A stretch of DNA of 64,000 nucleotides. It comes from a virus. The DNA is taken from the IMG/VR virus record IMGVR_UViG_3300046517_002960, positions 32,001 through 96,000 of that record. The stretch is one strand, 5' to 3'. Positions 1-64,000 of this stretch are shown here, in pieces (within the stretch, counting starts at the first letter, position 1; every line of letters begins with the position of its first letter). The position numbers and the translations under genes are program-made. The notes under the pieces are model-generated. The model saw only the letters and a list, made by a program, of their open reading frames with translations. It was not told the origin of the DNA and ran no database searches.

Positions 1-2
1 AC

Positions 3-845
3 GACCCGGACCAAGTCCTGTCCGGCGCCCAGCGTCTCGCGGTCAGCGAGGCGGTGCGCCGGTTCCGGGAGCACGTCGGCGACGACGAGGATCCAGGCGA
101 GGACTACGACCCGGAGGACGCGCGGTACGACAGCCCGCAGGGCCAGCTGGACCAGGCGGTCGCGGCGGCGATCATGACCGCCAGCACGCTGTACGCCCGT
201 TTCGGGGACGCGACTGCTGCCGGGGCCTGGGCCGTGCTGATCACGACGATGCTCGGCGATGACAGCCAGTACGCAGCGGTCCGCGCGGCCATCAGCGCCG
301 ATGACACCGCGGACGTGCCGCTGGCGCAGACCGCGCGGGACGCGCTGATGCCGCACGCGTGCGGGGAGTGCGGAACCGAAGCGGACGCTCCCGGCCGGGA
401 GCCGGATCACTTCAGCTGGTGCTCCCGGGCAGCGAGCCGCTGGGAGGTGGCATTCGGCCCGGTGGACACAAGCATAAATGCGGCCTCCGCAGAGGCGGCA
501 GCAACCCAGGCCGCGGCCGAGCGCGAGTTCGAGGTCAGCGGCAAGTACTACCAGGCCGACCCGAACCCGGCCGTGCTCGTCCGGCGGGCGGGCGGCGGCT
601 CATGGCAGCAGGTGTACCTGAACCCCGGCGAGGTCGAGACGGCGGTCGCGGCGCTCAAAGCCCGGGTGCACGGCGAGGACCAGGCGGCGGGGAAGTCCCT
701 GGCCTGGCACGAGGGCACTCACGCCTGGAAGCAGCACGACGGCTACCCACGGCACCAGCACTCGGTCAACGGCGTGCTGACCATCGCGCCGGGTGACACG
801 CGGCTGCATTTCTCCCATGGCCCGGAATTCCGCGAGGGCACCTGA
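3..845 (+). CDS. hypothetical protein, 5' partial
   Basis: Frame open from the window start to TGA at 845; overlaps the next ATG. Confidence 0.7.
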   Translation, partial: DPDQVLSGAQRLAVSEAVRRFREHVGDDEDPGEDYDPEDARYDSPQGQLDQAVAAAIMTASTLYARFGDATAAGAWAVLITTMLGDDSQYAAVRAAISADDTADVPLAQTARDALMPHACGECGTEADAPGREPDHFSWCSRAASRWEVAFGPVDTSINAASAEAAATQAAAEREFEVSGKYYQADPNPAVLVRRAGGGSWQQVYLNPGEVETAVAALKARVHGEDQAAGKSLAWHEGTHAWKQHDGYPRHQHSVNGVLTIAPGDTRLHFSHGPEFREGT

Positions 846-1006
846 TGAGCTGGCTGCGCTGGCAGCAGGCGCACCTGCGGTTCGAGGTGCAGTGCTGGTG
901 GCTGATCCTCACCGGCCGGGGGCACAAGAACGCGCCGCAGAGCCTGGAAGACGCATACGTCCGTGAGGTGCAGCTGTGGAACGAGCGCCAGGGCGGCCCG
1001 CGATGA
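845..1006 (+). CDS. small hypothetical protein (53 aa)
   Basis: TGATG coupling; MSWLRWQQAHLRFEVQCWW... Confidence 0.55.
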   Translation: MSWLRWQQAHLRFEVQCWWLILTGRGHKNAPQSLEDAYVREVQLWNERQGGPR

Positions 1007-1046
1007 GCCAGGGAAGACAGTCCAGCTGACGATCAGGAGAAGCCAC

Positions 1047-1550
1047 ATGAGCGACATCGGCGACGCGGCCAGGGAACCCGTCACGCCGGCAACCTGGGCG
1101 ATCCTGCAAGCCGACCCGGAGACGCTGGCATGGGCACAGGAGGTATCCCGGGCGGTGCAGGCCGCGTACCAGCAAGGGGTGCCCCCTGACTACGCGATGG
1201 AGCGGATGCGCGAGCAGGCGGCGCGCAGGCAGGAACCGGCCACGCCGGCTGACCCGGCAGCGGAGATCGAGGCGGCGCTGCGCGAGTACGACGCCGACGT
1301 GGCAGCAGGCGCGTTCATGCTGCCGGACCTGCCGCCCGGGCCGGGCACGTGCACCGGCTGCGGCGGCCCGACCGGGGACGCCAAGATGGCGGTGTGCGTG
1401 TACTGCACAGCATTCGCCCTGGAGGACACGGGCGCCGGCGAGATGCAGGTGATCAGCAAACTTGATCGCCTGCTTGATCGCCTGATCGCGACCATGATGC
1501 TGGTCGGGCTGGTCCTCATGATCAGCGTCATCATGATGGTGCTGCGCTGA
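1047..1550 (+). CDS. hypothetical protein with CxxC..CxxC and C-terminal TM helix
   Basis: RBS gatcaggaga; CTGC...CVYC; hydrophobic C-terminus. Confidence 0.7.
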   Translation: MSDIGDAAREPVTPATWAILQADPETLAWAQEVSRAVQAAYQQGVPPDYAMERMREQAARRQEPATPADPAAEIEAALREYDADVAAGAFMLPDLPPGPGTCTGCGGPTGDAKMAVCVYCTAFALEDTGAGEMQVISKLDRLLDRLIATMMLVGLVLMISVIMMVLR

Positions 1551-1783
1551 TGCGCGAGAGCCAGTACATCGACGCCTACCTGGACGCCACCGCCGAGCCG
1601 GGCACCCGGTGGACGCCGCACACGTACCTGAGCTACACGCTGCGCGGCAAGGCGAAGGGGTACTCCGGGCACTACTACCGGGCGCTGATGCGGGCGATCA
1701 GCCGCCGGACAGCCGCGGGCACCGTGATCGCGGTCCCGTCCAAGGGCCGCAGCACCGCCTACGTGCGGATAGAGCACACGTGA
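1550..1783 (+). CDS. hypothetical protein
   Basis: TGATG coupled at both ends. Confidence 0.65.
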   Translation: MRESQYIDAYLDATAEPGTRWTPHTYLSYTLRGKAKGYSGHYYRALMRAISRRTAAGTVIAVPSKGRSTAYVRIEHT

Positions 1784-1907
1784 TGCATGAGCTGCTGCTG
1801 GCCGGGTGCTCAGCGGCCGGCCTGGCAGCCACCGGGGCAACCGCCTGGCTGCCCGTGCTGTACTGGCGGGCCTGCCGGGAGCAGAAACGAGAACAGGAGA
1901 CAGGACG

Positions 1908-2237
1908 ATGAAGCTGACACTCGAACTCCCCGGCGCGGTACGCGTCGTCGCGACGACAGACTACAAGGGCAGCCCGCTGACCGCGGTGCTGATCGGCGAC
2001 ACCGAGGTGCTGTTCGCGGACGGCCACGAGCCAGGCGGGCTGACGCCGGCGATGTGGGAGGACGTCATCAGCACCCGGCTGGCGCACGTCCTGGCCCGGC
2101 TGCTGCTGGACGAGGCCTTCGGCGGGCTGGACGGCGAGCTGTGGAGCGCCGAGTCGCCGACCGGCCGGGAGACGTGGGGGCGGGAGAGCGCGGCGTACGA
2201 GGTGCGGCTGGTGCCGGACCCGGAAGCCGGGCCGTGA
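1908..2237 (+). CDS. hypothetical protein
   Basis: RBS gaacaggagac; ATG at 1908. Confidence 0.7.
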   Translation: MKLTLELPGAVRVVATTDYKGSPLTAVLIGDTEVLFADGHEPGGLTPAMWEDVISTRLAHVLARLLLDEAFGGLDGELWSAESPTGRETWGRESAAYEVRLVPDPEAGP

Positions 2238-2734
2238 GCACCGGCTACGACGAGGCGGATGCCTACGAGCTGGCGGCGAACCTGCACGTGCTCCGCGCGG
2301 TCATCCTCCACGGCAGGGGAAGCGGGCCGCTTCCCCTGCCGCCGATGGGCAGCGTCCCGGAGCCGGCGGAGCTGAGCGAGGCTGAAGCCCGGGCCGTGAT
2401 GGCCGGCGCCACCCAGATCGTCCTGGCGCGGCTGCGCGGCAGAGGCTACCCCGATCCGGAGGTAGCGGACATCAACAGCGGCCGGTGCGTGGACTGGGCT
2501 GAGCTAGTCTGCGGTGTCGTCGCCGGCATGATCATGACCGAGTGGGACGACCCGCAGTCCGGGCTGCTGCACACGTTCGTGCACTGGCAGGGCCGCTGGT
2601 ACGACGCCGAGCGGCTGGACGGCACGGCGGATGTCACCGGCCTGCCCATCTTCAGCCGGTTCCCGGGCACCCGGAGCGGACCTGAATTCGTCCGCAACAC
2701 CGCGGATGTACTCGCCGAGTACTGGCGGGATTAG
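2234..2734 (+). CDS. hypothetical protein, possible Cys-His-Asp (papain/transglutaminase-like) fold
   Basis: GTGA overlap; INSGRC...HTFV..QGRWYDAE. Confidence 0.55.
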   Translation: MSTGYDEADAYELAANLHVLRAVILHGRGSGPLPLPPMGSVPEPAELSEAEARAVMAGATQIVLARLRGRGYPDPEVADINSGRCVDWAELVCGVVAGMIMTEWDDPQSGLLHTFVHWQGRWYDAERLDGTADVTGLPIFSRFPGTRSGPEFVRNTADVLAEYWRD

Positions 2735-2849
2735 GGTGGCCGGCGCGGTGCTGGCCTTCATCGGCGGGCTGGTGCTCTGGACGTTCCTCGCCAGGGCGGC
2801 GATCCGCCGATGCAACCGGGAACGATGACGATCAGGAGACGAGACGCTG

Positions 2850-3170
2850 ATGACGGAAGCAGAGAAGGACGCGCTGGCGGACCAGCTGGCTATAGGCGTC
2901 CTGCTGGAAGCGTTCGGCCCGCTCGGGATCAGCGTGCGGGCCTGCGACGCGGCGTTCGAGGCGGTGCTGGGCAGCAGCGCGTTCGAGGGTGACCTGGTGC
3001 AGGCGCTGGGGGACTGCGTGTCCGCGCCGCAGGACGGCTGGTGCCGGTGCACCCTGGACCGGACGCGCCGCTTCCACCGGGGTGACTGCCCGGTCGATCC
3101 CGGCGGGCAGTTCCGGTTCACCGGAGCGGAGCTGACCGGGCGGCCCGGACTGGAAAAGGCACGGCCATGA
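2850..3170 (+). CDS. hypothetical protein
   Basis: RBS atcaggagac; coupled to next gene. Confidence 0.65.
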   Translation: MTEAEKDALADQLAIGVLLEAFGPLGISVRACDAAFEAVLGSSAFEGDLVQALGDCVSAPQDGWCRCTLDRTRRFHRGDCPVDPGGQFRFTGAELTGRPGLEKARP

Positions 3171-3388
3171 CCCGTCAGAAGGACACGTGGCGTTCGTCCA
3201 GGGGCGCGCAGGCGTACCGCGAAGCGTACCGGTATATCGCGGACGGCAACCCGGACCTGCCAGCCGGGCAGCAGCGGCGGCTGGCGCTGCGCTACCTGCG
3301 CATCACGGCATCGCCGCCGCTGAGCTGGAGGGGCACGCTGTCGGCCTGGCGGGCCGCGCGGGAACAGGGACAGGAGAAGAACGCATGA
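3167..3388 (+). CDS. hypothetical protein
   Basis: ATGA overlaps at both ends. Confidence 0.6.
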   Translation: MTRQKDTWRSSRGAQAYREAYRYIADGNPDLPAGQQRRLALRYLRITASPPLSWRGTLSAWRAAREQGQEKNA

Positions 3389-3933
3389 GCAACGGCGACA
3401 TCCTGGGCGCGATCGCGGTCCTACTGGCGGAGGCCAGCTACGACAGCGGGCTGTCCCGGAAGGAATGGACGCGGGCACCCGCGGTCCAGGCGCGGCAGGC
3501 GCTGTGCGCGGCGCTGGGCATCGACGCCGGCGAGCAGGACGCGGACCGCCTCCGTGCCCAGCTGTCCGTGATGCTGGACGTCACCGGCCAGGACTGGCCC
3601 CCGGACCTGAGCGACCCGCACGTCCAGCGGGGGCGCGAGCTGGCAGCCGAGGAGAGCGACCCGGAAATGCTGACGTCGGTGGACCGGCTCTACTACGCGT
3701 CCTGGCTGCTCCGGCAGAACCATCCCCGGGTGACGGATGACGACTGGATGGTGTGGGGCAACCTAGCCGACCACCTGGAGTGGGCGGCGCACATCCCGGA
3801 GCGAACGGGCGGGAGCCAGGACTGGCGAGCGTTCAACCGAGCGCAGGACCTGGCCACCGGGGTCATCCGGCTCCAGGACCATCACGCGCCGACCCGGGCG
3901 AAGCTGCTGCGCTGGGTGGGTGAACTGTCGTGA
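3385..3933 (+). CDS. hypothetical protein
   Basis: RBS acaggagaa; ATG at 3385. Confidence 0.7.
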   Translation: MSNGDILGAIAVLLAEASYDSGLSRKEWTRAPAVQARQALCAALGIDAGEQDADRLRAQLSVMLDVTGQDWPPDLSDPHVQRGRELAAEESDPEMLTSVDRLYYASWLLRQNHPRVTDDDWMVWGNLADHLEWAAHIPERTGGSQDWRAFNRAQDLATGVIRLQDHHAPTRAKLLRWVGELS

Positions 3934-4355
3934 GCAGGCCCCGGCCGGTCGCCTGGACGGCAGGCAAAGCACGGCACGGCCGGCACACCGCATTGGTGTG
4001 GAACGGCGCGATGGGCCTGCCGCCCGGCTGGGCTGTCTGGCTGCCCGGCAGCGAGTTCCCGGTCAGCGAGGGCGACGCCCGGACCATGGACGCCGCCCGG
4101 GAGCAGGCCGGGGACGAGCTGCGCCGGCTGGCCCGGCAGCGCACCAGGATCAGGATCACCCGCTGCCACGACCCGGACCTGCGCGGCAGGACCTACGGCG
4201 GGCACACCGCGAGCACCATCGGGCGGCGGCTGTTCGGCCGCACGGCATACGCGATCCCGTCCGCGGACCCTAATAACCGGGGCCAGGGCATGATTGCCCG
4301 GGACGACAGGCACGGCACGCACGTGCTGGCCGACTACGTGGAGTACAGCGAATGA
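3930..4355 (+). CDS. hypothetical protein
   Basis: GTGA/ATGA coupling. Confidence 0.6.
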   Translation: MSRPRPVAWTAGKARHGRHTALVWNGAMGLPPGWAVWLPGSEFPVSEGDARTMDAAREQAGDELRRLARQRTRIRITRCHDPDLRGRTYGGHTASTIGRRLFGRTAYAIPSADPNNRGQGMIARDDRHGTHVLADYVEYSE

Positions 4356-4651
4356 GATGGACGATGAGCCGGGACGGCAAGCGGCGGACCACGATGCGCG
4401 CGTCCTTCCGGCTGGACCGCCAGAACCTGACTGACATCCTGTGCTACCTGGCGCTGAGCCAGGGCTGGGACGTGGACGGCAAGCCCCCCAGCACGGCCTG
4501 GCTGGAAGGCCAGATCCGGGCTGAGCTGGAGTCGCACGGCATGGGCCAGTGGCCGTACTGGCGCGAGGAGCTGCCCGATGACGAGCAGGCCGCCGCGGTG
4601 ATGGCCTGGGCGGCCCAGCAGGTAGCCCGGCTGGCCCCGGCCGGAAGCTGA
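4352..4651 (+). CDS. hypothetical protein
   Basis: Coupled ORF with GC3-biased codons. Confidence 0.65.
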   Translation: MRWTMSRDGKRRTTMRASFRLDRQNLTDILCYLALSQGWDVDGKPPSTAWLEGQIRAELESHGMGQWPYWREELPDDEQAAAVMAWAAQQVARLAPAGS

Positions 4652-4667
4652 GAACAGGAGACGGGAC

Positions 4668-5123
4668 ATGAGCGAGCAGGAGATTCACTGGCACCTGGAC
4701 ACCGCCGTCTGGCAGCGGGCGGCGTTCCGCGGATACGATGCGGAAATCTGGTGGACCGGGCCGGGCACGCAGCTGAGCTGGCAGATCCACCTGCTGGGCG
4801 AGAACGAGCTGGACCCGGTGGCCCGGGGCACGGGCGCGGACGAGACGGACGCCAAGGCGCAGGCCGGGTACGTGCTGCGGAAGCTGACCGCCGCGGAGCT
4901 GACCCCGGCGCAGCTAGCCGCGCTGAAGCAACTGGCCGACCCGGCGCGCACTCTCGAGAGCACGCTGTTCGCGTTCAACGGGGTGCGGGTCACCACGGCG
5001 CAGGCGCTAGCGCGGCTGGGCCTGGTGCGCTTCCGCGAGGGCAGCACGATGCGCGACTGGGGCATCCTGCTGCACACCAGGGAACAGGACGAGCACACGG
5101 ACGCAGATCAGGAGACGAGATGA
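4668..5123 (+). CDS. hypothetical protein
   Basis: RBS gaacaggagac. Confidence 0.7.
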   Translation: MSEQEIHWHLDTAVWQRAAFRGYDAEIWWTGPGTQLSWQIHLLGENELDPVARGTGADETDAKAQAGYVLRKLTAAELTPAQLAALKQLADPARTLESTLFAFNGVRVTTAQALARLGLVRFREGSTMRDWGILLHTREQDEHTDADQETR

Positions 5124-5317
5124 ACGAAAGATTCAGGGGCAAGAGCCCGGTACCGCTGGTGCTGCTCATCGCCGGCTTCCTCCTCGCCGGGCCGGGGCTG
5201 GTATTCAGTAACGCGGCCCTGCTGCTGGCCGGCTACGCGTGCTGGGGCCTGGCCTTGGCATCCGTAGCGTTCCTGCTGAACCGGGACCGGCAGCAGAACC
5301 AGGGAAGGGGAGACTGA
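5120..5317 (+). CDS. small membrane protein
   Basis: RBS gatcaggagac; two hydrophobic stretches. Confidence 0.65.
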   Translation: MNERFRGKSPVPLVLLIAGFLLAGPGLVFSNAALLLAGYACWGLALASVAFLLNRDRQQNQGRGD

Positions 5318-5318
5318 C

Positions 5319-5945
5319 ATGGCACGGACAGGAACAGGCCGGATGGATGCCGGCTTCGCGGTGTTCAACCTGCACGTCAACGACGCGCAGGACAAGGCCC
5401 GGGAAATCTTCATCGCCCAGTACGGGCAGGACAAGTGGGACGCCGTGCTCGCCCCGCTCGAGCGTGACGGGATCATGGCGATCTTCGAGCAGGAGCTGAC
5501 CTTCGAGATCGCGTTCTACATCACCACGATCATGCTGATCGTCAACGAGGACGTCACGGTGCCGGACGCCTGTCCCGCGGATCCCCTGACCGCGCTCGGG
5601 CTGTCCCCGGAGCAGGCTGCCGCCGCGCGGGCTGCCGCCGATGAGCAGGCGGCACACGAGGATCAGACCCGGCCGGACTGGGCGGTCACCCCGGACGCAC
5701 CGCACATCCGGGAGCGGCTGCGCGGCGAACGGCTGCTCGCGCTGGCTGCCGACCAGGTGCAGCAGGCGTGGGGCCTGAAGTTCGTGACGGCCCGGCTGCT
5801 CGGCCCGGTGCTATGGCACGCGCTGATCGCCCGGGAGATCCTGGGACTGATCGCCGCCCAGGACCCCGATGTCTCAGCTGAGACGGTCCGGGCGATGGTG
5901 AACGGCGCCTGGAACCAGCTGACGGAAGCGGAGAGCGCGTCATGA
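5319..5945 (+). CDS. hypothetical protein
   Basis: 208-aa ORF with RBS. Confidence 0.7.
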   Translation: MARTGTGRMDAGFAVFNLHVNDAQDKAREIFIAQYGQDKWDAVLAPLERDGIMAIFEQELTFEIAFYITTIMLIVNEDVTVPDACPADPLTALGLSPEQAAAARAAADEQAAHEDQTRPDWAVTPDAPHIRERLRGERLLALAADQVQQAWGLKFVTARLLGPVLWHALIAREILGLIAAQDPDVSAETVRAMVNGAWNQLTEAESAS

Positions 5946-6090
5946 TCATCGCCTGCGAACTCGCCGTCATCGCCATCGCGCTGATCACGCTGACCGGCCT
6001 GGCCGGCCATCACCTGCACTGGGTCCGCGAGCAAGCCCGTGAGCAGGCTGCGGCACGCCGTGACGAGATCCTGCGCAAGGTAGGTGCCCG

Positions 6091-6357
6091 GTGAGCAGCC
6101 GGGGCCTGGAGGCGGCCGAGCAAGCCCGCCAGGAGGCCGAGCACGCCCAGCAGCAGGAATGCGCGCGGAAGCACCGCGCCAGCTGGTGGGTGTACCAGCG
6201 CAAGTGCAACTTCAGCGCGTTCAGCGGCTACCACTACACGCCCAGCGAGTACTCCGGCTGCAAGTGCGGCATATGCGGCAGGCGGTGGCGGACGAAGGCA
6301 GCGTACGTCAGTACCCTGCCGGACAGCCCGCCCCAGCAGGGAGGTTCGCCCGGCTAG
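6091..6357 (+). CDS. Cys-containing actinophage-type hypothetical protein
   Basis: CNFSAFSGYHYTPSEYSGCKCGICGRRWRTKA. Confidence 0.65.
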   Translation: MSSRGLEAAEQARQEAEHAQQQECARKHRASWWVYQRKCNFSAFSGYHYTPSEYSGCKCGICGRRWRTKAAYVSTLPDSPPQQGGSPG

Positions 6358-6360
6358 CAC

Positions 6361-6375
6361 CTGTCATGTATACTG
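6361..6375 (+). promoter_or_regulatory. recurrent promoter motif CTGTCATGTATACTG (TATACT -10)
   Basis: Intergenic; identical 15-mer at 52451-52465. Confidence 0.65.
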
Positions 6376-6479
6376 TAAGAGACAGGTACTAACCTGGATG
6401 CCGCCGGGCTGGCACCCGGCAGGGTTAGCGGGTCCGCGGAAGCGGGACCATAGGATCAGGATCAGATCAGGAGACAGCC

Positions 6480-6830
6480 ATGACCACGACCATGACCACG
6501 GACGACCGGCACCGGATCGCGCTGCTGGAGCAGCGGCAGCAGCTCCGCCACATCCTGGACGAGCACTACGGCCGGGTGCAGGCTGAGCTGGGCCGTCTCA
6601 ACGGGGACAAGGTCCGGCTGGAGGCGCTGTTCGCGGACCGGATGGAACTGCCTGTCATCGGGTCGTTCCGGAACCTGCTCACCGCCATGGCGGCCCGGTG
6701 GTGCACGGCAGCAGAGGAGGCCCGCAAGCCCGGCAAGGACCAGGACTTCGGCGTCGCGGCCGGGCTCGAGCTGGCAGCCCAGGAGATCGAGGCGCTGCTG
6801 GCGGCCACCAAAACCGGGGAACCGCGATGA
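6480..6830 (+). CDS. coiled-coil hypothetical protein
   Basis: RBS gatcaggagac. Confidence 0.7.
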   Translation: MTTTMTTDDRHRIALLEQRQQLRHILDEHYGRVQAELGRLNGDKVRLEALFADRMELPVIGSFRNLLTAMAARWCTAAEEARKPGKDQDFGVAAGLELAAQEIEALLAATKTGEPR

Positions 6831-7219
6831 GCGGCGAGAACGCACGAGCTGCCCGGCTGGAGCGCAAGGCCGCCGCGGTAGAGGCAGCCGCGGAGGGCAT
6901 CCTCGTGACGACCGGCCGGCTCGCGACCGGCCCGGTGCGCCGGTACCTGGCCCTGCTGTACGACGCGGCCGAGGCGGACGGCTTCGAGCACGGCTGCGCG
7001 CAGGCAGTCAGTGGGCTGCCGCCGCCGGAGGACTATCACATCGTCCCGCTGCCGGCATCAGTGCACGACCGGCACGGCCACCCCATCGGCGAGCCGGTCA
7101 CGTCTGATGCCATGCGCTGGGACGCGGCCTACCCGCTGACCGCGCTGTGCAGCACGTGCCAGCAGCCGGTCCGCTGCGAGACAGCGGAGTCGCCATGGAC
7201 GCACAGCAGTGACGGGTAA
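6827..7219 (+). CDS. hypothetical protein with C-terminal CxxC
   Basis: ATGA overlap; CSTC..C. Confidence 0.65.
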   Translation: MSGENARAARLERKAAAVEAAAEGILVTTGRLATGPVRRYLALLYDAAEADGFEHGCAQAVSGLPPPEDYHIVPLPASVHDRHGHPIGEPVTSDAMRWDAAYPLTALCSTCQQPVRCETAESPWTHSSDG

Positions 7220-7595
7220 GACCAGGGTCGTGGGAGGCCGCCCGTCACGGCAGTCGCTGGAGCGCGCAGCCGGGACGCCGGAGCCGGCCGACCCGGGCGC
7301 CTTCTACCGGGTAGAGCCCGGCGAGACGCACCCGGAGTACTTCCCGGACAGCCTTCCCGGGCAGGCGGACGCGATCTCGCGAGCAGAATGGCTGTCGGTG
7401 GCGCACTCGGTGCAGCGGGTCCTGGTTACCCGGGACGTGCCGCGGCTCGCGCTGCCGGCCTGCCGGGACAAGGTGATCCGGCGGTGCCGGGGCGGTACCT
7501 CGCTGTGGGCGGCGTCTGGCGGGCAGCCGGACCGCGGCGAGCCGGCCGCGGAAACGGCGGAGGCCGCGGTGGTCCTGGACCTGCGCGGGATATGA
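7209..7595 (+). CDS. hypothetical protein
   Basis: Overlapping ORF filling the gap. Confidence 0.5.
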   Translation: MTGKTRVVGGRPSRQSLERAAGTPEPADPGAFYRVEPGETHPEYFPDSLPGQADAISRAEWLSVAHSVQRVLVTRDVPRLALPACRDKVIRRCRGGTSLWAASGGQPDRGEPAAETAEAAVVLDLRGI

Positions 7596-7616
7596 GGACA
7601 CGATCAGGAGACCGAG

Positions 7617-8672
7617 ATGCTGATTAACGCGGCGGGCCTGGACACCAGGCCACCGGAGGAAGTCGTGAAGGGGATGATCCCTCGTGTGGGCGCGGGCTTC
7701 GCCTGGGGGCCGTCGTACTGGGGCAAGTCCCTGGTATTCGGCGGCGAGCTAGCCCTGGCGGTCGCCAACGGGCACCCGTTCCTCGGCCGCGAGGTAATCC
7801 GCGGGTCCGTCGCGCTGTGCCTGGGCGAGGGCCTGTACGACGCCGGGGTGCGCAAGCAGGCCCGGATCATCCGGCAGCAGCGCGACAACGCGGCGCACGC
7901 GGCGGCCCTGTCCGAGATCGAGGACGACCCTGCCGCCGGGGCGGAGTGGCTGGAAGGCCAGCAGCCGTACACCGACGACCGGCTGTTCATCGAGACCGAG
8001 GCCTTCGTGCTGCCCGTCGATGCCCGGGGCGGGATCAGCCCGGGCATGCGGCAGGCGCTGGACGGGCTGGCCCGGCTCCCGGACCTGGAGCTGGTCGTCC
8101 TGGACTCGCTGGCCAACTTCACCGGGGGCGCCTCGCTGTCCCACGACGCGTCCGCGAACCGGATCATGCTCGGCATGCACGCGATGGTGGCGGAGCTGCA
8201 ATGCTGCGTGCTGGCCATCAGCCACCCGACCGCGAAGGGCGATAAGATGCTCGGCGCGCTGCGGCTGTTCAACTCGGCGGACTTCGTGTACCAGATCGAG
8301 CCGGTGCAGGGCAGCCCGGGCAGCGGCAGCCCGATGGTCGCGGCGCTGGCCTGCCAGAAGAACAAGTACGGGCCGCCGTTCGCCCCGGTGCAGTACGTCA
8401 TCGAGCCGATCGAGTGGGCCGAGCCGGCCACCGATGACGCAGGGAACGTGCTGGACGGCGAGCCGGACGTCACGACCCGGTCAGCCACGGTGCGGCTGCA
8501 CCAGCCGAAGTCCGCGAAAGTGCTGCGGCTGCCGTCCCCGGAACTGTCCGGCCAGCCGGAGAATCAGCCAGGGCTGCGGCTGGCCGCGCCCGTCATGGCC
8601 CCGGCCAAGCGGACCGGGATACGCCCCACGGCCGGCCGGGGCGGGGCGGTCTTCGCACTGAGAGGGATGTAG
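7617..8672 (+). CDS. RecA-fold AAA ATPase (RepA/AAA_25-like helicase)
   Basis: Walker A GPSYWGKS, Walker B LVVLDS, ISHP...GA motif, QKNKYGP. Confidence 0.75.
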   Translation: MLINAAGLDTRPPEEVVKGMIPRVGAGFAWGPSYWGKSLVFGGELALAVANGHPFLGREVIRGSVALCLGEGLYDAGVRKQARIIRQQRDNAAHAAALSEIEDDPAAGAEWLEGQQPYTDDRLFIETEAFVLPVDARGGISPGMRQALDGLARLPDLELVVLDSLANFTGGASLSHDASANRIMLGMHAMVAELQCCVLAISHPTAKGDKMLGALRLFNSADFVYQIEPVQGSPGSGSPMVAALACQKNKYGPPFAPVQYVIEPIEWAEPATDDAGNVLDGEPDVTTRSATVRLHQPKSAKVLRLPSPELSGQPENQPGLRLAAPVMAPAKRTGIRPTAGRGGAVFALRGM

Positions 8673-8686
8673 GAGGTGAGCAGGAC

Positions 8687-9187
8687 ATGAGTACACAGCA
8701 CATCGACATCGCCCGGTGGATCTCGGACAACTGGGTCTGGGTCCTGATCCTGATCTGGGTCTTCGGCGGCGGCATCGCCGAATGGGTGCACGTGCAGGCC
8801 AGGCGGCACCGCAAGGCAGTCGAGCGCCGCCGCCAGTACCGGCTCCGGATGGCCTACGCCCGGCACGGGATGCCGTATATCCAGGCAGGCGGGCAGATCA
8901 CCGGCATAGCGTCGACCGGGCACGGCACCGTCAATGTCCAGGGTGCCACGCAGCCCGGCGACGACCTGGCGCTGCCCGCGGCGGTAATCCCCGCGCCGCC
9001 CGGCGCCCGGCCCCTGCACGGGGTACCCGGCGCGTGCCGGCACGAGCGGATCGTCCCGGTGATCACGGACGGCGGCGAGGTCCGCAAGTGGATCTGCGCG
9101 AACTGGACCCGGGGCTGCGCAGCGGAGTTCCCGCCGGAAATCGCTGTCTACGAGGGGGACCTGGGCGAGCCGGCGGAGGGGTCGTGA
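8687..9187 (+). CDS. membrane-anchored protein with C-terminal Cys motif
   Basis: N-terminal TM (WVWVLILIWVF); CRH...WIC..C. Confidence 0.65.
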   Translation: MSTQHIDIARWISDNWVWVLILIWVFGGGIAEWVHVQARRHRKAVERRRQYRLRMAYARHGMPYIQAGGQITGIASTGHGTVNVQGATQPGDDLALPAAVIPAPPGARPLHGVPGACRHERIVPVITDGGEVRKWICANWTRGCAAEFPPEIAVYEGDLGEPAEGS

Positions 9188-9612
9188 CGGAGGCCTGGGT
9201 GCCCGGCACCGGCCCGGTGGACATCGTCCGGCTGGAGGGCGTGCCGCCGGACCTGGCCACCGGGGTGTACCGGGTGGAATTCTGCGGGCCGGGCGAAGCC
9301 CTGCTCCCCGGCGAGGGCAGCCTGAGCCTCCCGGTATTCCGGTTCCTGGGCGCGGAGGACGACGAGCCCCCGCACTGGAACCGGCCCGGCGTCCGGTACC
9401 TGACCCCGACCGAGATCCGGCAGATCCGAGCGCTGCGCTCGCAGCGAGATGAGCGCGGCAAGCGCCTCTACACGCTGGACGTGCTGGCCGCCCGGTTCGG
9501 CACGACCGCGACCACCATCTCCCGGCTGACCCGGCCGAAGGACCACGTGCCGGTGCCGCGCAGGCGGCGTAAGCCAGCCATCAACGACAACGATCAGGAG
9601 ACAGGGCCATGA
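9184..9612 (+). CDS. C-terminal HTH DNA-binding protein
   Basis: LTPTEIRQIRAL...TLDVLAARFGTTATTISRL. Confidence 0.65.
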   Translation: MTEAWVPGTGPVDIVRLEGVPPDLATGVYRVEFCGPGEALLPGEGSLSLPVFRFLGAEDDEPPHWNRPGVRYLTPTEIRQIRALRSQRDERGKRLYTLDVLAARFGTTATTISRLTRPKDHVPVPRRRRKPAINDNDQETGP

Positions 9613-10049
9613 AAGACGCAGTAGTGCACGTGCACCTCCGCACCGACGAGGAAGCGTTCGCGTTCGGCGACTTCGCCCGCCGGCAGCCAGGAGTAACGGC
9701 CGTGCAGCTCACCACCCGGGGGCTGAACCCACAGGAGCTGGAGTACGCCCCGCCGGAGCTGACGCCGGAACCCCGGTTCCTCGCCGATCCGGTCTTCGTG
9801 TCCGGGAACAGCCCGGCCGAGCTGGAGAGCGAGGCGCTGGCGCACGTCGAGATGGCTACCGGCTGGACAGGCGGGCAGCTGAAGGTGTGGACCCCGTACC
9901 TGATCCACGAAGTCCCGCCGGCTCCCGGACGCAGGTCCGCGCAGGCACAGGCAGCCGCCGCGCAGGAGCACCGGCTGTACGCGGAGATCGCCGTCAAAGC
10001 CTGGGACGTGCTGCCCGCGCTACCCGCACAGGAGGACAAGGATGCCTGA
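9609..10049 (+). CDS. hypothetical protein
   Basis: RBS cgatcaggagac. Confidence 0.7.
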   Translation: MKDAVVHVHLRTDEEAFAFGDFARRQPGVTAVQLTTRGLNPQELEYAPPELTPEPRFLADPVFVSGNSPAELESEALAHVEMATGWTGGQLKVWTPYLIHEVPPAPGRRSAQAQAAAAQEHRLYAEIAVKAWDVLPALPAQEDKDA

Positions 10050-10491
10050 ACAGGACCCGAAGGACTGGCTGCTGGCCGAGGGCTACGCGGCGGTCGCGTG
10101 GGCCAGCTCCCCGCAGGCGAAGGCCCAGTTCGAGGCGGCCATGGGGTTCGCGCGGCGGACCGGGGTCAAGATGACCGAGGCGGAGCTGTGCGCGGTGCTG
10201 TGGGTCGCGCAGACCGCGGAAGTACCAGACGACCCCTCCGGCAGGACCCGGGTGAAGCGGGAGCTGAAGTTCGAGCCCGAGGGCGGTGACGACGGCGAGC
10301 TGCCCGCGGTGTTCCAGCTGCTGAACTGGCTGACGCCGCAGAACAGGGACGGCCGGGCGGCGGGCGGCTGGGTGAACGCCGGGCCGGCGATGCGGACCGT
10401 GCTGGCCGGCGGGATCAGCCGGCGGGAGCTGGAGCAGCTGCTGGCGGACGGGATCGCGAACCTGGCCTGGGACGGGAGCCTGAACGGATGA
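10042..10491 (+). CDS. hypothetical protein
   Basis: RBS aggagg; coupled. Confidence 0.7.
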   Translation: MPEQDPKDWLLAEGYAAVAWASSPQAKAQFEAAMGFARRTGVKMTEAELCAVLWVAQTAEVPDDPSGRTRVKRELKFEPEGGDDGELPAVFQLLNWLTPQNRDGRAAGGWVNAGPAMRTVLAGGISRRELEQLLADGIANLAWDGSLNG

Positions 10492-10901
10492 GCGGGCTGC
10501 TGCCAGTCAGGAACGAGGAAGACCTGGCCCTGGACAACGCGGCCTTCAATGACGACGGGCTGGTCCCGCTGTTCATCAACGGCGGCCGGTACGGCGGCGA
10601 CTGGAACATGGCGGCGTCGCTGAACGCTGACGCCGGTTCCTGCGGCAGTTTCTGGGTCATGCGGCCCGGCTCTGTCAGCACGGCTGACCCGCGGTACCCG
10701 GACATGGTCATCGAGACGGCATTCGGCTGGCTGAAGACGCAGGCCCGGACCAGGGGATGGCGGGTACTGAGCTGGGAGAACCTGAACAGCGAGTACGGCC
10801 CGGCCGAGCGGCCCTACTTCGCGCTAGCCCGGGCGATACTCGGCAACGAGCGCTTCGAGCCCCTGACCGGGGTCCTGTACGCGGACGAGGCAGACAAGTG
10901 A
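10488..10901 (+). CDS. hypothetical protein
   Basis: ATGA overlap. Confidence 0.7.
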   Translation: MSGLLPVRNEEDLALDNAAFNDDGLVPLFINGGRYGGDWNMAASLNADAGSCGSFWVMRPGSVSTADPRYPDMVIETAFGWLKTQARTRGWRVLSWENLNSEYGPAERPYFALARAILGNERFEPLTGVLYADEADK

Positions 10902-11092
10902 ACATCGAGAACGGCGACCGGGTGACGCTGCTGAAGCTGGACGGCATCGGCGGCACCGTCACCCGGGTCCGGGACGACGGCCGGGTGGCGGTGCTGGCCG
11001 ACTGTGCTGCCCAGTCCGTGGTCTGGGACCGCGCCGACCTGGGACGGCCCCGCCCGCCGCGCAAGGCACGCGATCAGGAGGATGACCGATGA
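10898..11092 (+). CDS. small SH3/KOW-like protein
   Basis: IENGDRVTLLK..GGTVTRV...RVAV. Confidence 0.5.
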   Translation: MNIENGDRVTLLKLDGIGGTVTRVRDDGRVAVLADCAAQSVVWDRADLGRPRPPRKARDQEDDR

Positions 11093-11259
11093 GCGGGACA
11101 CCGCCCGTGAACTACGGGCAGATGGACCAGAAGCAGGCGCTGGCCTACGCCAGCAACATCCTGCGGACGCTGTCCGCGCAGGACGCGGAGCTGGACTCGG
11201 GCAAGCTGCTGTACTCCGCCCGGGTGCTGGATAACTACGGGAAGGACATGGAGGACTGA
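11089..11259 (+). CDS. small hypothetical protein (56 aa)
   Basis: ATGA overlap, RBS aggagg. Confidence 0.55.
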   Translation: MSGTPPVNYGQMDQKQALAYASNILRTLSAQDAELDSGKLLYSARVLDNYGKDMED

Positions 11260-11260
11260 C

Positions 11261-11464
11261 ATGAGCAGGGACAGGAGCTGGCACAGCGCTCTCCGGCAGG
11301 CCGGGCTGGACAGCGGACCCCGGATGAGCGGCCGTGAGCGGATCGCTCGGATGCGCGAGGAGGCCCGCGAAAGCGAGCGGCGGCGCAGCTTCCGGTACGG
11401 GCTGGCGGCTCTCGCAGCGCTCGCCGTGCTCATCGCCGCCGTCATCGTCGCGGCGGTGCACTGA
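11261..11464 (+). CDS. small membrane protein
   Basis: C-terminal TM helix. Confidence 0.6.
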   Translation: MSRDRSWHSALRQAGLDSGPRMSGRERIARMREEARESERRRSFRYGLAALAALAVLIAAVIVAAVH

Positions 11465-11465
11465 C

Positions 11466-11780
11466 ATGGCGGTCCACCGGATGGACATCGCCATCGAGGC
11501 GAAGGAAGACGAAACCGGCGAGGGCGTTCAGCCCGGCTACCCCGCGCCGAAAGAATCCGCCGAGGTCCTGCGGGACATCCTGGCCGACGAGACCAAGCAC
11601 CACGACGGGCTCGGCTGGCGGACCACGGGGGTCACCCCCGTCGCGGCGGGCACGGTGCTAGTCAGCGCGGCTGACCTGCGGCACGTGCTGGACCGGGTAG
11701 CGCAAGGCCACTGGCTGGACTACCTGCCGGAGGGCGCGGCTGCGGCGGCGCTCCGCGAGCAACTGGAGGGACAGGAATGA
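11466..11780 (+). CDS. hypothetical protein
   Basis: ATG at 11466; coupled to next gene. Confidence 0.65.
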   Translation: MAVHRMDIAIEAKEDETGEGVQPGYPAPKESAEVLRDILADETKHHDGLGWRTTGVTPVAAGTVLVSAADLRHVLDRVAQGHWLDYLPEGAAAAALREQLEGQE

Positions 11781-12049
11781 GCGAGCAGGCCGCACAGCAG
11801 GCAGCGGAACAGGAGGCGCCGGCCGCGGTGCCGGTCACCTTCCGGGTGACGACGTACTGGAAGCGCGGGCGCAACGAGCCCGGCCTGACGTCCATGGCCA
11901 GCCAGCGCCTGGTCATCAGCCAGGCGCTGGACTGGGTGCTGAACGAGCTCCCGGACGACGCCGTGACGGTAACCGGGGACGGGAACGGGTGCACGGTGGT
12001 CATCGACTGGTCAAGGGTGCCGGGCGCGATCCGGTACGGGAGGCGGTAG
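11777..12049 (+). CDS. hypothetical protein
   Basis: ATGA overlap. Confidence 0.65.
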   Translation: MSEQAAQQAAEQEAPAAVPVTFRVTTYWKRGRNEPGLTSMASQRLVISQALDWVLNELPDDAVTVTGDGNGCTVVIDWSRVPGAIRYGRR

Positions 12050-12051
12050 CC

Positions 12052-12867
12052 ATGCCGACACCGGCCCTGGACTTCCTGGAGAAGGTCCGCACCTGGCAGG
12101 AAGCTGACGGAGCGTCGTCCGGGCTGCCGCTGGTAATCCCGGACAGCACGCAGAGCCGGCTGGACGCGATCCTGGCCGACATGGACCTCGGGTACAACCG
12201 CGCGGACCTGGAGACCCGCGCCCGGCGCTGGCTGATCGGCTACCACGAGCTGACAGGGCAGCAGGGCGGCCTGACCCCGGAGCAGCAGCGCGAGCTGGAC
12301 TCCATCGTGACGTGCATCCCGCTGTGGGACGCCCGGCAGCAGCGATCCGGCCCCTGGCTGGCCAGCGTCCCGCGGCTCGCGTGGATCGTGCTCGCAGCCA
12401 TCGTGTGCCTGCTGGCCGGGCTGGGCGCCGCCTGGGCACTGGCCTCGTCCGGCAACGGCGCCCCGCCGCCCGCCGGCCCCGTCGCCCAGGCGCCGCCCGG
12501 GCCGGCCCAGGGTCCGCTGACCGACCAGCAGCAGTTCCGGGCCGACTGGAACGTGCCGGCCAGCGCGACCGCGGACGCCGGGAACCCGGCCGCGCTCGTG
12601 TGGCTGGACAGCCAGGACCAGCTGTACCACGTGACCCCGTGGGGCGTCCCCGCGGATGACGCGGGCTGGCACGACACCACCGCCATCACGGCGGCCGTGC
12701 ACGGCACCCAGGCCGACGTCACGGACGGCGACGCCATCTGGACCGTGACCACGGGCCAGCCGTTCGTGCTGTCCGGCAACCCGCAGGTGATCTACCGTGT
12801 CCTGCGGGACGGCACCATCCAGTCGGTGCCCGCATCGCACGGCATCAAGATCCGGCATCACCTCTAG
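12052..12867 (+). CDS. single-pass membrane protein
   Basis: Central TM (LAWIVLAAIVCLLAGLGAAWALA). Confidence 0.7.
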   Translation: MPTPALDFLEKVRTWQEADGASSGLPLVIPDSTQSRLDAILADMDLGYNRADLETRARRWLIGYHELTGQQGGLTPEQQRELDSIVTCIPLWDARQQRSGPWLASVPRLAWIVLAAIVCLLAGLGAAWALASSGNGAPPPAGPVAQAPPGPAQGPLTDQQQFRADWNVPASATADAGNPAALVWLDSQDQLYHVTPWGVPADDAGWHDTTAITAAVHGTQADVTDGDAIWTVTTGQPFVLSGNPQVIYRVLRDGTIQSVPASHGIKIRHHL

Positions 12868-12894
12868 CAGCCAGACCAAGAACAGGAGACAGCA

Positions 12895-14934
12895 ATGCCA
12901 GCCATCATCGCGGGCCTGCTCGCCGGGGTCATCCTCGGCCTCGTCAGCGCCGGCCTCTCGCTCATCAGGTCGAAGGGCGAAGGCGGCACGTCCGCCGCCG
13001 TCAACTTCTTCGGCAACCTGATCATCACCGGCCTGGTCATCACCTGGCCGTTCACCGGGTACCTCCAGATGCGGGCGACGCTGTTCGGCGTCCTGCCGCT
13101 GGTCTTCCTCGATCTGGTCCTCGCGATGATCATCGCGTGGTGCGCGGACGGCGCCGCCCACGGGCTGTCCGCCGCCTCTATCGTCATGATCGTGGCGGTA
13201 ATCGCGTCCGGGCTGACCTGGGTCAAGATGGACTACGGCCCGCATGACGCGAAGAAGGCGGCGAACATCGTCCAGGTCACCTGCGAGTACGGCAGCGGCC
13301 ACCCGGGCAAGCCCGCTCCGGGGTGCCCGAATGCGTACTCCGGGTCCGGCGACACGCTGCCGGCCAGCTCCACCGACCACCTGGTGATCGTCACCCCGGA
13401 CCAGGCCGCCACCCGGGCGTCGCAGGCGATGTCCTCGGGCATCGCGGCGACCCGCAACTACGCCACCTACACCAACCTCGGGCCGGCCACGCTGCAGCGG
13501 GTGGACGGGCAGATGTGGTACGTCTTCCAGCTCGAGTACGACGGCGCGGGCAACAAGCAGCGGCTGCACGGCGTCGTGCCCGGCTACGTCATGATCAGCG
13601 CCGAGGACCCGAACGCCGAACCGGTAGAGCGGTACGACGGGAACTACACCATGATCGTGTCGCTGGCTGGCGGGCAGGGCTCCGAGCCGCTGCGCTACGT
13701 CCGCGACCACATGGCCGGCGGCACGGGCGTCATCCTGGCGGACCCGACCCTGGAGATCGCCGACAGCAACACCCCGGGAGTCCCGGCCGGCACGCCGTTC
13801 TTCACGGTCACCATCCTCGAACCGCAGCTCGGGCAGACCTTCATGGCGCCGACCGGCGTCGCGCTGGTCAACGCGCACACCGGGCAGATCACCCGGTACG
13901 ACCTGCCGGGCCACGGGCCGAACCAGCTCTCGGCGCACGCGCCGTGGGTCGACCGGGTCTACAGCGCGGACATGGCCGAGCAGATCGCCAACTGGTGGGG
14001 CCGGTACGCCCAGGCCGGCTGGGGCGGCATCGGGTCCACCAACGCCAACCGTTTCGTGGTCTCCGACACCCCGGTCCTGACGTACACCGGGGACGAGAAC
14101 CCCAGCTGGAGAATGCTGCTCACCTCCATGAACTCCGAGACCTCGGTCTACCGGATCGTGGAGTTCGACTCGGCGACCGGCGCGATGCGGATCTACAAGC
14201 CGGCGTTCCCGATGGGGATCGAGTCCAACGTCGCGCAGGCGTTCTGCAACGCGCAGGGCGTAGGCGCGGGGAACGTCAAGTCGAACCACCTGGTGCCGGA
14301 GCACCTGAGCCTGCACGTCATCGACGGCGAGCTGGTCTGGATGGCCAGCTACGAGTCGTCCAAGGGCAACGGCGCCACTGACGCCAGCGCCTCGGCCCAG
14401 CAGGAAGGCGACAACGGCGACCCGTGCGGCAACGGCGAGGCGCCGGCCGACAACCCCACCTTCACCGGGGTCGGCTTCGTGCCGGCCTACCAGGCCACCG
14501 CGTCCAACGCCGTGTTCGGCAACACCCGGCAGGCGGCCCTGACCAACCTGTTCACCGGGATCGCCCAGCAGGGCAGCGGCAACGGGGCCAACCCCAGCTC
14601 GGGCGCGGTGCAGGTCACCGTGGCCGGGACGCTGTGCGGCAAGGCGTCCGACGTCTCCGGCGGGAACCAGGTGTACTACCTGACCCTGTGCGGGGCGAGC
14701 GGCAAGCCGGACAACAGCAAGGTCTTCACCGCGACCAGCGCGACCGGCCCGGCCGTGGTGCTGTCCCAGCCCGGCGACAAAGTCGTGCTGAAGGTGCTCA
14801 AGGCGACCGCCAGCAACAGCCAGCAGCAGGTCCAGGGGTTCAGCGACGCGCAGCACCCGGTCGGCCAGGGCGGGGGAACCGCTCCCGCGGCGGCGGCGTC
14901 CGCTCCAGCTGCACCGTCACCGGCTAGCAGCTGA
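12895..14934 (+). CDS. large membrane-anchored extracytoplasmic protein (uncharacterised family)
   Basis: 3-4 N-terminal TM helices; PGYVMISAEDP, VNAHTGQITRY, PWVDRVY, WWGRY. Confidence 0.8.
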   Translation: MPAIIAGLLAGVILGLVSAGLSLIRSKGEGGTSAAVNFFGNLIITGLVITWPFTGYLQMRATLFGVLPLVFLDLVLAMIIAWCADGAAHGLSAASIVMIVAVIASGLTWVKMDYGPHDAKKAANIVQVTCEYGSGHPGKPAPGCPNAYSGSGDTLPASSTDHLVIVTPDQAATRASQAMSSGIAATRNYATYTNLGPATLQRVDGQMWYVFQLEYDGAGNKQRLHGVVPGYVMISAEDPNAEPVERYDGNYTMIVSLAGGQGSEPLRYVRDHMAGGTGVILADPTLEIADSNTPGVPAGTPFFTVTILEPQLGQTFMAPTGVALVNAHTGQITRYDLPGHGPNQLSAHAPWVDRVYSADMAEQIANWWGRYAQAGWGGIGSTNANRFVVSDTPVLTYTGDENPSWRMLLTSMNSETSVYRIVEFDSATGAMRIYKPAFPMGIESNVAQAFCNAQGVGAGNVKSNHLVPEHLSLHVIDGELVWMASYESSKGNGATDASASAQQEGDNGDPCGNGEAPADNPTFTGVGFVPAYQATASNAVFGNTRQAALTNLFTGIAQQGSGNGANPSSGAVQVTVAGTLCGKASDVSGGNQVYYLTLCGASGKPDNSKVFTATSATGPAVVLSQPGDKVVLKVLKATASNSQQQVQGFSDAQHPVGQGGGTAPAAAASAPAAPSPASS

Positions 14935-14957
14935 CAACCTAGCGCTCTGGCTGAGCG

Positions 14958-14992
14958 CCCCGGCAGGGCGGCCATCCTCCGTCCTGCCGGGG
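14958..14992 (+). terminator. 14-bp GC stem-loop after the large membrane gene
   Basis: ccccggcagggcgg / ccgtcctgccgggg. Confidence 0.6.
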
Positions 14993-15075
14993 CTGCGGCC
15001 GGTGCGCCACCAGAACCGTACACGGCCGGGACCGGCGTAACCGCGGGTTCCGGCACCAGGCAGGAGGAAAGATTC

Positions 15076-15315
15076 ATGAATCAGGAAACCATCAACGCCA
15101 TCGCGAAGGACGCAGCGGAACTAGGCCGTCAGCTGTACGCCGAAGGCGTCACTGACACTGACACCCAGGCGCGGATCATCGCCGGGGCGATGCCCGTGAT
15201 GGCGGAGCACGAGATCGCCGTGCACGCGATCACGGAACGCGCCCAGGGCAAGCGATACGGGCCGCGGGAGCCGGACGCCAGCCCCTCTGGCACCGCAGCG
15301 CGGCTCGGCTGCTGA
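15076..15315 (+). CDS. hypothetical protein
   Basis: RBS caggagga. Confidence 0.65.
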   Translation: MNQETINAIAKDAAELGRQLYAEGVTDTDTQARIIAGAMPVMAEHEIAVHAITERAQGKRYGPREPDASPSGTAARLGC

Positions 15316-15317
15316 GC

Positions 15318-15602
15318 ATGGACGCCACCGACCCGGCCGAGGCCGCCGCGAACGACGTGCGGGCCGCGCTGCACCTGCCCGGCGCGATCAGGGGCTGGTC
15401 ACCGCGTAGCCAGGTACGGCTGCCCAGGAGCACGGCCGAGCGGGTGAAGTGGCTGCTGGCCTACGCGGACTGGCTCCGGCAGGAAGCGGGCAGCCAGGGC
15501 GGGCAGCCGGAAGACCGGCAGCAGCACCAGGCCCGCGAGCTCCACGGCACCTTCGGCCGCACGCTGGAAGACCCGGACGCCGGTAACGGCCCGCCGCCGT
15601 GA
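15318..15602 (+). CDS. hypothetical protein
   Basis: ORF in operon context. Confidence 0.6.
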   Translation: MDATDPAEAAANDVRAALHLPGAIRGWSPRSQVRLPRSTAERVKWLLAYADWLRQEAGSQGGQPEDRQQHQARELHGTFGRTLEDPDAGNGPPP

Positions 15603-15619
15603 GCAGGAAGGAGTCAGGA

Positions 15620-15826
15620 ATGGGCGAAGCCCGGGAATGGGAACGGCGGCGCGCGGCGCTAGCGGCAGGCGAGCCGTGGGACGAGAGCACTGCCGTCTCG
15701 GTGAACGGCACCGCGCTGTACGGCGCGGAAGCACAGGCGACCATCGCCAGCGGCGCGGCGGTGCACTGCGGCACCTGCTCCAGCCCGCATCAGAAGGTCT
15801 GCCACGACAATCCGCACCCGCGGTAG
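15620..15826 (+). CDS. small Cys/His protein
   Basis: RBS aaggag; HCGTC..H..CH. Confidence 0.55.
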   Translation: MGEAREWERRRAALAAGEPWDESTAVSVNGTALYGAEAQATIASGAAVHCGTCSSPHQKVCHDNPHPR

Positions 15827-15842
15827 AGCTGAGCAGCACGGC

Positions 15843-16264
15843 TCACCACGGCCTGCCTGCCCCGGCGTCCGGCTCCGGCCGGGGCGGGGCGGGCGCGCCC
15901 TTGTGCGCTTCGATCCACTCGCCGATGATCCGCCGGGCGCGGGCCACGCTGTACCCGCCACGGAGCTGGTTGCAGTACACCGGCCGGCCCGCGGCGGGCG
16001 TGCACACCGGGCAGGGGTTGAGACGCCGCCCGGCGCCGTGCGCGGGCCGGATGTTGCGCAGGTCCCAGGCCAGGTCCGGTCGGTCAGCCACCGACTCGAG
16101 ATGGTCCGCCTGAACAGCGCCCCCATGGCCGCAAATATGGCAGACCCCGCCATGGTGCGAGACCGCGTACTTCGCGAACCGGTCCCACCTAATCTGGTGC
16201 CCTTGGTCGGCGCCACGCCATCCGGCTCACGCCGCGGGCTGCGCGGCAGCGGAACGTCGGGCAA
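15843..16264 (-). CDS. HNH endonuclease (phage packaging type), frame-discontinuous at TTA 16190-16192; predicted join(16264..16193,16187..15843)
   Basis: SD GGAGGTG plus TTG start; downstream frame CHICGHGGAVQADH..DLAWDLRNIRPAH..CPVC..CNQLRG has no start of its own. Confidence 0.75.
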
Positions 16265-16309
16265 TCACATCACCTCCCCTGCTCTCACGGTAAAATGCAA
16301 GCAGGAAAT

Positions 16310-16342
16310 GCTGCCGGGAACCGCTGGAACGGCCCCGGCAGC
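16310..16342. terminator. stem-loop between divergent HNH genes
   Basis: gctgccggg / cccggcagc. Confidence 0.4.
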
Positions 16343-16367
16343 GCGAGTCAAATGGAGTGACCCGCCA

Positions 16368-16946
16368 ATGGCTGAGCCTACCAAGCGTTGCTCCCGCTGC
16401 AGGCAGGACAAATCGACGCTGACAGCCTTCTCCAGGAACCGGTCGAGGCCTGATGGGCTCTGCAGCCAATGCAAAGCCTGCGCCCGGCTTCCAGCCCAGG
16501 GCATATGGGGCAGGAGCGCCAGTCACAGTCGCCATCCGCTGTTCCGCATCTGGACAAGCATGCTCGATCGGTGCGAGAACCCGGCTCATCATGCGTATGC
16601 CCGGTACGGCGGCCGGGGCATCTCCGTCTGCAAGCGGTGGCACGACTTCGCTGCTTTCCGGGATGACATCGAATCGCATATCGGACCACGGCCAGCCAGA
16701 AAGACCCTGGATCGCTACCCGGACAACGACGGCAACTACGAGCTCGGGAACGTGCGCTGGGCGACAAAACAAGAGCAGGCAGACGGCCAGACCCGCAACG
16801 GCGGCCTTACCCGGAATCAGATAAACGCGCGGCGTGAGCAGGTTCGCGTAATGCTCGCCGCAGGCAGCACGTACCGGCAGATAGCGGACACGCTAAAACT
16901 GGGTGTCCGCACAGTCCGCAACGACGCTAGTAAGGCTGGCAAGTAG
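16368..16946 (+). mobile_element. free-standing HNH homing endonuclease (N-terminal Zn finger, C-terminal HTH)
   Basis: CSRC..CKAC; WTSMLDRCENP..YGGRGISVCKRW..TLDRYPDNDGNYELGNVRWAT; lower GC; TAAAAT upstream. Confidence 0.9.
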
Positions 16947-17016
16947 AGCGCGACCCCTTCGTCGGCGGCACGCCGTCCGGCTCGCGGCGCGGGCTGCGCG
17001 GCAGCGGGACGCTCAT
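16927..17016 (-). pseudogene. orphaned original 5' end of the packaging-type HNH gene
   Basis: MSVPLPRSPRREPDGVPPTKGSR, then runs into antisense of the homing endonuclease and stops; duplicate of 16193-16264. Confidence 0.75.
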
Positions 17017-17046
17017 ACTCAAGACGATAACGACAGGAGGCAGCTC

Positions 17047-17310
17047 ATGAAACGTGCCTGGTTCGCCGGCACGGACGGCACCTACTACCGGAACTGCCCG
17101 CTGATCATGGCCGAGCAGCAGCGCTGCCTGCGGCGGCCGTGGCGGTACCGGCTGTTCTGGCAGCTGGACGCCGAATGGCACGAGGTCTTCCGCCAGGGCG
17201 TCAAGCGGAAGGACCGGCTCGGCCGCGGCGACGTGCTCGTGCAGCCACGGCCGTTCCGCGAGGCCTACCCGGACAAGCCGGGCCTCTGGCAGCTGGACGA
17301 GTACCGGTAG
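17047..17310 (+). CDS. hypothetical protein
   Basis: RBS caggagg. Confidence 0.65.
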   Translation: MKRAWFAGTDGTYYRNCPLIMAEQQRCLRRPWRYRLFWQLDAEWHEVFRQGVKRKDRLGRGDVLVQPRPFREAYPDKPGLWQLDEYR

Positions 17311-17329
17311 CGAGAACAGGAGACAGATC

Positions 17330-17548
17330 ATGGACGACGACCTGCCCGCGGTACACCTGGCGCGCCCGCACGAGATCCAGCTGCGCAGCCGCATCCTGGA
17401 CGGCGGCAAGCTGCGCGAAGTGACCTCCACCGCACGGGTAGCCGGCACGTCCCGGGCCTGGGAGATCTACACGCGCTGGAACGGCCGTCCCAAGGTGATC
17501 AAGCTGCGGCCGGACGACCTGGCTGCCGTCACGGACCCCTACGAGTAA
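17330..17548 (+). CDS. hypothetical protein (SH3-like size)
   Basis: RBS gaacaggagac. Confidence 0.65.
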   Translation: MDDDLPAVHLARPHEIQLRSRILDGGKLREVTSTARVAGTSRAWEIYTRWNGRPKVIKLRPDDLAAVTDPYE

Positions 17549-17560
17549 CAAGAGGCACAC

Positions 17561-17824
17561 ATGAGCACCACCGAGATCCCGGACCTGATCCAGCGCGGCA
17601 CCGTGGGGCCGGTCACCTACTACGCGGACCCGGATGCCCTGGACCGGTACGCGCTCTGGATCCGGGTGATCCGCTGCGGCGGCGAGTTCCGGGTCACCGT
17701 GTTCCGGCTGGACCTCGAGCTGCGCGCGTTCGACTACCTGCCCCGCGAGGCAGTGCCGGACGGGCCGCTGGACGCGGCCACGGTGACACAGCTGGCCCGC
17801 GAGGCGCTGGGCGGGCAGGCATGA
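17561..17824 (+). CDS. hypothetical protein
   Basis: ORF in operon. Confidence 0.65.
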   Translation: MSTTEIPDLIQRGTVGPVTYYADPDALDRYALWIRVIRCGGEFRVTVFRLDLELRAFDYLPREAVPDGPLDAATVTQLAREALGGQA

Positions 17825-18087
17825 CGACGGGCCTGGGATACCGCTGGGGCACCAGCGGGTGGCTGATCGACCCGGTGCTGTACCGGATCCTCCTGTTCAG
17901 CGCATGGACCGGCAATGAGGCGTACCTTTTCACGGACCCGCACGTCCGGGCCTGGGTAGCGGTGCCGCTCACGGTGGGCCTGACAGCGCTGACCGGGGTC
18001 TGGGTGCTCCTGCCGCTGCTCGCCTGGGCACGGGCTTACCTGCACCGGGGGCACCCTCGCCGGCGGCTGCAGGACGGCCCGCGGTGA
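17821..18087 (+). CDS. membrane protein
   Basis: Two hydrophobic segments; coupled at both ends. Confidence 0.6.
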   Translation: MTTGLGYRWGTSGWLIDPVLYRILLFSAWTGNEAYLFTDPHVRAWVAVPLTVGLTALTGVWVLLPLLAWARAYLHRGHPRRRLQDGPR

Positions 18088-18599
18088 GGGGCATCACCCC
18101 GGCGGTGCTGCTGGAAGACCCGAAGTACCCGCATAACGTCGGGATCGCGTTCCGCGCCTGCGCGCTGCTCGGCGTGGCACAGCTGTGGTACACCGGCACC
18201 CGGGGCGAGAGCGCCTGGCGGGAGCTGCGGCGGCTGCCGCGCGAGGAGCGGATGCCCCGGTACACGGCCCGGACCGAGCTGATCGCCGCGCCGGGCCGGT
18301 GGACAGGCGAGTTCCCGCCGGGCACCGTGCCGGTCGCGGTGGAGGTCAGCCCCACGGCGGAGGACCTGACCTGGTTCGAGCACCCGCAGGACGCGGTGTA
18401 CGTGTTCGGGCCGGAGGACGGGTCGCTGTCCAAGGGCACCCGGTCGGCGTGCCACCGGTTCGTGACCCTGCCGAGCGACGGGCCGCTGAACCTGGCCGTC
18501 GCGGTCGGCGCGGTGCTGATGGACCGGCGCGTCAAGGCGATCGCGGCCGGGCGGGAGGAGTCCCGGGGCGCCTACAAGCGCGTCCGGTCCATCGTCTGA
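18084..18599 (+). CDS. SPOUT (SpoU/TrmH/TrmL-family) RNA 2'-O-methyltransferase
   Basis: LEDPKYPHNVGIAFRAC, VFGPEDGSL, LNLAVAVGAVL; single domain, 171 aa. Confidence 0.85.
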   Translation: MRGITPAVLLEDPKYPHNVGIAFRACALLGVAQLWYTGTRGESAWRELRRLPREERMPRYTARTELIAAPGRWTGEFPPGTVPVAVEVSPTAEDLTWFEHPQDAVYVFGPEDGSLSKGTRSACHRFVTLPSDGPLNLAVAVGAVLMDRRVKAIAAGREESRGAYKRVRSIV

Positions 18600-18627
18600 A
18601 CCGGAAACGAGAACAGGAGACAGCTAC

Positions 18628-19293
18628 ATGTTCAGCATGGAGATCCCCGGCACGAACGGTAACACGCTGGTCGTCCAGAGCGACGGCCCCGGCCAGGTCA
18701 CGGTCAGCGTCCTCGGCCCGCGGGGCGGCGAGCTCGGCAGCGCTGCCCTGACCGAGCGTACGGCGGCCCAGGCGGCGACCGCGCTCATGCACGCCTACCA
18801 GGGCCGCTGGACCAGCACGCCAGTCCGGGAGAACGGCACGGGCCTTCCCGGGGGCAGCCGGCTCACGTACTTCGACTACCGCAAGGCCTGGTTCGGCAGC
18901 AGCGAGCGGACGATCGGCATCGCCGCGGCCGTCAGCGAGGCTGGCGGCGGCGATGCCTGGAATTTCGAGGTGGCCGAGGTGAACCTGGGCCAGTACGGCA
19001 CCGCGCTGCAGGTGCGGGTGTTCGATGACGGGTTCGCCGCGTTCGCCGAGCTGCCGGAGTTCTTCGCTGCCCTGGCGGCAGGCGGCCCGGAGACCCTGGA
19101 CGGCGTCGTGGTGCTGCTGGAGGACCTGGGGGCGGCTGACCGGACTGCCACCGAGCCGCCGTACCCGCCAGAGGCGGACCCGGTGGAGAAAGCGGCGGCG
19201 GTCATCCGGAACCACCCCTCCGGGACCCGGGACCGCAAGCAGGCCCTGGCCGTGGCGGCGGCGGTGCTGGCCGAGCTCGGGCTGAGCCCGTGA
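18628..19293 (+). CDS. hypothetical protein
   Basis: RBS gaacaggagac. Confidence 0.7.
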   Translation: MFSMEIPGTNGNTLVVQSDGPGQVTVSVLGPRGGELGSAALTERTAAQAATALMHAYQGRWTSTPVRENGTGLPGGSRLTYFDYRKAWFGSSERTIGIAAAVSEAGGGDAWNFEVAEVNLGQYGTALQVRVFDDGFAAFAELPEFFAALAAGGPETLDGVVVLLEDLGAADRTATEPPYPPEADPVEKAAAVIRNHPSGTRDRKQALAVAAAVLAELGLSP

Positions 19294-19511
19294 GCGCTGC
19301 GCCGCGGATGGAGGACAGCTGCCCGCACCAGCCCCGGCTGGCGTACTGCGATGCCTGCTCGTCGGTGCCGCGGATGTCCCGGTGGGCGGTAACGCTGACC
19401 GGGTACCAGCTAGCCGATGCGCTCGAGACCATCGACCGCGAGCCCCGCTACTACCAGCCGCCAGAACGCAAGGCGGTCCTCATCGAGGCCGCCCGGCGGC
19501 TGCGGCCGTAA
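19290..19511 (+). CDS. small Cys-containing protein
   Basis: GTGA overlap; CPH..CDAC. Confidence 0.55.
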   Translation: MSAAPRMEDSCPHQPRLAYCDACSSVPRMSRWAVTLTGYQLADALETIDREPRYYQPPERKAVLIEAARRLRP

Positions 19512-19538
19512 GACAGCGACGAGAACAGGAGAACGATC

Positions 19539-19940
19539 ATGGCAGTTACCCAGCACCGGACCGGGTTCTTCCTGACCGGGGACCTGGCCGTGAGACTCAC
19601 GGTCTTCGACCACCACTGCCCGCAGGTCCCGGACAGCGCCTGGGAGGCGTTCGAGCGCGGCTGGCGGCACGCGCACGGCAGCGACGTACCCGGCGGCGGC
19701 ACGATCACCGGGTACGTGACCGGCCACGCAGGCTGGACCTGGGACACCACGTTCACGGACGGCACCGTCGTCATCGGCGACCCGGACGGGCCGCTGTCCC
19801 TGGAAAGCGAGCCAGCCGGGCCGGGAGGCTGCCGCATCGTCTTCTGGGACGACGGGACGCCGTACGACACCGGGCTGCGGGTCTGGGAGGGCGAGGCAGG
19901 CATCATCGCCGCGCTGCTGCGCGAGCACAAGGACAGCTGA
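19539..19940 (+). CDS. hypothetical protein
   Basis: RBS gaacaggagaa. Confidence 0.7.
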   Translation: MAVTQHRTGFFLTGDLAVRLTVFDHHCPQVPDSAWEAFERGWRHAHGSDVPGGGTITGYVTGHAGWTWDTTFTDGTVVIGDPDGPLSLESEPAGPGGCRIVFWDDGTPYDTGLRVWEGEAGIIAALLREHKDS

Positions 19941-19958
19941 GGGAGCAGGAGAACGACC

Positions 19959-20582
19959 ATGACAAGCACGATCTACCTCTACGAGGACAACGCCGGCGGG
20001 CTGCACGCGCGCAAGGACGACGGCCCGGTCTGGGACTTCGGCACCTGCGGCGCCATCACTGGCCCGGAACCCCGGATGTTCCTGCCCGACGCGCTCGCCT
20101 GGCTGAAGGGCGACTGGGAGCCCGGCGAGAACGACGGCCAGCACACCTGCGGCGACACCGAGCCTGCCGAGGGGAACAAGCTGATCGCCACCTGCGACGA
20201 CGAGCGCGTCACCGTGATCCGGGAGCACGGCGAGCCGGTCGCGGGCGGGTCCGGCCGCGCCTACCTCGGCCCCGAGCTGCTGGCGCTCCCCCCGGAGCAG
20301 GCCCCGAAGCGGCAGTGCTACTGGGTCCCGGAGGAGCAGTTCGATGACGAGGGCTGGATCCCCTCGCTGGTGACCGAGGGCGAGCCGGGCCATGACCCGT
20401 TCACCGGCAAAGGCCCGTGCGCCAGCCCGTGGCACTGGGGACGGACCCTGGACGAAGCGCGGGCGACCGCGGCGCGGATGAACGAGCAGGACTTTCACCT
20501 CTCGGAGCAGGACGTGCTGGAGATCAGGCTGTCGTCCATAGCGGCGCACCTGGCCGCGGGAGGCGAGCGCAGGTACAGCTGA
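19959..20582 (+). CDS. two-domain hypothetical protein
   Basis: RBS caggagaa. Confidence 0.7.
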   Translation: MTSTIYLYEDNAGGLHARKDDGPVWDFGTCGAITGPEPRMFLPDALAWLKGDWEPGENDGQHTCGDTEPAEGNKLIATCDDERVTVIREHGEPVAGGSGRAYLGPELLALPPEQAPKRQCYWVPEEQFDDEGWIPSLVTEGEPGHDPFTGKGPCASPWHWGRTLDEARATAARMNEQDFHLSEQDVLEIRLSSIAAHLAAGGERRYS

Positions 20583-20751
20583 GCACGCTCACCACCCGCG
20601 ACCGGACAGCGCAGGCCAGGCCCCCGTGCAGGTCCAGGCCGGCCCGGTCACGGGCGGAGGGCGGGCCGGCGGGTTGCCCCCCGGGCCTGAGCAGCGCCAG
20701 CAGCCCTGGTCCCGGGTTCCCGGGGCACTCGGCCGGCCGTCCCTCCGCCTG

Positions 20752-21468
20752 TCACGGCGCGGTCCACCAGTCCAGCCGCATGACCTTCTCCGTGGCCAGC
20801 CCGGCCGGAATGCGGCGGCCGTCCGGACCGGGCAGCCACACCCGGGCGCAGGCATTGATCACCACGTCGTCGCTGCAGTACGGCCAGGTCCACAGCGGCT
20901 CCCGGGTCATCCCCAGCGGCTCGAGCACCGCGCCCAGCGGCGCCCCGGTCTCCTCCAGGGCGCGCAGCGCGTCCGCGCCGCCCGGGCAGTCCCGGACCCG
21001 GCCGGGGATGACCAGCGAGGTAACCCGGGCGCACAGCCGGCTGCCGCGGGCGGTGCGCAGCTCGCCGCGGCGCCGCAGCGCCAGTATCCGGCCGTCCAGG
21101 TGCGTGACCAGGTGCTTGCGCTCGCCCGCCGTCATCGGCGTGGTGCCGTCCCGCACCACCCGGGCAGTGACCGGCTCGCCGGCGTACTCCCCGGCCAGGT
21201 TCGTGAACAGCTCCCCGGCGGCCATCCGGCGGACCAGGGCGCCCACGGGGCTGACGTCGTGCTCGTCCGGGAGCAGGGTGGGCAGGCCCCCCGGCGGCCC
21301 CGGCAGGCGCTCGTCCAGGGCACGGGTGATGCCCGCCACCTTGGCGGCGTCCGGGGCGTCGGCGTCGGCGATGCGCCGGATGACGGCGATGACGTCGAAG
21401 AACGTGCCGAGCAGGGACAGGTCGGGGGGCAGGTCAAGGCCGGCGGAGGGCGCGGGTGTCTGCTGCAT
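20752..21468 (-). CDS. possible chorismate-lyase/UTRA-fold protein
   Basis: RRRGEL..CARVTSLVIPGRV..LEETGAPLGAVL; TACTTT box 6 nt before ATG (leaderless). Confidence 0.45.
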   Translation of the reverse strand: MQQTPAPSAGLDLPPDLSLLGTFFDVIAVIRRIADADAPDAAKVAGITRALDERLPGPPGGLPTLLPDEHDVSPVGALVRRMAAGELFTNLAGEYAGEPVTARVVRDGTTPMTAGERKHLVTHLDGRILALRRRGELRTARGSRLCARVTSLVIPGRVRDCPGGADALRALEETGAPLGAVLEPLGMTREPLWTWPYCSDDVVINACARVWLPGPDGRRIPAGLATEKVMRLDWWTAP

Positions 21469-21573
21469 GAACCGAAAGTAGTCCCGCGGTCACGCAAAAG
21501 CGATCAGCAGAGCGTAGTTTTTTCACGCTCAGTAGCACGCCGGTTACAATGCGGAGGCTCAGAGGTGCGGCCG

Positions 21574-22470
21574 TCAGAACCGCCCGCCCAGCTTCGCCCA
21601 GCTCCAGCAAACCGGGCTGACCGCCGTGGTATAGCAGCACATCGCGCCCTCGGCGTTGACGTAGATGACCCGCATCCGGTCGTTCGCCGGGTCGTACGCG
21701 ATGCCCGCGCCGCCCCGCGCACCGGACTGGCCCGGGTCAGCCGCCGCCCAGGAGCCGTCCCCGATCTTCACGTTGACCTGGCCGTTACCCTCCCAGACGC
21801 CGACATGCCAGGGCCGCCCGGACCCGTCGAACGCGACGTCCGCGGCGTACGTGCTCCCGGCTGCGCTGGCTGCCCCGGATGGCCGTGGCCACTGGCCGTG
21901 ATCCGTAGTCCAGGCCTCGTCGTCATCGATCGTCCCGCCGCACATGGCGAAGTCGTACTTGACCTGCCGTAGCTGGGCGCGGGGTTCCCACATCCCCTCG
22001 CTCCAGCTACGGCACTGCCACGCGTAGGTGATCCGGCCCGCATCGAGCTGCCGCTTGCAGAACGAGTCGTCGCCGTACCCGCCGGCCCGGGCCTTGCCGA
22101 TGACCGACTTCACCCCGTCGAAGTACGCGTCGACCAGGGCCTTCTGATCCGGGGCCATGACCTCGAAATCCTGGTCGCAGCTGAAGTACAGCGGGATGCC
22201 GCGCAGGCCCAGGCCGTTCGCGAAGCTGTCCGCGGCCCGCGCGTCGGCCTGACCGCCGGAGTAGCCCCGGGATGTCTGGGTCTTGCCGTCCTGGTGCACG
22301 ATGCACACGCTCATGCCCAGCGACATCAGCTTGTCGAGTTCGGCCTTCGACAGGTTCTTCGTCGGATCGCTGGAGCTGTACCGGCAGGCAAACGTGTACC
22401 CGGCGTTCTTCATGCAGTTCAGGTCGGGGCGGGACCACGAGTAGTCGCAGCCCCTGGCTACCAGCGGCAT
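21574..22470 (-). CDS. DUF1906 (Rv2525c-like) glycoside hydrolase, putative lysin
   Basis: GCDYS..F.CRY..KNLSKAE..GQADA..PLYFSCDQD..GGYG..YAWQ..W; C-terminal beta-rich domain. Confidence 0.85.
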   Translation of the reverse strand: MPLVARGCDYSWSRPDLNCMKNAGYTFACRYSSSDPTKNLSKAELDKLMSLGMSVCIVHQDGKTQTSRGYSGGQADARAADSFANGLGLRGIPLYFSCDQDFEVMAPDQKALVDAYFDGVKSVIGKARAGGYGDDSFCKRQLDAGRITYAWQCRSWSEGMWEPRAQLRQVKYDFAMCGGTIDDDEAWTTDHGQWPRPSGAASAAGSTYAADVAFDGSGRPWHVGVWEGNGQVNVKIGDGSWAAADPGQSGARGGAGIAYDPANDRMRVIYVNAEGAMCCYTTAVSPVCWSWAKLGGRF

Positions 22471-22561
22471 GCCGGGCTCCTCCGCACGAGGGGGGATTTC
22501 CCGGCTCCCGATTCTCCGGCTGACCGGAGGAAGGCCGCGGGCTCCAGCCCCAGCGTAGCCC

Positions 22562-23320
22562 TTACTGCCGCCCCCCGCCCCCGGCGTGACGGCCGGGCGG
22601 CGGGTCAGGCAGCGGCGGCGGGTCCGGCGGCGCGGCGGCGATGTCGGCCAGCTGCTTCTCCCACCGGTCCAGCCCGGCGCCGCACTCGGCCAGGATAGCC
22701 CGCAGCATCACGGTCAGGCTGTCCCCGAACGCGTTCAGCCGGGTCACCCGGGCCTGGGCCTCCACCGGCCCCTCGGCGGCGATCCGGGCCGCGGTCAGCC
22801 GGGCCTGGGCCTCGGCCTCGGCGGTGGTCCGGGCGGCGACGGCCTCAGCCTCGGCCAGGGTCCGGCCGGCCCGCTCCCGGGTGGTCCGCATCAGCTGCGC
22901 CGCGGTCTGCCGGGCGTCGTCCAGCTGGGCGTCGGCGGTGCGCTGGGCCGCGTCCAGCAGCCGCAGCGCGTCGGCCCGGGCCTGCTCCCGGCCGCTCTCG
23001 CCGCGCAGCCGGTCCCGCTCGGAGCGGGTCAGCCGCAGCTCCCCGCGAAGCTGGCCCACCTCGGCGTCGGCCGCCGACCGGGCGGTGGCCAGCTCCGAGC
23101 GGACGCTGCCCGCCTCGGCGCGGGCGTCCCGCAGCTGCCCGGCACACGCCTTCTGCGCGTCCTGCGCGTCCCGCAGCGCGCCGGCGCACCGGGTCAGGAA
23201 CTCGCGGACCTGCACCGGGTCCAGGCCGCCCCGGCGGACGGTCATGAGATCGGCGGCGGTGATGTCATCCGGGGACAGCGGGCCGGCCGGCGGCCTGCCT
23301 CCCGGTGCCTGCGAGGTCAC
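22562..23320 (-). CDS. divIVA: DivIVA-domain coiled-coil protein
   Basis: LSPDDITAADLMTVRRGGLDPVQVREFL followed by a long coiled coil. Confidence 0.75.
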   Translation of the reverse strand: MTSQAPGGRPPAGPLSPDDITAADLMTVRRGGLDPVQVREFLTRCAGALRDAQDAQKACAGQLRDARAEAGSVRSELATARSAADAEVGQLRGELRLTRSERDRLRGESGREQARADALRLLDAAQRTADAQLDDARQTAAQLMRTTRERAGRTLAEAEAVAARTTAEAEAQARLTAARIAAEGPVEAQARVTRLNAFGDSLTVMLRAILAECGAGLDRWEKQLADIAAAPPDPPPLPDPPPGRHAGGGGRQ

Positions 23321-23321
23321 G

Positions 23322-24452
23322 TCAGTCTCCCCACTGCTCGGCGTGGACCTGCCCGCCGGGCACGCCGAGGCCGATCAGGCGGCCGGTGGTGACCTGGACC
23401 ATCGCGGGAGACCCGCACACGTAGCACTCCCAGCCGGACCAGTCGCCGTCGCGGGCGGCCACGTCGATGACGGTGCCGCGGGCGCCGTCCCAGGAGGCGG
23501 GGGCGCGACCGGACACCGCCGGGACCACCTCCAGCCACGGCCGGGCGCGGGCCTTGGCGGCCAGGGCGTCCAGGTCGTACAGCCCGTCCGGGGTCTGCGC
23601 GCCGAAGTACAGCCGGACCGCGGGCGGGTCCGGGCGGGCGGCCAGCTCCTCCAGCATTGCCGCCAGCGGGGCCAGCCCGGTCGACCCGGCCAGCATCAGC
23701 ACCGGCCGGGGCGTGGCGGCCAGGGTCAGGACCCCGGACGGGGCCGACAGCCGCATCGCGTCGCCCGGGGCGGCCCGCGCGGTGATCGCCGTGGAGAAGA
23801 TCCCGCCGTCGACCGCGCGCACGTGGAAGATCATCGTCCGGCCGTCGCCGGGCGGGTTGGCCGGCGACAGCGGGCGGCGGAACCGGGGCAGCCCGGAGCC
23901 CCGGCCCGGGTCCCGGGTGCCCAGCCACTCGGCCAGCACCGACTGCCCGGCCGTCCAGGCCATCGGGACGGCCAGCCGCACGGCCAGTACGGCGATGTCG
24001 GCGGTGCGGTGCGCGACATCGGTCACGGTGGCGTCCCAGGCGCGCGGCAGGCCGTCGTCCTCGGTGAACGCGGCGGTCATCAGCTTGGCCAGCGCGGTGT
24101 AGGCCTCCGCCCATTCCGCGGCCAGGTCCTCGGTCCAGTCCGCGCCCTTGTGCGCGGCCAGCGCGTACAGCAGCGCGCTGCCGACCAGGTCCCAGTCGCC
24201 GGGCTCGGGGCCGTAGAACCGGTGGTTCTTGCCCAGGCCGCGGGCCAGCTGCGCCAGCACGGCCTCGTCGTCCAGGTGGGTGAGGACCTTCAGCAGCGCG
24301 GCCAGCAGCCGGTCCCGCTGCCGGTCCATGCCGGGCGGGAACATCTCCATCACCCGCTGGCCCCCGGCGCGGAACAGCTCGGCGTAGAACAGCCGGGCCA
24401 GCTCCGCGGTATCGACTCCGGACAGGCTGGCGGCCAGGATCTGGGCATCCAC
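23322..24452 (-). CDS. globin + FAD/NAD-binding oxidoreductase (flavohaemoglobin-like)
   Basis: FYAELF..MFP..QRDRL..LGKNHRFYG; FHVRAVDGGIFS; LAGSTGLAP; YVCGSPAMV; SD GGGAGG before GTG. Confidence 0.88.
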   Translation of the reverse strand: MDAQILAASLSGVDTAELARLFYAELFRAGGQRVMEMFPPGMDRQRDRLLAALLKVLTHLDDEAVLAQLARGLGKNHRFYGPEPGDWDLVGSALLYALAAHKGADWTEDLAAEWAEAYTALAKLMTAAFTEDDGLPRAWDATVTDVAHRTADIAVLAVRLAVPMAWTAGQSVLAEWLGTRDPGRGSGLPRFRRPLSPANPPGDGRTMIFHVRAVDGGIFSTAITARAAPGDAMRLSAPSGVLTLAATPRPVLMLAGSTGLAPLAAMLEELAARPDPPAVRLYFGAQTPDGLYDLDALAAKARARPWLEVVPAVSGRAPASWDGARGTVIDVAARDGDWSGWECYVCGSPAMVQVTTGRLIGLGVPGGQVHAEQWGD

Positions 24453-24775
24453 CAGGGACGGGCCTCCCGCTTGGGTGCTGAAGCCGGACCAGGCCAGTAA
24501 AGACCTTCGGCGCCCGGATCGCAAGAGCAGGCGCCGGATCCCGGCCGCGAGCCCAGAACCGGGTCAGCGCCCGCAGCACCTCACAGCCGTCGCACGCGCA
24601 CCACATCGCCATGCCGCAGCGCGGGCACCAGTCATAATCCGCAGGCGGGAAGGTTCCGGGCACGTGCTCGTGATGCTCGGTCGGCACACCGCAGTACAGG
24701 CACTCCGGGATGCGGTCCCGGTGACGCGATCCCGGCAGGGGCCTGGCAGCGGAGAACGGCGGGTCCCCGTTCGGC

Positions 24776-26074
24776 TCAGTCCCAGGTGGCGTCATCGGCC
24801 GCCGCCGCGTAGTCGTTGCACTCAGGGCAGTCACGGCAGGCCCGGCCGCCACACACCCGGCACCCGCACGGCCCGGGGGAGTGACCCGGATTCCGGGCAG
24901 GCTCGTACGGGTCCTGGTAGTCCGGATCACGGCGCCACATCATGTCCTCGTCACGCATGCCGGTGTTGCCGAACACGTCCCAGTACGCCTGCTCGCCCTG
25001 CGGCTCGCCGAAAGCCCAGATGCTCTGGCCGTAGCCTGGCGGCTCGCCGTACCCGGGCTGCATGAACTCCGCCGGGGTCGGCCGGAAGCCGGTGCGGGAG
25101 CGGTACTCCGGGTCCGGCAGGTACCCGTCCGCCACCGCGTCCAGCTCCGGCTCGCCTAGCGTGCAGTCACCACTCTCGGCGCAGGCCTGCGCCATCGCGT
25201 CGGCCACGTCCCGCCACAGCGGTTCCGGCCACAGCCGCTGCCCGTCCGCGGTCACGTGCGGATCCAGGCCGCGGCGCCCGGCCACGTACCAGGCGGCGTA
25301 ATCCAGGTCGGCCGCGAACGCGGCGTCGCCGTCGCCCGTCAGCATCCGGGCCTTCCCGGCGTACTGCCAGGCGGTCAGAAGCGGCTCAGCGGCCGTCTCA
25401 GGCGCGTACGGAGGCAGCTGAGGCGGGGGCCTGCCGTCCGCCAGCGCGGCCAGCACGTCGCCGTGACACGGCTCCGGCTTGCAGCAGCAGCCCAGCACCT
25501 TGCCGCGCAGCTCACCCAGCCGGGCCAGCAGCGCGGGCTGGGTCATGATCCAGGCCTCGTACTTCGCGATCACCGCGGCGCGGTCGCCGTCCCGGCCGAG
25601 GACGTACGGGTTGCCCCACTGGCCGGGCCGCATGATGTTCACCTCGCACGGCTCGTGCCGCAGGTTCACCGCCCGGGTAGCCCGGGGGCGCGGGTCGCCG
25701 CAGCCTTCCGGGTCGCCGTCCGCGCTCTCCCAGGCCGGGTCGCCGGAGTGCCGGTACTGTCCCGGCTGCAGGACCAGGGGCGGCGGGGGAGGCTGCGGCG
25801 GAGCCGGCCGGGCCTGGGCAGCAGGGGAAAGCCCGGCCGTCACCGCATCGAAAACCCACCGCGGCCAGGTATGAACCCGCAGCGGGCCTTCAGTGGTCAG
25901 CGCCGGGGCGATCCCGTGCCAGCGTGCTAGCCGTGCGGTCCGCAAGCCTAGCTCGAGCAGGAACCCGTACGTGACAGGAAAGCCCCGGGCTGACGCATAG
26001 TAGTACGTCGTGCACCGCGTGTGGGGTTCGGGCACGGGAAGCTGCGTAACCGCCTCGTAAGGGCCGCCGCTCAC
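24776..26074 (-). CDS. multi-domain protein with central DUF4326 domain
   Basis: IMRPGQWGNPY...LRGKVLGCCCKPEPCHGDVLA. Confidence 0.8.
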   Translation of the reverse strand: MSGGPYEAVTQLPVPEPHTRCTTYYYASARGFPVTYGFLLELGLRTARLARWHGIAPALTTEGPLRVHTWPRWVFDAVTAGLSPAAQARPAPPQPPPPPLVLQPGQYRHSGDPAWESADGDPEGCGDPRPRATRAVNLRHEPCEVNIMRPGQWGNPYVLGRDGDRAAVIAKYEAWIMTQPALLARLGELRGKVLGCCCKPEPCHGDVLAALADGRPPPQLPPYAPETAAEPLLTAWQYAGKARMLTGDGDAAFAADLDYAAWYVAGRRGLDPHVTADGQRLWPEPLWRDVADAMAQACAESGDCTLGEPELDAVADGYLPDPEYRSRTGFRPTPAEFMQPGYGEPPGYGQSIWAFGEPQGEQAYWDVFGNTGMRDEDMMWRRDPDYQDPYEPARNPGHSPGPCGCRVCGGRACRDCPECNDYAAAADDATWD

Positions 26075-26313
26075 CGGATCGCCGCCATCGGCTCGAGCGC
26101 GCGGCACAGCGGGCACCACACCAGGCCGGCCAGGCCCGCCGCGCGGATCTTGTCCTCCACCCCGGCCCGGGTCATCCGCGGCCACAGCCGCAGTACCTGG
26201 CACGGGGACAGCCCGGCGGCGTACAGCTGCCCGGCCATCGCAGGGGTCAGCGTCTTCGGCAGCGGCGGCACCGGGGGCGCGGGCATGCCGGGCAGCGGCT
26301 CCTGGTCACTCAT
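26071..26313 (-). CDS. hypothetical protein (HTH-like + CPLC)
   Basis: Coupled ORF. Confidence 0.55.
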   Translation of the reverse strand: MSDQEPLPGMPAPPVPPLPKTLTPAMAGQLYAAGLSPCQVLRLWPRMTRAGVEDKIRAAGLAGLVWCPLCRALEPMAAIR

Positions 26314-26465
26314 CGCCGTCCCCCGCATCACCGTGCTCCGCCAGCCCGCCGTCGATCACCCGCAGCACCGGGGCCTCCTCGCGGATCACGAGTCCCGGAT
26401 CGCCGTAGACGGCCCGCAGCAGCCGCTGCACGGCGTCCTGGTTCAGCGGCGCCTGGCCGCGGCGC

Positions 26466-26618
26466 TCAGCCACGGCGGGCCACCTCGTCCAGCATCTCGC
26501 GGAAGCCCAGATCGATGATCATGTCCGCGGTGCAGATCAGGCAGTCCTGCCCGGGCGGGTGCCGGCCGCAGTCGCCGAGCCGGTCCGCCAGGGCCGCGAG
26601 CACGAGCAGGCGGCTCAC
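26466..26618 (-). CDS. small hypothetical protein
   Basis: GTGA overlap; Cys cluster. Confidence 0.5.
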   Translation of the reverse strand: MSRLLVLAALADRLGDCGRHPPGQDCLICTADMIIDLGFREMLDEVARRG

Positions 26619-26818
26619 CGGAACCCCCGCGCCCGCAGCAAGGTGATCTCGTCCGGGCTGTAGTTCCCGGTGGCCGCCAGGTACAGCAGGTACCCCTCCG
26701 CTCGCGGGCAGAACGTCCCGCCCCCGGCTGCACCGGGGCGCGCCCCGCAGTCGCCTTCGCACTGGCAGCCGCGCGAGCTCCGCTGGCCGGCGCAGTGCGC
26801 GCAGTCACTCGTCGTCAT
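26615..26818 (-). CDS. small Cys-rich protein
   Basis: RBS gggagac; CAHC..CQCEGDC. Confidence 0.6.
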   Translation of the reverse strand: MTTSDCAHCAGQRSSRGCQCEGDCGARPGAAGGGTFCPRAEGYLLYLAATGNYSPDEITLLRARGFR

Positions 26819-26843
26819 CCCTGTCTCCCGTATCTGTCTGTTG

Positions 26844-26858
26844 CAGTATACGTCACAG
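26844..26858 (-). promoter_or_regulatory. promoter motif CTGTGACGTATACTG
   Basis: 13/15 match to the 6361/52451 motif; directly upstream of the 26818 gene. Confidence 0.6.
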
Positions 26859-27128
26859 CTGCGTCCGGCAGACTCGCCAGCGGCGGTACGCACGGGTCTC
26901 GCGGTTGGACCGGTCGATTTCCAGCCTGAGCACGACAGTAGGCACCAGGACGAGGTAGAACCGCCAGCCTTCCCACCAGCCGCCGTCCCAGCCCTGCACG
27001 TCATGAACCCAGTACAGGCCGATCCAGGTGTCGTGCGGGTCGAAGTACGGCCCCCTGAAGTGCACCCGCGGATAGTCCTCATCCGGCAGGGCGGCGACCC
27101 TGGCGCGGCGGCAGCCGGTCACGCTCAC
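26853..27128 (-). CDS. Trp-rich hypothetical protein
   Basis: FDPHDTWIGLYW..FYLVLVPTVVLR. Confidence 0.6.
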   Translation of the reverse strand: MSVTGCRRARVAALPDEDYPRVHFRGPYFDPHDTWIGLYWVHDVQGWDGGWWEGWRFYLVLVPTVVLRLEIDRSNRETRAYRRWRVCRTQL

Positions 27129-28423
27129 CACCCCGCCACGGTCAGCTCGCGCTTCGCACGAGTCACAGCCGTATAGAGCCAGCGGGCGCGGGTCCCGGTG
27201 CCGGGCGGCGGCCAGGGCTCCTCGATCACCAGCACCTTGTCCGCTTCCGAGCCCTGGCTCTTGTGCACGGTCTGGGCGTAGCCGTAGTCGAACAGGGCCA
27301 GGTCGCGGTCGCGGATGCCGCGGGCGGCCCCGGGCGGCGCGCCGAACAGGCGCCGGGCCACCTCGCCCTGCCACGGCTCGTCCAGGGCGTCCAGCCCGAT
27401 CGTCATCGGGCAGGTCTCCTCGCCGCCGCGGAGCCGGGGCTCGCCCGCCTGCAGGATGACGCCGCGCTGGCCGTTGAACAGCCCCTCGGCGTGGTTGTTG
27501 CGCAGGCAGATCACCACGTCGCCGGGCTGCGGCGGGCCGCTGCGCCCGTGCCAGGCCCGCATCGCCTCGTTGTGGTACGCGCGGGTGCGGTTGGTCGCGC
27601 ACAGGATCATGTCCGCCTCCCCCGGGTGCAGCCCGTCGTACCCGATCCGGTCCGGGCGGATCTTGGCCACGCCGGGGCCGTACACGCCGTGCGGGATGTG
27701 CCCCTGCTCCCGTGCCCAGCGGGCGACGTTGAGGATCGCCATCCCGGCCGGGTCGGCGGCGCTCTGCCGGTGGATCTCCTCCAGCCGCAGGTGCGGCGCG
27801 GCCATCAGGGAGAACGCGGACTGGACCGGGGGCAGCTGGCCGTGGTCGCCGATGGCCAGCACCGGGACGCCGTGGCTGGTCAGGTCGGCCCACAGCCGCT
27901 CCGGGATCATGGACGCCTCGTCGGCGACGACCAGGTCCAGCCCGGCCAGCGGCTCCGGCACCGGGGTGAAGCTGACCTGCTGCGCGGCCGGGCACGGCTG
28001 CTCACGGCGCTGGTGCGCGGCGCAGCGGTCTTCCCCGGCGGGCAGCATCCCGGTGCTGTCCGCGCAGTAGGCCAGCACGGCCGGGCGGTACAGCAGCCGG
28101 TGGATGGTGGACACCACGGCGGGGCTGGCGCGCAGCGCGTCCAGCTTGCCGCGCAGCACCTGGACCGCCTTGCCGGTGTAGGCGCAGAACGCGATCCGGG
28201 CATCGCCCAGCAGCCCGGGCAGCAGCCCGGCCAGGGTGGTCTTGCCGGTGCCGGCCAGGCCGCCGAGGATCAGCGGGCGCGGCCCCCCGTCGTCGTACCA
28301 CCGGGTAACCGCGTCCAGGGCCTGCCGCTGGCCGTCACTGAGCTGGGCCAGCAGGGCGCCGTGCAGCGAGGCGGGCGACGGCGCGGCGGCCCGGGCCAGG
28401 GCGGGTCCCGCGTCAGCCCTCAC
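27125..28423 (-). CDS. RecD/Dda-like SF1 DNA helicase
   Basis: GLAGTGKTT, TIHRL, DEASM, GDHGQLPPV, HRQ, TVHKSQGSE, YTAVTRA. Confidence 0.92.
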   Translation of the reverse strand: MRADAGPALARAAAPSPASLHGALLAQLSDGQRQALDAVTRWYDDGGPRPLILGGLAGTGKTTLAGLLPGLLGDARIAFCAYTGKAVQVLRGKLDALRASPAVVSTIHRLLYRPAVLAYCADSTGMLPAGEDRCAAHQRREQPCPAAQQVSFTPVPEPLAGLDLVVADEASMIPERLWADLTSHGVPVLAIGDHGQLPPVQSAFSLMAAPHLRLEEIHRQSAADPAGMAILNVARWAREQGHIPHGVYGPGVAKIRPDRIGYDGLHPGEADMILCATNRTRAYHNEAMRAWHGRSGPPQPGDVVICLRNNHAEGLFNGQRGVILQAGEPRLRGGEETCPMTIGLDALDEPWQGEVARRLFGAPPGAARGIRDRDLALFDYGYAQTVHKSQGSEADKVLVIEEPWPPPGTGTRARWLYTAVTRAKRELTVAGW

Positions 28424-28632
28424 GGATGCGCCTTGCGGTACGCCTCATTAGCTGCCTCGCAGCCCCGGCACACGTCCCAGTGATCGCCGTCCGCATCTGC
28501 GTGCAGCTCCCCCAGGGGGAACCGGCCGAAGCAGATGCAGCACATGACCAGCCCGCCCGGGCACGCCGGCCCCCGGTGCTGAGTGCCGCAGCACAGCCGG
28601 ACCGGGACCCAGGGCACCAGCTCCGTGCTCAC
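28420..28632 (-). CDS. small Cys-rich protein
   Basis: CCG..C..CCIC..CRGC. Confidence 0.55.
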   Translation of the reverse strand: MSTELVPWVPVRLCCGTQHRGPACPGGLVMCCICFGRFPLGELHADADGDHWDVCRGCEAANEAYRKAHP

Positions 28633-28973
28633 GCCGGCCTCTGGCGCAGGTGCGGCGCGGCATGGTCCGGGTTGGCGGGCCGGGACCCGGGCGCCCGGTT
28701 GACCGCGCGCAGCCGGGCACCGGAGGGCAGCCACGGAGCGGCCGGGTGGACCTCGCGCGGCTCGCCGTCCAGGTGCAGCGCGTCCCACGGGACCCGGCAG
28801 CCCGCCTCGTGCACGTCGGCCCACCCCTTGCCCATCCGGGCCGGGTCGGCGGCGATCAGCGCGCCGCAGCACGCCGCGCGGACCCACAGCGACCGCGGCG
28901 AGGGCGGCGGGGTCCGGTGCTCCCGGCGCCGCTGACGCGGATCCGTGTTCCGGTACTTGCGGCTGCGGCTCAT
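28629..28973 (-). CDS. hypothetical protein
   Basis: RBS gaacaggagag. Confidence 0.6.
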   Translation of the reverse strand: MSRSRKYRNTDPRQRRREHRTPPPSPRSLWVRAACCGALIAADPARMGKGWADVHEAGCRVPWDALHLDGEPREVHPAAPWLPSGARLRAVNRAPGSRPANPDHAAPHLRQRPA

Positions 28974-29485
28974 CTGCTCTCCTGTTCCTGGTCATGACGC
29001 CCGCGCTGGCCCGCCGCCGCGCCGCCGTTGCGGCTGATGTACTCCCGCCAGGGCACGAACCCGCCCTGCGGCCAGAACCCCCACTCGCCGCGGCGCGGGC
29101 CGGTGATGACCAGCGTCCACAGCGGGACTTCGACGGTCGTGATCATGTGCGCGGCCCGGCGGCCCATCCGGTGCACGGTGAACCGCTCGCACAGCCGCAT
29201 GAAACGGCGGCCCGGGTCGCGCTTGTCCGGCCAGACCCGCTCGATGTAGGACCCGTGCAGGATGAGCGAGGCGAACGCCCACGGGTGATCGTGCGGATCC
29301 GGGTCCTTATCCGGCCGGTGAATGTGGTGCAGGTACACCGCGAGCCAGGGCGTCTCGATCAGCCGGAGCCGGTCCAGGTACGGGTCGCCGTCCGCGCCGA
29401 TATCGACGCCGGACAGCAGCCCCCACCGGACGTGCGCGCTGCCCGCGGTGATCTTGCGCGTTGCCGTTGCCTGCCTGCCGTTCAT
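28970..29485 (-). CDS. cupin-fold protein
   Basis: YLHHIHRPD..PHDHPWAFASLILHGSYIE..H..WTLVITGP..WGF. Confidence 0.75.
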   Translation of the reverse strand: MNGRQATATRKITAGSAHVRWGLLSGVDIGADGDPYLDRLRLIETPWLAVYLHHIHRPDKDPDPHDHPWAFASLILHGSYIERVWPDKRDPGRRFMRLCERFTVHRMGRRAAHMITTVEVPLWTLVITGPRRGEWGFWPQGGFVPWREYISRNGGAAAGQRGRHDQEQESR

Positions 29486-29680
29486 CTGCTCTCCTGCCCT
29501 GTCATGGCTGTCTCCTGCCCTGTCGTGATTATCATCTGCTGCCGCACCGGCACGGCCCGTGCCGCGGGCAGCCCTGCGCGCACCAGTGGCCTTCGGCCGC
29601 GCCGTTGCCGGGGCTGGCGTCGCGGCTCCAGCACCGGCAGCGCCGGGTCCGGGCGCGGCGCCACCACCGGGCCACCGGGT

Positions 29681-32600
29681 TCACGAGCTGTCCGGCCAGG
29701 CCTGGAACGGACCCTCGCCGGCCGCCTCGATCGGCACTCCGTAGATCTCGTAGAACCGCTGGCTGCGCATGCACGCGATCAGCGTGGCCAGCGCCTCCTC
29801 GGCCTCGGCTAGCGGCACGAACGCGAACACCTCGTCGTGGATGGGCAGCAGCGGGTAGTGCCCCCACCGGGTGTCCTTCCACCGCAGCACCCCGTCGACC
29901 AGCAGCTCGCGGGCGGTGCCCTGGATGCAGTTGTGCGACAGGAACCCGTCCGCGATCAAGGTCCGGGTGCTGGTCTGGATTGAGGCGAGCACCAGGTCCC
30001 CGGCAGGCTCTACCGCTTCCACCTGAACAGGTTCGGTCATCCCGGCGGTCACCGAGATGTCCTCCCACAGCGCCTCGTAACGCGGCTGGAAGCGCACCGG
30101 CTGGAGCGTGCCGAGAATCTGCATGATGTGCCGGACAGATGTAGTCCCGGCCCGGTGGCACCGGGACGTGTTACCCAGTGAATCCGGCCGGAGCGTGTGC
30201 ATCAGCCCCAGGTCAGTCATGCCCTTGCAGAACGCGTCCATCACCGGGCCTGGATTCTGGGCGAACTCCAGCTTGCGGGCGGCCCGGACCTGATTCGGCG
30301 TGCAGATCTGGAGGTTTGCCTCGCCGTCGTACAGCCCGGCCAGCCAGCCAGCCGTACGAGTGTCAGCTTCCCGCCAGGTCCCGATGGACAGCAGCTCGTC
30401 GCCAGGCTGAAGTACGTCAGCCTGCACCCAGGACAGGTACCGGCCGCGCTTGCCGTTGAGCTGCCTGCGCCGGACAAGCCACAGGTGGTCCGCGCTGCAC
30501 GTGACAGCCCGGCCGCCGGCCCGCACCAGGACAGACGGCTTGCGCACCATGCTGGCGGCTTCCACGACAGCCGTCCGCATCCGGCGATGCTGATTACCGG
30601 GCAGCCGGTTCTCATCGAAAGCCACGAGCCGGTCGCCCACCTGAATCTCCGCGGCTGGCACGTACCGCAGATCGCTTCTGAGCACGGGCGTGTCCGGGGC
30701 CAGGCAGTAGTTGCCGGCCGCGTGGTGACGGCCGCGGGGCAGCCAGATGGTCCGGCCGGAGTACGCGGTCCAGGCCCGGTTGCCGGATTGCGCGTAGGCC
30801 CGCATCTCCTGGTCCCAGGCGGCGTACCGGGGAGCGATCTGCTCGAACGCCCGGTGCACCGCCCGGCCGTGCGCCACTGGCAGCCCGACCTGCTTCGCCC
30901 CGGTGTCCGGGCCGCCGCCGAACATCTTACTGAACACGATGCGCTTGGAGTTGTAGCGGTCTTCCTTGCCGGCGTTCCCGCCGAAGGCCATCCGGGCGGC
31001 CATCCAGTGCAGCCCCTTCTGGTCCAGCCCGCAGGCCGGGTGACACGGGTCGTTCCCGCACGCCTGGCAGCGGGTGGACAGCTCGGCCTCCAGCAGCGCG
31101 AAGTCGCCGCTCAGCGCGGCGCCGACCCGGATCTCCACGCCGGAGAAGTCGGCGCTGATCCCGGCCATCGGCACCCCGTACGGGCTGGTCAGCTCGTCGT
31201 CGGCGATGACGCAGGCGCGGATCCCGCCCTGCCGTGAGAATTGTTGCCCGTTGGGTCTCACGCAACTACTGCGACCCGTGTCGGCGTTGATCGTGTAGAC
31301 CACCGGGCGCATCCGGCCGTCGCCGCGTTCGCACAGCGTGTTCAGCGGGTTGAGCAGCAGGCCGAGGGTAGTGACGTCATGCCGGTACTCCAGGATCTGC
31401 CGGCACAGCTCGGAATGCTCGTAGAAGTCCCGGCCGTCCTGGCCGTCCTGCTTGGCCAGCGGCTCGAGCACGTCCTTGGCCGCGGACGGGCCGCCGCTCC
31501 CGGTCCGGCCCAGCGGCACGCCCATCGCGGCCAGCGCGGCCGGGACTTCCTTGGACGAGCTCGGGTTGGCGATGTCCGGGCACAGCTCGGCCACCCGCCG
31601 CCGGGCTGCCTCGCGGGCCTGCTCGTACTCGGCGATCTTGGCCTGGATGTGGCGGTGGTCCAGCCGGAACCCGTCGTGCGCGACCCGGGCGCACATGGCC
31701 TGGAAGACCCGCTCGCGGGCCAGCACGTGCTCGTCCGGGCGGGGCAGCACGCGCAGCACCGCGGCCAGGTCCAGCACGTCGGACCCGGCGTACCGCTCGA
31801 ACGTCTCGCAGTCCTTGCGGACCATGGCCCAGCCGGATTTCTCCCGCGGGGTGCTGGCCTCCAGGTTGGTCAGCCACCGGCCGGACTTGAACAGCGCGCT
31901 GCGCGCCTCGTCGGCCGGCTTGGACGCCGAGTAGCCGCCCAGCAGGCCGAGGGCGAGCCGCTTCAGCTCGTTCTCGTCCGACCCGGCCAGCGACGGGTCG
32001 CCCAGCTTGGAGATCAGCACGGAGTCCTCCATCCGCGCCCACATGGAGTCGCGGTCGCCGAGCCCGTGCCAGGCCAGCGGGACCAGGTCGGCGCAGGCCG
32101 AATGCGCGTGCAGCTTGCCGGCCCGGGCCACCAGGTCCCGGATCGCCGCCGCCTGCGCATCGTCGGAGGGGTCGAAGACCGCGGCGATGTGCTCCCCGCC
32201 CAGCTGGACCAGCCGCAGCTCGTGGTCGGCATGGCTGACCGGGTAGCCGGAGTGCTCCACGTCCACCGACAGGTCCGCCAGGTACGGGGTGACCGCGGCG
32301 ACCGCCTCGGCGATCGTGCACGGCAGCACCATCGGCGGCGCGCCCGGGTCGGCCGGGTTCCGGGCGGTGAGCACCGGCAGCGGGTACACCGGGCCTTCCA
32401 GCGCCGGGTCCGGCCGCAGCGGCTTCGGCTTCGGGGCCTTCGGCTCCCGGGGCTTGCGTTCTGCTCGCTTCCGTTCGGCTGGCTTCCGCTCTGGCTTGTC
32501 CGCTACAGGCTGTGACGGAGCTGCCGGGTCCGCTGCCGGGGGTGCCGCTGCCGGGGATTCCTGAAGGGATTGAGGGTCTGAGGGGTTATTTCTATTTTCC

Positions 32601-35347
32601 TGCGTGTGCGTGTGTGCGTGTGCATGCGCATTAGGAATAGAAACCAACCCTTCATACCCTTCAGGAGGAGAAAAACTGAAGGGTTGCTGGATGGTTTGAC
32701 CTGCAGTTTTTCCGTTCTGAAGGGTTTGGGCTACAGGCGGTGCAAACCCTTCAGTACCCTTCATGAACCCTTCAGCAGGACGGGTGGAACCTCCGCTGAT
32801 GCCCATGAACTCGGCCGGAGTCGGCGTGAAGCTGCCTGGCGGGCGCACCCGGAGCGGCCGGTAGTTGCCGTCTGCCCGGTGAACGGCCTCAAACCCCTCA
32901 CTGTTCAGGCGCCGTCCCCAGGCCGTCTCGGACGGGATCTGGGAGGGGTGCATATTCTTCCGGCGGCAACTCTCCGTGAACGCCTCGTAGAGCTGGTGGG
33001 ACTTGGTGCCCGGCTCCCAGGGCTCGCACTCGTCCTCTACCCAGAGCATGACCCGGTCCTGGCTGGCCTGGATTTCCAGTGCCGCCCGCCGGCCGGCCTC
33101 GGGGGCGCTTTCGCTGCCCGCGGACCCCGGCTCGGCCAGCCACCCGGCCGCCTCGGCCATCAGCGCGGCGAGCACGCCGGGGGCCTCGCGCCGCCAGGCC
33201 GGGCCGTTCACGTTCCCGATCGCGGCCCGGGCCGCGCGCACCTGCGCCGGGTCGCCGTCGCACGGGATCAGCCGGACCCGCCGCCGGATCGCCGGGTCCA
33301 CCAGGTTCGGCTCGTGCTCCGGGTTGGCGGTCAGGATCAGCGTGTGGGTCGGGGGGAACGTGACCGGGTTCTCGGCCATCCGGTTGCCGGTCAGGTCGGC
33401 GCCCCCGGTGATCTGCTTGAGCCGTTCGGTGGCCATCGTGCCGGCCCGGGGGGCCTCATCGATGAAGGACAGCCGGCGGCCTTTCAGCGCGTACACGATG
33501 GAGGCGTGCGACCGGTCGGCCGGGGACAGCAGCCGCGCGTCGGCGGTGTGCGCGTACGTGCCGAGCACGCTCATCATCAGGTCGATGACGGACGTCTTGC
33601 CCACGTCGGTCTCGCCCAGCATGATCGGCAGCGCCTTGTCGGAGTACCCGGTAACCGCGATGGCCAGCACCCGCAGCGCCCAGGCCCGCAGCTCCGCGTC
33701 CGGCCAGACGGCTGCCAGGAACGCGTCCCATAGCGGCGTCTTGCGCTCGCTGTCGGGGGTGACCGCCGCGCTGTGCAGATGCGGCACGCCCCAGTCAATG
33801 CGCCGGGTAGGTTCCGGGCTGCCCGCGAACTCCCGCAGGTCCCACGGCACCCCCCCGGCCCACAGGATCTCCCGGTCGGCATCCAGCCCGGCCAGGTCGA
33901 TCGCCGAGGGATGGAAGCCGACGCCGGTCTGCGCGTTCATCTTCCCGGCGATCCCGGCCGAGGACGCGTTGGTGCAGAACCTGGCCCGCCGTTTGGCCTG
34001 GGCCTTTTCCGGGGTGCCGTCATCGGCGGCCGGGTCGCCGGGCAGCATCAGCCAGCTGACCAGGTCGACGGCCCAGGCGGCGGCGTTGCCCCGGCGCGGC
34101 ACCCAGGCCTCCGGCCCGCGCACCAGCCAGGTGCCGGCGTCGGGGGCGTACCGCAGCGCCGGGTGCACCCGGGTCAGCACGTCCCGGGCCAGGGTGGCGT
34201 CCAGTTCCGCGGCCGTCTCGAACGGGGCGGTGCCGATTGCCTGGTACGGCGTCCAGAGCCGGGCGGGCTCGATCGGCTCGGGCTCCGGCTCGCCCTCGGG
34301 CACGCCCGGGGCCGGGGCCTGGTACTCCTGGCGGGCCGCCGCGTTCACGGTCAGCACGCACGGGTCCCACCCGGCCGGGCGCGGCCCGTGCTCGGTGACC
34401 GCGGACCGGGCGGCGCCCAGCACCATCTCGGCGAACTCGGCCTGGCGGCCCTCCCCGGCGGTCAGGTCGTTCCACAGCTCGTCCAGCGCCCGGATCGCGG
34501 TCAGGTAGCCGGGGTGGCCCTTGGCGCCCAGCATCACCGCGGCCAGGGTGTACTTCAGCATCGCGTCATGCCGCGTGCCCGGCTCGGCCCGGGTCAGGGC
34601 GCGCCGCGCCTCGTCCATCACCGCGGCCATGTCCACGCACCACGGCGCCCCGGCTGCCTCGCTGCCCTCGAGTTCGAGCAGCAGCTGCTGCCCGGCCTCC
34701 GGGGGCGCGTTCGCCCCGGCCGGCTTCGACGCCCCGGCCGCCAGAGCGGTCACCCAGGCGGGCGGCAGCTGCGGCAGCTGGTCCGGCCGCGGGATCTCGC
34801 CCGGGTCCGCCGCCGAGCCGTCCGGCCGGTACCAGGTGTAGGTGCCGTCCACCGCCCCGTCGTCGTCGTGGTGCGGGCTCGGCCAGACCACGGCGTACCG
34901 GTGGTGCAGCTGGATGATCTCGATGTCCGGGTCGATGGTGCCCGCGTACCGCTGCGCCGGCGCCCGGAAGAACCAGATCCGCGACGGCTGGCCCGGCCCC
35001 CGCGCGGTGGAGGACCAGGTCGGCGGCAGCTCGCCCCACTCGGCTGCCCGGGCGGCCAGGGTCTGCGCCCCGTGCTTCTGCTTGCCGTGCTTGACGTACT
35101 GGTCGACGTCGATGCCGATGACGCCGGCCGGCAGCCGCAGCGCGACCGAGCTGCCGGGCCTGCTGCCGATCCAGCCGATCACCGTGCCCGCGTCGGTCCA
35201 GGCCCCGTCCGCCCCGGTGTAGCCCTCCGGCGGCGGGTACTTGCCCTGCGCGGGCACCGGGATGACGCCCGGCCACCCTTTCAGGAGGTAGTCCCCGGCG
35301 TGCTCCGCGTACGGGCGCGCCGAGATGCCGGGCGCCGCCGCCGTCAC
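29681..35347 (-). CDS. fused Prim-Pol primase / D5-like SF3 helicase / family A DNA polymerase, intein-containing
   Basis: GIDVD..IWFFR..YAVVWPS; GETDVGKT, FIDE, LKQITGG; DVEHSG exonuclease; ADFSGVEIR, SKRIVF, IHDE. Confidence 0.92.
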   Translation of the reverse strand: MTAAAPGISARPYAEHAGDYLLKGWPGVIPVPAQGKYPPPEGYTGADGAWTDAGTVIGWIGSRPGSSVALRLPAGVIGIDVDQYVKHGKQKHGAQTLAARAAEWGELPPTWSSTARGPGQPSRIWFFRAPAQRYAGTIDPDIEIIQLHHRYAVVWPSPHHDDDGAVDGTYTWYRPDGSAADPGEIPRPDQLPQLPPAWVTALAAGASKPAGANAPPEAGQQLLLELEGSEAAGAPWCVDMAAVMDEARRALTRAEPGTRHDAMLKYTLAAVMLGAKGHPGYLTAIRALDELWNDLTAGEGRQAEFAEMVLGAARSAVTEHGPRPAGWDPCVLTVNAAARQEYQAPAPGVPEGEPEPEPIEPARLWTPYQAIGTAPFETAAELDATLARDVLTRVHPALRYAPDAGTWLVRGPEAWVPRRGNAAAWAVDLVSWLMLPGDPAADDGTPEKAQAKRRARFCTNASSAGIAGKMNAQTGVGFHPSAIDLAGLDADREILWAGGVPWDLREFAGSPEPTRRIDWGVPHLHSAAVTPDSERKTPLWDAFLAAVWPDAELRAWALRVLAIAVTGYSDKALPIMLGETDVGKTSVIDLMMSVLGTYAHTADARLLSPADRSHASIVYALKGRRLSFIDEAPRAGTMATERLKQITGGADLTGNRMAENPVTFPPTHTLILTANPEHEPNLVDPAIRRRVRLIPCDGDPAQVRAARAAIGNVNGPAWRREAPGVLAALMAEAAGWLAEPGSAGSESAPEAGRRAALEIQASQDRVMLWVEDECEPWEPGTKSHQLYEAFTESCRRKNMHPSQIPSETAWGRRLNSEGFEAVHRADGNYRPLRVRPPGSFTPTPAEFMGISGGSTRPAEGFMKGTEGFAPPVAQTLQNGKTAGQTIQQPFSFSPPEGYEGLVSIPNAHAHAHTHTQENRNNPSDPQSLQESPAAAPPAADPAAPSQPVADKPERKPAERKRAERKPREPKAPKPKPLRPDPALEGPVYPLPVLTARNPADPGAPPMVLPCTIAEAVAAVTPYLADLSVDVEHSGYPVSHADHELRLVQLGGEHIAAVFDPSDDAQAAAIRDLVARAGKLHAHSACADLVPLAWHGLGDRDSMWARMEDSVLISKLGDPSLAGSDENELKRLALGLLGGYSASKPADEARSALFKSGRWLTNLEASTPREKSGWAMVRKDCETFERYAGSDVLDLAAVLRVLPRPDEHVLARERVFQAMCARVAHDGFRLDHRHIQAKIAEYEQAREAARRRVAELCPDIANPSSSKEVPAALAAMGVPLGRTGSGGPSAAKDVLEPLAKQDGQDGRDFYEHSELCRQILEYRHDVTTLGLLLNPLNTLCERGDGRMRPVVYTINADTGRSSCVRPNGQQFSRQGGIRACVIADDELTSPYGVPMAGISADFSGVEIRVGAALSGDFALLEAELSTRCQACGNDPCHPACGLDQKGLHWMAARMAFGGNAGKEDRYNSKRIVFSKMFGGGPDTGAKQVGLPVAHGRAVHRAFEQIAPRYAAWDQEMRAYAQSGNRAWTAYSGRTIWLPRGRHHAAGNYCLAPDTPVLRSDLRYVPAAEIQVGDRLVAFDENRLPGNQHRRMRTAVVEAASMVRKPSVLVRAGGRAVTCSADHLWLVRRRQLNGKRGRYLSWVQADVLQPGDELLSIGTWREADTRTAGWLAGLYDGEANLQICTPNQVRAARKLEFAQNPGPVMDAFCKGMTDLGLMHTLRPDSLGNTSRCHRAGTTSVRHIMQILGTLQPVRFQPRYEALWEDISVTAGMTEPVQVEAVEPAGDLVLASIQTSTRTLIADGFLSHNCIQGTARELLVDGVLRWKDTRWGHYPLLPIHDEVFAFVPLAEAEEALATLIACMRSQRFYEIYGVPIEAAGEGPFQAWPDSS
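29930..30706 (-). mobile_element. intein with LAGLIDADG motif in the PolA domain (259 aa)
   Basis: NY|CLAPDTPV ... WLAGLYDGE ... GFLSHN|CIQG. Confidence 0.9.
32561..32774. repeat. AT-richer iteron-like array (7x ACCCTTCA) plus alternating purine-pyrimidine tract; candidate origin
   Basis: ACCCTTCA at 32647, 32656, 32746, 32756, 32767; inverted at 32677, 32718; (TGCG/TG)n at 32601-32630. Confidence 0.7.
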
Positions 35348-35460
35348 GGCCGCCTGCCCTGGGTTTCGCGATGCATCGCGTGGCGGGGCAGCGTAAACGG
35401 CCCGCTGGCGGGTATGCTCTGGCTAAGCATGGTTCTCCTCACGGGGATCGTGCGGAGCAT
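35344..35460 (-). CDS. 38-aa leader ORF coupled to the replicase start
   Basis: SD GAGGAG plus ATG; TGA overlaps the GTG at 35347. Confidence 0.4.
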   Translation of the reverse strand: MLRTIPVRRTMLSQSIPASGPFTLPRHAMHRETQGRRP

Positions 35461-35477
35461 GGTTCTCCTCACGGGGA
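35426..35477. repeat. 22-bp direct repeat (RBS+ATG on - strand)
   Basis: AGCATGGTTCTCCTCACGGGGA at 35426 and 35456. Confidence 0.9.
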
Positions 35478-35609
35478 GCTGTGCGGCGCGTCACGTGGTC
35501 CCTTCCGGGAATGGGTCCCCGGCAGGCCGGGTGGTGCAGCGGTGAGATAGTCAGCTGGGTAGCGACTGGGCCGGGACCTTTACTGGGCAGTGGAGGTCCC
35601 GGCAGCCGC

Positions 35610-35810
35610 TCAGCCCTCCGGTCCGGTCCTCGTACGGTCGTCATGGTCTCGCTCCCTCGCCCTCGCGCTCTTTCCGTTCGTGGTGATCATCACGCCCCGG
35701 TACCGGCCCGCCGCCTCAGCCAGCAGCACGTTCGCGATGGCGCGCTCGTCGCGCAGCCGCAGGTGCACGTGGTCTCCGGGGTGCGGGCAGCCCCGGCGGT
35801 TACAGGGCAT
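35610..35810 (-). CDS. small hypothetical protein
   Basis: C..GCPHPGDH motif. Confidence 0.5.
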   Translation of the reverse strand: MPCNRRGCPHPGDHVHLRLRDERAIANVLLAEAAGRYRGVMITTNGKSARARERDHDDRTRTGPEG

Positions 35811-36219
35811 CTCCGGCCTCCCCCGCTCCGGCCTGCGCCTCCGGCCGGTACGGCACGCGGAACCGGGCGTGCTGTTCCCGCGCCACCTCCTCCGGCGTCA
35901 GCTCCTCCCCGGGCGGCAGGTACCGCCAGAAGTTCACGGCCGCGGCCGGGGCCGCGTTCACCGTGTCCTCGAGCGCGACGATGCCGTGCATCTGCAGGCC
36001 GCACTGGATGACCGGCCCGTTGCTGCCGCTGGCGGGCTTCTCGGTGACCCGGAAGACGCCCCAGCCGATCAGCGGCTCGGCCACGTAGCCGGGCGGGGTG
36101 CCCCCGGGACGGCCGGCGAACACGGCCCGCCAGCCGTACTCGGCCGCGATAATCGAGACCGGCTCGTAGACCGTGACCCGCTGCGGAGCCTGCGCGCTCC
36201 TGCTGCCCGCTGCTTTCAT
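35800..36219 (-). CDS. hypothetical protein
   Basis: SD gggagg; ATG at 36219. Confidence 0.65.
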   Translation of the reverse strand: MKAAGSRSAQAPQRVTVYEPVSIIAAEYGWRAVFAGRPGGTPPGYVAEPLIGWGVFRVTEKPASGSNGPVIQCGLQMHGIVALEDTVNAAPAAAVNFWRYLPPGEELTPEEVAREQHARFRVPYRPEAQAGAGEAGDAL

Positions 36220-36821
36220 GGCTGCGCCTCCCTGCTCCTGGCGGGTTCCTGGCCGGTTGCTCCCGGTCCCGGCAGCCGCCGCCTGCTCAGCGGGTCCGGC
36301 AGCCCGCAGTCCCAGGTAGCGGCGAAGGTCATGTGCCTCCCGCCGTCCCGGGCGTGGTGCTTCATTGCCGCCGGGTTCGTGATGTCCAGCACCCCGGCCC
36401 GGGCCAGCCGCTCGTCGGTGGCCCAGTTCTTGACCATCGACGCGGTCCGGGCCTGGCACGGGATGCCGCAGTCCGCCAGGATCGCCTCGAGCTCGTGCTG
36501 CTGCCGGCGGATCTGCTCCGGGCTGGTGCCTTTCAGCCCCTTGCGCGACGCCACGAACATCTCGATCCCGGCGGCGGTCAGGTCATCGCCGAACACGCCC
36601 AGCAGCATCAGCAGCAGGCTGGCCGCGCCGCCCGCGTCGACCTGCCAGGCCCGGGTGAACGCCGCCTTGCGCTCGAAGCCATCCGGGTCCCGCCGCCACG
36701 CGCCGAGCTGGAACCCGGCGGTGCCGCTTCCCGTGTCGATGCCGAGCGTGACCACCGACCCGGCCGGCAGCCCGGCGGTCGCGCTGGCCCTCACCAGGCC
36801 GGTGTGCCGCGAGATGCCCAT
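36216..36821 (-). CDS. RuvC-like Holliday junction resolvase
   Basis: LGIDTG..GIE..TDERL..HARDG. Confidence 0.75.
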   Translation of the reverse strand: MGISRHTGLVRASATAGLPAGSVVTLGIDTGSGTAGFQLGAWRRDPDGFERKAAFTRAWQVDAGGAASLLLMLLGVFGDDLTAAGIEMFVASRKGLKGTSPEQIRRQQHELEAILADCGIPCQARTASMVKNWATDERLARAGVLDITNPAAMKHHARDGGRHMTFAATWDCGLPDPLSRRRLPGPGATGQEPARSREAQP

Positions 36822-36823
36822 GG

Positions 36824-37882
36824 TCACCGCCGTCCCCGGCTCAGCCGGAAGACCCCGGACGTGACGAGGACGACGGCAATGACGCACAGCCACGGGGCCG
36901 CCTGCGCTCCCAGGAGGAACAGCGCGATGCCGAGGCCCAGGCTGATGAACGGGTGGCCCGGGTACCGCCGCGCGGCTGGGCGCTGCCCGGCGGGAATCCG
37001 CCTGACCGGGGTGAACCGGCCACACCGGGCGCACCGGCCGTCGCGGGCGAACCGCAACCGGGGGCCGCCGTGGTCGCACGTCCGGCGCCGTTCGGTCAGC
37101 TCGCCCGTGTCCTGCCCGGCCTTGTCCAGAGCGTCCTGTGCCGGGCGCCGCCTCACCGCCGCCAGCGCGCGGGCGTGATAGAGCTCTCCCAGCCGGGTGC
37201 AGTAGGAGCAGCGCTCCTGGCCGTCCGGCACCGGCAGGTGACAGCCGTGGCAGCAGCCGGGCGGCACCGCCTCGTACGACGGCAGCGCGGATTCTGGCAG
37301 TGCCAGCGGCCCGGCCAGCGCGGCCAGCGCGGCGTGCCTGTCCGGGTCCCACAGCGGGATGCCCGCGCTGCCGGGCTCGTCCTTCTCCTCTTTCTCCGGC
37401 CGGCCGGAGGATCCGTCCGCAGCCGCGGCGCGCAGGTTCCCCGGGTACGGGCACGCCAGGGCGTGGGCCGCCGGGACCGGGTTGCCGCGGGCAGCGCATT
37501 CGCAGCTCCAGCTCCATGGACCCGGGTCGTGCCCCGGGGTCCAGGCTGCCGTGCACGGGCCGTGTCCCAGCATGGCCATCGCCGGCCGGACGCTCCGGTC
37601 GACCTGCGCGCAGGGCTCACACGCCGCGCCCTCGCCGTCGCAGGTATGCCGGGGCCGCCGCGTGCCCGGGCCGCTGCCGGGTTGCGGCCCGCCGAGATCA
37701 ATGAGCTGCCCGGGCGGGACGGCGGCGTACTCGCAGAGCTGGCCCGCCGGGCAGCCGCAGTCCTGGCGCACGGTGGTGTCGATGAAGATCTCGATGCCCG
37801 GCAGCCGCCGGGTGGTTCTGTCCAGGTGCCCGGCCAGCGCTTTCATCTGCGCGGCCTGCCAGATCTCGTCCGCGGCGCTCAT
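36824..37882 (-). CDS. Cys-rich multi-Zn-finger protein with C-terminal TM
   Basis: Repeated CxxC clusters; two hydrophobic C-terminal helices. Confidence 0.6.
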   Translation of the reverse strand: MSAADEIWQAAQMKALAGHLDRTTRRLPGIEIFIDTTVRQDCGCPAGQLCEYAAVPPGQLIDLGGPQPGSGPGTRRPRHTCDGEGAACEPCAQVDRSVRPAMAMLGHGPCTAAWTPGHDPGPWSWSCECAARGNPVPAAHALACPYPGNLRAAAADGSSGRPEKEEKDEPGSAGIPLWDPDRHAALAALAGPLALPESALPSYEAVPPGCCHGCHLPVPDGQERCSYCTRLGELYHARALAAVRRRPAQDALDKAGQDTGELTERRRTCDHGGPRLRFARDGRCARCGRFTPVRRIPAGQRPAARRYPGHPFISLGLGIALFLLGAQAAPWLCVIAVVLVTSGVFRLSRGRR

Positions 37883-38338
37883 TCAGCCCACCTCGATCCC
37901 GCGGTCAGCGTGCCAGCGAGCGTACACCGCGCGGGCCTCGGCGGCCGGGAACTCGAGCCGCGCGTCGATGATCTCCCGGGGGCGCCCCCGCCCGGCACCG
38001 GTTCCGGCCGGCCGGGCCAGGCAGTTGCACGATACGGCGATCTTGCCAGCCGCCGCTGCGGCGGACGGGAGCAGCAGCATGATCTGGTGCGGCAGCGCCG
38101 GGTCGGCGAGCACCGCGGGCCTGCCGTCCGGTTCCCCGGTGACGGACGGCCAGCCGATCGCGCGGAGCACGGCGTGCCGCCAGCAGCCGCAGTCCCGGGT
38201 GTGCCCCGCGGTCTCGGCGGCGACCTGGCCGGCGCTGATGTGGTCGGAGCTGAAGCAGTTCCCGTGCCCGGCGGTGCCGCAGTGCCAGCGCAGCGCGAGC
38301 ACCGTGTCGCGGCTGGCGTCCTGTGTCATGGCGCTCAC
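37883..38338 (-). CDS. Cys/His hypothetical protein
   Basis: Coupled ORF. Confidence 0.55.
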   Translation of the reverse strand: MSAMTQDASRDTVLALRWHCGTAGHGNCFSSDHISAGQVAAETAGHTRDCGCWRHAVLRAIGWPSVTGEPDGRPAVLADPALPHQIMLLLPSAAAAAGKIAVSCNCLARPAGTGAGRGRPREIIDARLEFPAAEARAVYARWHADRGIEVG

Positions 38339-39492
38339 CCGGTGATCCCGTTGTCATAGGCGGCCTGGCCGGCTGTGCCGGACTCCGGCGGGAGCGCCGG
38401 GCCGCCGCGTGCCTGGTGGTCCAGCACCCGGCCGCGCGCCTTGTCCAGCGCGGCCAGGAAGACCGCCCAGGTCTGCGACAGGTTCTTGACCAGGGACTGG
38501 ATGGCGAGCAGCGCGGCCACGGCGGTGTCGCCGAGCTCGGCCAGCAGCTCGTCCCGGCTGCCGCAGGCGCCCTTGCGCGGGTTCTCGCCGTCCCAGCCGG
38601 ACAGCGCCCGCCACACCTCGCCCGATTCCTCGCAGACCTTGGTGACCCGACGCCACCGGTTGGCCACCGGGTTCTCCCGGAACTGCCAGGGCGCGGCCTC
38701 GTCCAGGTGCGCGTCGACCGCCTCGATCCTGGCCAGAATCTCGCCGACGTCCCGTTCCCGGTCCAGCTCGGGCCACCTGCTGCCGCGGTGCTGCTGCGGC
38801 TGGCCAGCTACCGGGGGGCCGGACAGCGGCTCGATGGTGATCCCGTCAGCCAGCAGGTAGATGACGTGCCGGTCCAGGATGCCCATGGCGCCGTCCGCGG
38901 ACCCGGCCATATCGATGGCGGCCTCGGCCTGCGCCGGGCTGTACCCGAAGGTGCCTCCGGTCAGCGCTTCGGTGGCCTGCTCATAGGTCAGCCCGGTGAA
39001 GCCGTTGATGAAGCCGTGCTCCGCCGGGTTATCCGCCAGCCGGGTGATCATCCAGGTCCCGGAGGAGTGGTCATACCGGACCCGGTGGCCGGGCAGGGTG
39101 TGCACGTACCCCCTGGACGCACTGGATGAGTACTCCAGGGCCATGTCGGTCTCCGGCTTATCAAAGCCGAGCTGGGCGAGCATCTGCCGGGCCTGGCCCC
39201 GGTTCACCCATGCGGTGGGCTGCCGCCCCATCGGCTGCCATAGCAGCGGAGTCTCGCCGTCCGGCACGGGGAACGGCTCCCGGGCCGGGCGGGGCGGTGC
39301 CGTCGCCTGGTCCTTGCCCTCCACGGCCTGCCATGCGTTCGCGGCGATCGCGGCTTCCTCCGCGTCCGCGCTTGCTTCCTGCCTGGCCGGGGGGCCGGGG
39401 CACACGTGGCACCCGCCGGCGCGCGGCTCCTCGCACACCGGGCACAGCGCCGGGTCGCGTCCGGGGACCATGTTAGTGCCGTGCTCATCCAT
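38335..39492 (-). CDS. protein with C-terminal MazG-like pyrophosphohydrolase domain
   Basis: KVCEESGEVWRA..GENPRKG..ELGD. Confidence 0.75.
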   Translation of the reverse strand: MDEHGTNMVPGRDPALCPVCEEPRAGGCHVCPGPPARQEASADAEEAAIAANAWQAVEGKDQATAPPRPAREPFPVPDGETPLLWQPMGRQPTAWVNRGQARQMLAQLGFDKPETDMALEYSSSASRGYVHTLPGHRVRYDHSSGTWMITRLADNPAEHGFINGFTGLTYEQATEALTGGTFGYSPAQAEAAIDMAGSADGAMGILDRHVIYLLADGITIEPLSGPPVAGQPQQHRGSRWPELDRERDVGEILARIEAVDAHLDEAAPWQFRENPVANRWRRVTKVCEESGEVWRALSGWDGENPRKGACGSRDELLAELGDTAVAALLAIQSLVKNLSQTWAVFLAALDKARGRVLDHQARGGPALPPESGTAGQAAYDNGITG

Positions 39493-39573
39493 GCCTGTCT
39501 CCTGATCTGTCTCTCGCGGTATACGGTACATGGTAAGCCCCCGGAGGCGCGGCGGATTCCCGGTGCCCGCCCA

Positions 39574-42500
39574 TCAGTCCAGCCCCCCGAGCAGCATCCG
39601 GACATATCTGGGGTCCTTGTACAGCTGGCCCGCCTGGCCCGCCTTGTCTTTCAGCACCTCGCGACGGTACTGGTCGACCGTGTCCAGCGTGACGAAGTCC
39701 ACGATCTCCACGTGGTCCCACTTCTCGGCGCCGATCCGGTGCACCCGGTCCTCGGGCTGGATGGCCAGGTCCAGCTGGTAGGACCGCTGCAGCATGGCCG
39801 CGCTGTTGCTCGCGGTCAGGGTGATGCCGAGCCCGCCGGCGCCGAGCGTGCAGATGATAACGTCCAGCTTGCCCGCCTGGAAGTCCTCGACTGCGGCCTG
39901 CCGGGTCTTCTTGGTGACCCGCACGCCGGGCTCGCCGTACTCGCCGGAATTGCCCTCGCCGACGACGTAGCCGGTGCGCAGCCCGGCTTTGGCGCAGTAC
40001 TGCCCGGTGATCATGGCCAGCTGCCGGGACTCGGCGAACACCGCGGTGGGCTGGTCCGGCCGCTCGGCCAGCAGGTCCAGCAGCGCCTCGGCCTTCCAGC
40101 ACGGCGGCTTGAGGGTGACTGTGTAGTGCGGCTTGAGCAGCCCGGTGGCCTCGTCCAGCCGGTAGTCGACGGCGACGTCGGCGGCGCTCGACGCGAGCTG
40201 GGACAGCCGGGTCAGCTTCTCGATCGTGTACATGACCGGGAGCTCGCCGCCGTCCGGGAGCTCGGCCAGCATCTGATCGCGCATGGTGTCGTACGCGTGC
40301 CGCCAGGCCGGGGGCATCTCCGGGCGGCGCAGCGAGTAGATCTTGTCCGGCAGGAACGCCAGCACGTCGGCCTTGGCGACCCGGCGCAGCTGCCCGGCCA
40401 GCGCGGCGAAGAACTCGGCTTCCATCTCCGGGCGCAGGCCCAGGATCAGCTCGTCGTAGTCCCCGTTGCCGCGCCGGGTGGCCAGGTACCGCCGTTTCAG
40501 GTCTTCCTTGGACGGCCAGTCCAGCGGCGCCATGGTGAACAGCGGCTGGTAGATGTCGCCGAAGTCGTGGGTGACCAGCGTGCCCGACGCCCAGACCAGG
40601 GTCGCCGCGTAGTGCGCGACCCGCCACAGCGCTTTAGACTGCTTGGCCTTCGGGTTGCGGCCCAGGTGAGATTCGTCGGCGATGACGCAGGCGGCCCGGA
40701 TCTTCACCAGCAGGCCGCGCATGTCCGGGGCGTCCCGGCGCATCGTGGCGTAGGTGGTGATCAGGATGTACCGGCCGTGCTTCCAGCTGGCGATCCTGGC
40801 CCGCTTCGCCCCGCGGTGCAGGACCGGCTCCGGCCAGTGCGGCATCAGCTCGCGGATATGGTCCTGCCAGACGCGGGCTACCTCCCACGACGGCACGACG
40901 ATGACCATCGGGAAGACGTCGGTGCCGGCCAGGCGGCGGGCCTCGATGCCGAGCAGCGTCGACGCGGTGTTATGCGTCACCGCGAACCGGTCTGTAACGT
41001 ACAGGCGGGACGGGTGATCAATAGCGATGCACTGCATCGGCTTCCGGCCGGCGAACTCTGCTGAGACGAGTGACCGGGCCGGCTGGCGCGTGCTGTGCCT
41101 GTTTTTCCACAAGCAGGTCTTCCGGGACAGCCGGAACGGGGACAGCGGCTGTGGCAGGTTCACCGTGACCGTGTACCGCTCCCGGCCCAGCTGGAATCTT
41201 GCCGCCAGGTGCCCGGTGCCGCCCAGAGATTCGGCCAGCCACCGCACGTCCTCGGCCAGCTGCCGGCTGGATGAGCCGAACTGCGCGGTTCCGTCACGGC
41301 TCAGAACCCATCCATCGGTATCCATCAGTCCCTGCAGGACAGCAAGGCGGCAGCTGGCCGGGCTCATCTTGTAGGCGTCCGGGACGAACTTCGTCAGGCT
41401 TGAGCATCCACGCAGGCCCAGATCGGCCAGCGGGCCGGCAACCGGATGACACCTTTTTCCTGCTATCGGGAACCGGCTCCGGGTATCGTCCTTAACAGCT
41501 GCCTGGTAACAGCGCCCGCACAACCCTCGTGCGATGGCGATCCGCCCGCATGCGCAGATCCGGCCGTTCGCGGAACCGAGCGTGCTAACCAGCCGGTAGT
41601 CGTACTTTTTGCCCGGCTCTTTCTTCACGATGATACCGGGAGGAACTAGAGACTCGATGGACGCGACAATCTCGGCGTCAGCCGTTGACACCCGGGTTGA
41701 CCTGGTCGTGAACCCGCCGTCACCCAGCAGCAGGCCGAGCAGGTACGGGTCCAGCTCGCGTTTCGCGCCGCACTCAAGATCGGGGGCCGTGATCATCGGG
41801 ACGTACCACTTCGCACGGTCACTGTCACCGTTCGGAGCCCGGAGCCCGGCATCAATGAGATCCCGTAGCGTCCGGGTCTGCCAGTAATAGGGAAGCCGCT
41901 CACCGGTTGTCTTCGAGAGCATGCGGCGGTGCCTGCTTACCCGCCAGAGATGCTGGTCATTGCATTCAGCTGATGAGCCGTCGCTGAAGATGACTTCGTA
42001 GCAGTCTTGTTCTCCCTGCGGGAACACGCCGGTAACCCGGGATGGCGTGCCGTCTCCGGCGATCACCAGGTCGCCCGTGCGAATCTCGCCCATAGCCCGG
42101 AATCCGCTCGGGGTCAGCACTTGTGCGTCCAGTGGCTGTGCTTTCCCGGTGCCCGGCTCATCGCCCAGGAGGTACTTCCCGGCTGACGCGATCGCGGCGG
42201 CGCCGTCCAGCTGGTGCGGGTAGGGCGTGAACGACTCCGGCCAGCACCGCGGGATGGCGGGCGGTGGCGAGGTGCGGCGGATCGTCTCGGCGATGATCCA
42301 CTCGGTCAGCTTCGGCCAGGGCTTCCAGACCGTATGGCCGTCGTGGTTGTAGATGAACCCGAGCTGGACGATGGTGGCCCAGCTCAGCGGGTAGTACCGG
42401 GCGCCGGTCGGCTGGCCGTTCTCGTCCAGTGCCGATTCCCCGGCCGCCGTCAGCAGGTGCAGCCGCTCGGCGATGTTCTTCTTGTCATGCGCGGAGCCGG

Positions 42501-42675
42501 TGGCCCACAGCACCATGTGCCGGCCGTCCGCCGTCATCTCGCCGCGCAGGGCGCCATCGCCATAATAACCGTTCCGCGGCGGCTCGCGGTACGCCGGGAG
42601 CCGGTACGGGCCGGGCTGCTCCGGCGCCAGGAACATGGCCACGGCGTCGTGTGCCGCTGCTTCGGCGAGATTCAT
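39574..42675 (-). CDS. SNF2/DEAD-like SF2 helicase, intein-containing
   Basis: PYPHQ, DEPGTGK|T, DESH, ASGT, QPEDRVHRIG. Confidence 0.9.
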   Translation of the reverse strand: MNLAEAAAHDAVAMFLAPEQPGPYRLPAYREPPRNGYYGDGALRGEMTADGRHMVLWATGSAHDKKNIAERLHLLTAAGESALDENGQPTGARYYPLSWATIVQLGFIYNHDGHTVWKPWPKLTEWIIAETIRRTSPPPAIPRCWPESFTPYPHQLDGAAAIASAGKYLLGDEPGTGKAQPLDAQVLTPSGFRAMGEIRTGDLVIAGDGTPSRVTGVFPQGEQDCYEVIFSDGSSAECNDQHLWRVSRHRRMLSKTTGERLPYYWQTRTLRDLIDAGLRAPNGDSDRAKWYVPMITAPDLECGAKRELDPYLLGLLLGDGGFTTRSTRVSTADAEIVASIESLVPPGIIVKKEPGKKYDYRLVSTLGSANGRICACGRIAIARGLCGRCYQAAVKDDTRSRFPIAGKRCHPVAGPLADLGLRGCSSLTKFVPDAYKMSPASCRLAVLQGLMDTDGWVLSRDGTAQFGSSSRQLAEDVRWLAESLGGTGHLAARFQLGRERYTVTVNLPQPLSPFRLSRKTCLWKNRHSTRQPARSLVSAEFAGRKPMQCIAIDHPSRLYVTDRFAVTHNTASTLLGIEARRLAGTDVFPMVIVVPSWEVARVWQDHIRELMPHWPEPVLHRGAKRARIASWKHGRYILITTYATMRRDAPDMRGLLVKIRAACVIADESHLGRNPKAKQSKALWRVAHYAATLVWASGTLVTHDFGDIYQPLFTMAPLDWPSKEDLKRRYLATRRGNGDYDELILGLRPEMEAEFFAALAGQLRRVAKADVLAFLPDKIYSLRRPEMPPAWRHAYDTMRDQMLAELPDGGELPVMYTIEKLTRLSQLASSAADVAVDYRLDEATGLLKPHYTVTLKPPCWKAEALLDLLAERPDQPTAVFAESRQLAMITGQYCAKAGLRTGYVVGEGNSGEYGEPGVRVTKKTRQAAVEDFQAGKLDVIICTLGAGGLGITLTASNSAAMLQRSYQLDLAIQPEDRVHRIGAEKWDHVEIVDFVTLDTVDQYRREVLKDKAGQAGQLYKDPRYVRMLLGGLD
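40969..42141 (-). mobile_element. Ala1 (class 3) intein with LAGLIDADG endonuclease (391 aa)
   Basis: GK|AQPLD ... HLW ... LLLGDGG ... GLMDTDG ... MQCI ... THN|T. Confidence 0.9.
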
Positions 42676-42695
42676 GCCGGGGTACCTTCTGCCGT

Positions 42696-42968
42696 CTACT
42701 GCGCCTGGGGGTCCGTGCCGGGCGCGAACGCGGTGCCGCGCAGGTGCCAGCGCTCGCACATCGGGGTGCCGGTCAGCGGCTTGCCGTCCAGCCCGGACGG
42801 GGCCGTGGCGGCAGTTGCCCGGCCGGCCTGCCGGATCACGCCTCCGCGGGGGACCGCGCCGTCCGCGTGGCAGGGGCGGGCGCAGCCGCAGTGGCCCTCG
42901 CGGGCCAGGGTGTCCTCGGCGTTGGCGCGGATCCCGCAGTGAGCACCACATTCGAGGGTCAGGGCCAC
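42696..42968 (-). CDS. small Cys-rich protein
   Basis: SD gggaggga; Cys clusters. Confidence 0.5.
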   Translation of the reverse strand: MALTLECGAHCGIRANAEDTLAREGHCGCARPCHADGAVPRGGVIRQAGRATAATAPSGLDGKPLTGTPMCERWHLRGTAFAPGTDPQAQ

Positions 42969-43005
42969 GGTATCCCTCCCGGGCAGTGGGGTCGGAGGGG
43001 TGAAG

Positions 43006-43061
43006 GCCCCGGGCGGGCCGGCTGCCGTCGTCGGAGGAGAACGGCGCCGTCCCGCCCGGGG
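43006..43061 (-). terminator. stem-loop downstream of the SSB-like gene
   Basis: ccccgggcggg / cccgcccgggg. Confidence 0.45.
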
Positions 43062-43075
43062 CGGCGTGCGGGGGC

Positions 43076-44476
43076 TTACTGCGGCTGGGGCTGCATGTTC
43101 ACCTGCTGCGCCGCCAGCTTGCTGATCAGCGCCAGCTGCTCGGGGTTCATGCCGGCCACGTCCTCGGCGCTGACGCCGGGGGGAAGCGGGGCGGCCTGAG
43201 CCTGCGGTGCTGGCGGACCTGGCTGGTACGGCGGACCCGCGGGCGCGGGCTGGGCGTGCTGGGGCTGCTGGTACTGTCCGGCGGTGGCCATGGCGGCCTG
43301 GGTCGCGTTCTGGACAGCCTGCCCGGCCGCGGACTGCGGGGTGCCCTGGGGTGGACCCTGCTGCTGCGGTGCGGGCGGCTGGCCGGGCAGCTGCTGCGCC
43401 GGCTGGGGGTAGCCCTGCGGGACGCCCGGAGGCGGACCCTGCTGGTAGCCTCCTGGCGGGCCTACAGGGTAGGTCCCGTACTGCGCCGCGTTCTGCACGT
43501 CCTGCCGGAACTGGTACTGCGGTTCCTGCTGCTGGTACTGCGGCTGAGGCTGCTGCGGTGCCGCCGGGGCAGGCTGGGCCGGGGGGGCCTGGGCCTGCTG
43601 TCCGTCCGGCGCGGGGGGTACCCCGGAGCCGTCCGGCCGGCGGTAGACGATGTTGTGCAGCTTCTTGGCGTTGAGGTTGGGGATGTTCCGGTCGCCGACG
43701 TAGGTGATCGTGATGATCGCGCCCATCTCCGGCGGCCCGGCGGGCGCTCCGGCCCGGCCCATCGCGGCGGCGAGCTCGTCACGCTCGCTGCCGCGGACGT
43801 ACCAGGTCGCGCGCCCGTCCGGGAACTCGATCGACTCCTGGACGGCCAGCGGGACGGTCATCTGCCACTTCGGCCGCCCGTCACGGAACTCCAGCCCGCG
43901 GCCGGTGGTGAAGTCGGTCTGCTGGGTGACGTCAGCGTGGGTGACCGGCCGCGCGACCACCCCCGTGATCGACTGGCCGACCTGCTTGTGCAGGAACGAG
44001 GCGATCGACCGGCCGCCGCCGGAGGGCTGGTTGAAGAACAAGTCCAGGTCGCCCTGGGTCGCGGGCGGGCGCTGCTGCTGGGCCTGGCCGGCGAACCCGC
44101 CGGGGCCGGGCTGCTGCCACTGCTGGCCAGCCGGCGGACCCTGGTAGCCCTGCTGGGGGATGCCCTGGTAGCCCTGCTGGGGGATGCCCTGGTAGCCGGG
44201 CTGCGGGGCGCTGGGAGGCGGACCCTGGTAGTAGCCCTGGACGGGCATCCCCGTGTAGCCGGGCTGGGCGGCCGGGGCGGGGGGCGGGGGCTGCTGCGCG
44301 TAACCCGGGTCGGGCGGCGCGGGCGCGTACCCTGGCTGGGCCTGGGTGTAGCGCGGGTCGTAGCCGGGCTGGGGCGCCGGGGCGGGTCCGGGGGGCGGGG
44401 GCTGCTGCGCGTAGCGCGGGTCGTACTGCGGGTCCTGCGGTGGCTGGGCGTACCGCGGGTCGTAGAGCTGGGACAC
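43076..44476 (-). CDS. putative ssDNA-binding protein with Pro/Gln-rich arms
   Basis: Central ITGVV..QQTDF..DGRPKWQ..WYVRG..ITITYVG; lies between helicase and exonuclease genes. Confidence 0.6.
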   Translation of the reverse strand: MSQLYDPRYAQPPQDPQYDPRYAQQPPPPGPAPAPQPGYDPRYTQAQPGYAPAPPDPGYAQQPPPPAPAAQPGYTGMPVQGYYQGPPPSAPQPGYQGIPQQGYQGIPQQGYQGPPAGQQWQQPGPGGFAGQAQQQRPPATQGDLDLFFNQPSGGGRSIASFLHKQVGQSITGVVARPVTHADVTQQTDFTTGRGLEFRDGRPKWQMTVPLAVQESIEFPDGRATWYVRGSERDELAAAMGRAGAPAGPPEMGAIITITYVGDRNIPNLNAKKLHNIVYRRPDGSGVPPAPDGQQAQAPPAQPAPAAPQQPQPQYQQQEPQYQFRQDVQNAAQYGTYPVGPPGGYQQGPPPGVPQGYPQPAQQLPGQPPAPQQQGPPQGTPQSAAGQAVQNATQAAMATAGQYQQPQHAQPAPAGPPYQPGPPAPQAQAAPLPPGVSAEDVAGMNPEQLALISKLAAQQVNMQPQPQ

Positions 44477-44605
44477 TGTGTCCTCCAGTGCTGTGCGGTG
44501 GATTCCCGGTGGGGCTTGCGACTGTGCTGTTAACTGTGAAGTGTGTACTGCGGTGGTACAGCCGTGTTACGGCTAGATACTGCGTAGGACTGACTATAGC
44601 GCATT

Positions 44606-45479
44606 TCAGCGGCGGACGCTCGGCACCGAGGGATCGGAGTGCCCGGGGCAGCCCGGACCCCCGTCCCGCGCGCTCTGCGGCCTGTAGAAGGGGCACCAGA
44701 ACAGCTAAGAAACATCCGTCGTCAGTCGGGGTGCGCGGCACCGCCGAGATCGGGATGTTTCTTGCCATCACCTCCCCCGCGATCTGGCGGCGGATGGCCG
44801 TCTTGCCCAGCACGGCCTCGATGACCACGTCGTCCAGCGCGCTGTACTGGTGCTCCCAGACGTACATGGAGTCCAGGGTCGGCTCGGTCCGCGGCAGCGC
44901 GGCCAGCACGATCCGGTCGACCGGCAGGCCCAGGTTGCGGTAGCCGAGCGCGTACAGCAGGAGCTGGATCTGGTACCGCTGCGGCGGGCCTTCCGGGCGG
45001 CGGATCTTGGCCAGCGATGTCGGGCCGAGGACCTTCCAGTCCACGACCGCGTGATAGGCGGTGTCGTAGAGGTCCGCCGTGCCGGGGTAGGACGGGTGCG
45101 GGGATACCCGCTGCTCGGTCAGCCAGCGCGGCACGGGCAGCCCGTTCAGCTGGTTCTCGAGCTGGAATTTCTCGGCCAGCCAGGCGTGCACCGCGGTGCC
45201 GACGATGGACGGCCACGGATCCGGCACGTGGTTGGTCACCGGCTCCCCGGCCAGCTTGCCGACTACCGCCCGGTCGCAGACGTCGCCGATCTCGGAGGGG
45301 CCGAGGTGGGCCTGCATGTTCCGGGGCTGGCGGTGCGCCTGGCGGTTGATGATCTCCAGCAGCTCGTGCGCGTACAGCGACGCCCAGGCGGAGTTGCCGT
45401 TCGGGAGCGTCGGCGCGGTGCCCATGAACGAGGCCGGGTCCATGAACTCGGCCGGGCTGATGCGCGGGCGGTCAGCCAC
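44606..45479 (-). CDS. Cas4-like PD-(D/E)XK exonuclease, frame-discontinuous at TTA 44706-44708; predicted join(45479..44709,44698..44606)
   Basis: GPSEIGDVCDR, GTAVH, TEQRV, GTADLYD, DWK, YQIQLLLY; C-terminal CF|WCPFY..GCPG split over two frames. Confidence 0.85.
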
Positions 45480-45558
45480 GGGTTCCCCCCGGATTATCCG
45501 GCCGGCCGGAGAATGCCGGGTGCGCGGGTGCTGGTGCGGGTGACATGACTGATACCTA

Positions 45559-45792
45559 TCACCGGGGTACGACATTCCCGCGGCGGCGCGCCCGCCGCTC
45601 GCGGTTGCGCAGCACGGCCTGGGCCAGCATCCGCCGGTAGGCAGCCTCACTGACGTGCCGCCGGCCCGGGTGACCCCTCGGCCGCCAGCACCGGGACCGG
45701 TCCGGGCCGCGCGGGACGACGTCCATCTTGTCCGGCTCGCGGCGCAGTTCGTAGTACTCCACCGGGTGACCGCAGCGCGGGGTGCTGACCAT
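45559..45792 (-). CDS. small basic hypothetical protein
   Basis: TGATG coupling; C..CWRPRGHPGRH. Confidence 0.55.
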   Translation of the reverse strand: MVSTPRCGHPVEYYELRREPDKMDVVPRGPDRSRCWRPRGHPGRRHVSEAAYRRMLAQAVLRNRERRARRRGNVVPR

Positions 45793-46178
45793 CACCGCTT
45801 CGCCTTCTCCAGCTTCCAGGTGCCGCCCTTGACGGCGTACCGCACCCAGTCCGCCAGGCGCTCGGCCTTGAACCGCTTGGTGTCGAACCGCCAGGACTCC
45901 GTCCAGCGCACGAGGAATTCGGGGCGGTACGGCGTGCCGGCCACGATGATCGTGGTGGTGCCGGGCGGGGCCAGCGGGATGACCTCGGCCTTGATCGAGT
46001 CGGAGATGTTCTTGGCGCGGGCCTCGGCCTCGTCCGCTTCCGCACGCGCGGTCTCGAGTGAGTCCAGCAGCTGCTCTGCGCGGCTGCCCGGCGGCGCGGC
46101 GTAGCGCCAGGGCGGCGGCCCGTCCTGGGCAGGGGCAGTGCCAGGCTGGACCGTGCCGGGCAAGGTGGGTTCCATCAC
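45792..46178 (-). CDS. hypothetical protein (exonuclease-associated)
   Basis: RBS gatcaggagac; coiled coil plus WTESWRFDTKRFK. Confidence 0.7.
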   Translation of the reverse strand: MMEPTLPGTVQPGTAPAQDGPPPWRYAAPPGSRAEQLLDSLETARAEADEAEARAKNISDSIKAEVIPLAPPGTTTIIVAGTPYRPEFLVRWTESWRFDTKRFKAERLADWVRYAVKGGTWKLEKAKR

Positions 46179-46312
46179 GAACTCCCTGTCTCCTGATCGT
46201 CTTCTGCCCGCTCAGCATAGACCCGGGCGGTGTCATTCGCATCCGGGCCGCGCCGGGCCGCGGAGTATGCTCGCCGTAACGGGTCAAGGCCAGGAGATAC
46301 GGGAGAGCGCCC

Positions 46313-46867
46313 ATGCCGCGCGTCGTGATCAGGGACGAGCACGTCGACTACGAGATCGACGGCGACGTTATCGCCGGCGGGCCGGATCACCCGGTCAGCA
46401 CCGCCCTGGACGCCCGGCAGCGGCAGCGCGCCCGCTGGATGGAAGCCACCCTGTACCGCAAGATCGACGGCACCTACGTGCTGCACCAGGTGAACCATTC
46501 CCTGGTCTGGCACCTGATCGACGGCGGGGGCCATGTCCGCAAGCCGCGCGAGACGCCGTGGAGCAAGCTGCCCCGCGGCGCGGTGTACTGCGGGTTCCTG
46601 CCGCCCCGGGAGCACCGCGAGCAGTGCCCGCCCGGAGGCCGCCGCGGGCCGCGCGGTGCAGGCCCGGTCGTGCTGACCGAGATGCCCCAGCACAAGGTGT
46701 CTCACCACCCGGACCCCCAGTCGGTGATCCGGGTGGTGACCATGGCCCGGCACGGCGACGGCGGCACGTCCGCGGCGGTGTCCGAGCCGATGCGCGAGCT
46801 GCTGCGCCAGGCCGCGGAGAACGACCCGGCGTTCACGTCCGGCGCCCGGCCCGTCATCCGGATGTAG
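46313..46867 (+). CDS. hypothetical protein
   Basis: First gene after the divergence point; RBS gggagag. Confidence 0.7.
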   Translation: MPRVVIRDEHVDYEIDGDVIAGGPDHPVSTALDARQRQRARWMEATLYRKIDGTYVLHQVNHSLVWHLIDGGGHVRKPRETPWSKLPRGAVYCGFLPPREHREQCPPGGRRGPRGAGPVVLTEMPQHKVSHHPDPQSVIRVVTMARHGDGGTSAAVSEPMRELLRQAAENDPAFTSGARPVIRM

Positions 46868-46918
46868 CCGCGGACGCTACAGCCGTCGCGGTCCCGGCCC
46901 CGGGAAGGAACATACGTC

Positions 46919-47086
46919 ATGGTGAGGACCTGGCACATTGACGGCACGCCCTGCTATCACCGCGCGCACGGGTGCGGGCAGTTCTGGCCGCCCCGGCTGC
47001 AGGCCGAGATGGACGGCTGGCACATACGGCGGGCAGCCCTGGCCCGTATCCGCGGGAATATCCCGTGCCGCAACGCTGTCACGTAG
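46919..47086 (+). CDS. small hypothetical protein (55 aa)
   Basis: RBS aaggaa. Confidence 0.45.
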   Translation: MVRTWHIDGTPCYHRAHGCGQFWPPRLQAEMDGWHIRRAALARIRGNIPCRNAVT

Positions 47087-47090
47087 ACTG
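47076..47090 (+). promoter_or_regulatory. promoter motif CTGTCACGTAGACTG
   Basis: 13/15 match to the recurrent motif; followed by palindrome GCTGTAATACAGC and an RBS. Confidence 0.6.
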
Positions 47091-47127
47091 CAAGGGACAG
47101 CTGTAATACAGCAGATCAGGAGATCAC

Positions 47128-47619
47128 ATGGAAGACCGCGCAGAGCGCACGGAAGCAGAGCGCACGGAGCACATCAAGGCACTGATGGGTGAGCGGGTCA
47201 CCGTGACCAACCCGGACGTCTCCGGGGCCAGCTGGACGGGGACGCTGACCGGGCGCTACGACGAGCCGGTGCTGGTCCTCGAGATGCCGGACGGCTCCAG
47301 CCGGGCACTGCCCCAGCGGTTCACCCTCGCCCCGGCAGAGCCTGACGGGAAGCCGGGCGACGAGGAGATCCTGGCCCGCCTGCAGGACGAGCTGCCGGAG
47401 ATCGCCGAGATGGTCGTGGAAGTGAGCCGCCCGGCCTGCGTTAACTGCCAGGCCTGCGTGGCGCTTGCCGACATGCGCGCCGCACTGCGCTGCGTGCTGC
47501 TGCCCTGGCTGGAAGAACAGGCTGAGCCCGCGACCGCCCGGCGGCTCCGCAACGACTTCGAAACCCGCCTCGATGAGCTCGAGGACCTGATCGACGGCGT
47601 CTGCGAGGCAGGCGGCTAG
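47128..47619 (+). CDS. hypothetical protein
   Basis: RBS gatcaggaga. Confidence 0.7.
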   Translation: MEDRAERTEAERTEHIKALMGERVTVTNPDVSGASWTGTLTGRYDEPVLVLEMPDGSSRALPQRFTLAPAEPDGKPGDEEILARLQDELPEIAEMVVEVSRPACVNCQACVALADMRAALRCVLLPWLEEQAEPATARRLRNDFETRLDELEDLIDGVCEAGG

Positions 47620-47691
47620 CCTCTCAGGACAGGCAAGGTCCCTGGCGAGGAGGATCCTGTGCCAGGCAGAGAAGAACAGGAGACCGGACGT

Positions 47692-48228
47692 ATGCCCGCG
47701 AGCGCCCAGGTTAAAGACAAGCCCGCCAGGACCCGCAGGAGCGGGAAGAAAACCGCGTCTTCCGCGCTGTCCCGAGCGGGTGGCGCGCCGCCGCCGCCGA
47801 GGCTGAGCGACGAGGTTATCGCCTACCTGGACCAGCTGTACGCCGCCAACCCCGCCCAGGTGATCTGCCTGGGTTACGGGCACCAGTGGCCGGTGCTGAT
47901 CCCCGGCCGCGGCAGGCCGCGAGGCTGGTCCTCGCACTGGCTCGGCAGCCGGGTGTTCGGCATCGAGGAAGACTGCCTCCGCGACGAGCTCGGCGACGGC
48001 AGCACCTGCGAGACGACCCGGGTGTCGAACACCACCGCCCGCGGCATCTTCCTGGACCGCGGCGTGCACCGCCAGTACAAGCGCGGCGAGCACTGGCGGA
48101 TCCGCCCGGAGCGCAGCAGGATCACCCGGCTGGACATCATCGACTACCTCACCTGGACGATGGGCGACGTGCTGTTCGACGGCGGCCAGCCTGAGACGGG
48201 CGACGTGAGCGACCGGGGGCTGGCGTGA
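47692..48228 (+). CDS. hypothetical protein
   Basis: RBS gaacaggagac. Confidence 0.65.
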   Translation: MPASAQVKDKPARTRRSGKKTASSALSRAGGAPPPPRLSDEVIAYLDQLYAANPAQVICLGYGHQWPVLIPGRGRPRGWSSHWLGSRVFGIEEDCLRDELGDGSTCETTRVSNTTARGIFLDRGVHRQYKRGEHWRIRPERSRITRLDIIDYLTWTMGDVLFDGGQPETGDVSDRGLA

Positions 48229-48497
48229 CCACGGGAGAACGCAAGCGCACCTGCCAGTCTCCGGGAACCGAACCGGGGCGGCAGCACTGCGGCGCGCCCG
48301 CCGTGTTCAGCGTGCTGCGGCGCGACTTCGACCCGGTGCGCCCGAGCCCGCGCGACGGCTACGACTGCTGCGAGGCGCACCTGGGCCGCGTCATCCGCGA
48401 AGTCGATGAGATGGCAGCGCCGGGTTACGTCGTGCACGTCACGGTGATCGCCAGCGTCGCTGAGAAGGAAGCCCGCGCCCAGGCGGCAGAAGCATGA
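48225..48497 (+). CDS. Cys-containing hypothetical protein
   Basis: GTGA overlap. Confidence 0.55.
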   Translation: MTTGERKRTCQSPGTEPGRQHCGAPAVFSVLRRDFDPVRPSPRDGYDCCEAHLGRVIREVDEMAAPGYVVHVTVIASVAEKEARAQAAEA

Positions 48498-48563
48498 GCG
48501 GTGCAGGCAGGAAGCGCATGAACGCGGATATACGGACCCGCCCCGGCGGAACCGGAGGCAGTC

Positions 48564-48857
48564 ATGAGGAACCCCGCGGAAAACCTGGCAGACGCGATCC
48601 GGGAACAGCTGGGCGGATTCGTCCCGCAGGATGCCGGGGAGCTGGACCTGTTTTTCGAGAACTTGCCCCAGGTTTTCAGCACGCTGGGCCAGCAGCTGGG
48701 CCAGCTCGCGCCCCACCTGGCGGACCGTGACTGGATCAGCGATACGACGGCGGAGCAGCTGCACCAGCTGGCAGGAGACTGCACCGCTTCCTGCCAGCTG
48801 GCGGTAGCCGCCCGGGAATCCCACGCGACCGGACCCGCCGCGTTCTGGCGGCGCTGA
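48564..48857 (+). CDS. helical hypothetical protein
   Basis: RBS ggagg. Confidence 0.65.
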   Translation: MRNPAENLADAIREQLGGFVPQDAGELDLFFENLPQVFSTLGQQLGQLAPHLADRDWISDTTAEQLHQLAGDCTASCQLAVAARESHATGPAAFWRR

Positions 48858-48867
48858 GGAGCCGGAG

Positions 48868-49257
48868 GTGATCATGAGTACTGACCAGAACAGCCGCACC
48901 CTGGCCCAGCTGCAGGATGACGCCGCGCTGAACGCCGATGTGGACCGGAACCGGTTCGCCGTGCCCGCCATCCGCCGGATTGTCGCCGAGGCCTGGATGG
49001 GCGGCCGGGCGGAGGTGAAGGCTGAATCGGCCGTGCCGGACGGCAGCTGGCAGGAAGCGCTGAACTGGCTCAAGGCGTGCCTCCAGGGCTATGACTACCT
49101 GCTGATCGAGCCGGAAGAAGGCCTGGCAGCCTGGCAGGAAGCTCGCGCCCGTGGCGAGCAGCGCATCATCGCTGCCTGTGCGAGAGTTGCCGCGCTGGCC
49201 GGACTGACGGAGGACCAGGCACAGCTCCTCGCGAAACTTGCGGAGCCGCAGTTATGA
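48868..49257 (+). CDS. hypothetical protein; last sense codon is TTA
   Basis: RBS ggaggtg; ends CAG TTA TGA. Confidence 0.65.
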   Translation: MIMSTDQNSRTLAQLQDDAALNADVDRNRFAVPAIRRIVAEAWMGGRAEVKAESAVPDGSWQEALNWLKACLQGYDYLLIEPEEGLAAWQEARARGEQRIIAACARVAALAGLTEDQAQLLAKLAEPQL

Positions 49258-49631
49258 CCGGGGACGACCCGTACGAGCTGGCCGTGGTGCTGGACGACCT
49301 GACGGCAAACCAGGAAGACGGCATGACGCCGGAGGAGGCGTATGAGCGGCTGGGCGAGCTGCACGAGGCGACCGGCGCCGACTTCGGCATCAGGCTGACC
49401 GTGAGCGCGCACGTGGCGTGGAACGCCGAGGTGCGGGTCACCCCTAAGCCGCACGACCCGGGCACCTCCGACCGCAGCTATGTCACGTTCCGGCACGGCC
49501 CGGCGGAATGGGCGCTGTGCCAGGCCGTGCTGGACGCGCTCCGCTGGCTGGCGCAGGATAAACCCGCGTACACCGATGAGCCGTGCCTGGACTGCACAGA
49601 CGACGATGACCCGGAAGGAACCCCGTCATGA
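49254..49631 (+). CDS. hypothetical protein
   Basis: ATGA overlap. Confidence 0.65.
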   Translation: MTGDDPYELAVVLDDLTANQEDGMTPEEAYERLGELHEATGADFGIRLTVSAHVAWNAEVRVTPKPHDPGTSDRSYVTFRHGPAEWALCQAVLDALRWLAQDKPAYTDEPCLDCTDDDDPEGTPS

Positions 49632-49676
49632 TCCCGGATCCTGACGGCAACCCTCCGCAGATCAGGGGGTGACGGC

Positions 49677-50210
49677 ATGACGACCAGGATGCAGTTCATC
49701 ACGACGGATGACCTGGACGAGTTCGACAGCGGCGGCAAGGTGCTCAACGACATCGGCGACGACGGCGAGACGGTCGTCTTCTCGGTCGGCGGGCACGTCC
49801 GCGAGCTGCACCTGACGGCGGTCCACGCGAAAGAATTCCGCGCCGTGATGGCGCGGTACGTGGCCGCCGGGCACGAGCCGGGGCAGCAGCCGCTGCCGCC
49901 CGCGGGCGACCGCCCGCCGCCGCGCAAGGGCCAGGGCCGCCGCCGGGAGATCCCCGGCACCCGGGACTTCTACCGGGCCATGCGCGACTTCGCCGCGGAG
50001 CACGGGATCGAGGTGCCCCTGGCGGGCCGGGATGACGACAAGAAGAACTACGTCTACACCGACGAGCTGAAGCGCAGGTACCTGAGCGACCTGCAGCGGC
50101 TGGCCGGCGACCGCAGGGACGGCGGCGGCGCAGCCGCGCAGCTGGCCATGGCGGGACAGCTCGGCCTGATCACGGGCGTACCATCAGGAACACAGCGCGC
50201 TCCGGGGTAG
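49677..50210 (+). CDS. lsr2: Lsr2-like nucleoid-associated protein
   Basis: TDDLD..ETVVFSVGG..ELHL..AKEFR..YVAAG; C-terminal MRDFAAEHGIEV. Confidence 0.7.
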   Translation: MTTRMQFITTDDLDEFDSGGKVLNDIGDDGETVVFSVGGHVRELHLTAVHAKEFRAVMARYVAAGHEPGQQPLPPAGDRPPPRKGQGRRREIPGTRDFYRAMRDFAAEHGIEVPLAGRDDDKKNYVYTDELKRRYLSDLQRLAGDRRDGGGAAAQLAMAGQLGLITGVPSGTQRAPG

Positions 50211-50290
50211 TTGATACCTGTGTGGGAAGTACCACGGGAGTATCATGCGGTCAACCGCACCTTCCCTTACCGACATGACGGAGCGAGAAG

Positions 50291-50953
50291 ATGAGCACCA
50301 TGACGGAGGCGCGGCCAGCCAGGCCGGCCCGTACCGACATCCGCCGGCCGGCGTCGGGGATCGTCATCGACCCGGCCGGCCTGACCTGGTGGCGGGATCG
50401 CCGCGCGATGTCCCGCCAGGACCTGTCCGACATGATCACTGTGCTGTGGCTGGACGGCCACCCGGACGCGCTGGCGTTCTGGCACGCCGCCGGGCCGCCC
50501 GGTGACGGGCATGCCGCCGCGCCGCCGCGCCCGGTTCCGGGCAGCACGGCCGATCCCCGGGTCTGCACGGTGTGCGGCGCCAAGATCAAGGGCGGCCTGA
50601 CCCGCGACGGGATCGCCAAGATAGAGCACCCCGATCCCGCCCGCGGCAGGCGGCCGAAAGCCCGCACCCTGCGGGCGCTGTGCGCGGCGCTGAGCACCAG
50701 TGACGAACCGGTCCTGCCCAGGCACCTGCAGCCAGGCGGGCCTGAGCTGCCGCTGTCCGCCGCCGCCCAGGACCGGCAGGCCCGCAAGTACTACAACGAC
50801 GCCATGGTCGGTTTCGCGGACGCGCTGGGCCGGCCGGAACTTTACACCAACAGCGCGGGCCGGCGGTATTACAGTAAGGAACTGCGCGAGATGTACGAGC
50901 AGTACCTGGCGCAGACCCGGGCCGGGACAGGCAGCACGGCCCGCGTGGCGTAG
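50291..50953 (+). CDS. XRE-like HTH protein with insertion and Lsr2-like C-terminal domain
   Basis: LTWWRDRRAMSRQDLS..TRDGIAKIE..PKARTLRALCAAL. Confidence 0.65.
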   Translation: MSTMTEARPARPARTDIRRPASGIVIDPAGLTWWRDRRAMSRQDLSDMITVLWLDGHPDALAFWHAAGPPGDGHAAAPPRPVPGSTADPRVCTVCGAKIKGGLTRDGIAKIEHPDPARGRRPKARTLRALCAALSTSDEPVLPRHLQPGGPELPLSAAAQDRQARKYYNDAMVGFADALGRPELYTNSAGRRYYSKELREMYEQYLAQTRAGTGSTARVA

Positions 50954-50999
50954 CCCCGCCCGCCGCCCCGGCATCACGCAGCCGGCACCAGGAGGATCC

Positions 51000-51134
51000 G
51001 TGGGATATATCGGCGAGGATGAGGACACGGAGGAGATCGTGTTCGAGCCGCTGGACGAGCCCGTCCCGGACGGGATGCCGGCCGAGCCCGTGACCCCGCT
51101 GCCGGCCCGGCCCGCGCAGCCGGTCCCGGTCTAG
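51000..51134 (+). CDS. small acidic Pro-rich peptide (44 aa)
   Basis: RBS aggagg; YIGEDEDTEEIVFEPLDEP. Confidence 0.6.
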   Translation: MGYIGEDEDTEEIVFEPLDEPVPDGMPAEPVTPLPARPAQPVPV

Positions 51135-51139
51135 CGCCC

Positions 51140-52291
51140 GTGACCCCGCAGGAACAGCAGGCTGCGAAAGAGGCCGCCAAGAGGGTCACCGCCAGCCTGG
51201 CCTACATCGCCCGCCGGTACGGCCGCCTGACGGACGCGACCGCCCAGGCGACCGCGTACATGCAGCAGGTCAGCCACGCGTGGTACGCCGCGGGTGGCAG
51301 CGTCTCCCCCGGCAGCGGGCAGGACGCGAGCACGGGCCTGGCTCAGGTCCCGGGGGTTGCCTGGGGCTCAGCGGGCGGGAGCGCCGCGGGCAGCGTGACC
51401 CTGAGCGGCGGCGGAAGCGCCAGCCCCGGTCCGGGCGGCGGGGGCGGCGGGTTCACGCAGGTCCCGGGGGTTGCCTGGGGCAGTGCGGGCGGGAGCACGG
51501 CCAGCGCGAGCCTGGCTGGCGGTGCCTCGCGGAAGACAGCTCCCCGCATTGCCTCGGACGGGTTCAGCGATACCGAGCCCCCGGTCGTCGCCGGCTCCGT
51601 CACCGGTTACCGGTGGTGGACGCTTGCCGCCCCGGACCTGGCCGGCAACCCGCTGGAAGCCGACCGGTACTGGGACCCGGAGCGCGCGGCCAGGCTGCGC
51701 GGGGCCTGGGCCGCCTGGCAGCCGGGCGTCAACTTCGCGCAGTGCCTGGCCTACCAGGGCGCGGCGGCAGGCCATGACCCGGCACTTCTTCCGGCTAAAG
51801 GCTGCGGCTGCGGGTTCTGGGCGTACTGGGGCCTGCAGCAGTCCTCGCTGACCCGGCCCGGCACGCTGCCGGTGTTCGGCGTCATCAAGGGTTTCGGCCG
51901 GACCCGGACCGGCGCGCACGGCTTCCGCGTCGCCAAGGCCCGGATCCTGGCCGTGCACCTGCCGCTGGTCATCGGGAACCGGCAGCACATGCTGGACGAG
52001 CTGGCCCGTCGTGAGGCCGTCCGCCGGGCGATGTTCACCGGCCGGGTGATCAATGTCGGCACGGACCACGTGCCCGGGCCGCTGGGCGGCGCTCTCCCGG
52101 CGCCGGAACCGGTGCCCGAGCCGCCGCCGGAGGAGATCGCCGCGGACGAGGCCCGGGGCGAGGCGTGGCTGGCGGTGATCGGCGACCGGATCGAGCAGGC
52201 CTACCCCGGCGTCCGCGTGTTCGAGACGCGCGACGCGCTGCTGAAGACCTTCCCGCCGGACGCGGTGTACGGGCGGGGACAGCAGGCGTGA
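51140..52291 (+). CDS. hypothetical protein (GYRWW..AQC..H..CGCGFWA family)
   Basis: Conserved-looking Cys/His motif; internal QVPGVAWGSAGGS duplication. Confidence 0.7.
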   Translation: MTPQEQQAAKEAAKRVTASLAYIARRYGRLTDATAQATAYMQQVSHAWYAAGGSVSPGSGQDASTGLAQVPGVAWGSAGGSAAGSVTLSGGGSASPGPGGGGGGFTQVPGVAWGSAGGSTASASLAGGASRKTAPRIASDGFSDTEPPVVAGSVTGYRWWTLAAPDLAGNPLEADRYWDPERAARLRGAWAAWQPGVNFAQCLAYQGAAAGHDPALLPAKGCGCGFWAYWGLQQSSLTRPGTLPVFGVIKGFGRTRTGAHGFRVAKARILAVHLPLVIGNRQHMLDELARREAVRRAMFTGRVINVGTDHVPGPLGGALPAPEPVPEPPPEEIAADEARGEAWLAVIGDRIEQAYPGVRVFETRDALLKTFPPDAVYGRGQQA

Positions 52292-52449
52292 TCCTCATCT
52301 TCGCCCTGGCCGGCGCTAGCGTCGTGCTCGTCATCGCCGGGCTGGCGTACGCGCTGTACGACGCGAGCAGGCCGCAGCGCCCCCGTTTATGTAAGTACGG
52401 AAACCCTGGTCAGAGCCTATGTTTAGCTAACATGTTTGACAATGTTTAA
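52288..52449 (+). CDS. small membrane protein with two TTA codons
   Basis: GTGA overlap; N-terminal TM; TTA at 52387 and 52423. Confidence 0.45.
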   Translation: MILIFALAGASVVLVIAGLAYALYDASRPQRPRLCKYGNPGQSLCLANMFDNV

Positions 52450-52464
52450 TCTGTCATGTATACT
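52436..52464 (+). promoter_or_regulatory. consensus sigma70/HrdB promoter TTGACA-N17-TATACT
   Basis: Exact hexamers and spacing. Confidence 0.85.
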
Positions 52465-52576
52465 GCGGAGGTACAGCGCTCTAGGCTGGGCGCAGAGCAG
52501 GAGACAGGTACATGGCTCTTTCAGGGCAGGACAAGGCCGCGCTGCGGGCGCAGGACGAGGTGACCCGGAGGCAGCC

Positions 52577-52823
52577 GTGAGGTTCTGGCGCGGCAACCGG
52601 GCCGACGCGGAATTCAGCGCGGATCCCGCTGATGTGGCCATGCCGCTGGACCGGTGCCTACGCGTACGACGGCGCCATGCCGCTGGACCGGTGCCTGCGC
52701 GGCTTCCTGACCGACCCGGCCGGCTTCAACGCGGTCTGGGACGAGCCGGACTACGAGGCCCTGTTCGCCGCGGTGCTGGCCGCCTGGCCCGGCGAGCCCC
52801 CGCGCCCCGGATTCCCGGGCTGA
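52577..52823 (+). pseudogene. small gene interrupted by a 37-nt insertion with 23-nt duplication
   Basis: GCCATGCCGCTGGACCGGTGCCT at 52637 and 52674; frame shifts. Confidence 0.5.
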
Positions 52824-52943
52824 CCTGACTTTTATGCACGTGTGAATGCAAATTACCGTTGCACGTGCATTGTCGGGTAGACTGTATAGGACAGCGAAGG
52901 ACAAAGAACTTCGCGCATCAGGATCACGATCAGGAGACAGTAC

Positions 52944-53393
52944 ATGAAAATCCGCACCATGCTCTATGCCGCTGCAGCCCCCGCCGTCCTGGCGGTCTCG
53001 CTGCTCGGCGCCACCGCCGCGTCCGCGTCGACCGGCCCCGGCTCGTTCAGCGTCGCCGGCACCACGCCGGGCAACAGCTCGCTGGTCAAGGCCACGTTCA
53101 GCTACGGCGACCCGGTGTTCGGGAACGTCATCTGCCAGGAGGTTCACCACCAGAACCGTACCCAGGACTTCGACAGCGTGAGCTGCCAGACCCCTGACGG
53201 CGCGGCTCTCGGCGGCGGGTACCAGCCCGGCGTGAGCTACACGGTGCCGTGGATCAGCGACTTCGCTGGTAACCCGAACGGGACGCTCACCGACCTGCCG
53301 AAGCAGCCGGACACCGCGCAGGTCGTCCTGACCTTCGTGCTCGATGCGGCCGGCAACGGCTACACCGGTACCACGTCCAGCTACACCGGCTGA
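52944..53393 (+). CDS. secreted protein
   Basis: Signal peptide MKIRTMLYAAAAPAVLAVSLLGATAASA; RBS gatcaggagac. Confidence 0.8.
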   Translation: MKIRTMLYAAAAPAVLAVSLLGATAASASTGPGSFSVAGTTPGNSSLVKATFSYGDPVFGNVICQEVHHQNRTQDFDSVSCQTPDGAALGGGYQPGVSYTVPWISDFAGNPNGTLTDLPKQPDTAQVVLTFVLDAAGNGYTGTTSSYTG

Positions 53394-53402
53394 CCCGGAC
53401 TG

Positions 53403-53442
53403 CCCGCGCCGTCCGGGGGAGCGAGGGGGAGGGCGGCGCGGG
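53403..53442 (+). terminator. stem-loop after the secreted protein gene
   Basis: cccgcgccgtcc / gggcggcgcggg. Confidence 0.55.
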
Positions 53443-53589
53443 TACTTCTCAGGTAAGCAGCGCCCGGCTCGCGGATCAGCTTCCGCGGGCCGGGCGTTTG
53501 CATGCCCGGCCTAAAGAACACAGCCTTCCGCGGGAATGTCACCGCCCGCCTTTACCCTGGCGGCAGCCAGCTTCCCGCAGGAGAGAGAA

Positions 53590-53650
53590 ACCAGCTGTGT
53601 GCGTGGAATTTGACGCACACAGCTGGTCGGGCATAAGCTGTAGGTACAGC
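53590..53650 (+). promoter_or_regulatory. TTGACG-N18-TAAGCT promoter overlapped by a perfect 15-bp inverted repeat
   Basis: ACCAGCTGTGTGCGT-N8-ACGCACACAGCTGGT; GCTGTA-GG-TACAGC downstream. Confidence 0.6.
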
Positions 53651-53698
53651 GGAAGTACGGCAACAGACCGAGAACACCAACGATCAGGAGATCAGCGC

Positions 53699-55024
53699 AT
53701 GTCACAGACCCCCACCATCGAAGCGCGCAACGCCGGGCTTGAAGACATCCTCACCATCCTGCAGGAGCAGCGGGCGCGGCGTCTGGACGTCGTGATCCGC
53801 GAGCGGATGATCGACGCCCTCGGCGGCAAGGTCCTCGTCCGGGCCGGAGACTCCACCCAGTGGGTCACCGAGGACGGCGTCACCTCCGCCGCCGGCGTCT
53901 ACCGGCCCACCGCGGTCGGTGACGAGGGCCTGGCCGCGCTGCTCGGCGTGGACGGCGGCTTCCTGAAGAAGCTGCGCCGGCTCGATCCCGCCCGTACCGA
54001 CATGTGGGATGCCATTGTCAACGGCTTCCTGCACGGCGGTGCCGAGACCATCGACGGCGAGGACCGTAATTACCCGCCGTACGACGGCGCGATCCTGCTC
54101 CGCCTGCTCAAGGGCGACGAAGCACAGACAGACGGCGTGCTGCGCGCTGCGCTGTCGCCCCGGTACAAGATCATCGACAACCTGGATGTGCTGCTCGCCG
54201 TCATGGACGGGCTCCGCAAGGCCGGGGTGAACGCCATCCCGGACGTGTCCGACCTGACCGACCGGCGGATGCACGTCCGGTTCTCCGTCCCGGAGATCGC
54301 CGCCTACGCGCCGCAGCTGCTGGAAGGCTACCGGTCCCCGTTCGACGGCCCTGGCGGGCTCAAGCGGGCCGGCCAGGGCAACCGCCCCGGCATGAAGCTG
54401 GACGTCGGCCACTTCGGCGTCGGCGAGCAGGCCCTGCAGCGCGGGCTGGCCGCCGCCAGGGGCGAGCGCAAGGACTACGCGCCCGGCTCCGAGCCCATCG
54501 TGTTCGCCGGGCTCAAGGTCACCAACTCCGACGTGGGCGAGGGCGCCCGCACGATCGCGCCGGAGATCGTCGTGCAGATCTGCGGCAACCGGCTCACCCT
54601 CACCGCCTCGGCTGACCGGGCCGTGCACCTCGGCCGCCAGCAGGACGAGGGCGTGATCGAGTGGTCCGCCGACACCATGGAGAAGGAGCTGGAGCTCATC
54701 ACCGCCCAGGCCGCTGACGCGGTGCAGACCTTCCTCACGCCCGAGTGGTTTTTCGGCGAGGTGGAGAAGATCGAGGCGCTGGCGGGCAAGCCGGTGGAGC
54801 GGGCCGAGGAGGTCATCAAGGACGTCTCCAGGGCGGCCGGGTTCACGCAGTCCGAGGCGAGCGACATCCTGGCGCATTTCCTGCGCGGCGGGGCCTACAC
54901 CGCCGGCGGGGTGGCCAACGCCGTCACCTCCGTCAGCCAGACCCTGGACAACGCCGACCGCGCTGCCGAGCTGGACGCCAAGGCCGTGCCGGTCATGGCC
55001 CACGCCGCCCGGCTAGCGGGCTAG
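53699..55024 (+). CDS. DUF932-family protein
   Basis: RAALSPRYKIIDN, NSDVG, VQICGN, HLG. Confidence 0.75.
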   Translation: MSQTPTIEARNAGLEDILTILQEQRARRLDVVIRERMIDALGGKVLVRAGDSTQWVTEDGVTSAAGVYRPTAVGDEGLAALLGVDGGFLKKLRRLDPARTDMWDAIVNGFLHGGAETIDGEDRNYPPYDGAILLRLLKGDEAQTDGVLRAALSPRYKIIDNLDVLLAVMDGLRKAGVNAIPDVSDLTDRRMHVRFSVPEIAAYAPQLLEGYRSPFDGPGGLKRAGQGNRPGMKLDVGHFGVGEQALQRGLAAARGERKDYAPGSEPIVFAGLKVTNSDVGEGARTIAPEIVVQICGNRLTLTASADRAVHLGRQQDEGVIEWSADTMEKELELITAQAADAVQTFLTPEWFFGEVEKIEALAGKPVERAEEVIKDVSRAAGFTQSEASDILAHFLRGGAYTAGGVANAVTSVSQTLDNADRAAELDAKAVPVMAHAARLAG

Positions 55025-55028
55025 CCAC

Positions 55029-55066
55029 CTGCCCGGCCCGGGTGCTGCATCACCCGGGCCGGGCAG
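55029..55066 (+). terminator. 16-bp perfect stem-loop
   Basis: ctgcccggcccgggtg / cacccgggccgggcag. Confidence 0.7.
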
Positions 55067-55111
55067 CCCCATCCTGGGTACCATCACAACACTGACGATC
55101 AGGAGACAGCG

Positions 55112-55327
55112 ATGCCCGACCTGGACCTCTCGGACCTGCCGGAGGATGACGACCTGCTGGTCTCGGCCCGGCAGGCCCTGGCTGGCGAGACCACGTACCT
55201 GCACCTGGGCGGCCGGGTGATCGCCGCCATCGTGCCGGAGTACGTGGCGCAGGAGCACGACGAGGACATCAGCGCCGAGGTAGCGGGCGCCGGGGTAGAG
55301 GACGACGCCTCGGCCCTGGCGCCCTGA
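55112..55327 (+). CDS. small acidic protein
   Basis: RBS gatcaggagac. Confidence 0.65.
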   Translation: MPDLDLSDLPEDDDLLVSARQALAGETTYLHLGGRVIAAIVPEYVAQEHDEDISAEVAGAGVEDDASALAP

Positions 55328-55372
55328 CCCTCCGCCCGCAAGCAGGACCAGACACAGATCAGGAGACAGCAG

Positions 55373-55930
55373 ATGACCAGGACCCCCGACACCGACACCT
55401 GGACCTGGATCAAGCGCGCCATCGCGGTCGCGCTGTTCCTCGTCCTCCCCTTCGCGGTCGCCGCGTGCAAGAGCAGCAGCAGCTCCGAGGCTCAGGCCGG
55501 CAAGTCTGCCGCCGCCTCGGTCACCGCCAACCCGGCCTTCATCAAGGCCAAGGCCCTGGTGGCGCACTGTTTCGCCGGCACCCCGGTGCAGCAGGCCCAT
55601 CAGGCGCACCTGGTGTTCTTCTCCAGCGAGAACGGCAAGCACGGCGACGAGGTGAAGAAGGCCCGGGCCACGCTGCTCGGCTGCCTGGGCATCAGCAAGT
55701 CCGACGAGACCCCGTTCTTCAACGACGCGGTCACCCAGGCCAAGTACGGCAAGGTGCTTCTCACGCACGACGGCCGGGTCACCTACTTCGGGACCACGCT
55801 GCCGAACATCGTCCTGAAGTACTCCAGCGCCTACACCCCGCCCGCCAGCCCCGGCGCGGGCACCGTCCCGGGCGCCAGCGATGCGCCGATGCCGACCGCG
55901 ACCCCCGTCACGACAGGAGCCACCTCATGA
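55373..55930 (+). CDS. putative lipoprotein
   Basis: Hydrophobic stretch ending FAVAAC plus Ser linker. Confidence 0.7.
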   Translation: MTRTPDTDTWTWIKRAIAVALFLVLPFAVAACKSSSSSEAQAGKSAAASVTANPAFIKAKALVAHCFAGTPVQQAHQAHLVFFSSENGKHGDEVKKARATLLGCLGISKSDETPFFNDAVTQAKYGKVLLTHDGRVTYFGTTLPNIVLKYSSAYTPPASPGAGTVPGASDAPMPTATPVTTGATS

Positions 55931-56136
55931 GCGAGCAGGTCACGTACCGGGAACTGTTCGAGAAGTACGCCCGGCGCGAGCAGCGCCGTGACATCGCGGC
56001 CATCGTCAGCGGTGTCGCCGCGGTCGTCGGGCTGGCCGGCTCGGTGCTGGCCCTGCGGGAGCTGAAGGCCGACCGGGCCGCCGTCCAGGCCGTGCAGGCT
56101 GCCCGCCGCCCGGGCCGGCCCGCCGGGAGGCCGTGA
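55927..56136 (+). CDS. small membrane protein
   Basis: ATGA overlap; one TM. Confidence 0.6.
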   Translation: MSEQVTYRELFEKYARREQRRDIAAIVSGVAAVVGLAGSVLALRELKADRAAVQAVQAARRPGRPAGRP

Positions 56137-57242
56137 TGACCGCCATCCCGGTGGAGCCGGAGCGCCCTGTCGTCACGAAGCGGCCCGGGCGCAAGTCCAC
56201 CGACCTGCCGCGGATCCGGCCGCTGTCCTGGCTCGGCCTCGAATCGGTCGCCTGGGGCGTGGTCATCGCGCACCTGATCAAGTGGGCGGTGTCGTTCGGC
56301 TACTACGTCGCCTGGCAGGTCAAGTACGGCGTCGGCCAGGCATCCGGCCCCGGGTACTTCACGGTCTGGAACGGCAAGGACTTCTGGGACCGCCTGGTCA
56401 TCCACATCCAGAACGGGCTGCCCGGCGAGGTCGCCGTCCTGGCCGGGATCGCGGTCGCGGTCATCGCGGGCCTGGTGTTCTGGCTGGTCGCCCGGCCGGA
56501 GCGGGCCTGGTCCAAGGCGCTCGTCACCGGGCTCGCCGTGGCCTGCGGGACCGGCGCGGCGCTCGGCATTGCCTGGCAGCTGGCCGGCTGGCACGTGCAC
56601 TGGTTCCCGACCCAGGAGGAGCCCGCCTGGTGGGTGACGTGGCGGCACGACGCCCGCGACGTCGGCATCGCCGTGATCGCCACCATCATCGTCCGGCTCC
56701 TGTTCGTCAAGCCGAAGTACCCGGCTGACGACAACCCCGGCTGGAAGGTCTACGCCACCTCCGTGCCGAAGGCGATCAGCCTGGCGCTCATCCCCATCGC
56801 GCTGATCGGCGTGCTGGCCTGGAAGGTGCCGTGGCTGATGCAGCACGGCTGGAAGGTCCCGGCGAACTGGGGCGTGTACGCGTCCGAGGTAAACGGCTGG
56901 ATAGAGGCCGGAACCTGGATCACGGTCGTCATGGGCATCCTCGGCGGTCTCGCCGCCAGCAAGGCCATCCAGCGGGTGGCGGACGACATCCAGTGGTTCA
57001 TGGCCGAGCGCTCGGCCGGGCACGTCCGGTCCGAGAGCGGCCTGGACGCCCTGCGCGGCAACCGGGTAATCGGCAGCCCGTCGCACCGTCTCCGCACGCG
57101 CTGGATGCTGGGGCGCTCCCTGACGCTGCCGTCCCGCAACCCCTGGCTGGTCCGCGCCCTGGTCTTCGCCGGGTTCGTCACGCTGGTCTTCGCCGGCGCC
57201 GGCGCCTGGCTCAACCTGTTCGGCCCGGCCGCACCGCACTAG
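56133..57242 (+). CDS. multi-pass membrane protein
   Basis: About 7-8 hydrophobic segments. Confidence 0.75.
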   Translation: MMTAIPVEPERPVVTKRPGRKSTDLPRIRPLSWLGLESVAWGVVIAHLIKWAVSFGYYVAWQVKYGVGQASGPGYFTVWNGKDFWDRLVIHIQNGLPGEVAVLAGIAVAVIAGLVFWLVARPERAWSKALVTGLAVACGTGAALGIAWQLAGWHVHWFPTQEEPAWWVTWRHDARDVGIAVIATIIVRLLFVKPKYPADDNPGWKVYATSVPKAISLALIPIALIGVLAWKVPWLMQHGWKVPANWGVYASEVNGWIEAGTWITVVMGILGGLAASKAIQRVADDIQWFMAERSAGHVRSESGLDALRGNRVIGSPSHRLRTRWMLGRSLTLPSRNPWLVRALVFAGFVTLVFAGAGAWLNLFGPAAPH

Positions 57243-57259
57243 GACAGGAGGACACGAGC

Positions 57260-57655
57260 ATGTTCTACTGCGACCCGTGCCGCCGCAAGCGGCAGTGGCC
57301 GGAGTCCCTGGCCCGCAGCCGCGGCTCATGCGAGGTGTGCGGCCAGGCGGCGGTGTGCTACGACATGCCCAGCCCCCGGCTGTCGGCGCCCGGAGCCGGG
57401 GGTCCCTACCCCGATCGCGAGCACGGCGGCGGCGCCGAGGCGACCCGGTACCGGTACTTTGTCACCTATCCCGGCGAGCCTGAACGCGAGGTGGACGTGC
57501 ACGAGTGGCGCGCCGCCGAGCAGGCTGCCGGGTTCTGGCCGAAGCTGGGACCGGGACACAACGCGACAGCCGGGTTCGGAGGCAAGGGGATCCGCGGCCG
57601 GATGCAGCTGATCCCCGCCGGCCCCGGGCACCTGCGCACCGGCAGGCTGCTGTGA
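57260..57655 (+). CDS. Zn-finger hypothetical protein
   Basis: RBS caggagg; YCDPC..CEVCG..C. Confidence 0.65.
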   Translation: MFYCDPCRRKRQWPESLARSRGSCEVCGQAAVCYDMPSPRLSAPGAGGPYPDREHGGGAEATRYRYFVTYPGEPEREVDVHEWRAAEQAAGFWPKLGPGHNATAGFGGKGIRGRMQLIPAGPGHLRTGRLL

Positions 57656-57987
57656 CCGCGTACCTGCTGCCGGCCAGCGGAGCCTGCGACCCGTCGCTGT
57701 GCCGGGCGCCCAGCTACCACGTATTCCTGCACGGGGCGCTGGCCTGCCAGTGTGGCGCGGAGATCATGGAGTCCTCGCCATGCGGGCCGGGCTGCGAGCG
57801 GCCTGGCCAATCATCCGGCCGGCCGGAGAATCCGGTCAGCTGCCCGTCCTGCGGCTCCCCCGACCGCGGCGAGCTGTACTACGTCGCCGGGCGCAACGAG
57901 CCGGTCAGCTGCAGCAGCGACTGGCACGACCCGGATGCCCGCGGGCCGGACGACGACCCTCACAACGATCAGGAGACACGTACGTGA
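57652..57987 (+). CDS. Cys-rich hypothetical protein
   Basis: GTGA overlap; CPSCGSPD..C..DWH. Confidence 0.55.
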   Translation: MTAYLLPASGACDPSLCRAPSYHVFLHGALACQCGAEIMESSPCGPGCERPGQSSGRPENPVSCPSCGSPDRGELYYVAGRNEPVSCSSDWHDPDARGPDDDPHNDQETRT

Positions 57988-58481
57988 ATGAAATTACTCG
58001 CACGGCCCTGCTGACATTCCAGGCCCGGGACGAGGGCGTCTCGCCTGACGTGCTGGCCGAGTGGGCCACGGCGCACGGTTTTGCGCCCGGGCCGCCGCAG
58101 CCTGGCCTGGCCAGCTACTACCACAGCACGGGCGATGTCCGGGTGGAAGCCGCCCAGCGGACCCCGCGGTGGATCACGTTCTCCACGAATCATCTCGGCC
58201 CGGGCGAGGAGGCGGTCGCGCGGCTGGTCCTGTGCGCCTGGGCGGAGTTCGGCGGGTCGCTGAACGCTTCCCTCGCGATCCGGGACATCATCCACGAGCG
58301 GGTGCACCAGGCGGACGACGACTACGACAACGATCAGGAGACCTCATTATGTGCGTCACCCTGCACGAAGCCCGGCTCGGCCAGACGGTCATCGCCGGCT
58401 GGCGGAACCCCGCCCGGCGGACCCACGCCCTGCTGTACGGCAACGAGCCGGAGAACCTGGCCGGCGTGCCCAACGCGATGA
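57984..58481 (+). CDS. hypothetical protein; TTA sits where a stop is expected (58347)
   Basis: RBS gatcaggagac; frame runs 133 nt into the next gene after TTA. Confidence 0.6.
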   Translation: MNEITRTALLTFQARDEGVSPDVLAEWATAHGFAPGPPQPGLASYYHSTGDVRVEAAQRTPRWITFSTNHLGPGEEAVARLVLCAWAEFGGSLNASLAIRDIIHERVHQADDDYDNDQETSLCASPCTKPGSARRSSPAGGTPPGGPTPCCTATSRRTWPACPTR

Positions 58482-59230
58482 TCCTGCACATCCCGCTCGA
58501 TCGCGACGCGACCCTGACCCAGGCCAACTTCATCCCCACTCACGGCCTGCGGCACGTCCTGGACGATATGTGGGCCGCCGCGCCGAAGTGGCAGGAACGG
58601 ATGACCCGCGGCGGCCTGCTGGGGGTGGCTGGCGAGCCCAGGGGGGTGTCCGTGTTCGACATGGGCTCCTACACCTGGATCGCCGCCACCCGCGCCCTCC
58701 CGGAGGACATCTACGCCGCCCTGCAGGAGGTCGCTGAAGACCGCCGCCCGCAGATCGGCCTGCCGCTGATCGACTGGTACCAGCGGACCTGGCCGCATGA
58801 TGCGCTCGCCATCGGCTGCTTCAGTGCGGCCCGCGGCGGCGCCACCGAGCCGGTCTGCGTGGAGTACCCGCCGCAGAAGTGGGGCTGGCTGCGCTACCCG
58901 GCGACCGACGCGCACGGCCGCATCCCGCGCTGGGGCGACCAGGTCACGGTCGATCACCGGATCATCGTCGGCACCGACGAGCTCGGCCTGGGCGGGGAGG
59001 CGCGCTACCGCGAGGCAGCCCGGATGGACCCGCGGCTGGCTGAGGCCCTGCCGCAGCTGGCGGTCGGCGCTGAGCTGGCCCGGGTCCCGATGGTCCAGGG
59101 CGACTTCTACATCGACTGGAGCAGCTTCGCCCAGGGTCACCAGGACCGCACCGGTCAGCTGATCCGCGCGCACGGCCCGGCCCCGTCCCCGGCCGGCCAC
59201 GACGACCTCATCCCGGTACCGCTGGGCTGA
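58349..59230 (+). CDS. uncharacterised conserved-looking protein
   Basis: RBS gatcaggagac; MC..H.L.Y.N..N..PNAM.L..P..DAH..VDH. Confidence 0.75.
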   Translation: MCVTLHEARLGQTVIAGWRNPARRTHALLYGNEPENLAGVPNAMILHIPLDRDATLTQANFIPTHGLRHVLDDMWAAAPKWQERMTRGGLLGVAGEPRGVSVFDMGSYTWIAATRALPEDIYAALQEVAEDRRPQIGLPLIDWYQRTWPHDALAIGCFSAARGGATEPVCVEYPPQKWGWLRYPATDAHGRIPRWGDQVTVDHRIIVGTDELGLGGEARYREAARMDPRLAEALPQLAVGAELARVPMVQGDFYIDWSSFAQGHQDRTGQLIRAHGPAPSPAGHDDLIPVPLG

Positions 59231-59250
59231 GCAGGAGGCAGGAGGCAGAT

Positions 59251-59526
59251 ATGGCAGCTGGCAACGAGGAGAAGCCGGTCGACCTGGGCGCGCTGGCCCG
59301 CTCCGTGCAGCTGGCGCTGCTCATTACCGACGCGGCCCTGCCGCTGTACGGGGCTCCCCGCGGCGCGACCGCAGATAGCCAGGAGATGATCGTCATGGAC
59401 CGGTCCCGGCTGCGCGGCATCGCGTTCACCGCCGTGCTGCGCGAGATGAACCGGTTCGAGTGCACGATCACGTCCGGCGCTCTCGAAGCGCTGATGGACA
59501 GGCGCGTGCCGGAAGCGGGGCTGTGA
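59251..59526 (+). CDS. hypothetical protein
   Basis: RBS aggagg. Confidence 0.65.
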   Translation: MAAGNEEKPVDLGALARSVQLALLITDAALPLYGAPRGATADSQEMIVMDRSRLRGIAFTAVLREMNRFECTITSGALEALMDRRVPEAGL

Positions 59527-59966
59527 TGCCGTCTCGCCGCGCCCGGAGGCCGGTCCTTAATTTCGCCGGGCTGGCCGTCGCGCTGGACGGCCGCACCGAC
59601 GTGCAGCTCGGCGGGTACGCCTGGGCGCGCTGGTACGGCACCGACGAGAAGAACCCGCTGCCGCCCGTGATCAGCATCGAAGTGCGCGGCACCGTCCTGG
59701 CGTTCGTCCGGCCGGGCTCGGTGCGGTTCCCCCGGCTCGAGCCGCTGCCGCAGGGCAGCGCCCGCAGGCAGCTGGAACGGCAGGCGTGGCTGAGCCTGGT
59801 CGTCGCGGACAACGGCCTGGGAACGGCCGTGACCAGCATCCGCGTCACTACCGCGCCCCGGGTCCGCGAGCGGCTGCCCGCCATCGACGGCGACCCGGCC
59901 CGGCTGGCCTCCGGGACCACGTATCCCGTCACGGAACACGATCAGGATCAGGAGAAAACTGCATGA
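59526..59966 (+). CDS. hypothetical protein
   Basis: TGATG coupling. Confidence 0.6.
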   Translation: MPSRRARRPVLNFAGLAVALDGRTDVQLGGYAWARWYGTDEKNPLPPVISIEVRGTVLAFVRPGSVRFPRLEPLPQGSARRQLERQAWLSLVVADNGLGTAVTSIRVTTAPRVRERLPAIDGDPARLASGTTYPVTEHDQDQEKTA

Positions 59967-60340
59967 GCATGGACAGCAGGGACTGGCAGGACTTCGCTAG
60001 CGTGTACCGGGCCGGAGCGGAGCGCGCCGCCGGCTGGTCGCATAACACGGCCATGGTGCAGCACACCGCCGTCCTGGAGCGCCAGGCGGACCGGTGCGAG
60101 GAGATCGCCCCGGACCGGGACGGCAACCCCCCGGTCGTGCATGATCACGACCACTTCCACACCGACCCGGACGACCCCCAGCACCGGCTCCGGCATCACG
60201 ACCGGCACAGTCACGGCCGGGGCCAGACCGAGCACACGGGCGGGGTCTCTGGCCACGCGCATGATGGTGGCAGGGACGGCGGGCTGGATCCGTTCGCGCT
60301 GCTCCAGCCGCTGTTCCCGCCGGAACGGAGCGGGTCATGA
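59963..60340 (+). CDS. His-rich protein
   Basis: HDHDHFHTD..HRLRHHDRHSH..EH..HAH. Confidence 0.65.
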   Translation: MSMDSRDWQDFASVYRAGAERAAGWSHNTAMVQHTAVLERQADRCEEIAPDRDGNPPVVHDHDHFHTDPDDPQHRLRHHDRHSHGRGQTEHTGGVSGHAHDGGRDGGLDPFALLQPLFPPERSGS

Positions 60341-60582
60341 AACTCCCGCTGCACGACGAGCACGGCTTCCTCGGCCCGGTGGAGGCCGCATTTCACGCCT
60401 GCTTCGAGCAGGGCGGGTTCTCCACGCCGGAACGGGAGGCAGCCCGGATGCTGCTGGACGGCGGGACCGGGGAGCAGCGGGCGCTGGCCTGGATGACAAA
60501 GCAGGGCCTGGCCCTGGACGACCTGGCATGGGACCCCGGCCAGCTCGCGCACTACCGCAGCAAGACAGATCAGGAGACATGA
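60337..60582 (+). CDS. hypothetical protein
   Basis: ATGA overlaps. Confidence 0.6.
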   Translation: MKLPLHDEHGFLGPVEAAFHACFEQGGFSTPEREAARMLLDGGTGEQRALAWMTKQGLALDDLAWDPGQLAHYRSKTDQET

Positions 60583-61055
60583 CGATGGAACCCTACGTGA
60601 CCCATGACGGGCTCGAGGTCCGCGAGGGCCGCTACATCCAGGACGGCCCGCAGACGCTCTACAAGGTCAGCAGCTCGGCTCCCGGGATCGTCCGGCTGAT
60701 CGTCTGCCTGGACGACGGCGAGCTGCCCGGCCGGACCGCGGTGCGCAGCTTCGCCCCGGAGCAGGTGCACGGCATGAGCTCACCCAGCGGTGCGCTCTGC
60801 GACCGGTACGAGGCCATGGCGAGCGCGGGCAGCCTGAGCGGCCGGGACCTGGGCCTGCTCGCCAGCTACGCGGACGGCCCGCTGATCTGGGACGCTGCTG
60901 ACCTGTTCGCGATCGTCTGCAGGCTGGCGGAGCGGGGCCTGCTCGAGCCCGCCCGGACGGACATCGGGTACGGCCCGGAAGACAGGGGCGCGTACCAGCT
61001 GACCGAGGCGGGCCGCGTGGTCCTGGCGAGCGCCGGGGACGTGGCACAGCCGTGA
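60579..61055 (+). CDS. hypothetical protein with C-terminal winged-helix-like segment
   Basis: LAERGLLE..AYQLTEAGR. Confidence 0.65.
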   Translation: MTMEPYVTHDGLEVREGRYIQDGPQTLYKVSSSAPGIVRLIVCLDDGELPGRTAVRSFAPEQVHGMSSPSGALCDRYEAMASAGSLSGRDLGLLASYADGPLIWDAADLFAIVCRLAERGLLEPARTDIGYGPEDRGAYQLTEAGRVVLASAGDVAQP

Positions 61056-61300
61056 ACCACACCACCCAGGGCGCGCTCGGCACCGTGTTTCATCACAACG
61101 GCGACTACAGCGGCGACGTGACCGTCATCCCGGTTAGCTTCCCCGAGCGGCGTGACGGCCCGGACGGCGCCATCAGCTTCAGCGTGGACATCCCGTTCGA
61201 GGACCTGCGCCAGCTGGTGCTCGGCTACCTGCGCGACCGCCGGATCGAGCACCTGGAGCAGATCAGCGACGACGAGCTGGAAGCGGAGCTGCTGCGGTGA
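61052..61300 (+). CDS. hypothetical protein
   Basis: TVFHHNGDYSGDV..IPFEDL. Confidence 0.65.
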   Translation: MNHTTQGALGTVFHHNGDYSGDVTVIPVSFPERRDGPDGAISFSVDIPFEDLRQLVLGYLRDRRIEHLEQISDDELEAELLR

Positions 61301-61725
61301 CCGCCCACCCGCAGGTCCCGATGGTGCCGCCCGGCGAAGACGAGCCGGTCGGCATCGACACCCTGATGGTCCCGCTGATCACCGCGCTGTGGGAGACCGG
61401 GTATGCCACGATCACCTGCTGCCAGGATCTCGGCGAGTCGATCGGCTCACTCAGCCGGCGCAAGGCTGCCTACTGGAAGGGCTGGGTGCTGCTGGAGCTG
61501 ACCTTCACGAGCGCGAAGGCGCTGATGGAGCTTGCGGCCGGGTTCGGCAGGTTCTCGATGCACTGGGCAGACGACGACGCGTGGGACGTGTCCGTGCCGG
61601 TGGTCATGCTCGGGTCCGGTGCGGTCATGCCCGGCATCGTCCAGGTGCATTTCCCGCAGGTCCAGCTGGAGCGCCTGACCGGGCTGGTGAAGGCGCACGG
61701 CGCGCAGTTCCTGGAAGGGAGGTAA
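61297..61725 (+). CDS. hypothetical protein
   Basis: IDTLMVPLITALWETGYATITCCQ. Confidence 0.7.
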   Translation: MTAHPQVPMVPPGEDEPVGIDTLMVPLITALWETGYATITCCQDLGESIGSLSRRKAAYWKGWVLLELTFTSAKALMELAAGFGRFSMHWADDDAWDVSVPVVMLGSGAVMPGIVQVHFPQVQLERLTGLVKAHGAQFLEGR

Positions 61726-61728
61726 GCC

Positions 61729-64000
61729 ATGGCCGGCGGCAAGCGCAAGCGCAAGAACGGCAACGCCAAGACAGTCAAGCGGTCGCGCCTGTCCCGCCGG
61801 CCGCCGGGCAACCGGTACGGCGACCACGGCTACGGCTACGTCGGGAACACCGCACCGGAGGAGCCGTATGCCGGGCCGGGCGAGCCGGAGCTGGCGGGCA
61901 TGCCCGCGGCGCTGGCCGGCTACGGCCCCGATGACCAGATCCCGGTCGTCATCCAGGCTGACCCGGATGGCCCGGTGCCGCCCAACGCGGGCGCCTACAT
62001 CGGCGAGGCCAACACGACGATCATGATGGTCAATGCCGAGACCGGCGAGGAGTACCCCGCGCCGCCCGGGTCACGGCTGTACGTGCGGACCAGCGGCCCG
62101 GAACCCGGCATCGACCAGACCGTCCGGGTCGGGGACCTGACGGCGATGGAGAAGATCCCGGCCCAGGTGATCACCAGCGTCCCCGAGGACGACACAACCG
62201 GCATGCAGCCCGGCGACGTGATCGCGACCCGCCAGCCGGTCGGCTACACCGACCGTGACGGCAGCCCGGTCATCTACGCCGACACCGGGATCAGCCTGCC
62301 GCCCACCGGCCCGCGCGGGAACATCGCGCCGGGCAGCCGGGTGTGGCGGGCCGGGCACGCGCCGCCCGGCGCCGTCATCGCCGGGGAGGACGTCCGGTTC
62401 CCCGCGCTGCGGGCCGAGCCCGCGCAGGAGGGCATGACGCCCCGCGGGCAGCCCCGGCAGGGTTCCCGCGACGTGCCCGGCACGCCGGAATTGAGCCAGC
62501 TGAAGGGCGTCCTCCCGCCGCACCTGACCGGGGCTGCTAACCAGGCTCTGTCCGGGCGCCAGGACCCGGCCATGACCCCGGAGCTGAGCGGCGAGCTGCT
62601 ACGCCAGATGGAAGCCCGCTCCCCCGGCCTGACCGCCCGGCTGGCTCGCGGGATGAGCAAGGACGAGCTCGGCCAGCCGGAGATCGTCGTCACCGATGAC
62701 CTGGACAGCGTGCCCGCCGGGCCGGAGGACGACGACACGTTCGTGATCGAGGACCTGGACCCGGGCGATCCCGACGCCGGGCGGCTGCGGCTGGGCAGCC
62801 GGACCCAGGTGGAAGCCGCCCGCCGCGCCGAGCGGGCCGCGGACGAGCGGGCGCGCAAGCTGATCCCCGGCCGGGCGGACCCGCGTGGCATCCCGCGCAG
62901 CTATGACGCGGCCACCGCTGTCCGGGTCCGGAAGACCTGGACGGCGGATGAGGTGCTGGACATGCACGCCTGGCTGACCCGGGCGTACCGGAACCCGTCC
63001 GATGCCCTGGCGGACTACCTGGCATTCCACATGCGGCGTGCGCTCGCTGACGACCTCAACACGGAGCAGCTGTTCTGGCCGGTCGACGTGCGCCAGGGCG
63101 CTGACATTCCGCAGGGCCGCCAGATGGCGCAGCTGATCGCCCGCGGGCTGGATGACTCCCGGACACTCCAGGTGACCGCGCCGATGGTGCACCAGCTGCG
63201 CGACGACTGGGCAGGCCGGGGCGCCGGGCAGCTGGTGCTAGACGAGGGTGTCCTGCCGGTCCCGGCCGGGTTCGCCTGGCTGGACTCGCCGTGGCTGGCC
63301 GAGAAGCCGGGCGAGGGCTTCTGGCTGCCGGTCCGGGCCGTGTCCTGGGAGCGCACCGTGGTCACGGCCAGGAGCGAGCACGGGCAGCCCTTCGCCCCGC
63401 CGGGCCTGTCGCAGGCCGACGCGGTCCGGGTCGTGCTGTGGCTGCTGATCGCCGACGACGTCGCGTTCGGCTCGTGGGCGGGCGCGGAGAAGCGCTCCGC
63501 CAAGGTGGCCAACAAGGTCGGCCAGCTCGTCCCGCAGCAGATCGCCGTGCTGCCGTTCGGCATCCGGACCAGCACCCGGGGCGGGGTGACCTCCAACGGC
63601 CGGGAGCTGATCGGGCTGCTTCACGCCCTGTGGACGACCCTGGGGGAAAAGCTGCCGAAATCCCGCCAGGTGCGGGCCAGCGCCCCGGCCGTCCGCCAGC
63701 GGGTGCAGAAATCAATCCGGCATGGCACGGTGACGATCATCCCGCTGCGTGAGTACGACTACGTCGGCGAGCCGGACGGGCGCCACCCGCAGCACCGGGA
63801 CTGGACCTGCCGCTGGCCCGTGAACGAGCATTACCGGCACATCGACTACTACGACGACGGCACCGACGAGCGGGGCCGCCGCCGCCGGCATTCCGCGGTC
63901 CCCGCTCTGCGCAGCGGCGCGGTCGCGGATGATGACCATGACATCTGCGCGGTGTGCCAGGCCAACGGCCAGACCATCCGGATCACGCTGGTGCACGGGC
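61729..64000 (+). CDS. large hypothetical protein, 3' partial (>750 aa)
   Basis: SD GGGAGG plus ATG; no stop before the window end, so absent from the ORF track; basic N-terminus, WTCRWPVNEHYR near the end. Confidence 0.75.
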   Translation, partial: MAGGKRKRKNGNAKTVKRSRLSRRPPGNRYGDHGYGYVGNTAPEEPYAGPGEPELAGMPAALAGYGPDDQIPVVIQADPDGPVPPNAGAYIGEANTTIMMVNAETGEEYPAPPGSRLYVRTSGPEPGIDQTVRVGDLTAMEKIPAQVITSVPEDDTTGMQPGDVIATRQPVGYTDRDGSPVIYADTGISLPPTGPRGNIAPGSRVWRAGHAPPGAVIAGEDVRFPALRAEPAQEGMTPRGQPRQGSRDVPGTPELSQLKGVLPPHLTGAANQALSGRQDPAMTPELSGELLRQMEARSPGLTARLARGMSKDELGQPEIVVTDDLDSVPAGPEDDDTFVIEDLDPGDPDAGRLRLGSRTQVEAARRAERAADERARKLIPGRADPRGIPRSYDAATAVRVRKTWTADEVLDMHAWLTRAYRNPSDALADYLAFHMRRALADDLNTEQLFWPVDVRQGADIPQGRQMAQLIARGLDDSRTLQVTAPMVHQLRDDWAGRGAGQLVLDEGVLPVPAGFAWLDSPWLAEKPGEGFWLPVRAVSWERTVVTARSEHGQPFAPPGLSQADAVRVVLWLLIADDVAFGSWAGAEKRSAKVANKVGQLVPQQIAVLPFGIRTSTRGGVTSNGRELIGLLHALWTTLGEKLPKSRQVRASAPAVRQRVQKSIRHGTVTIIPLREYDYVGEPDGRHPQHRDWTCRWPVNEHYRHIDYYDDGTDERGRRRRHSAVPALRSGAVADDDHDICAVCQANGQTIRITLVHG

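What the first reader, a model, noticed from the sequence alone, without database searches (positions are those of the whole stretch)
15843..58349. Candidate multi-gene UUA-sensing system: TTA-triggered ribosomal bypassing plus a TrmL-like methyltransferase
Seen: in a manual scan, in-frame TTA codons in credible genes are nearly absent. The ones found are at 16190 (HNH), 44706 (Cas4-like), 49252 and 58347 (gene junctions), and 52387/52423 (small ORF). The two inside conserved genes sit exactly at frame breaks, with matched take-off/landing codons. Known: UUA is read by the developmentally controlled bldA tRNA in Streptomyces; from memory (verify), a 10-nt UUA-initiated coding gap was proposed for the phage phiHau3 terminase gene. 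Inference: this phage makes functional nucleases only when Leu-tRNA(UAA) is scarce, which would tie recombination and packaging to host developmental state. It may tune that tRNA with its own SPOUT enzyme; DivIVA and flavohaemoglobin fit a life cycle adapted to a mycelial host.
Basis: partly seen in the sequence, partly recalled or inferred. Interest (0 to 1): 0.9.

Follow-up and report, generated by a model that had tools for sequence, protein, structure and literature searches.

The report
Seven TTA ribosome hops in phage
Seven genes of this 190-kb soil actinomycete phage, three of them essential for building the virion, carry 5-10 extra bases that start with the almost unused codon TTA and are most likely skipped by the ribosome, a decoding trick that I found published only for the terminase gene of one Streptomyces phage and two prophages.

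Summary
The core observation holds and is larger than reported. The HNH (5 nt, AGA to AGG) and Cas4-like (10 nt, TTC to TTC) gaps are fixed exactly by intact homologues. The same genome has five more TTA-led gaps outside the window: terminase, portal, tape measure and two glycosyltransferases. In relatives, all 24 frame-changing breaks in the portal start begin with TTA (TTA-blind test). The 37 distinct designs span 4-12 nt and all three frames, and the landing codon usually suits the take-off tRNA, so ribosomal bypassing at an unread UUA is the likely mechanism. The other window TTAs (49252, 52387, 58347) mark gene ends. Gaps are gained and lost repeatedly on the tree and go with an adjacent homing endonuclease (9/23 versus 1/35), as in T4 mobA/gene 60, so they look like endonuclease-immunity scars tolerated because UUA goes unread. 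A developmental (bldA-type) sensor is possible but unshown; the host is unknown. The SPOUT enzyme is not identifiable as TrmL and does not track the gaps. No expression data. The scan found the same phenomenon before on other phage genomes.

The parts
15843..16264 (-). Small HNH nuclease gene (138 aa after the hop), TTG start at 16264
   Evidence: intact homologue P0244 matches across the junction
16188..16195 (-). Hop site 1: take-off AGA 16195-16193, 5-nt gap 16192-16188 (TTAGG), landing AGG overlapping the TTA
   Evidence: relative L060 has a 7-nt TTA gap at the same junction
16368..16946 (+). Antisense free-standing HNH plus HTH homing-endonuclease-like gene inserted into the start of the HNH gene
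   Evidence: same family as the ORFs next to gapped portal genes
16948..17016 (-). Older, cut-off copy of the first 23 codons of the HNH gene, ending at the residue that precedes the gap in the live copy
44606..45479 (-). Cas4/PD-(D/E)XK-like exonuclease gene (about 287 aa after the hop); the hop restores the C-terminal cysteine cluster
44699..44711 (-). Hop site 2: take-off TTC 44711-44709, 10-nt gap 44708-44699, landing TTC 44701-44699
   Evidence: relative L062 has an 8-nt TTA gap one codon later
49252..49254 (+). TTA as last codon of gene 48874-49257, overlapping the next ATG
52288..52389 (+). 33-codon membrane-peptide ORF whose plausible coding part ends at TTA 52387
57984..58349 (+). 121-codon gene that ends at TTA 58347, overlapping the next ATG; the next standard stop is 43 codons further, inside the next gene
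   Evidence: homologue in G002 is 120 aa (37% identity)
18084..18599 (+). Minimal SPOUT 2'-O-methyltransferase, substrate unknown; judged not part of the system

Best explanation
In cells infected by this phage family UUA is not, or hardly, decoded. A ribosome that reaches a gap stalls with UUA in the A site. The peptidyl-tRNA, often weakly paired on an A/U-ending take-off codon, lets go, slides 4-12 nt and re-pairs at a landing codon it can read, and translation resumes, giving the normal protein (inferred; shown experimentally only for phiHau3). The gaps most likely arose as part of homing-endonuclease cassettes: the element replaces a gene end with a recoded copy plus a tiny insert that spoils its own cut site, as the T4 bypass insert does for MobA. 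The endonuclease is later often lost and the gap stays. Elsewhere TTA is purged from gene interiors and tolerated only at gene ends. A by-product is that virion assembly requires a cell short of charged Leu-tRNA(UAA). Shown: gap positions and lengths, TTA exclusivity, codon matching, endonuclease association, scattered distribution. Inferred: the hop (about 0.88) and the endonuclease origin (about 0.7).
For: Seven gaps in one genome, each fixed by intact homologues. TTA-blind alignment of 76 portal loci: 24 of 24 frame-changing breaks start with an in-frame TTA, plus 12 in-frame TTA-led inserts, and no TTA aligns as ordinary Leu. 37 distinct designs of 4-12 nt in all frames: landing identical 6, synonymous 20, two-of-three 7, weaker 4, against about 12% by chance; take-off ends in A/U in 28 of 37. 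TTA 0-6 per 23-53 thousand codons in ten genomes, and 0 in a 54.7% GC relative that uses CTA 531 times; none of six arrays of 35-46 tRNA calls has Leu-UAA. TTA in called genes mostly sits where homologues end. Endonuclease within 700 nt of the portal start in 9/23 gapped versus 1/35 ungapped loci, p=5.7e-4. Gap status needs 16 changes on a 56-row tree, no more clustered than shuffled labels. The window HNH site keeps the full cassette anatomy. Precedents: PMC10732093; bioRxiv 10.1101/2022.08.31.505936.
Against: No ribosome or peptide data. Six of the seven own gaps and all four dereplicated terminase gap loci have no endonuclease of this family nearby, so the origin there rests on assumed loss. 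The Fisher test is not tree-corrected and its model was built from ORFs next to portal genes. A few landing codons match poorly (TGT to AGC, ATT to GTC). One 5-nt gap without TTA occurs at the glycosyltransferase site of G004, and one strong non-TTA break in its primase gene was not examined. No common stimulatory stem-loop or Shine-Dalgarno element was evident.
Confidence: 0.65

Rival explanations
1. Selected regulatory sensor: hops are kept because they allow virion and nuclease production only when host Leu-tRNA(UAA) is scarce, that is in vegetative bldA-off cells. Compatible with an endonuclease origin.
For: Seven gaps retained in one genome, mostly without an endonuclease, in terminase, portal and tape measure. 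The phage supplies about 39 tRNAs but not Leu-UAA. bldA biology as summarised in PMC10732093. The one named close terminase relative is from a Streptosporangiaceae MAG.
Against: No site is conserved: relatives at 82-88% identity lack the terminase gap and the sister of this portal gene lacks its gap. Positions and lengths vary, and some are in frame. The tRNA array also lacks Leu-UAG, Val-UAC and Ala-UGC. No tyrosine or large serine integrase was found, so a lysis/lysogeny switch has no visible counterpart (record 90% complete). Host and its UUA regulation are unknown.
Confidence: 0.25
2. The phage SPOUT enzyme modifies or inactivates host Leu-tRNA(UAA) and so controls the hops.
For: Minimal SPOUT fold like TrmL, which methylates position 34 of Leu-UAA and Leu-CAA tRNAs in E. 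coli (PMC5372735); 35 of 66 family members hit the TrmL model weakly.
Against: This protein has no TrmL hit; the family profile ranks TrmH and TrmJ above TrmL; found in only 2 of 15 relatives, not in gap-bearing G001 (99% complete) or G004 (100%), and present in G002 with no portal gap. Wobble methylation would be expected to aid, not block, decoding (inference). The phage has its own tRNAs, including Leu-CAA, as possible substrates.
Confidence: 0.04
3. Simple +1/-1 frameshifting at the hungry UUA, with a few extra residues tolerated.
For: The shortest inserts (2-5 nt) have landing codons that overlap the TTA, where frameshift and hop merge.
Against: The same terminase site carries 7, 8 and 9-nt gaps (all three frames) inside a motif contiguous in 107 homologues; the matching codon lies at the far end of the gap; for phiHau3, mass spectrometry in E. 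coli showed bypassing.
Confidence: 0.04
4. The gap is removed at the RNA or DNA level, or the breaks are sequencing errors or dead genes.
For: Flanking codons resemble short direct repeats.
Against: Mismatches concentrate at the wobble position, a tRNA signature; independent contigs carry the Cas4 site unchanged; dozens of independent phages have breaks that start with TTA in single-copy essential genes.
Confidence: 0.02

Closest known systems
UUA-led coding gaps in the large terminase of Streptomyces phage phiHau3 (two of 10 nt) and of the StrepC.1 and S. catenulae prophages (7 nt in the latter); Antonov et al. 2023, PMC10732093, citing Smith et al. 2013
   Same: In-frame UUA right after a take-off codon, a short gap, a landing codon, an essential phage gene, high-GC actinomycete context; the hop gives the functional protein.
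   Different: Published cases are 3 of 100 terminase genes and only that phage gene was examined. Here seven genes of one genome and at least 37 designs in seven gene families; 4-12 nt, in-frame gaps included; landing mostly synonymous or two-of-three; link to homing endonucleases; TTA at gene ends. Host not shown to be Streptomyces.
Phage T4 gene 60 bypass within the mobA homing-endonuclease cassette (bioRxiv 10.1101/2022.08.31.505936)
   Same: An HNH element splits a gene, brings a recoded copy of the lost segment and a bypassed insert that protects against its own nicking; the endonuclease is often lost later.
   Different: T4: 50 nt, stop codon after a matched GGA (own knowledge), elaborate RNA and nascent-peptide signals, one gene. 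Here 4-12 nt, a sense codon UUA, no evident structure, many genes and positions. Protection from cutting is not tested here.
bldA/TTA gating of Streptomyces genes
   Same: Extreme rarity of UUA and dependence on one tRNA.
   Different: Opposite sign: bldA targets need UUA read; these genes need it unread.
TrmL (YibK) SPOUT methyltransferase
   Same: Single-domain SPOUT fold of about 170 aa with the 2'-O-methyltransferase motifs.
   Different: Not matched by the curated TrmL models; its own family, no closer to TrmL than to TrmH or TrmJ; no co-occurrence with the gaps.

Membership tests
phiHau3-type UUA bypass | In-frame UUA directly after the last conserved codon of the upstream frame | tested here: met
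   7 own sites, 24/24 frame-changing portal breaks
phiHau3-type UUA bypass | Flanks contiguous in homologues without the insert | tested here: met
phiHau3-type UUA bypass | Landing codon readable by the take-off tRNA | tested here: met
   26 of 37 identical or synonymous, 7 two-of-three, 4 weaker
phiHau3-type UUA bypass | Stem-loop and internal Shine-Dalgarno as proposed stimulators | tested here: inconclusive
   No common flanking structure; GC3 is depressed upstream at most portal and terminase sites; no shuffle control
phiHau3-type UUA bypass | Trans-frame protein and junction peptide | not testable with these tools
   Needs reporters and mass spectrometry
bldA-dependent sensor | Host with developmentally delayed Leu-tRNA(UAA) | tested here: inconclusive
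   Host unresolved; tRNA pattern too strict
mobA/gene 60-type cassette | Homing endonuclease gene next to the gap with a duplicated, recoded gene segment | tested here: met
   Window HNH site; 9/23 versus 1/35 portal loci; not seen at the other six own sites
mobA/gene 60-type cassette | The insert blocks cleavage by the endonuclease | not testable with these tools
   Needs a nicking assay
TrmL | Hit to the curated TrmL model above cut-off | tested here: not met
TrmL | Minimal single-domain SPOUT fold | tested here: met
   Pfam SpoU_methylase 1e-13 over residues 8-145 of 171
TrmL | Methylates position 34 of Leu tRNAs | not testable with these tools
   Homology is a poor guide: PMC12772374
UUA reassigned to stop | A large share of genes end in TTA and a dedicated release mechanism exists | tested here: not met
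   Only 1-5% of genes end at TTA; no RF-1 domain found in G000

The most novel reading that the evidence does not exclude
UUA is an effectively unassigned codon throughout infection in this whole phage family (the host never supplies charged Leu-tRNA(UAA), or the phage removes it and replaces nearly every other tRNA). UUA then serves as punctuation, hop inside genes and de facto end at gene ends, and homing endonucleases exploit it as a general, intron-free way to sit in or next to essential genes.
Probability: 0.35. Interest if true: 0.9.

Novelty: new variant of a known kind. Interest (0 to 1): 0.78.

Why it matters
Programmed bypassing is known from very few systems (T4 gene 60 and relatives, yeast mitochondrial inserts, the phiHau3 terminase). 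A natural series of dozens of independently evolved short gaps gives a ready grammar (take-off wobble, landing match, gap length) for the open question of how ribosomes hop at hungry codons, and makes the ten-year-old sensor hypothesis testable against a selfish-element origin. It also means that terminase, portal and tape-measure genes in this soil phage group are often mis-annotated as truncated or split.

Tried and rejected
An ab initio scan for take-off/landing pairs did not separate TTA from control codons; homology was needed. Cas4 single-protein scan of viral contigs found nothing; the HNH has no match among named phages. Smith et al. 2013 was not held. No RNA holder listed. TT before ATG is at chance level, 4/204, so TTATG overlaps alone prove nothing; the gene-end reading rests on homologue lengths. 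TTA as a bulk fourth stop codon: rejected for this family. Host assignment failed: flavohaemoglobin is about 41% identical to many actinomycetes; the tRNA-Leu(UAA) pattern hit only 34 of 201 genomes and is too strict to show absence. tmRNA search gave only tRNA-like hits in G000. The terminase gap loci L005-L029 were found with a TTA-containing pattern, and the scan used a seed that selects against that gap, so terminase counts are not blind; the portal counts are. Four non-TTA terminase breaks lie in the poorly aligned N-terminus.
Full report
Setting. The window is bases 32001-96000 of a 190,216-bp, 70.9% GC phage record. It encodes 39 tRNAs, with Leu-CAG, CAA and GAG but no Leu-UAA. A self-trained gene call gave 2 TTA among 51,734 codons, against 32-63 for other rare codons.

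The two sites in the window. In the Cas4-like gene the upstream frame ends at TTC 44711-44709, then TTA; skipping 10 nt to an identical TTC resumes in the frame that encodes the cysteine cluster. Homologues at 78-87% identity read straight through this junction with the same C-terminus; decoding the TTA would add 257 unrelated residues. In the HNH gene, 24 codons from a TTG start end in AGA, then TTA; skipping 5 nt to AGG resumes the nuclease core, and intact P0244 is almost identical across the junction. Contigs from two runs, one of 2020 from another study, span the Cas4 site without any difference.

Five more sites in the same genome, all on the minus strand and beyond the window (contig coordinate of the first T). 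Terminase C1:182853 (8 nt, GAA to GAG; 107 relatives contiguous), portal C1:179341 (8 nt, TGG to CGG), a glycosyltransferase C1:165348 (7 nt, GCT to GCT), tape measure C1:123581 (10 nt, ATT to GTC) and a second glycosyltransferase C1:128815 (6 nt, in frame, CCT to CCC, a lead from e1-5877503 that I checked). In whole-genome comparisons every strong frame break in this genome starts with TTA.

Relatives. The terminase site recurs with 7, 8 and 9-nt gaps. HNH relatives have gaps at a second junction, one of them at both; a Cas4 relative has one a codon later. A frameshift-aware alignment that knows nothing of TTA found inserts in 32 of 76 portal loci: all 24 frame-changing breaks and 12 in-frame inserts start with TTA, at six positions, and no TTA aligned as a normal leucine. 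Over 37 distinct designs the last codon of the gap is identical (6), synonymous (20), two-of-three (7) or weaker (4) relative to the take-off codon, against about 12% by chance, and take-off codons end in A or U in 28 of 37. Weak pairing at take-off and equal or better pairing at landing is what peptidyl-tRNA re-pairing predicts; nucleic-acid excision or a one-base frameshift does not predict it.

TTA elsewhere. Ten genomes have 0-6 TTA per 23-53 thousand called codons; one at 54.7% GC has none while using CTA 531 times; no tRNA array has Leu-UAA. Where TTA does occur it mostly lies at the point where homologues stop, including two terminases. The window TTAs at 49252, 52387 and 58347 look like this kind; only 58347 has a homologue to compare. 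Only 1-5% of genes end so, so this is tolerance of an unread codon at gene ends rather than a fourth stop codon.

Origin. At the HNH site an antisense HNH-HTH endonuclease gene (16368-16946) sits between a cut-off old copy of the first 23 codons and a new copy that carries the gap. The same endonuclease family lies within 700 nt of the portal start in 9 of 23 gapped and 1 of 35 ungapped loci (p=5.7e-4, not tree-corrected). Gap status is scattered over the portal tree: 16 changes, at least 10 forced by well-supported branches, no fewer than shuffles. This matches the T4 mobA element, whose bypass insert protects against nicking and outlives the endonuclease (bioRxiv 10.1101/2022.08.31.505936). 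Against it, six own gaps and the terminase gaps have no such neighbour today.

Regulation. Bypassing makes virion assembly depend on scarce Leu-tRNA(UAA), the logic proposed for phiHau3 (PMC10732093). Whether that dependence is selected is open: retention of seven gaps favours it, rapid turnover and the lack of any conserved site argue against it, no integrase was found and the host is unresolved.

The SPOUT gene. It is a minimal SPOUT 2'-O-methyltransferase with no TrmL hit; its family ranks TrmH and TrmJ at or above TrmL. It was found in 2 of 15 relatives and does not track the gaps. In Streptomyces even the TrmL homologue acts at position 32 of other tRNAs (PMC12772374). I leave it out of the system.

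Known and new. The published cases are three terminase genes; two literature searches found no wider survey. The multi-gene, multi-position series, the wobble grammar, the endonuclease link and TTA at gene ends go beyond that, so: new variant of a known kind. Other agents of this scan reached similar readings on other genomes; these are leads, not support. Everything mechanistic remains inference until junction peptides are seen.

Noticed in passing
G000:C1:182853, 179341, 165348, 128815, 123581 (all minus strand; beyond the window): Five further TTA-led gaps of the same system: terminase (8 nt), portal (8 nt), two glycosyltransferases (7 nt; 6 nt in frame) and tape measure (10 nt), each fixed by intact homologues.
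   Followed up: yes
G004:C1:81355 (-): 5-nt gap with matched TCC codons but no TTA at the glycosyltransferase hop site; a decayed site, an error, or a second trigger.
   Followed up: partly
G006:C1:111947-112138 (L223): The relative with zero TTA codons encodes an RF-1-domain GGQ protein resembling a ribosome rescue factor, and a tmRNA-like hit at C1:18994-19075.
   Followed up: partly
L002 (C1:149960-157547): tRNA array of about 38 genes lacks Leu-UAA, Leu-UAG, Val-UAC and Ala-UGC; an HNH-like ORF lies just before it near C1:149700.
   Followed up: partly
window 50686-50777 (-): Lone tRNA-Leu(CAG) call lying antisense inside a coding gene; possibly spurious.
   Followed up: no
C1:13611-14323 (+): Free-standing HNH_3-type endonuclease with no TTA gap found in the neighbouring genes.
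   Followed up: partly
L060:560-850: HNH gene with two tandem TTA gaps (7 and 5 nt), like the two-gap phiHau3 terminase; portal genes L082, L095 and L097 also have two.
   Followed up: yes
L101:12534: 11-nt portal gap whose apparent landing triplet is TGA after a TGG take-off.
   Followed up: no
G004:C1:199050 (-): Strong frame break without TTA in the primase-like gene.
   Followed up: no
L071, L081, L121: Terminase genes with inserts of about 700 nt, probably inteins or introns.
   Followed up: no
window 22562-24452 (-): DivIVA-like coiled-coil gene next to a flavohaemoglobin about 41% identical to actinomycete chromosomal copies.
   Followed up: partly
   Followed up: no

Follow-up and report, generated by a model that had tools for sequence, protein, structure and literature searches.

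The window analysed here, 64,000 nucleotides from the 190-kb genome of an uncultured tailed actinophage from soil, carries on its minus strand a large replicase gene that begins with GTG and occupies exactly 29681..35347. The original prediction of a single 1888-codon frame is confirmed by the ORF listing, which gives exactly this frame; the 1888-aa translation has no internal stops, and a GC3 of 0.94-0.98 in the catalytic domains is gene-like and fits a real gene in a genome of 71% G+C. The features of the locus are as follows.

29681..35347, minus strand: whole replicase ORF, 1888 codons plus stop, with GGGCAGG 7-8 nt 5' of the GTG
34358..35347, minus strand: AEP Prim-Pol, aa 1-330, recognised by phrog_11515, by PF09250 in relatives and by invariant residues, with a DxD motif (D80/D82) and conserved H148/H149
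33788..34357, minus strand: bridge or D5_N-like region, aa 331-520, with a weak PF08706 match (395-549, E 0.047), within the phrog_1156 match
33068..33787, minus strand: SF3 helicase core, aa 521-760, with Walker A GETDVGKTS, Walker B FIDEA and motif C LTAN (PF19263, TIGR01613)
32828..33067, minus strand: winged-helix (WH) domain of origin-binding type, aa 761-840, from an AF2 model, a fold match to 1KA8 and the covarying wing residues H823 and N828
32318..32827, minus strand: linker, aa 841-1010, Pro/Lys-rich and of low complexity, GC3 0.63
32562..32774, no strand assigned: iteron array, seven exact copies of TGAAGGGT and two one-mismatch copies within 213 bp, in an island of about 50% G+C
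32587..32646, no strand assigned: A/T-rich core and candidate unwinding element, a (CAC GCA)n tract bounded by the inner iterons, lowest 40-nt G+C 0.40
31718..32317, minus strand: 3'-5' exonuclease, aa 1011-1210, with Exo I D1029/E1031, Exo II D1087 and Exo III Y1186/D1190
30707..31717, minus strand: PolA N-extein, aa 1211-1547, with motif A D1400 and motif B K1468, ending in ...AAGNY (PF00476)
29930..30706, minus strand: intein, aa 1548-1806, 259 aa, with Cys1, block B SADH (H74), one LAGLYDGE module and a C-terminal SHN, followed by Cys+1
29684..29929, minus strand: PolA C-extein, aa 1807-1888, beginning CIQGTARE..., with motif C HDE (1837-1839)

The frame had been read as an AEP primase, a D5-like SF3 helicase with a winged helix, an exonuclease and a PolA polymerase, and this reading is borne out by profile matches and by invariant residues. 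Among phage families, PHROG 1156 ("DNA primase") matches residues 9-824 (E 3e-102), phrog_11515 ("DNA polymerase/primase") residues 12-298 (E 4e-34) and phrog_17 ("DNA polymerase") residues 1065-1548. PF19263 (DUF5906) and PF00476 (DNA_pol_A) score above their cut-offs (31.1 bits against 27.6 and 76.8 bits against 34.3, respectively), while the NCBIfam P4-family model primase_Cterm TIGR01613 matches 528-799 with 99.1 bits, just below its cut-off of 108.7. With the sequence from the window itself, PF09250 (Prim-Pol) gave no match at any E up to 1; it matches 8 of the 18 aligned homologues, with a best E of 4.8e-22, and the exonuclease model PF01612 was detected in 6 of these 18 family members. 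Searched against PDB sequences, the helicase region matches the ASFV C962R primase-helicase structures (phmmer, E 1e-6), and the family PolA profile retrieves Taq and Klenow at E 1e-40 and the Prex PolA structures at E 7e-27. The 18-member family alignment holds D80/D82 and H148/H149 of the Prim-Pol, G583/K584, D630/E631 and N675 of the helicase, D1029/E1031, D1087 and Y1186/D1190 of the exonuclease, which is of the DEDDy proofreading type, and D1400, K1468 and H1837/D1838/E1839 of the polymerase invariant. No Rfam family reached its gathering score anywhere in the window.

The polymerase had been described as a full family A enzyme. Its PolA motifs are indeed complete, but that description overlooked an interruption: a class-1 intein of 259 aa with a LAGLIDADG insert lies in the palm, at a point between the residues that correspond to Klenow N845 and Q849. 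The insert is missing from P0002, a protein 85% identical to the replicase, the empty site of P0002-type genes reading ...GNY|AIQGT..., and the same site is occupied in P0019, P0020 and P0025. The splicing residues C1, H74, H258, N259 and C+1 are all present and are invariant or nearly so among 32 aligned inteins; splicing is predicted to give a mature enzyme of 1629 aa. NF038136 matches the intein part (E 4.5e-11), and 2654 representative proteins carry a homologue as an internal segment. A phmmer search of PDB sequences with the intein found no match, and Pfam run on the intein alone returned only a spurious PDZ hint; the HINT fold was found by fold search. The AF2 model (pLDDT 94.6) gave 53 Foldseek matches in the PDB at E <= 1e-3, and the approximately 40 matches listed comprise inteins (VMA, PI-SceI, PI-PfuI, GyrA, DnaB, RecA and others) and HINT domains (hedgehog, BIL). 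Residues 117-214 of the model form a single LAGLIDADG half-domain with the order alpha-beta-beta-alpha-beta-beta-alpha. No second copy of the intein family was found in the genome by tblastn.

The addition of PolA to a primase-helicase had been thought much rarer than the primase-helicase fusion itself, an expectation that fails in our survey. Over 120 clusters of fused proteins 1550-1650 aa long, 33 genome loci and 63 IMG/VR loci attest to the spread of this layout, and the same fused gene was counted at 55 or more independent loci. Carriers are actinobacterial prophages of about 40 kb and soil phages of 139-210 kb, and among the genomes with the continuous frame are isolates of Nocardioides, Micromonospora, Kribbella and Labedaea. 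Fusion is the usual state in a large family of actinobacterial phages and prophages. Megablast with 29000-36000 as query retrieved nothing from 50,697 phage records, and in tblastn these records yielded split primase/helicase genes and Pol I genes only, 25-30% identical. Fusions of primase, helicase and polymerase were described in 2016 by Kazlauskas et al. (PMC4889955) for Pas55 (phiAsp2) and gp55 (Lactococcus phage 1706), and AEP-PolA fusions were noted by Czernecki et al. in 2023 (PMC10201439). The all-in-one layout itself is in this sense ordinary, being the rule in actinobacterial prophages and large soil phages.

This spread also bears on the idea that the fusion stems from faulty assembly or sequencing, with a stop or frameshift hidden at 32.4-32.8 kb. 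The composition of this junction is odd (50% G+C, GC3 0.63), as an artefact might leave it, but the same continuous frame recurs in dozens of independent assemblies, isolates included, and the 85% protein identity to the intein-free P0002 runs straight through the linker. Because at least 55 independently assembled loci share one frame that stays open across the junction, a hidden stop is excluded in practice, and we regard an artefact of any kind as hardly credible. The suspect junction is instead an iteron array with an A/T-rich core, translated as linker.

The array comprises seven exact copies of TGAAGGGT, against 0.71 expected in the window, all within 32647-32774; five read along the coding strand and the other two in the opposite direction. 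The octamer does not occur elsewhere in the 190-kb genome, which thus holds no second array of it. Direct iterons are spaced 10-11 bp apart, and the A/T-rich core is flanked by two direct copies on one side (32647-32663) and by two inverted near-copies on the other (32562-32586). Approximately 60 relatives carry an array of their own lineage-specific 8-mer at the same place, with 5-14 copies 0-350 nt past the WH, and at these loci the G+C minimum of the ORF falls at aa 820-905. Nearly all 8-mer copies of each 16-kb locus fall within this post-WH stretch, and seven or more copies were found in 31 of 44 linker windows compared with 6 of 570 control windows. The layout of direct copies, A/T core and inverted copies is kept in relatives. 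For comparisons at the DNA level, L106/L107, which are 77% identical to P0002, were used in its place.

Since AEGF, TEGF and PEGY recur along the linker, the repeats might belong to the peptide, with EGF, EGY and KGT motifs needed by the protein. The copies of TGAAGGGT, however, are found on either strand and in codon phases 0, 1 and 2, which makes this a DNA-level repeat rather than a peptide repeat; read in these phases, the 8-mer encodes the unrelated peptides EGF, MKG, TLQ and PFS, and the same kind of array is non-coding in split relatives. A peptide-level repeat is contradicted by these observations, and we consider it very improbable.

The split relatives are of two kinds. At L077, L078 and L079, the primase-helicase and the exonuclease-polymerase are separate genes, and in L077 and L078 the iterons sit in a 200-nt spacer between the stop of ORF1 and the RBS and GTG of the exo-pol gene. 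At L059 and L027, the gene is split between exonuclease and polymerase. The L059 break was considered as a coding gap and rejected; it consists of an ordinary stop, an RBS and an ATG. TTA-led coding gaps were looked for in the replicase ORF of the window too, and it contains no TTA in frame. No repeat array was found 3' of the gene at L030-L037, which are acidobacterial helicase-only loci, or at L079, and the array is thus not universal beyond the family.

These split forms, together with the length and disorder of the linker, raise the question of whether the working enzymes are separate even where one frame is translated, the full-length protein being a precursor that is cut in the linker or accompanied by products of internal initiation 3' of the array. 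Several observations speak against this. The frame is open in at least 55 loci though the iterons carry TGA, and none of 120 TGA-bearing forward iterons puts the TGA in frame. In the linkers of 37 loci, the two alternative phases contain 351 stop triplets and the reading frame not one, which argues for selection on covalent linkage. We saw no conserved protease site and no internal RBS or start, and a consensus scan of 29400-35700 returned no promoter-like or terminator-like sites. The dN/dS of the linker (0.5-0.56) does not differ clearly from the 0.39-0.51 of the domains and lends little weight to either side. Altogether we give separate working enzymes a small chance and favour a replicase that works as one chain.

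The domain directly preceding the linker is a candidate for reading the array. The WH (aa 761-840) is modelled by AF2 with a pLDDT of 81-96, and it superimposes on the P4 origin-binding domain 1KA8 with Z 8.7 and an rmsd of 2.3 A over 75 of 100 residues, followed by RFX5 (Z 8.5) and RFX1 (Z 8.0), while unrelated structures reach at most Z 6.2. In the P4 origin-binding domain and in RFX, the DNA is read by the wing.

Across the family, the iteron core occurs in the variants TT, TC, GT, GA, TG, AG and GC, and two wing residues vary with it: residue 828 with iteron position 5 (Lys with G, Asn with T) and residue 823 with iteron position 6 (His with T, Lys or Arg with C). None of the independent contrasts, of which there are 5-6 per trait, runs in the opposite direction, and paired covariation tests give median p values of 0.125 and 0.0625, the contrasts being too few for p < 0.05. 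Between the sister loci L016 and L048, DNA identity is 85-95% but drops to 57% at aa 816-863. From this covariation we infer that H823 and N828 of the WH wing read the two variable bases of the iteron A-ACCC-NN-CA.

Taken together, these data show that the locus encodes an intein-bearing replicase in one frame, and they favour a model in which the array in its linker-coding DNA is probably the replication origin of the phage, read by the wing of the WH. The chain runs from an AEP Prim-Pol through a D5/P4-type SF3 helicase, a WH of P4-alpha/RFX type and a disordered linker of about 170 aa to a DEDDy exonuclease and a family A polymerase. The wing would bind the iterons of the origin, the SF3 helicase would load itself at the adjoining A/T-rich core, as SaPI Rep or P4 alpha does, and the Prim-Pol would lay down primers for extension by the tethered proofreading PolA. 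In its more specific form, towards which we lean on balance, the linker is a translated origin: the wing would recognise iterons located 70-250 nt downstream within the same gene by a simple two-residue/two-base code that has switched many times, and the intein would add a post-translational gate. Repeated switching of the wing/iteron code would mean that primase, helicase, origin binder, origin and polymerase move together as one gene that cannot be divided. On this model, the fusion would have arisen, or would persist, through read-through of the origin spacer that divides the primase-helicase and exo-pol genes in split relatives. Our search of the literature found no description of a translated origin for this replicase family.

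An alternative assignment of the array is that the WH binds it for autoregulation, as a roadblock inside the replicase gene by which the proportion of helicase to polymerase made is set, or for partition or packaging, with the origin elsewhere. Its position inside a transcribed gene would permit such feedback, the same possibility has been raised for RepAM (PMC2440964), and the cumulative GC skew of the genome has no clear extreme at the array. Yet direct repeats, an A/T-rich core and inverted repeats right after an SF3 helicase and a P4-type domain are the origin design of SaPIs and P4 (PMC9371898), and the genome contains no second array of the motif. We therefore consider a purely regulatory, partition or packaging site unlikely and retain the origin as the preferred reading of the array.

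A close parallel in layout is the Pri-Rep/ori module of SaPIs (Rep1 and PriRep5, Staphylococcus aureus), in which a primase is joined to a self-loading SF3-type helicase with a C-terminal winged helix that reads 6-12 short iterons directly past the helicase coding region (PMC9371898). These iterons have an A/T-rich centre and copies in opposite orientation, and specificity tracks the C-terminal domain (PMC9371898). The likeness is drawn from this layout; the SaPI ori lies past the stop codon with no polymerase attached, whereas the phage array is translated into the linker to an exonuclease-PolA.

Similarly, P4 alpha combines a D5-like SF3 helicase with a C-terminal origin-binding WH, 1KA8 being the best structural match. 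P4 uses octamer iterons, and neither its ori nor its crr is located within the alpha gene. P4 alpha differs in having a TOPRIM (DnaG-type) primase and no polymerase, where the phage has AEP and PolA. Binding sites within the initiator's own gene are known from phage lambda, in which the O protein binds iterons in the linker-coding part of gene O (ori-lambda). Likewise, the initiator RepAM of pMEA300 binds several identical repeats of 8 bp located in the sequence that codes for it (te Poele et al. 2006, reviewed in PMC2440964). RepAM and lambda O are unrelated proteins, and neither chain also contains a helicase, primase or polymerase.

With respect to the enzyme, Pas55 of Actinoplanes phage phiAsp2 is likewise an actinophage helicase-primase-polymerase in one polypeptide ending in PolA (PMC4889955), but it has a DnaG/TOPRIM-like region (Pfam DUF3854) at its N-terminus, and alignment is confined to the PolA part (25% identity, E 2e-17); gp55, from Lactococcus phage 1706, differs in carrying PolB. 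Prex of apicomplexan plastids was originally named as an analogue whose primase and helicase belong to different families, and this comparison is fair. Both unite primase, helicase, exonuclease and PolA in one chain, with a TOPRIM primase and a Twinkle/DnaB-type helicase in Prex and AEP and SF3 here, and judged by these families Prex counts as an analogue and not a relative, apart from PolA. Hot-Spring-1 PolAs that carry a fused AEP primase-polymerase also place primase and PolA in one chain (PMC10201439); in the same study, Czernecki et al. 2023 listed "no known partners" for the D29-like PolAs of actinophages, and the actinobacterial fused family was not described.

If the model is correct, all functions that the virus encodes for starting and extending DNA synthesis seem to be united in one gene, along with the start site itself, making it tempting to speculate that this compact module could be put to use in high-G+C actinomycetes as a minimal portable replicon. 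Protein and iteron variants that match one another also form a natural series within the family, from which a wing-to-DNA recognition code can be read and directly tested. Because the intein splits PolA at the N845/Q849 equivalents, the precursor should be polymerase-dead until splicing, and an intein in the polymerase active site might act as the gate on this chain. A 2025 survey of 784 actinophage inteins in 19 host proteins did not include PolA among them (10.1101/2025.01.02.630785). In the family described here, PolA inteins occupy three insertion points, namely motif 2, motif B and the N845-Q849 segment, which enlarges the small set of known PolA inteins.

We propose that an array of 8-bp repeats (iterons) in the linker-coding DNA of the replicase ORF is the putative origin of the phage, translated as a tether that joins the helicase half of the protein to its polymerase half. 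By analogy with known initiators we consider this reading moderately probable, and it is more likely still that the array is a binding site of some kind for the winged helix. The 1888-aa ORF starts with GTG and is translated without internal stops, in agreement with the single uninterrupted frame of the original prediction. It has no TTA-led coding gap and no TTA codon in frame. The following features of the ORF are used below.

29681-35347, minus strand: replicase ORF
Residues 9-824: DNA primase (PHROG 1156, E 3e-102)
Residues 528-799: P4-family primase C-terminal model (NCBIfam)
Residues 1065-1548: DNA polymerase (phrog_17)
29930-30706: predicted intein, residues 1548-1806, 259 aa

DUF5906 (a D5-like SF3 NTPase) and DNA_pol_A each exceed their own Pfam cut-off on the replicase; the Prim-Pol and exonuclease models fall below significance on its own sequence and match 8 and 6, respectively, of 18 aligned family members. 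Among solved structures, the N-terminal 830 residues match those of the ASFV C962R primase-helicase alone; the family profile finds Taq and Klenow (E 1e-40) and the Prex polymerase (7e-27). Invariant in the 18-member alignment are D80/D82 of the Prim-Pol, K584, D630/E631 and N675 of the helicase, D1029/E1031, D1087 and Y1186/D1190 of the exonuclease, and D1400, K1468 and H1837-D-E of the polymerase. These matches and invariant catalytic residues therefore uphold the predicted domain list of AEP primase, D5-like helicase, exonuclease and PolA; what the original prediction overlooked was an intein in PolA and the origin-like linker.

Its view that a primase-helicase-PolA fusion is rare does not hold. 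A length-restricted search (1038-3304 aa) of 5.8 billion proteins gave 265 matches, and the best 120 of these (typically 1550-1650 aa) all have PolA and nearly all also DUF5906 and/or Prim-Pol; NCBI-annotated examples come from Nocardioides, Micromonospora, Jatrophihabitans, Labedaea and Prauserella. Species genomes and IMG/VR yielded 33 and 63 family loci, on prophage-size contigs of ~36-54 kb (42-47% identity) or on phage contigs of 139-210 kb (54-62%), and at least 55 of these 33 and 63 loci have one open frame across helicase, exonuclease and polymerase. In cultured phages of INPHARED the two halves are encoded by adjacent genes. Two helicase-primase-polymerase fusions, including Pas55 of Actinoplanes phage phiAsp2, were already published by Kazlauskas et al. 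in 2016 (PMC4889955). The concept is thus not new, and the architecture is widespread. Pas55 differs from the present family in that PolA alone aligns, at 25% identity, and in its TOPRIM-like DUF3854 N-terminus. Czernecki et al. 2023 (PMC10201439) describe AEP-PolA fusions in the Hot-Spring cluster and give actinophage D29-like PolAs as lacking partners. We found no paper on this particular replicase family.

At the junction where an assembly error had been suspected, GC3 is 0.63 (residues 836-1010) versus 0.94-0.98 in the rest of the ORF, and G+C drops to 50% at 32560-32780. The iteron TGAAGGGT occurs here seven times, against 0.71 expected in the window, a count reached in 0 of 100 shuffles; all seven copies lie at 32647-32774, with none elsewhere in the genome, and two near copies with one mismatch each carry the array on to 32562. 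Three direct copies are spaced by 10-11 bp. A core of 60 bp, made up of A/T-rich and (CAC GCA)n sequence, has two direct and two inverted copies at its sides. A repeat at the peptide level could be rejected because the copies use both strands and all three codon phases. A (CAC GCA/ACG)n tract adjoining the A/T-rich core, at 32600-32650 (minus strand), encodes the His-Ala/His-Thr repeats HAHAHTHT, and a TH..A.THA.E pattern recurs in the linker of the family consensus; it may be retained for the DNA or for the peptide.

The array recurs in the family. The ORF reaches its lowest G+C at residues 820-905 in about 60 loci, and in these 5-14 copies of one 8-mer follow within 0-350 nt of the winged-helix end, a stretch that holds nearly all copies of that 8-mer in each 16-kb locus. 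At least seven copies are found in 31/44 linker windows versus 6/570 control windows. These six 1-kb windows outside the linker (loci L009-L107) each contain 7-10 copies of an 8-mer, which may represent either second binding arrays, like P4 crr, or unrelated repeats. The family motif is A-ACCC-NN-CA, where NN is lineage-specific (TT, TC, GT, GA, TG, AG, GC), with a few other cores besides, and direct copies, A/T core and inverted copies keep their order. The 312 exact iterons of 37 loci include 120 forward copies that contain TGA, none of them in frame; of the stop triplets in the linkers, 351 are out of frame and 0 in frame, a sequence pattern which argues that the fusion is kept by selection in these mostly fused loci. 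Two relatives with split genes, L077 and L078, carry their iterons in a 200-nt non-coding spacer between the primase-helicase stop and the RBS and GTG of the exonuclease-polymerase gene.

L077, 8272-8480: spacer array of iterons, A-rich tract and inverted iterons
L078, 8269-8481: spacer array of the same order

The L077 iteron is GGTGTGCT, whereas that of L078 is of the TGGGTCA type; both are closely related phage contigs of 163-181 kb whose first genes differ at their C-terminal ends. Loci L059 and L027 are split elsewhere, at about the same place at the exonuclease/polymerase boundary. In L059, a 210-kb IMG/VR contig, the split at 9540-9600 consists of TGA, a GGAG-type RBS and ATG, giving a Prim-Pol, helicase and exonuclease protein (1204 aa) and a separate polymerase.

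RepAM of pMEA300 is an initiator that binds repeats of 8 bp that lie inside its own coding sequence (PMC2440964). In SaPI Rep/PriRep, an SF3-type self-loading helicase, a C-terminal winged helix reads 6-12 iterons located directly after rep, around an A/T-rich centre and in opposite orientations (PMC9371898). The array, helicase and winged helix of the replicase resemble this design and likewise that of P4 alpha. It is this match, together with the precedents of RepAM and of lambda O, whose binding repeats also lie in its own coding sequence, that leads us to read the array as a putative origin.

Residues 761-840 form a predicted winged helix (pLDDT 81-96). When 48,161 chains were searched independently of Foldseek, its best fold match was the phage P4 origin-binding domain (1KA8; Z 8.7, rmsd 2.3 A over 75 aa), followed by RFX5 (Z 8.5) and RFX1-DBD (Z 8.0), with the next match at 6.2; RFX is a winged helix that reads bases through its wing. 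Wing residues 823 and 828 track the iteron core across 52 distinct aligned sequences.

Wing residues by iteron core
GT core, 22 loci: residue 823 His in 20/22, residue 828 Lys in 18/22
TC core, 10 loci: residue 823 Lys/Arg in 9/10, residue 828 Asn in 9/10
TT core, 3 loci: residue 823 His in 3/3, residue 828 Asn in 3/3

A tree built without the winged-helix columns has 13 changes of iteron type. The 5-6 independent contrasts per trait gave the predicted residue in ~4-5 and the opposite in none; with so few contrasts, p < 0.05 is out of reach (median p 0.125 and 0.0625). Between the sister loci L016 (GT, His/Lys) and L048 (TC, Arg/Asn), DNA identity is 85-95% throughout except at residues 816-863, where it is 57%.

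The closest relative, P0002, is 85% identical to the replicase and 265 aa shorter, and its alignment delimits residues 1548-1806 as an insert between ...AAGNY and CIQGTARE.... The flanking N-x-x-x-Q corresponds to N845...Q849 of E. coli Pol I, so that the insert splits the active-site cleft. Its first residue is Cys and its last three are Ser-His-Asn, with another Cys next in the flank; in between are SADH (with the block B His) and one LAGLYDGE motif. All 259 residues align to an NCBIfam model (E 4.5e-11) for a radical SAM protein that contains an intein, and phmmer against 1.84 billion representatives found 2654 proteins; in the best 150 of these the segment is nearly always whole, inside proteins of 192-2494 aa. 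An AlphaFold model from 32 such sequences has pLDDT 94.6 and gave 53 Foldseek matches in the PDB at E <= 1e-3, of which the ~40 listed are inteins or other HINT domains. On these grounds we read the insert as an intein, predicted from sequence and model to splice. In its middle (residues 117-214; protein sequence P0122) the model has a single LAGLIDADG half-domain of alpha-beta-beta-alpha-beta-beta-alpha topology, in which G124, D127, G128 and E129 are conserved, whereas the usual intein endonuclease has two motifs; a lone half-domain would need pairing to cut DNA. The same compact form of ~250-260 aa is present in at least 2654 representative proteins.

Relatives P0009, P0014, P0017, P0018, P0021, P0024, P0025, P0082, P0102 and P0103 define three intein sites in the PolA of the family, after TGR (~residue 1360), inside motif B (~1472) and at N-Y|C-I-Q (1547); P0017 and P0025 have two inteins each. 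These inteins range from 242 to 349 aa, and some at the first site contain an HNH_3 domain. PolA is not among the 19 host proteins of 784 actinophage inteins in a 2025 survey (10.1101/2025.01.02.630785); Novikova et al. 2016 mention bacterial Pol I inteins.

The replicase belongs to one 190,216-bp contig (71% G+C) with genes for a large terminase, a portal and a 2361-aa tape-measure-like protein, and therefore to a tailed phage. A Dda-like helicase and another helicase of 1174 aa are among its same-strand neighbours, which places it in a replication module. Immediately downstream, on the minus strand, are a cysteine-dioxygenase-like gene (28970-29485; phrog_4786, E 1e-40) and the Dda-like helicase (27125-28423; phrog_325, E 4e-73). 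The 1174-aa ORF (39574-43098, minus strand) matches DNA helicase (phrog_62) at its C-terminus, and its N-terminal region, at residues ~260-610, matches terminase, DnaC-like loader and primase families, which could reflect a further inserted element or no more than a P-loop in common.

Follow-up and report, generated by a model that had tools for sequence, protein, structure and literature searches.

The window analysed here is a stretch of 64,000 nucleotides (positions 32,001 to 96,000) of the virus record IMGVR_UViG_3300046517_002960, an actinophage-like soil phage record of the provirus class, 190 kb long and with 71% GC. Its minus strand carries an exonuclease gene that is split by a short coding gap. 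The features at this locus are as follows.

44709-45479, minus strand: upstream exonuclease segment, 257 codons, GTG start at 45479, ends on the take-off codon TTC
44771-44775, minus strand: internal Shine-Dalgarno (SD) sequence GGAGG (in GGAGGTG), 59 nt before the take-off codon
44704-44765, minus strand: predicted take-off stem-loop, core 11-bp helix with 44763-44753 paired with 44707-44717
44709-44711, minus strand: take-off codon TTC (Phe)
44699-44708, minus strand: 10-nt coding gap, with TTA at 44708-44706, a TAG of the landing frame at 44707-44705 and the landing codon TTC at 44701-44699
44606-44698, minus strand: downstream exonuclease segment, 30 codons plus stop, with two of the four invariant cysteines
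44695-44696, minus strand: equivalent of a LAGLIDADG intein insertion site (Cxx/CPFYR), between TGG and TGC
43932-44708, minus strand: non-conserved read-through tail with TTA read as Leu, 258 codons, overlapping the next gene
43076-44476, minus strand: next gene, Pro/Gln-rich, PHROG 1911 (function unknown), a conserved neighbour

The upstream segment matches the exonucleases of PHROG 1674 (E=1e-56), with phage Cas4/RecB exonucleases as further matches; the GTG start was assigned on the basis of homologous proteins, which begin with MADRP. RecB-like nuclease motifs (E116, D130, K143, Q166, Y170) are invariant in the homologues, as are four cysteines in a 1+3 pattern (C62, C250, C253, C268), two of which sit past the gap. 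The structure model of an intact homologue was closest to Cas4 SSO0001 (E=4e-4, weak TM), and a PDDEXK_1 match lay just below the cut-off; searches of the protein against Pfam, NCBIfam and PDB sequences gave no match. Judged by its nuclease fold and motifs, the gene is classified as a Cas4/RecB-like exonuclease, in which the four cysteines would bind Fe-S as a probable staple. The spacing of the last cysteine exceeds that of CRISPR Cas4. A CRISPR-associated Cas4 was ruled out, since the neighbours (a RecE-like fragment, the PHROG 1911 gene and an SNF2 helicase) show no cas1/cas2 or array linkage. Named genomes that carry relatives of the exonuclease belong mostly to Micromonospora, Nocardioides, Kribbella and similar genera, none to Streptomyces; a WhiB search for a host hint gave no match.

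On the minus strand TGT TTC is followed by a 10-nt block (TTA...TTC) and then by TGG TGC CCC. The first-pass annotation had proposed that decoding hops from the first TTC to the identical second one, and its coordinates hold. Resuming at TGG (44698), the hop would yield a product of 287 aa from the GTG at 45479 to the stop ending at 44606, with the junction GCF/WCPFYRP and the C-terminal cysteines restored; the landing frame does contain a TAG within the gap, as had been noted. The description of the read-through product stood in part: reading TTA as Leu adds 258 non-conserved codons, which run into the next gene out of frame with it, but the designation of that gene as SSB-like was not confirmed. 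Homologues had been expected to pass through C-x-x-C-P-F-Y-R without a gap, and they do. Strict CxxC was found at the gap position in 117 of 120 homologues and CxxC without extra residues in 62 of the 66 homologues of a later search; in the window only the 10-nt hop restores it.

Absence of the 10 nt from the reads had been named as grounds for dismissing the gap. Logan contigs from runs X1 (2065 nt) and X5 (556 nt) span it with no differences and no gaps; X5 comes from another study and year than X1, which may be the source sample. Because contigs of two sequencing studies carry the 10 nt unchanged, the insert is confirmed as a real feature. The bare pattern of a codon, TTA, four nucleotides and the same codon occurs 15 times in the 190-kb genome, five of them in the window. 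What goes beyond chance is where the gap lies, precisely on the frame break within an invariant CxxC, and that it recurs in homologues; its meaning does not come from the rarity of the pattern.

All three of the 120 homologues without strict CxxC have Leu directly following C-F-F/W, and two more proteins in the later search, one of them L158, have Leu right behind CFF. Two homologues show the gap pattern at the protein level only. DNA was available for five other gapped genes, whose gaps lie one codon downstream of that in the window:

L001: 10 nt, TTA-led, take-off/landing TTC/TCC
L007: 8 nt, TTA-led, TGG/AGG
L133: 9 nt and in frame, TTA-led, TTC/TTC; protein about 88% identical to that of the window
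L134: 8 nt, AAA-led, TTT/TTC
L158: 13 nt, TTA-led, TTC/TTC; held-out gene

That TTA-led inserts recur, with landing codons that match fully or nearly so, supports the hop reading of the first-pass annotation, in which the 5' stem-loop, the internal SD and the intein homing site had been overlooked. Landing codons are exact or wobble matches in three of the five relatives and match at two of three bases in the other two; going by these alleles, an exact match is not required in the exonuclease family (TTC/TCC and TGG/AGG exist). In intact homologues, TTA accounts for 7 of 21,000 in-frame codons. For L158, the TTA, the stem and the SD were predicted before the DNA was fetched; the TTA was present, with a 10-bp stem (pairing probability 0.998) and a weaker SD (GGGAG). 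Comparisons between gapped genes show that the reading frame past the gap is conserved, with pN/pS of 0.05/0.44 (window against L133) and 0.15/0.64, part of which a recent insertion could explain.

Further gapped alleles were sought in several ways. DNA pattern scans of viral and metagenome contigs gave only chance matches, and a related-locus search with a single exonuclease protein as query found nothing. With alignment A1 as query, 80 viral and 23 genome loci were obtained, none of them seen to be gapped, with two covering the site incompletely and a ranking that favours intact genes. P0134/L135 was discounted as a gapped allele, being a degenerate fusion. At the protein level, P0376 has a frameshift at the CxxC site that begins with Arg, P0183 has one at the DWK intein site that begins with Gly, and P0330 is odd at the CxxC site; the first two may be errors, or gaps led by a different hungry codon. 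The L133 insert (L133:11771-11790), whose 9-nt TTA gap keeps the frame and comes with all of the signals, is a candidate natural in-frame hop. At L134:2269-2290 the leading AAA is also a rare codon, and the identical protein is found on four contigs; a 2-nt deletion in a TTA-led insert of 10 nt may have given rise to this gap.

The region before the gap differs between gapped and ungapped alleles. For each of the six gapped genes with available DNA, an uninterrupted helix of 9-13 bp is predicted over the cysteine codon and the next codon, with a pairing probability of 0.99 or more; the 92 alleles that are ungapped or hold an intein reach at most 8 bp (mean 5.4) and a pairing probability of at most 0.94 (mean 0.44). 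The core helix of the window takes in the codons for Gly, Cys and Phe along with the TT of the TTA codon, and only 3 of 3000 synonymous shuffles reached 11 bp. It is spelled with rare codons (AGA, GGA and TGT, at 1.4%, 5% and 5% of their amino acids), and an Arg-to-Asn change that builds its 5' arm is common to the window and L133 and absent from the nearest ungapped relatives. L001, L134, L007 and L158 have a shorter stem in a register unlike that of the window and L133, and a comparison of L001 with L134 reveals compensatory changes. Once the stem has formed, 1-7 nt separate it from the landing codon downstream. L158 aside, each of the 5 gapped genes has GGAGG upstream, at a distance of 4-10 nt from the stem, versus 1 of 93 ungapped ones; the closest ungapped relatives have no SD and a helix of only 6-8 bp. 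Helix length and pairing probability separated gapped from ungapped alleles, whereas MFE z-scores against synonymous shuffles did not (p=0.05). A search of the gap region against Rfam gave no match.

Gapped alleles do not count as independent cases, so nominal p-values overstate the evidence. They are related, with at least two independent origins, perhaps only two, not six. The SD and stem together spell the peptide signature EGR-x-x-L-x-EV, which is shared by the six gapped alleles and by no other protein in the collected set, yet the gene bodies of these six were rejected as a single clade (AU p=7e-6). A shared cassette on gene bodies that do not group together points to lateral spread; convergence or repeated loss is possible. 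A sister relationship of L001 and L134 became weaker once the cassette region was excluded.

Taken together, these features suggest that the exonuclease is very probably made by programmed, short-distance bypassing triggered by UUA, of the type proposed for phage phiHau3. The ribosome arrives at UUC with the very rare UUA in its A site, where it would stall, and the peptidyl-tRNA-Phe would detach. The mRNA behind the ribosome could then zip into the stem, swallowing the take-off codon and pulling the message back, while the internal SD just 5' of the stem would anchor the small subunit. The ribosome would thereby advance by about 10 nt with re-pairing at the take-off codon blocked, and after the tRNA has re-paired on the second UUC, decoding would restart at UGG, so that CxxC and the last cysteine are regained. 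Landing would be set by geometry and not by codon identity alone, which would explain the imperfect landing matches in relatives. Ribosomes that decode UUA as Leu would make a product without two of the four cysteines, and sensitivity to the UUA-reading tRNA would come along with the insert, with a possible regulatory use. Against this model stand the AAA-led gap of L134, the two landings that match at two of three bases, and the GGGAG of L158.

UUA-led coding gaps of a Streptomyces phage terminase were reportedly noted by Smith in 2013. In large terminases they have been described for phiHau3 (two, of 10 nt) and for the StrepC.1 and S. catenulae prophages (Antonov 2023, PMC10732093), and the phiHau3 junction peptide was detected by MS in E. 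coli with UAA replacing UUA (PMC10732093). The exonuclease gap shares with these a short UUA-led gap in an invariant motif and a matched or wobble-matched landing codon (in phiHau3, GGC/GGT and TCT/TCC), and the 5' stem-loop and internal SD proposed there as signals are present in the exonuclease gene; in sequence it appears to have every feature of the phiHau3 type that was tested. In contrast to phiHau3, however, the gap lies in a gene of DNA metabolism rather than packaging, the family's gaps range from 8 to 13 nt and include in-frame and AAA-led forms, they overlap an intein site exactly, about 90 ungapped alleles can be compared, and the hosts found are not Streptomyces. Of the two phiHau3 gaps, one lies in Walker A and the other six codons before the Gaia intein site, which as a link to homing is suggestive only. 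Both terminase gaps of the phiHau3 type are also present in phage GreenWeasel (L145), where the annotation splits the terminase into three genes. In T4 gene 60, 50 nt are bypassed, the take-off codon joins a stem and mRNA refolding has been proposed as the motor (PMC5009743; bioRxiv 10.1101/2024.12.09.627546), and the insert protects against the HNH homing endonuclease MobA (bioRxiv 10.1101/2022.08.31.505936). The exonuclease resembles it in that the take-off codon becomes part of a stem and in the proposed refolding motor and homing protection, but its gap is five times shorter and led by a hungry sense codon instead of UAG, its SD lies 5' of the stem rather than near the landing site, and the would-be enemy is a LAGLIDADG intein at the same site rather than a linked free-standing endonuclease. 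A cassette of the gene 60/MobA kind was therefore rejected (10 nt, TTA, no adjacent endonuclease). The byps of Magnusiomyces capitatus mitochondria, reported to be context-independent and to rely on relaxed ribosomes (PMC5009743), are similar in their many short inserts per genome, an unused codon in the A site and tolerance of imperfect landing; they differ in that the exonuclease gene has dedicated 5' signals and is read by bacterial ribosomes. In the literature searched, no bypass was described for any exonuclease or any intein site, and UUA-led gaps were found in three terminases only.

The same genome holds further TTA-led gaps:

G000:C1:182853, minus strand: terL (L147), outside the window, 8 nt, GAA/GAG
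G000:C1:179341, minus strand: portal, 8 nt, TGG/CGG
G000:C1:165348, minus strand: glycosyltransferase, 7 nt, GCT/GCT
G000:C1:128815, minus strand: second glycosyltransferase, 6 nt, in frame
G000:C1:123581, minus strand: tape measure, 10 nt, ATT/GTC

The terL junction HTAHE/FK agrees with homologues only after the hop; the gap lies 6 nt (two codons) before the intein site of the LittleE terminase and has GGAGG 67 nt upstream. The junction of the first glycosyltransferase likewise agrees with homologues only after the hop and matches phage KimJongPhill; the phage matches of this gene are Streptomyces phages only (32-35%). Near the start of an HNH-like gene (window 16188-16195, minus strand) there is a candidate 5-nt TTA-led gap (AGA/AGG) with a weak stem, and a possible gap at window 58347 was rejected as a gene boundary. 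The record has 39 tRNA calls, of which 38 form one array at G000:C1:149960-157547; tRNA-Leu(UAA) is absent among the 39. NCBIfam gives no TrmL assignment to a SpoU-family methyltransferase at window 18105-18518 (plus strand), whose PF00588 match is above the cut-off.

An intein with a LAGLIDADG domain (319-351 aa) occupies Cxx/CPFYR in 22 homologous proteins and at four loci; the carriers include P0121, which is 85% identical to the window's exonuclease. The relatives' gaps lie exactly on this site and that of the window 3 nt upstream. In actinophage Cas4/RecB exonucleases the published intein site is nuclease motif III (PMC5050341; bioRxiv 10.1101/2025.01.02.630785). The present family resembles these proteins (PHROG 1674) in its PD-(D/E)XK-type motifs, its 1+3 cysteines and its frequent inteins, but it has three intein sites (before Cys62, at DWK and in CxxC), and the CxxC site can hold a bypass gap instead. 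No TTA gaps were found at the other two sites in searches that were ill-suited to truncations. An intein or group I/II intron at the gap itself was ruled out (the insert is only 10 nt, with no Rfam match), and an origin as a relic of an intein 5' end, considered for its L-Q-G and L-A-G likeness, was rejected, as the insert lacks the Cys codon with which the intein begins. No free-standing endonuclease was found beside the gene and none in the genome that resembles the intein of the site; an HNH gene 1.6 kb downstream of the exonuclease occurs in L133 only. Elsewhere, the SNF2 helicase at window 39574-42951 (minus strand) carries a LAGLIDADG intein, and a second LAGLIDADG domain lies at G000 117659-117859 within the tape measure frame.

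We give about even chances to the idea that the insert and its recoded flanks shield the gene from homing of the LAGLIDADG intein without carrying an intein. Against such a role, a shared preference for conserved motifs might be all that links inteins and gaps, there is no endonuclease beside the gene, and the phiHau3 gaps are not exactly on an intein site. Somewhat more doubtful is a wider version, in which a mobile recoding cassette of about 70 nt (SD, stem, UUA gap) would be a third allele beside 'empty' and 'intein', immune to the endonuclease of the latter, removed by hopping instead of splicing and spread by recombination, with at least two origins at the exonuclease site and occurrence also at the terminase intein site of the same genome.

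Bypassing is compatible with a mainly regulatory use, in which a bldA-like sensor would permit exonuclease, terminase, portal and tape measure only when the UUA-reading tRNA is scarce and thus tie the lytic cycle to the growth phase of the host. That this is the main reason why the gap is kept seems possible but rather unlikely. It would account for TTA-led gaps in several essential genes of the genome and for a tRNA array with Leu CAG, GAG and CAA without UAA, and it has already been proposed for phiHau3 (PMC10732093); however, bldA control may not reach beyond Streptomycineae (PMC4255298), the cultured or binned hosts found for the exonuclease family are all non-Streptomyces, in-frame 9-nt and AAA-led variants occur, and most close relatives have no gap. 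The alternative that the gene is dead, a pseudogene left by repair of a cut made by the intein endonuclease, draws on the position of every gap at the predicted cut site and on the differing insert sequences, and actinobacteria possess end-joining repair. Yet scars would not be TTA-led in five of six cases or end in a matching codon, nor would they bring a stem and an SD for which rare codons and an amino-acid substitution are used, and the downstream frame and catalytic motifs are intact; we regard this as very improbable.

No more credible is a +1 frameshift within the gap, which would insert about three residues (Cx5C), or a read-through product that is itself functional. The in-frame 9-nt insert of L133, which reads CFFLLFC, is in its favour, but the landing-frame TAG blocks a shift at UUA, gaps of 8, 9, 10 and 13 nt need different shifts where a single hop rule fits all, CxxC spacing is otherwise invariant, and the read-through tails are unrelated or merely off-frame of the conserved tail. 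The direct TTC repeat that flanks the gap would also suit removal of the 10 nt at the RNA level, whether the polymerase jumped from one TTC to the other or a micro-intron was spliced out. We give this little credence: the relatives' matches are at the codon level (TTT/TTC, GAA/GAG) or imperfect, an SD and a hungry codon are signals for ribosomes, Rfam gave no match, and splicing of 8-13 nt is not known in bacteria. As the record is uncultured and metagenome-derived, an assembly or sequencing error was considered too, but with identical contigs from two studies and similar gaps in unrelated samples its chance is close to nil.

Natural bypassing is documented for T4 gene 60, for yeast mitochondrial byps and, with limited support, for three Streptomyces terminases. 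The exonuclease family adds a case in which natural alleles are gapped, empty or filled by an intein at a single codon. Comparing these alleles makes it possible to read the signals proposed for phiHau3 (stem and internal SD), for which mutational work in Streptomyces was described as impractical, and the signals can also be tested on cassettes of 100 nt. It becomes possible to test, too, if refolding of the mRNA powers hops of a fixed length and if the gaps serve UUA sensing or protection from homing endonucleases. Gapped exonuclease genes get mis-annotated by gene callers. As a separate observation, a probable Lsr2-like gene lies at window 49677-50210 (plus strand), and PF11774 occurs nearby in the relatives L004 and L133.
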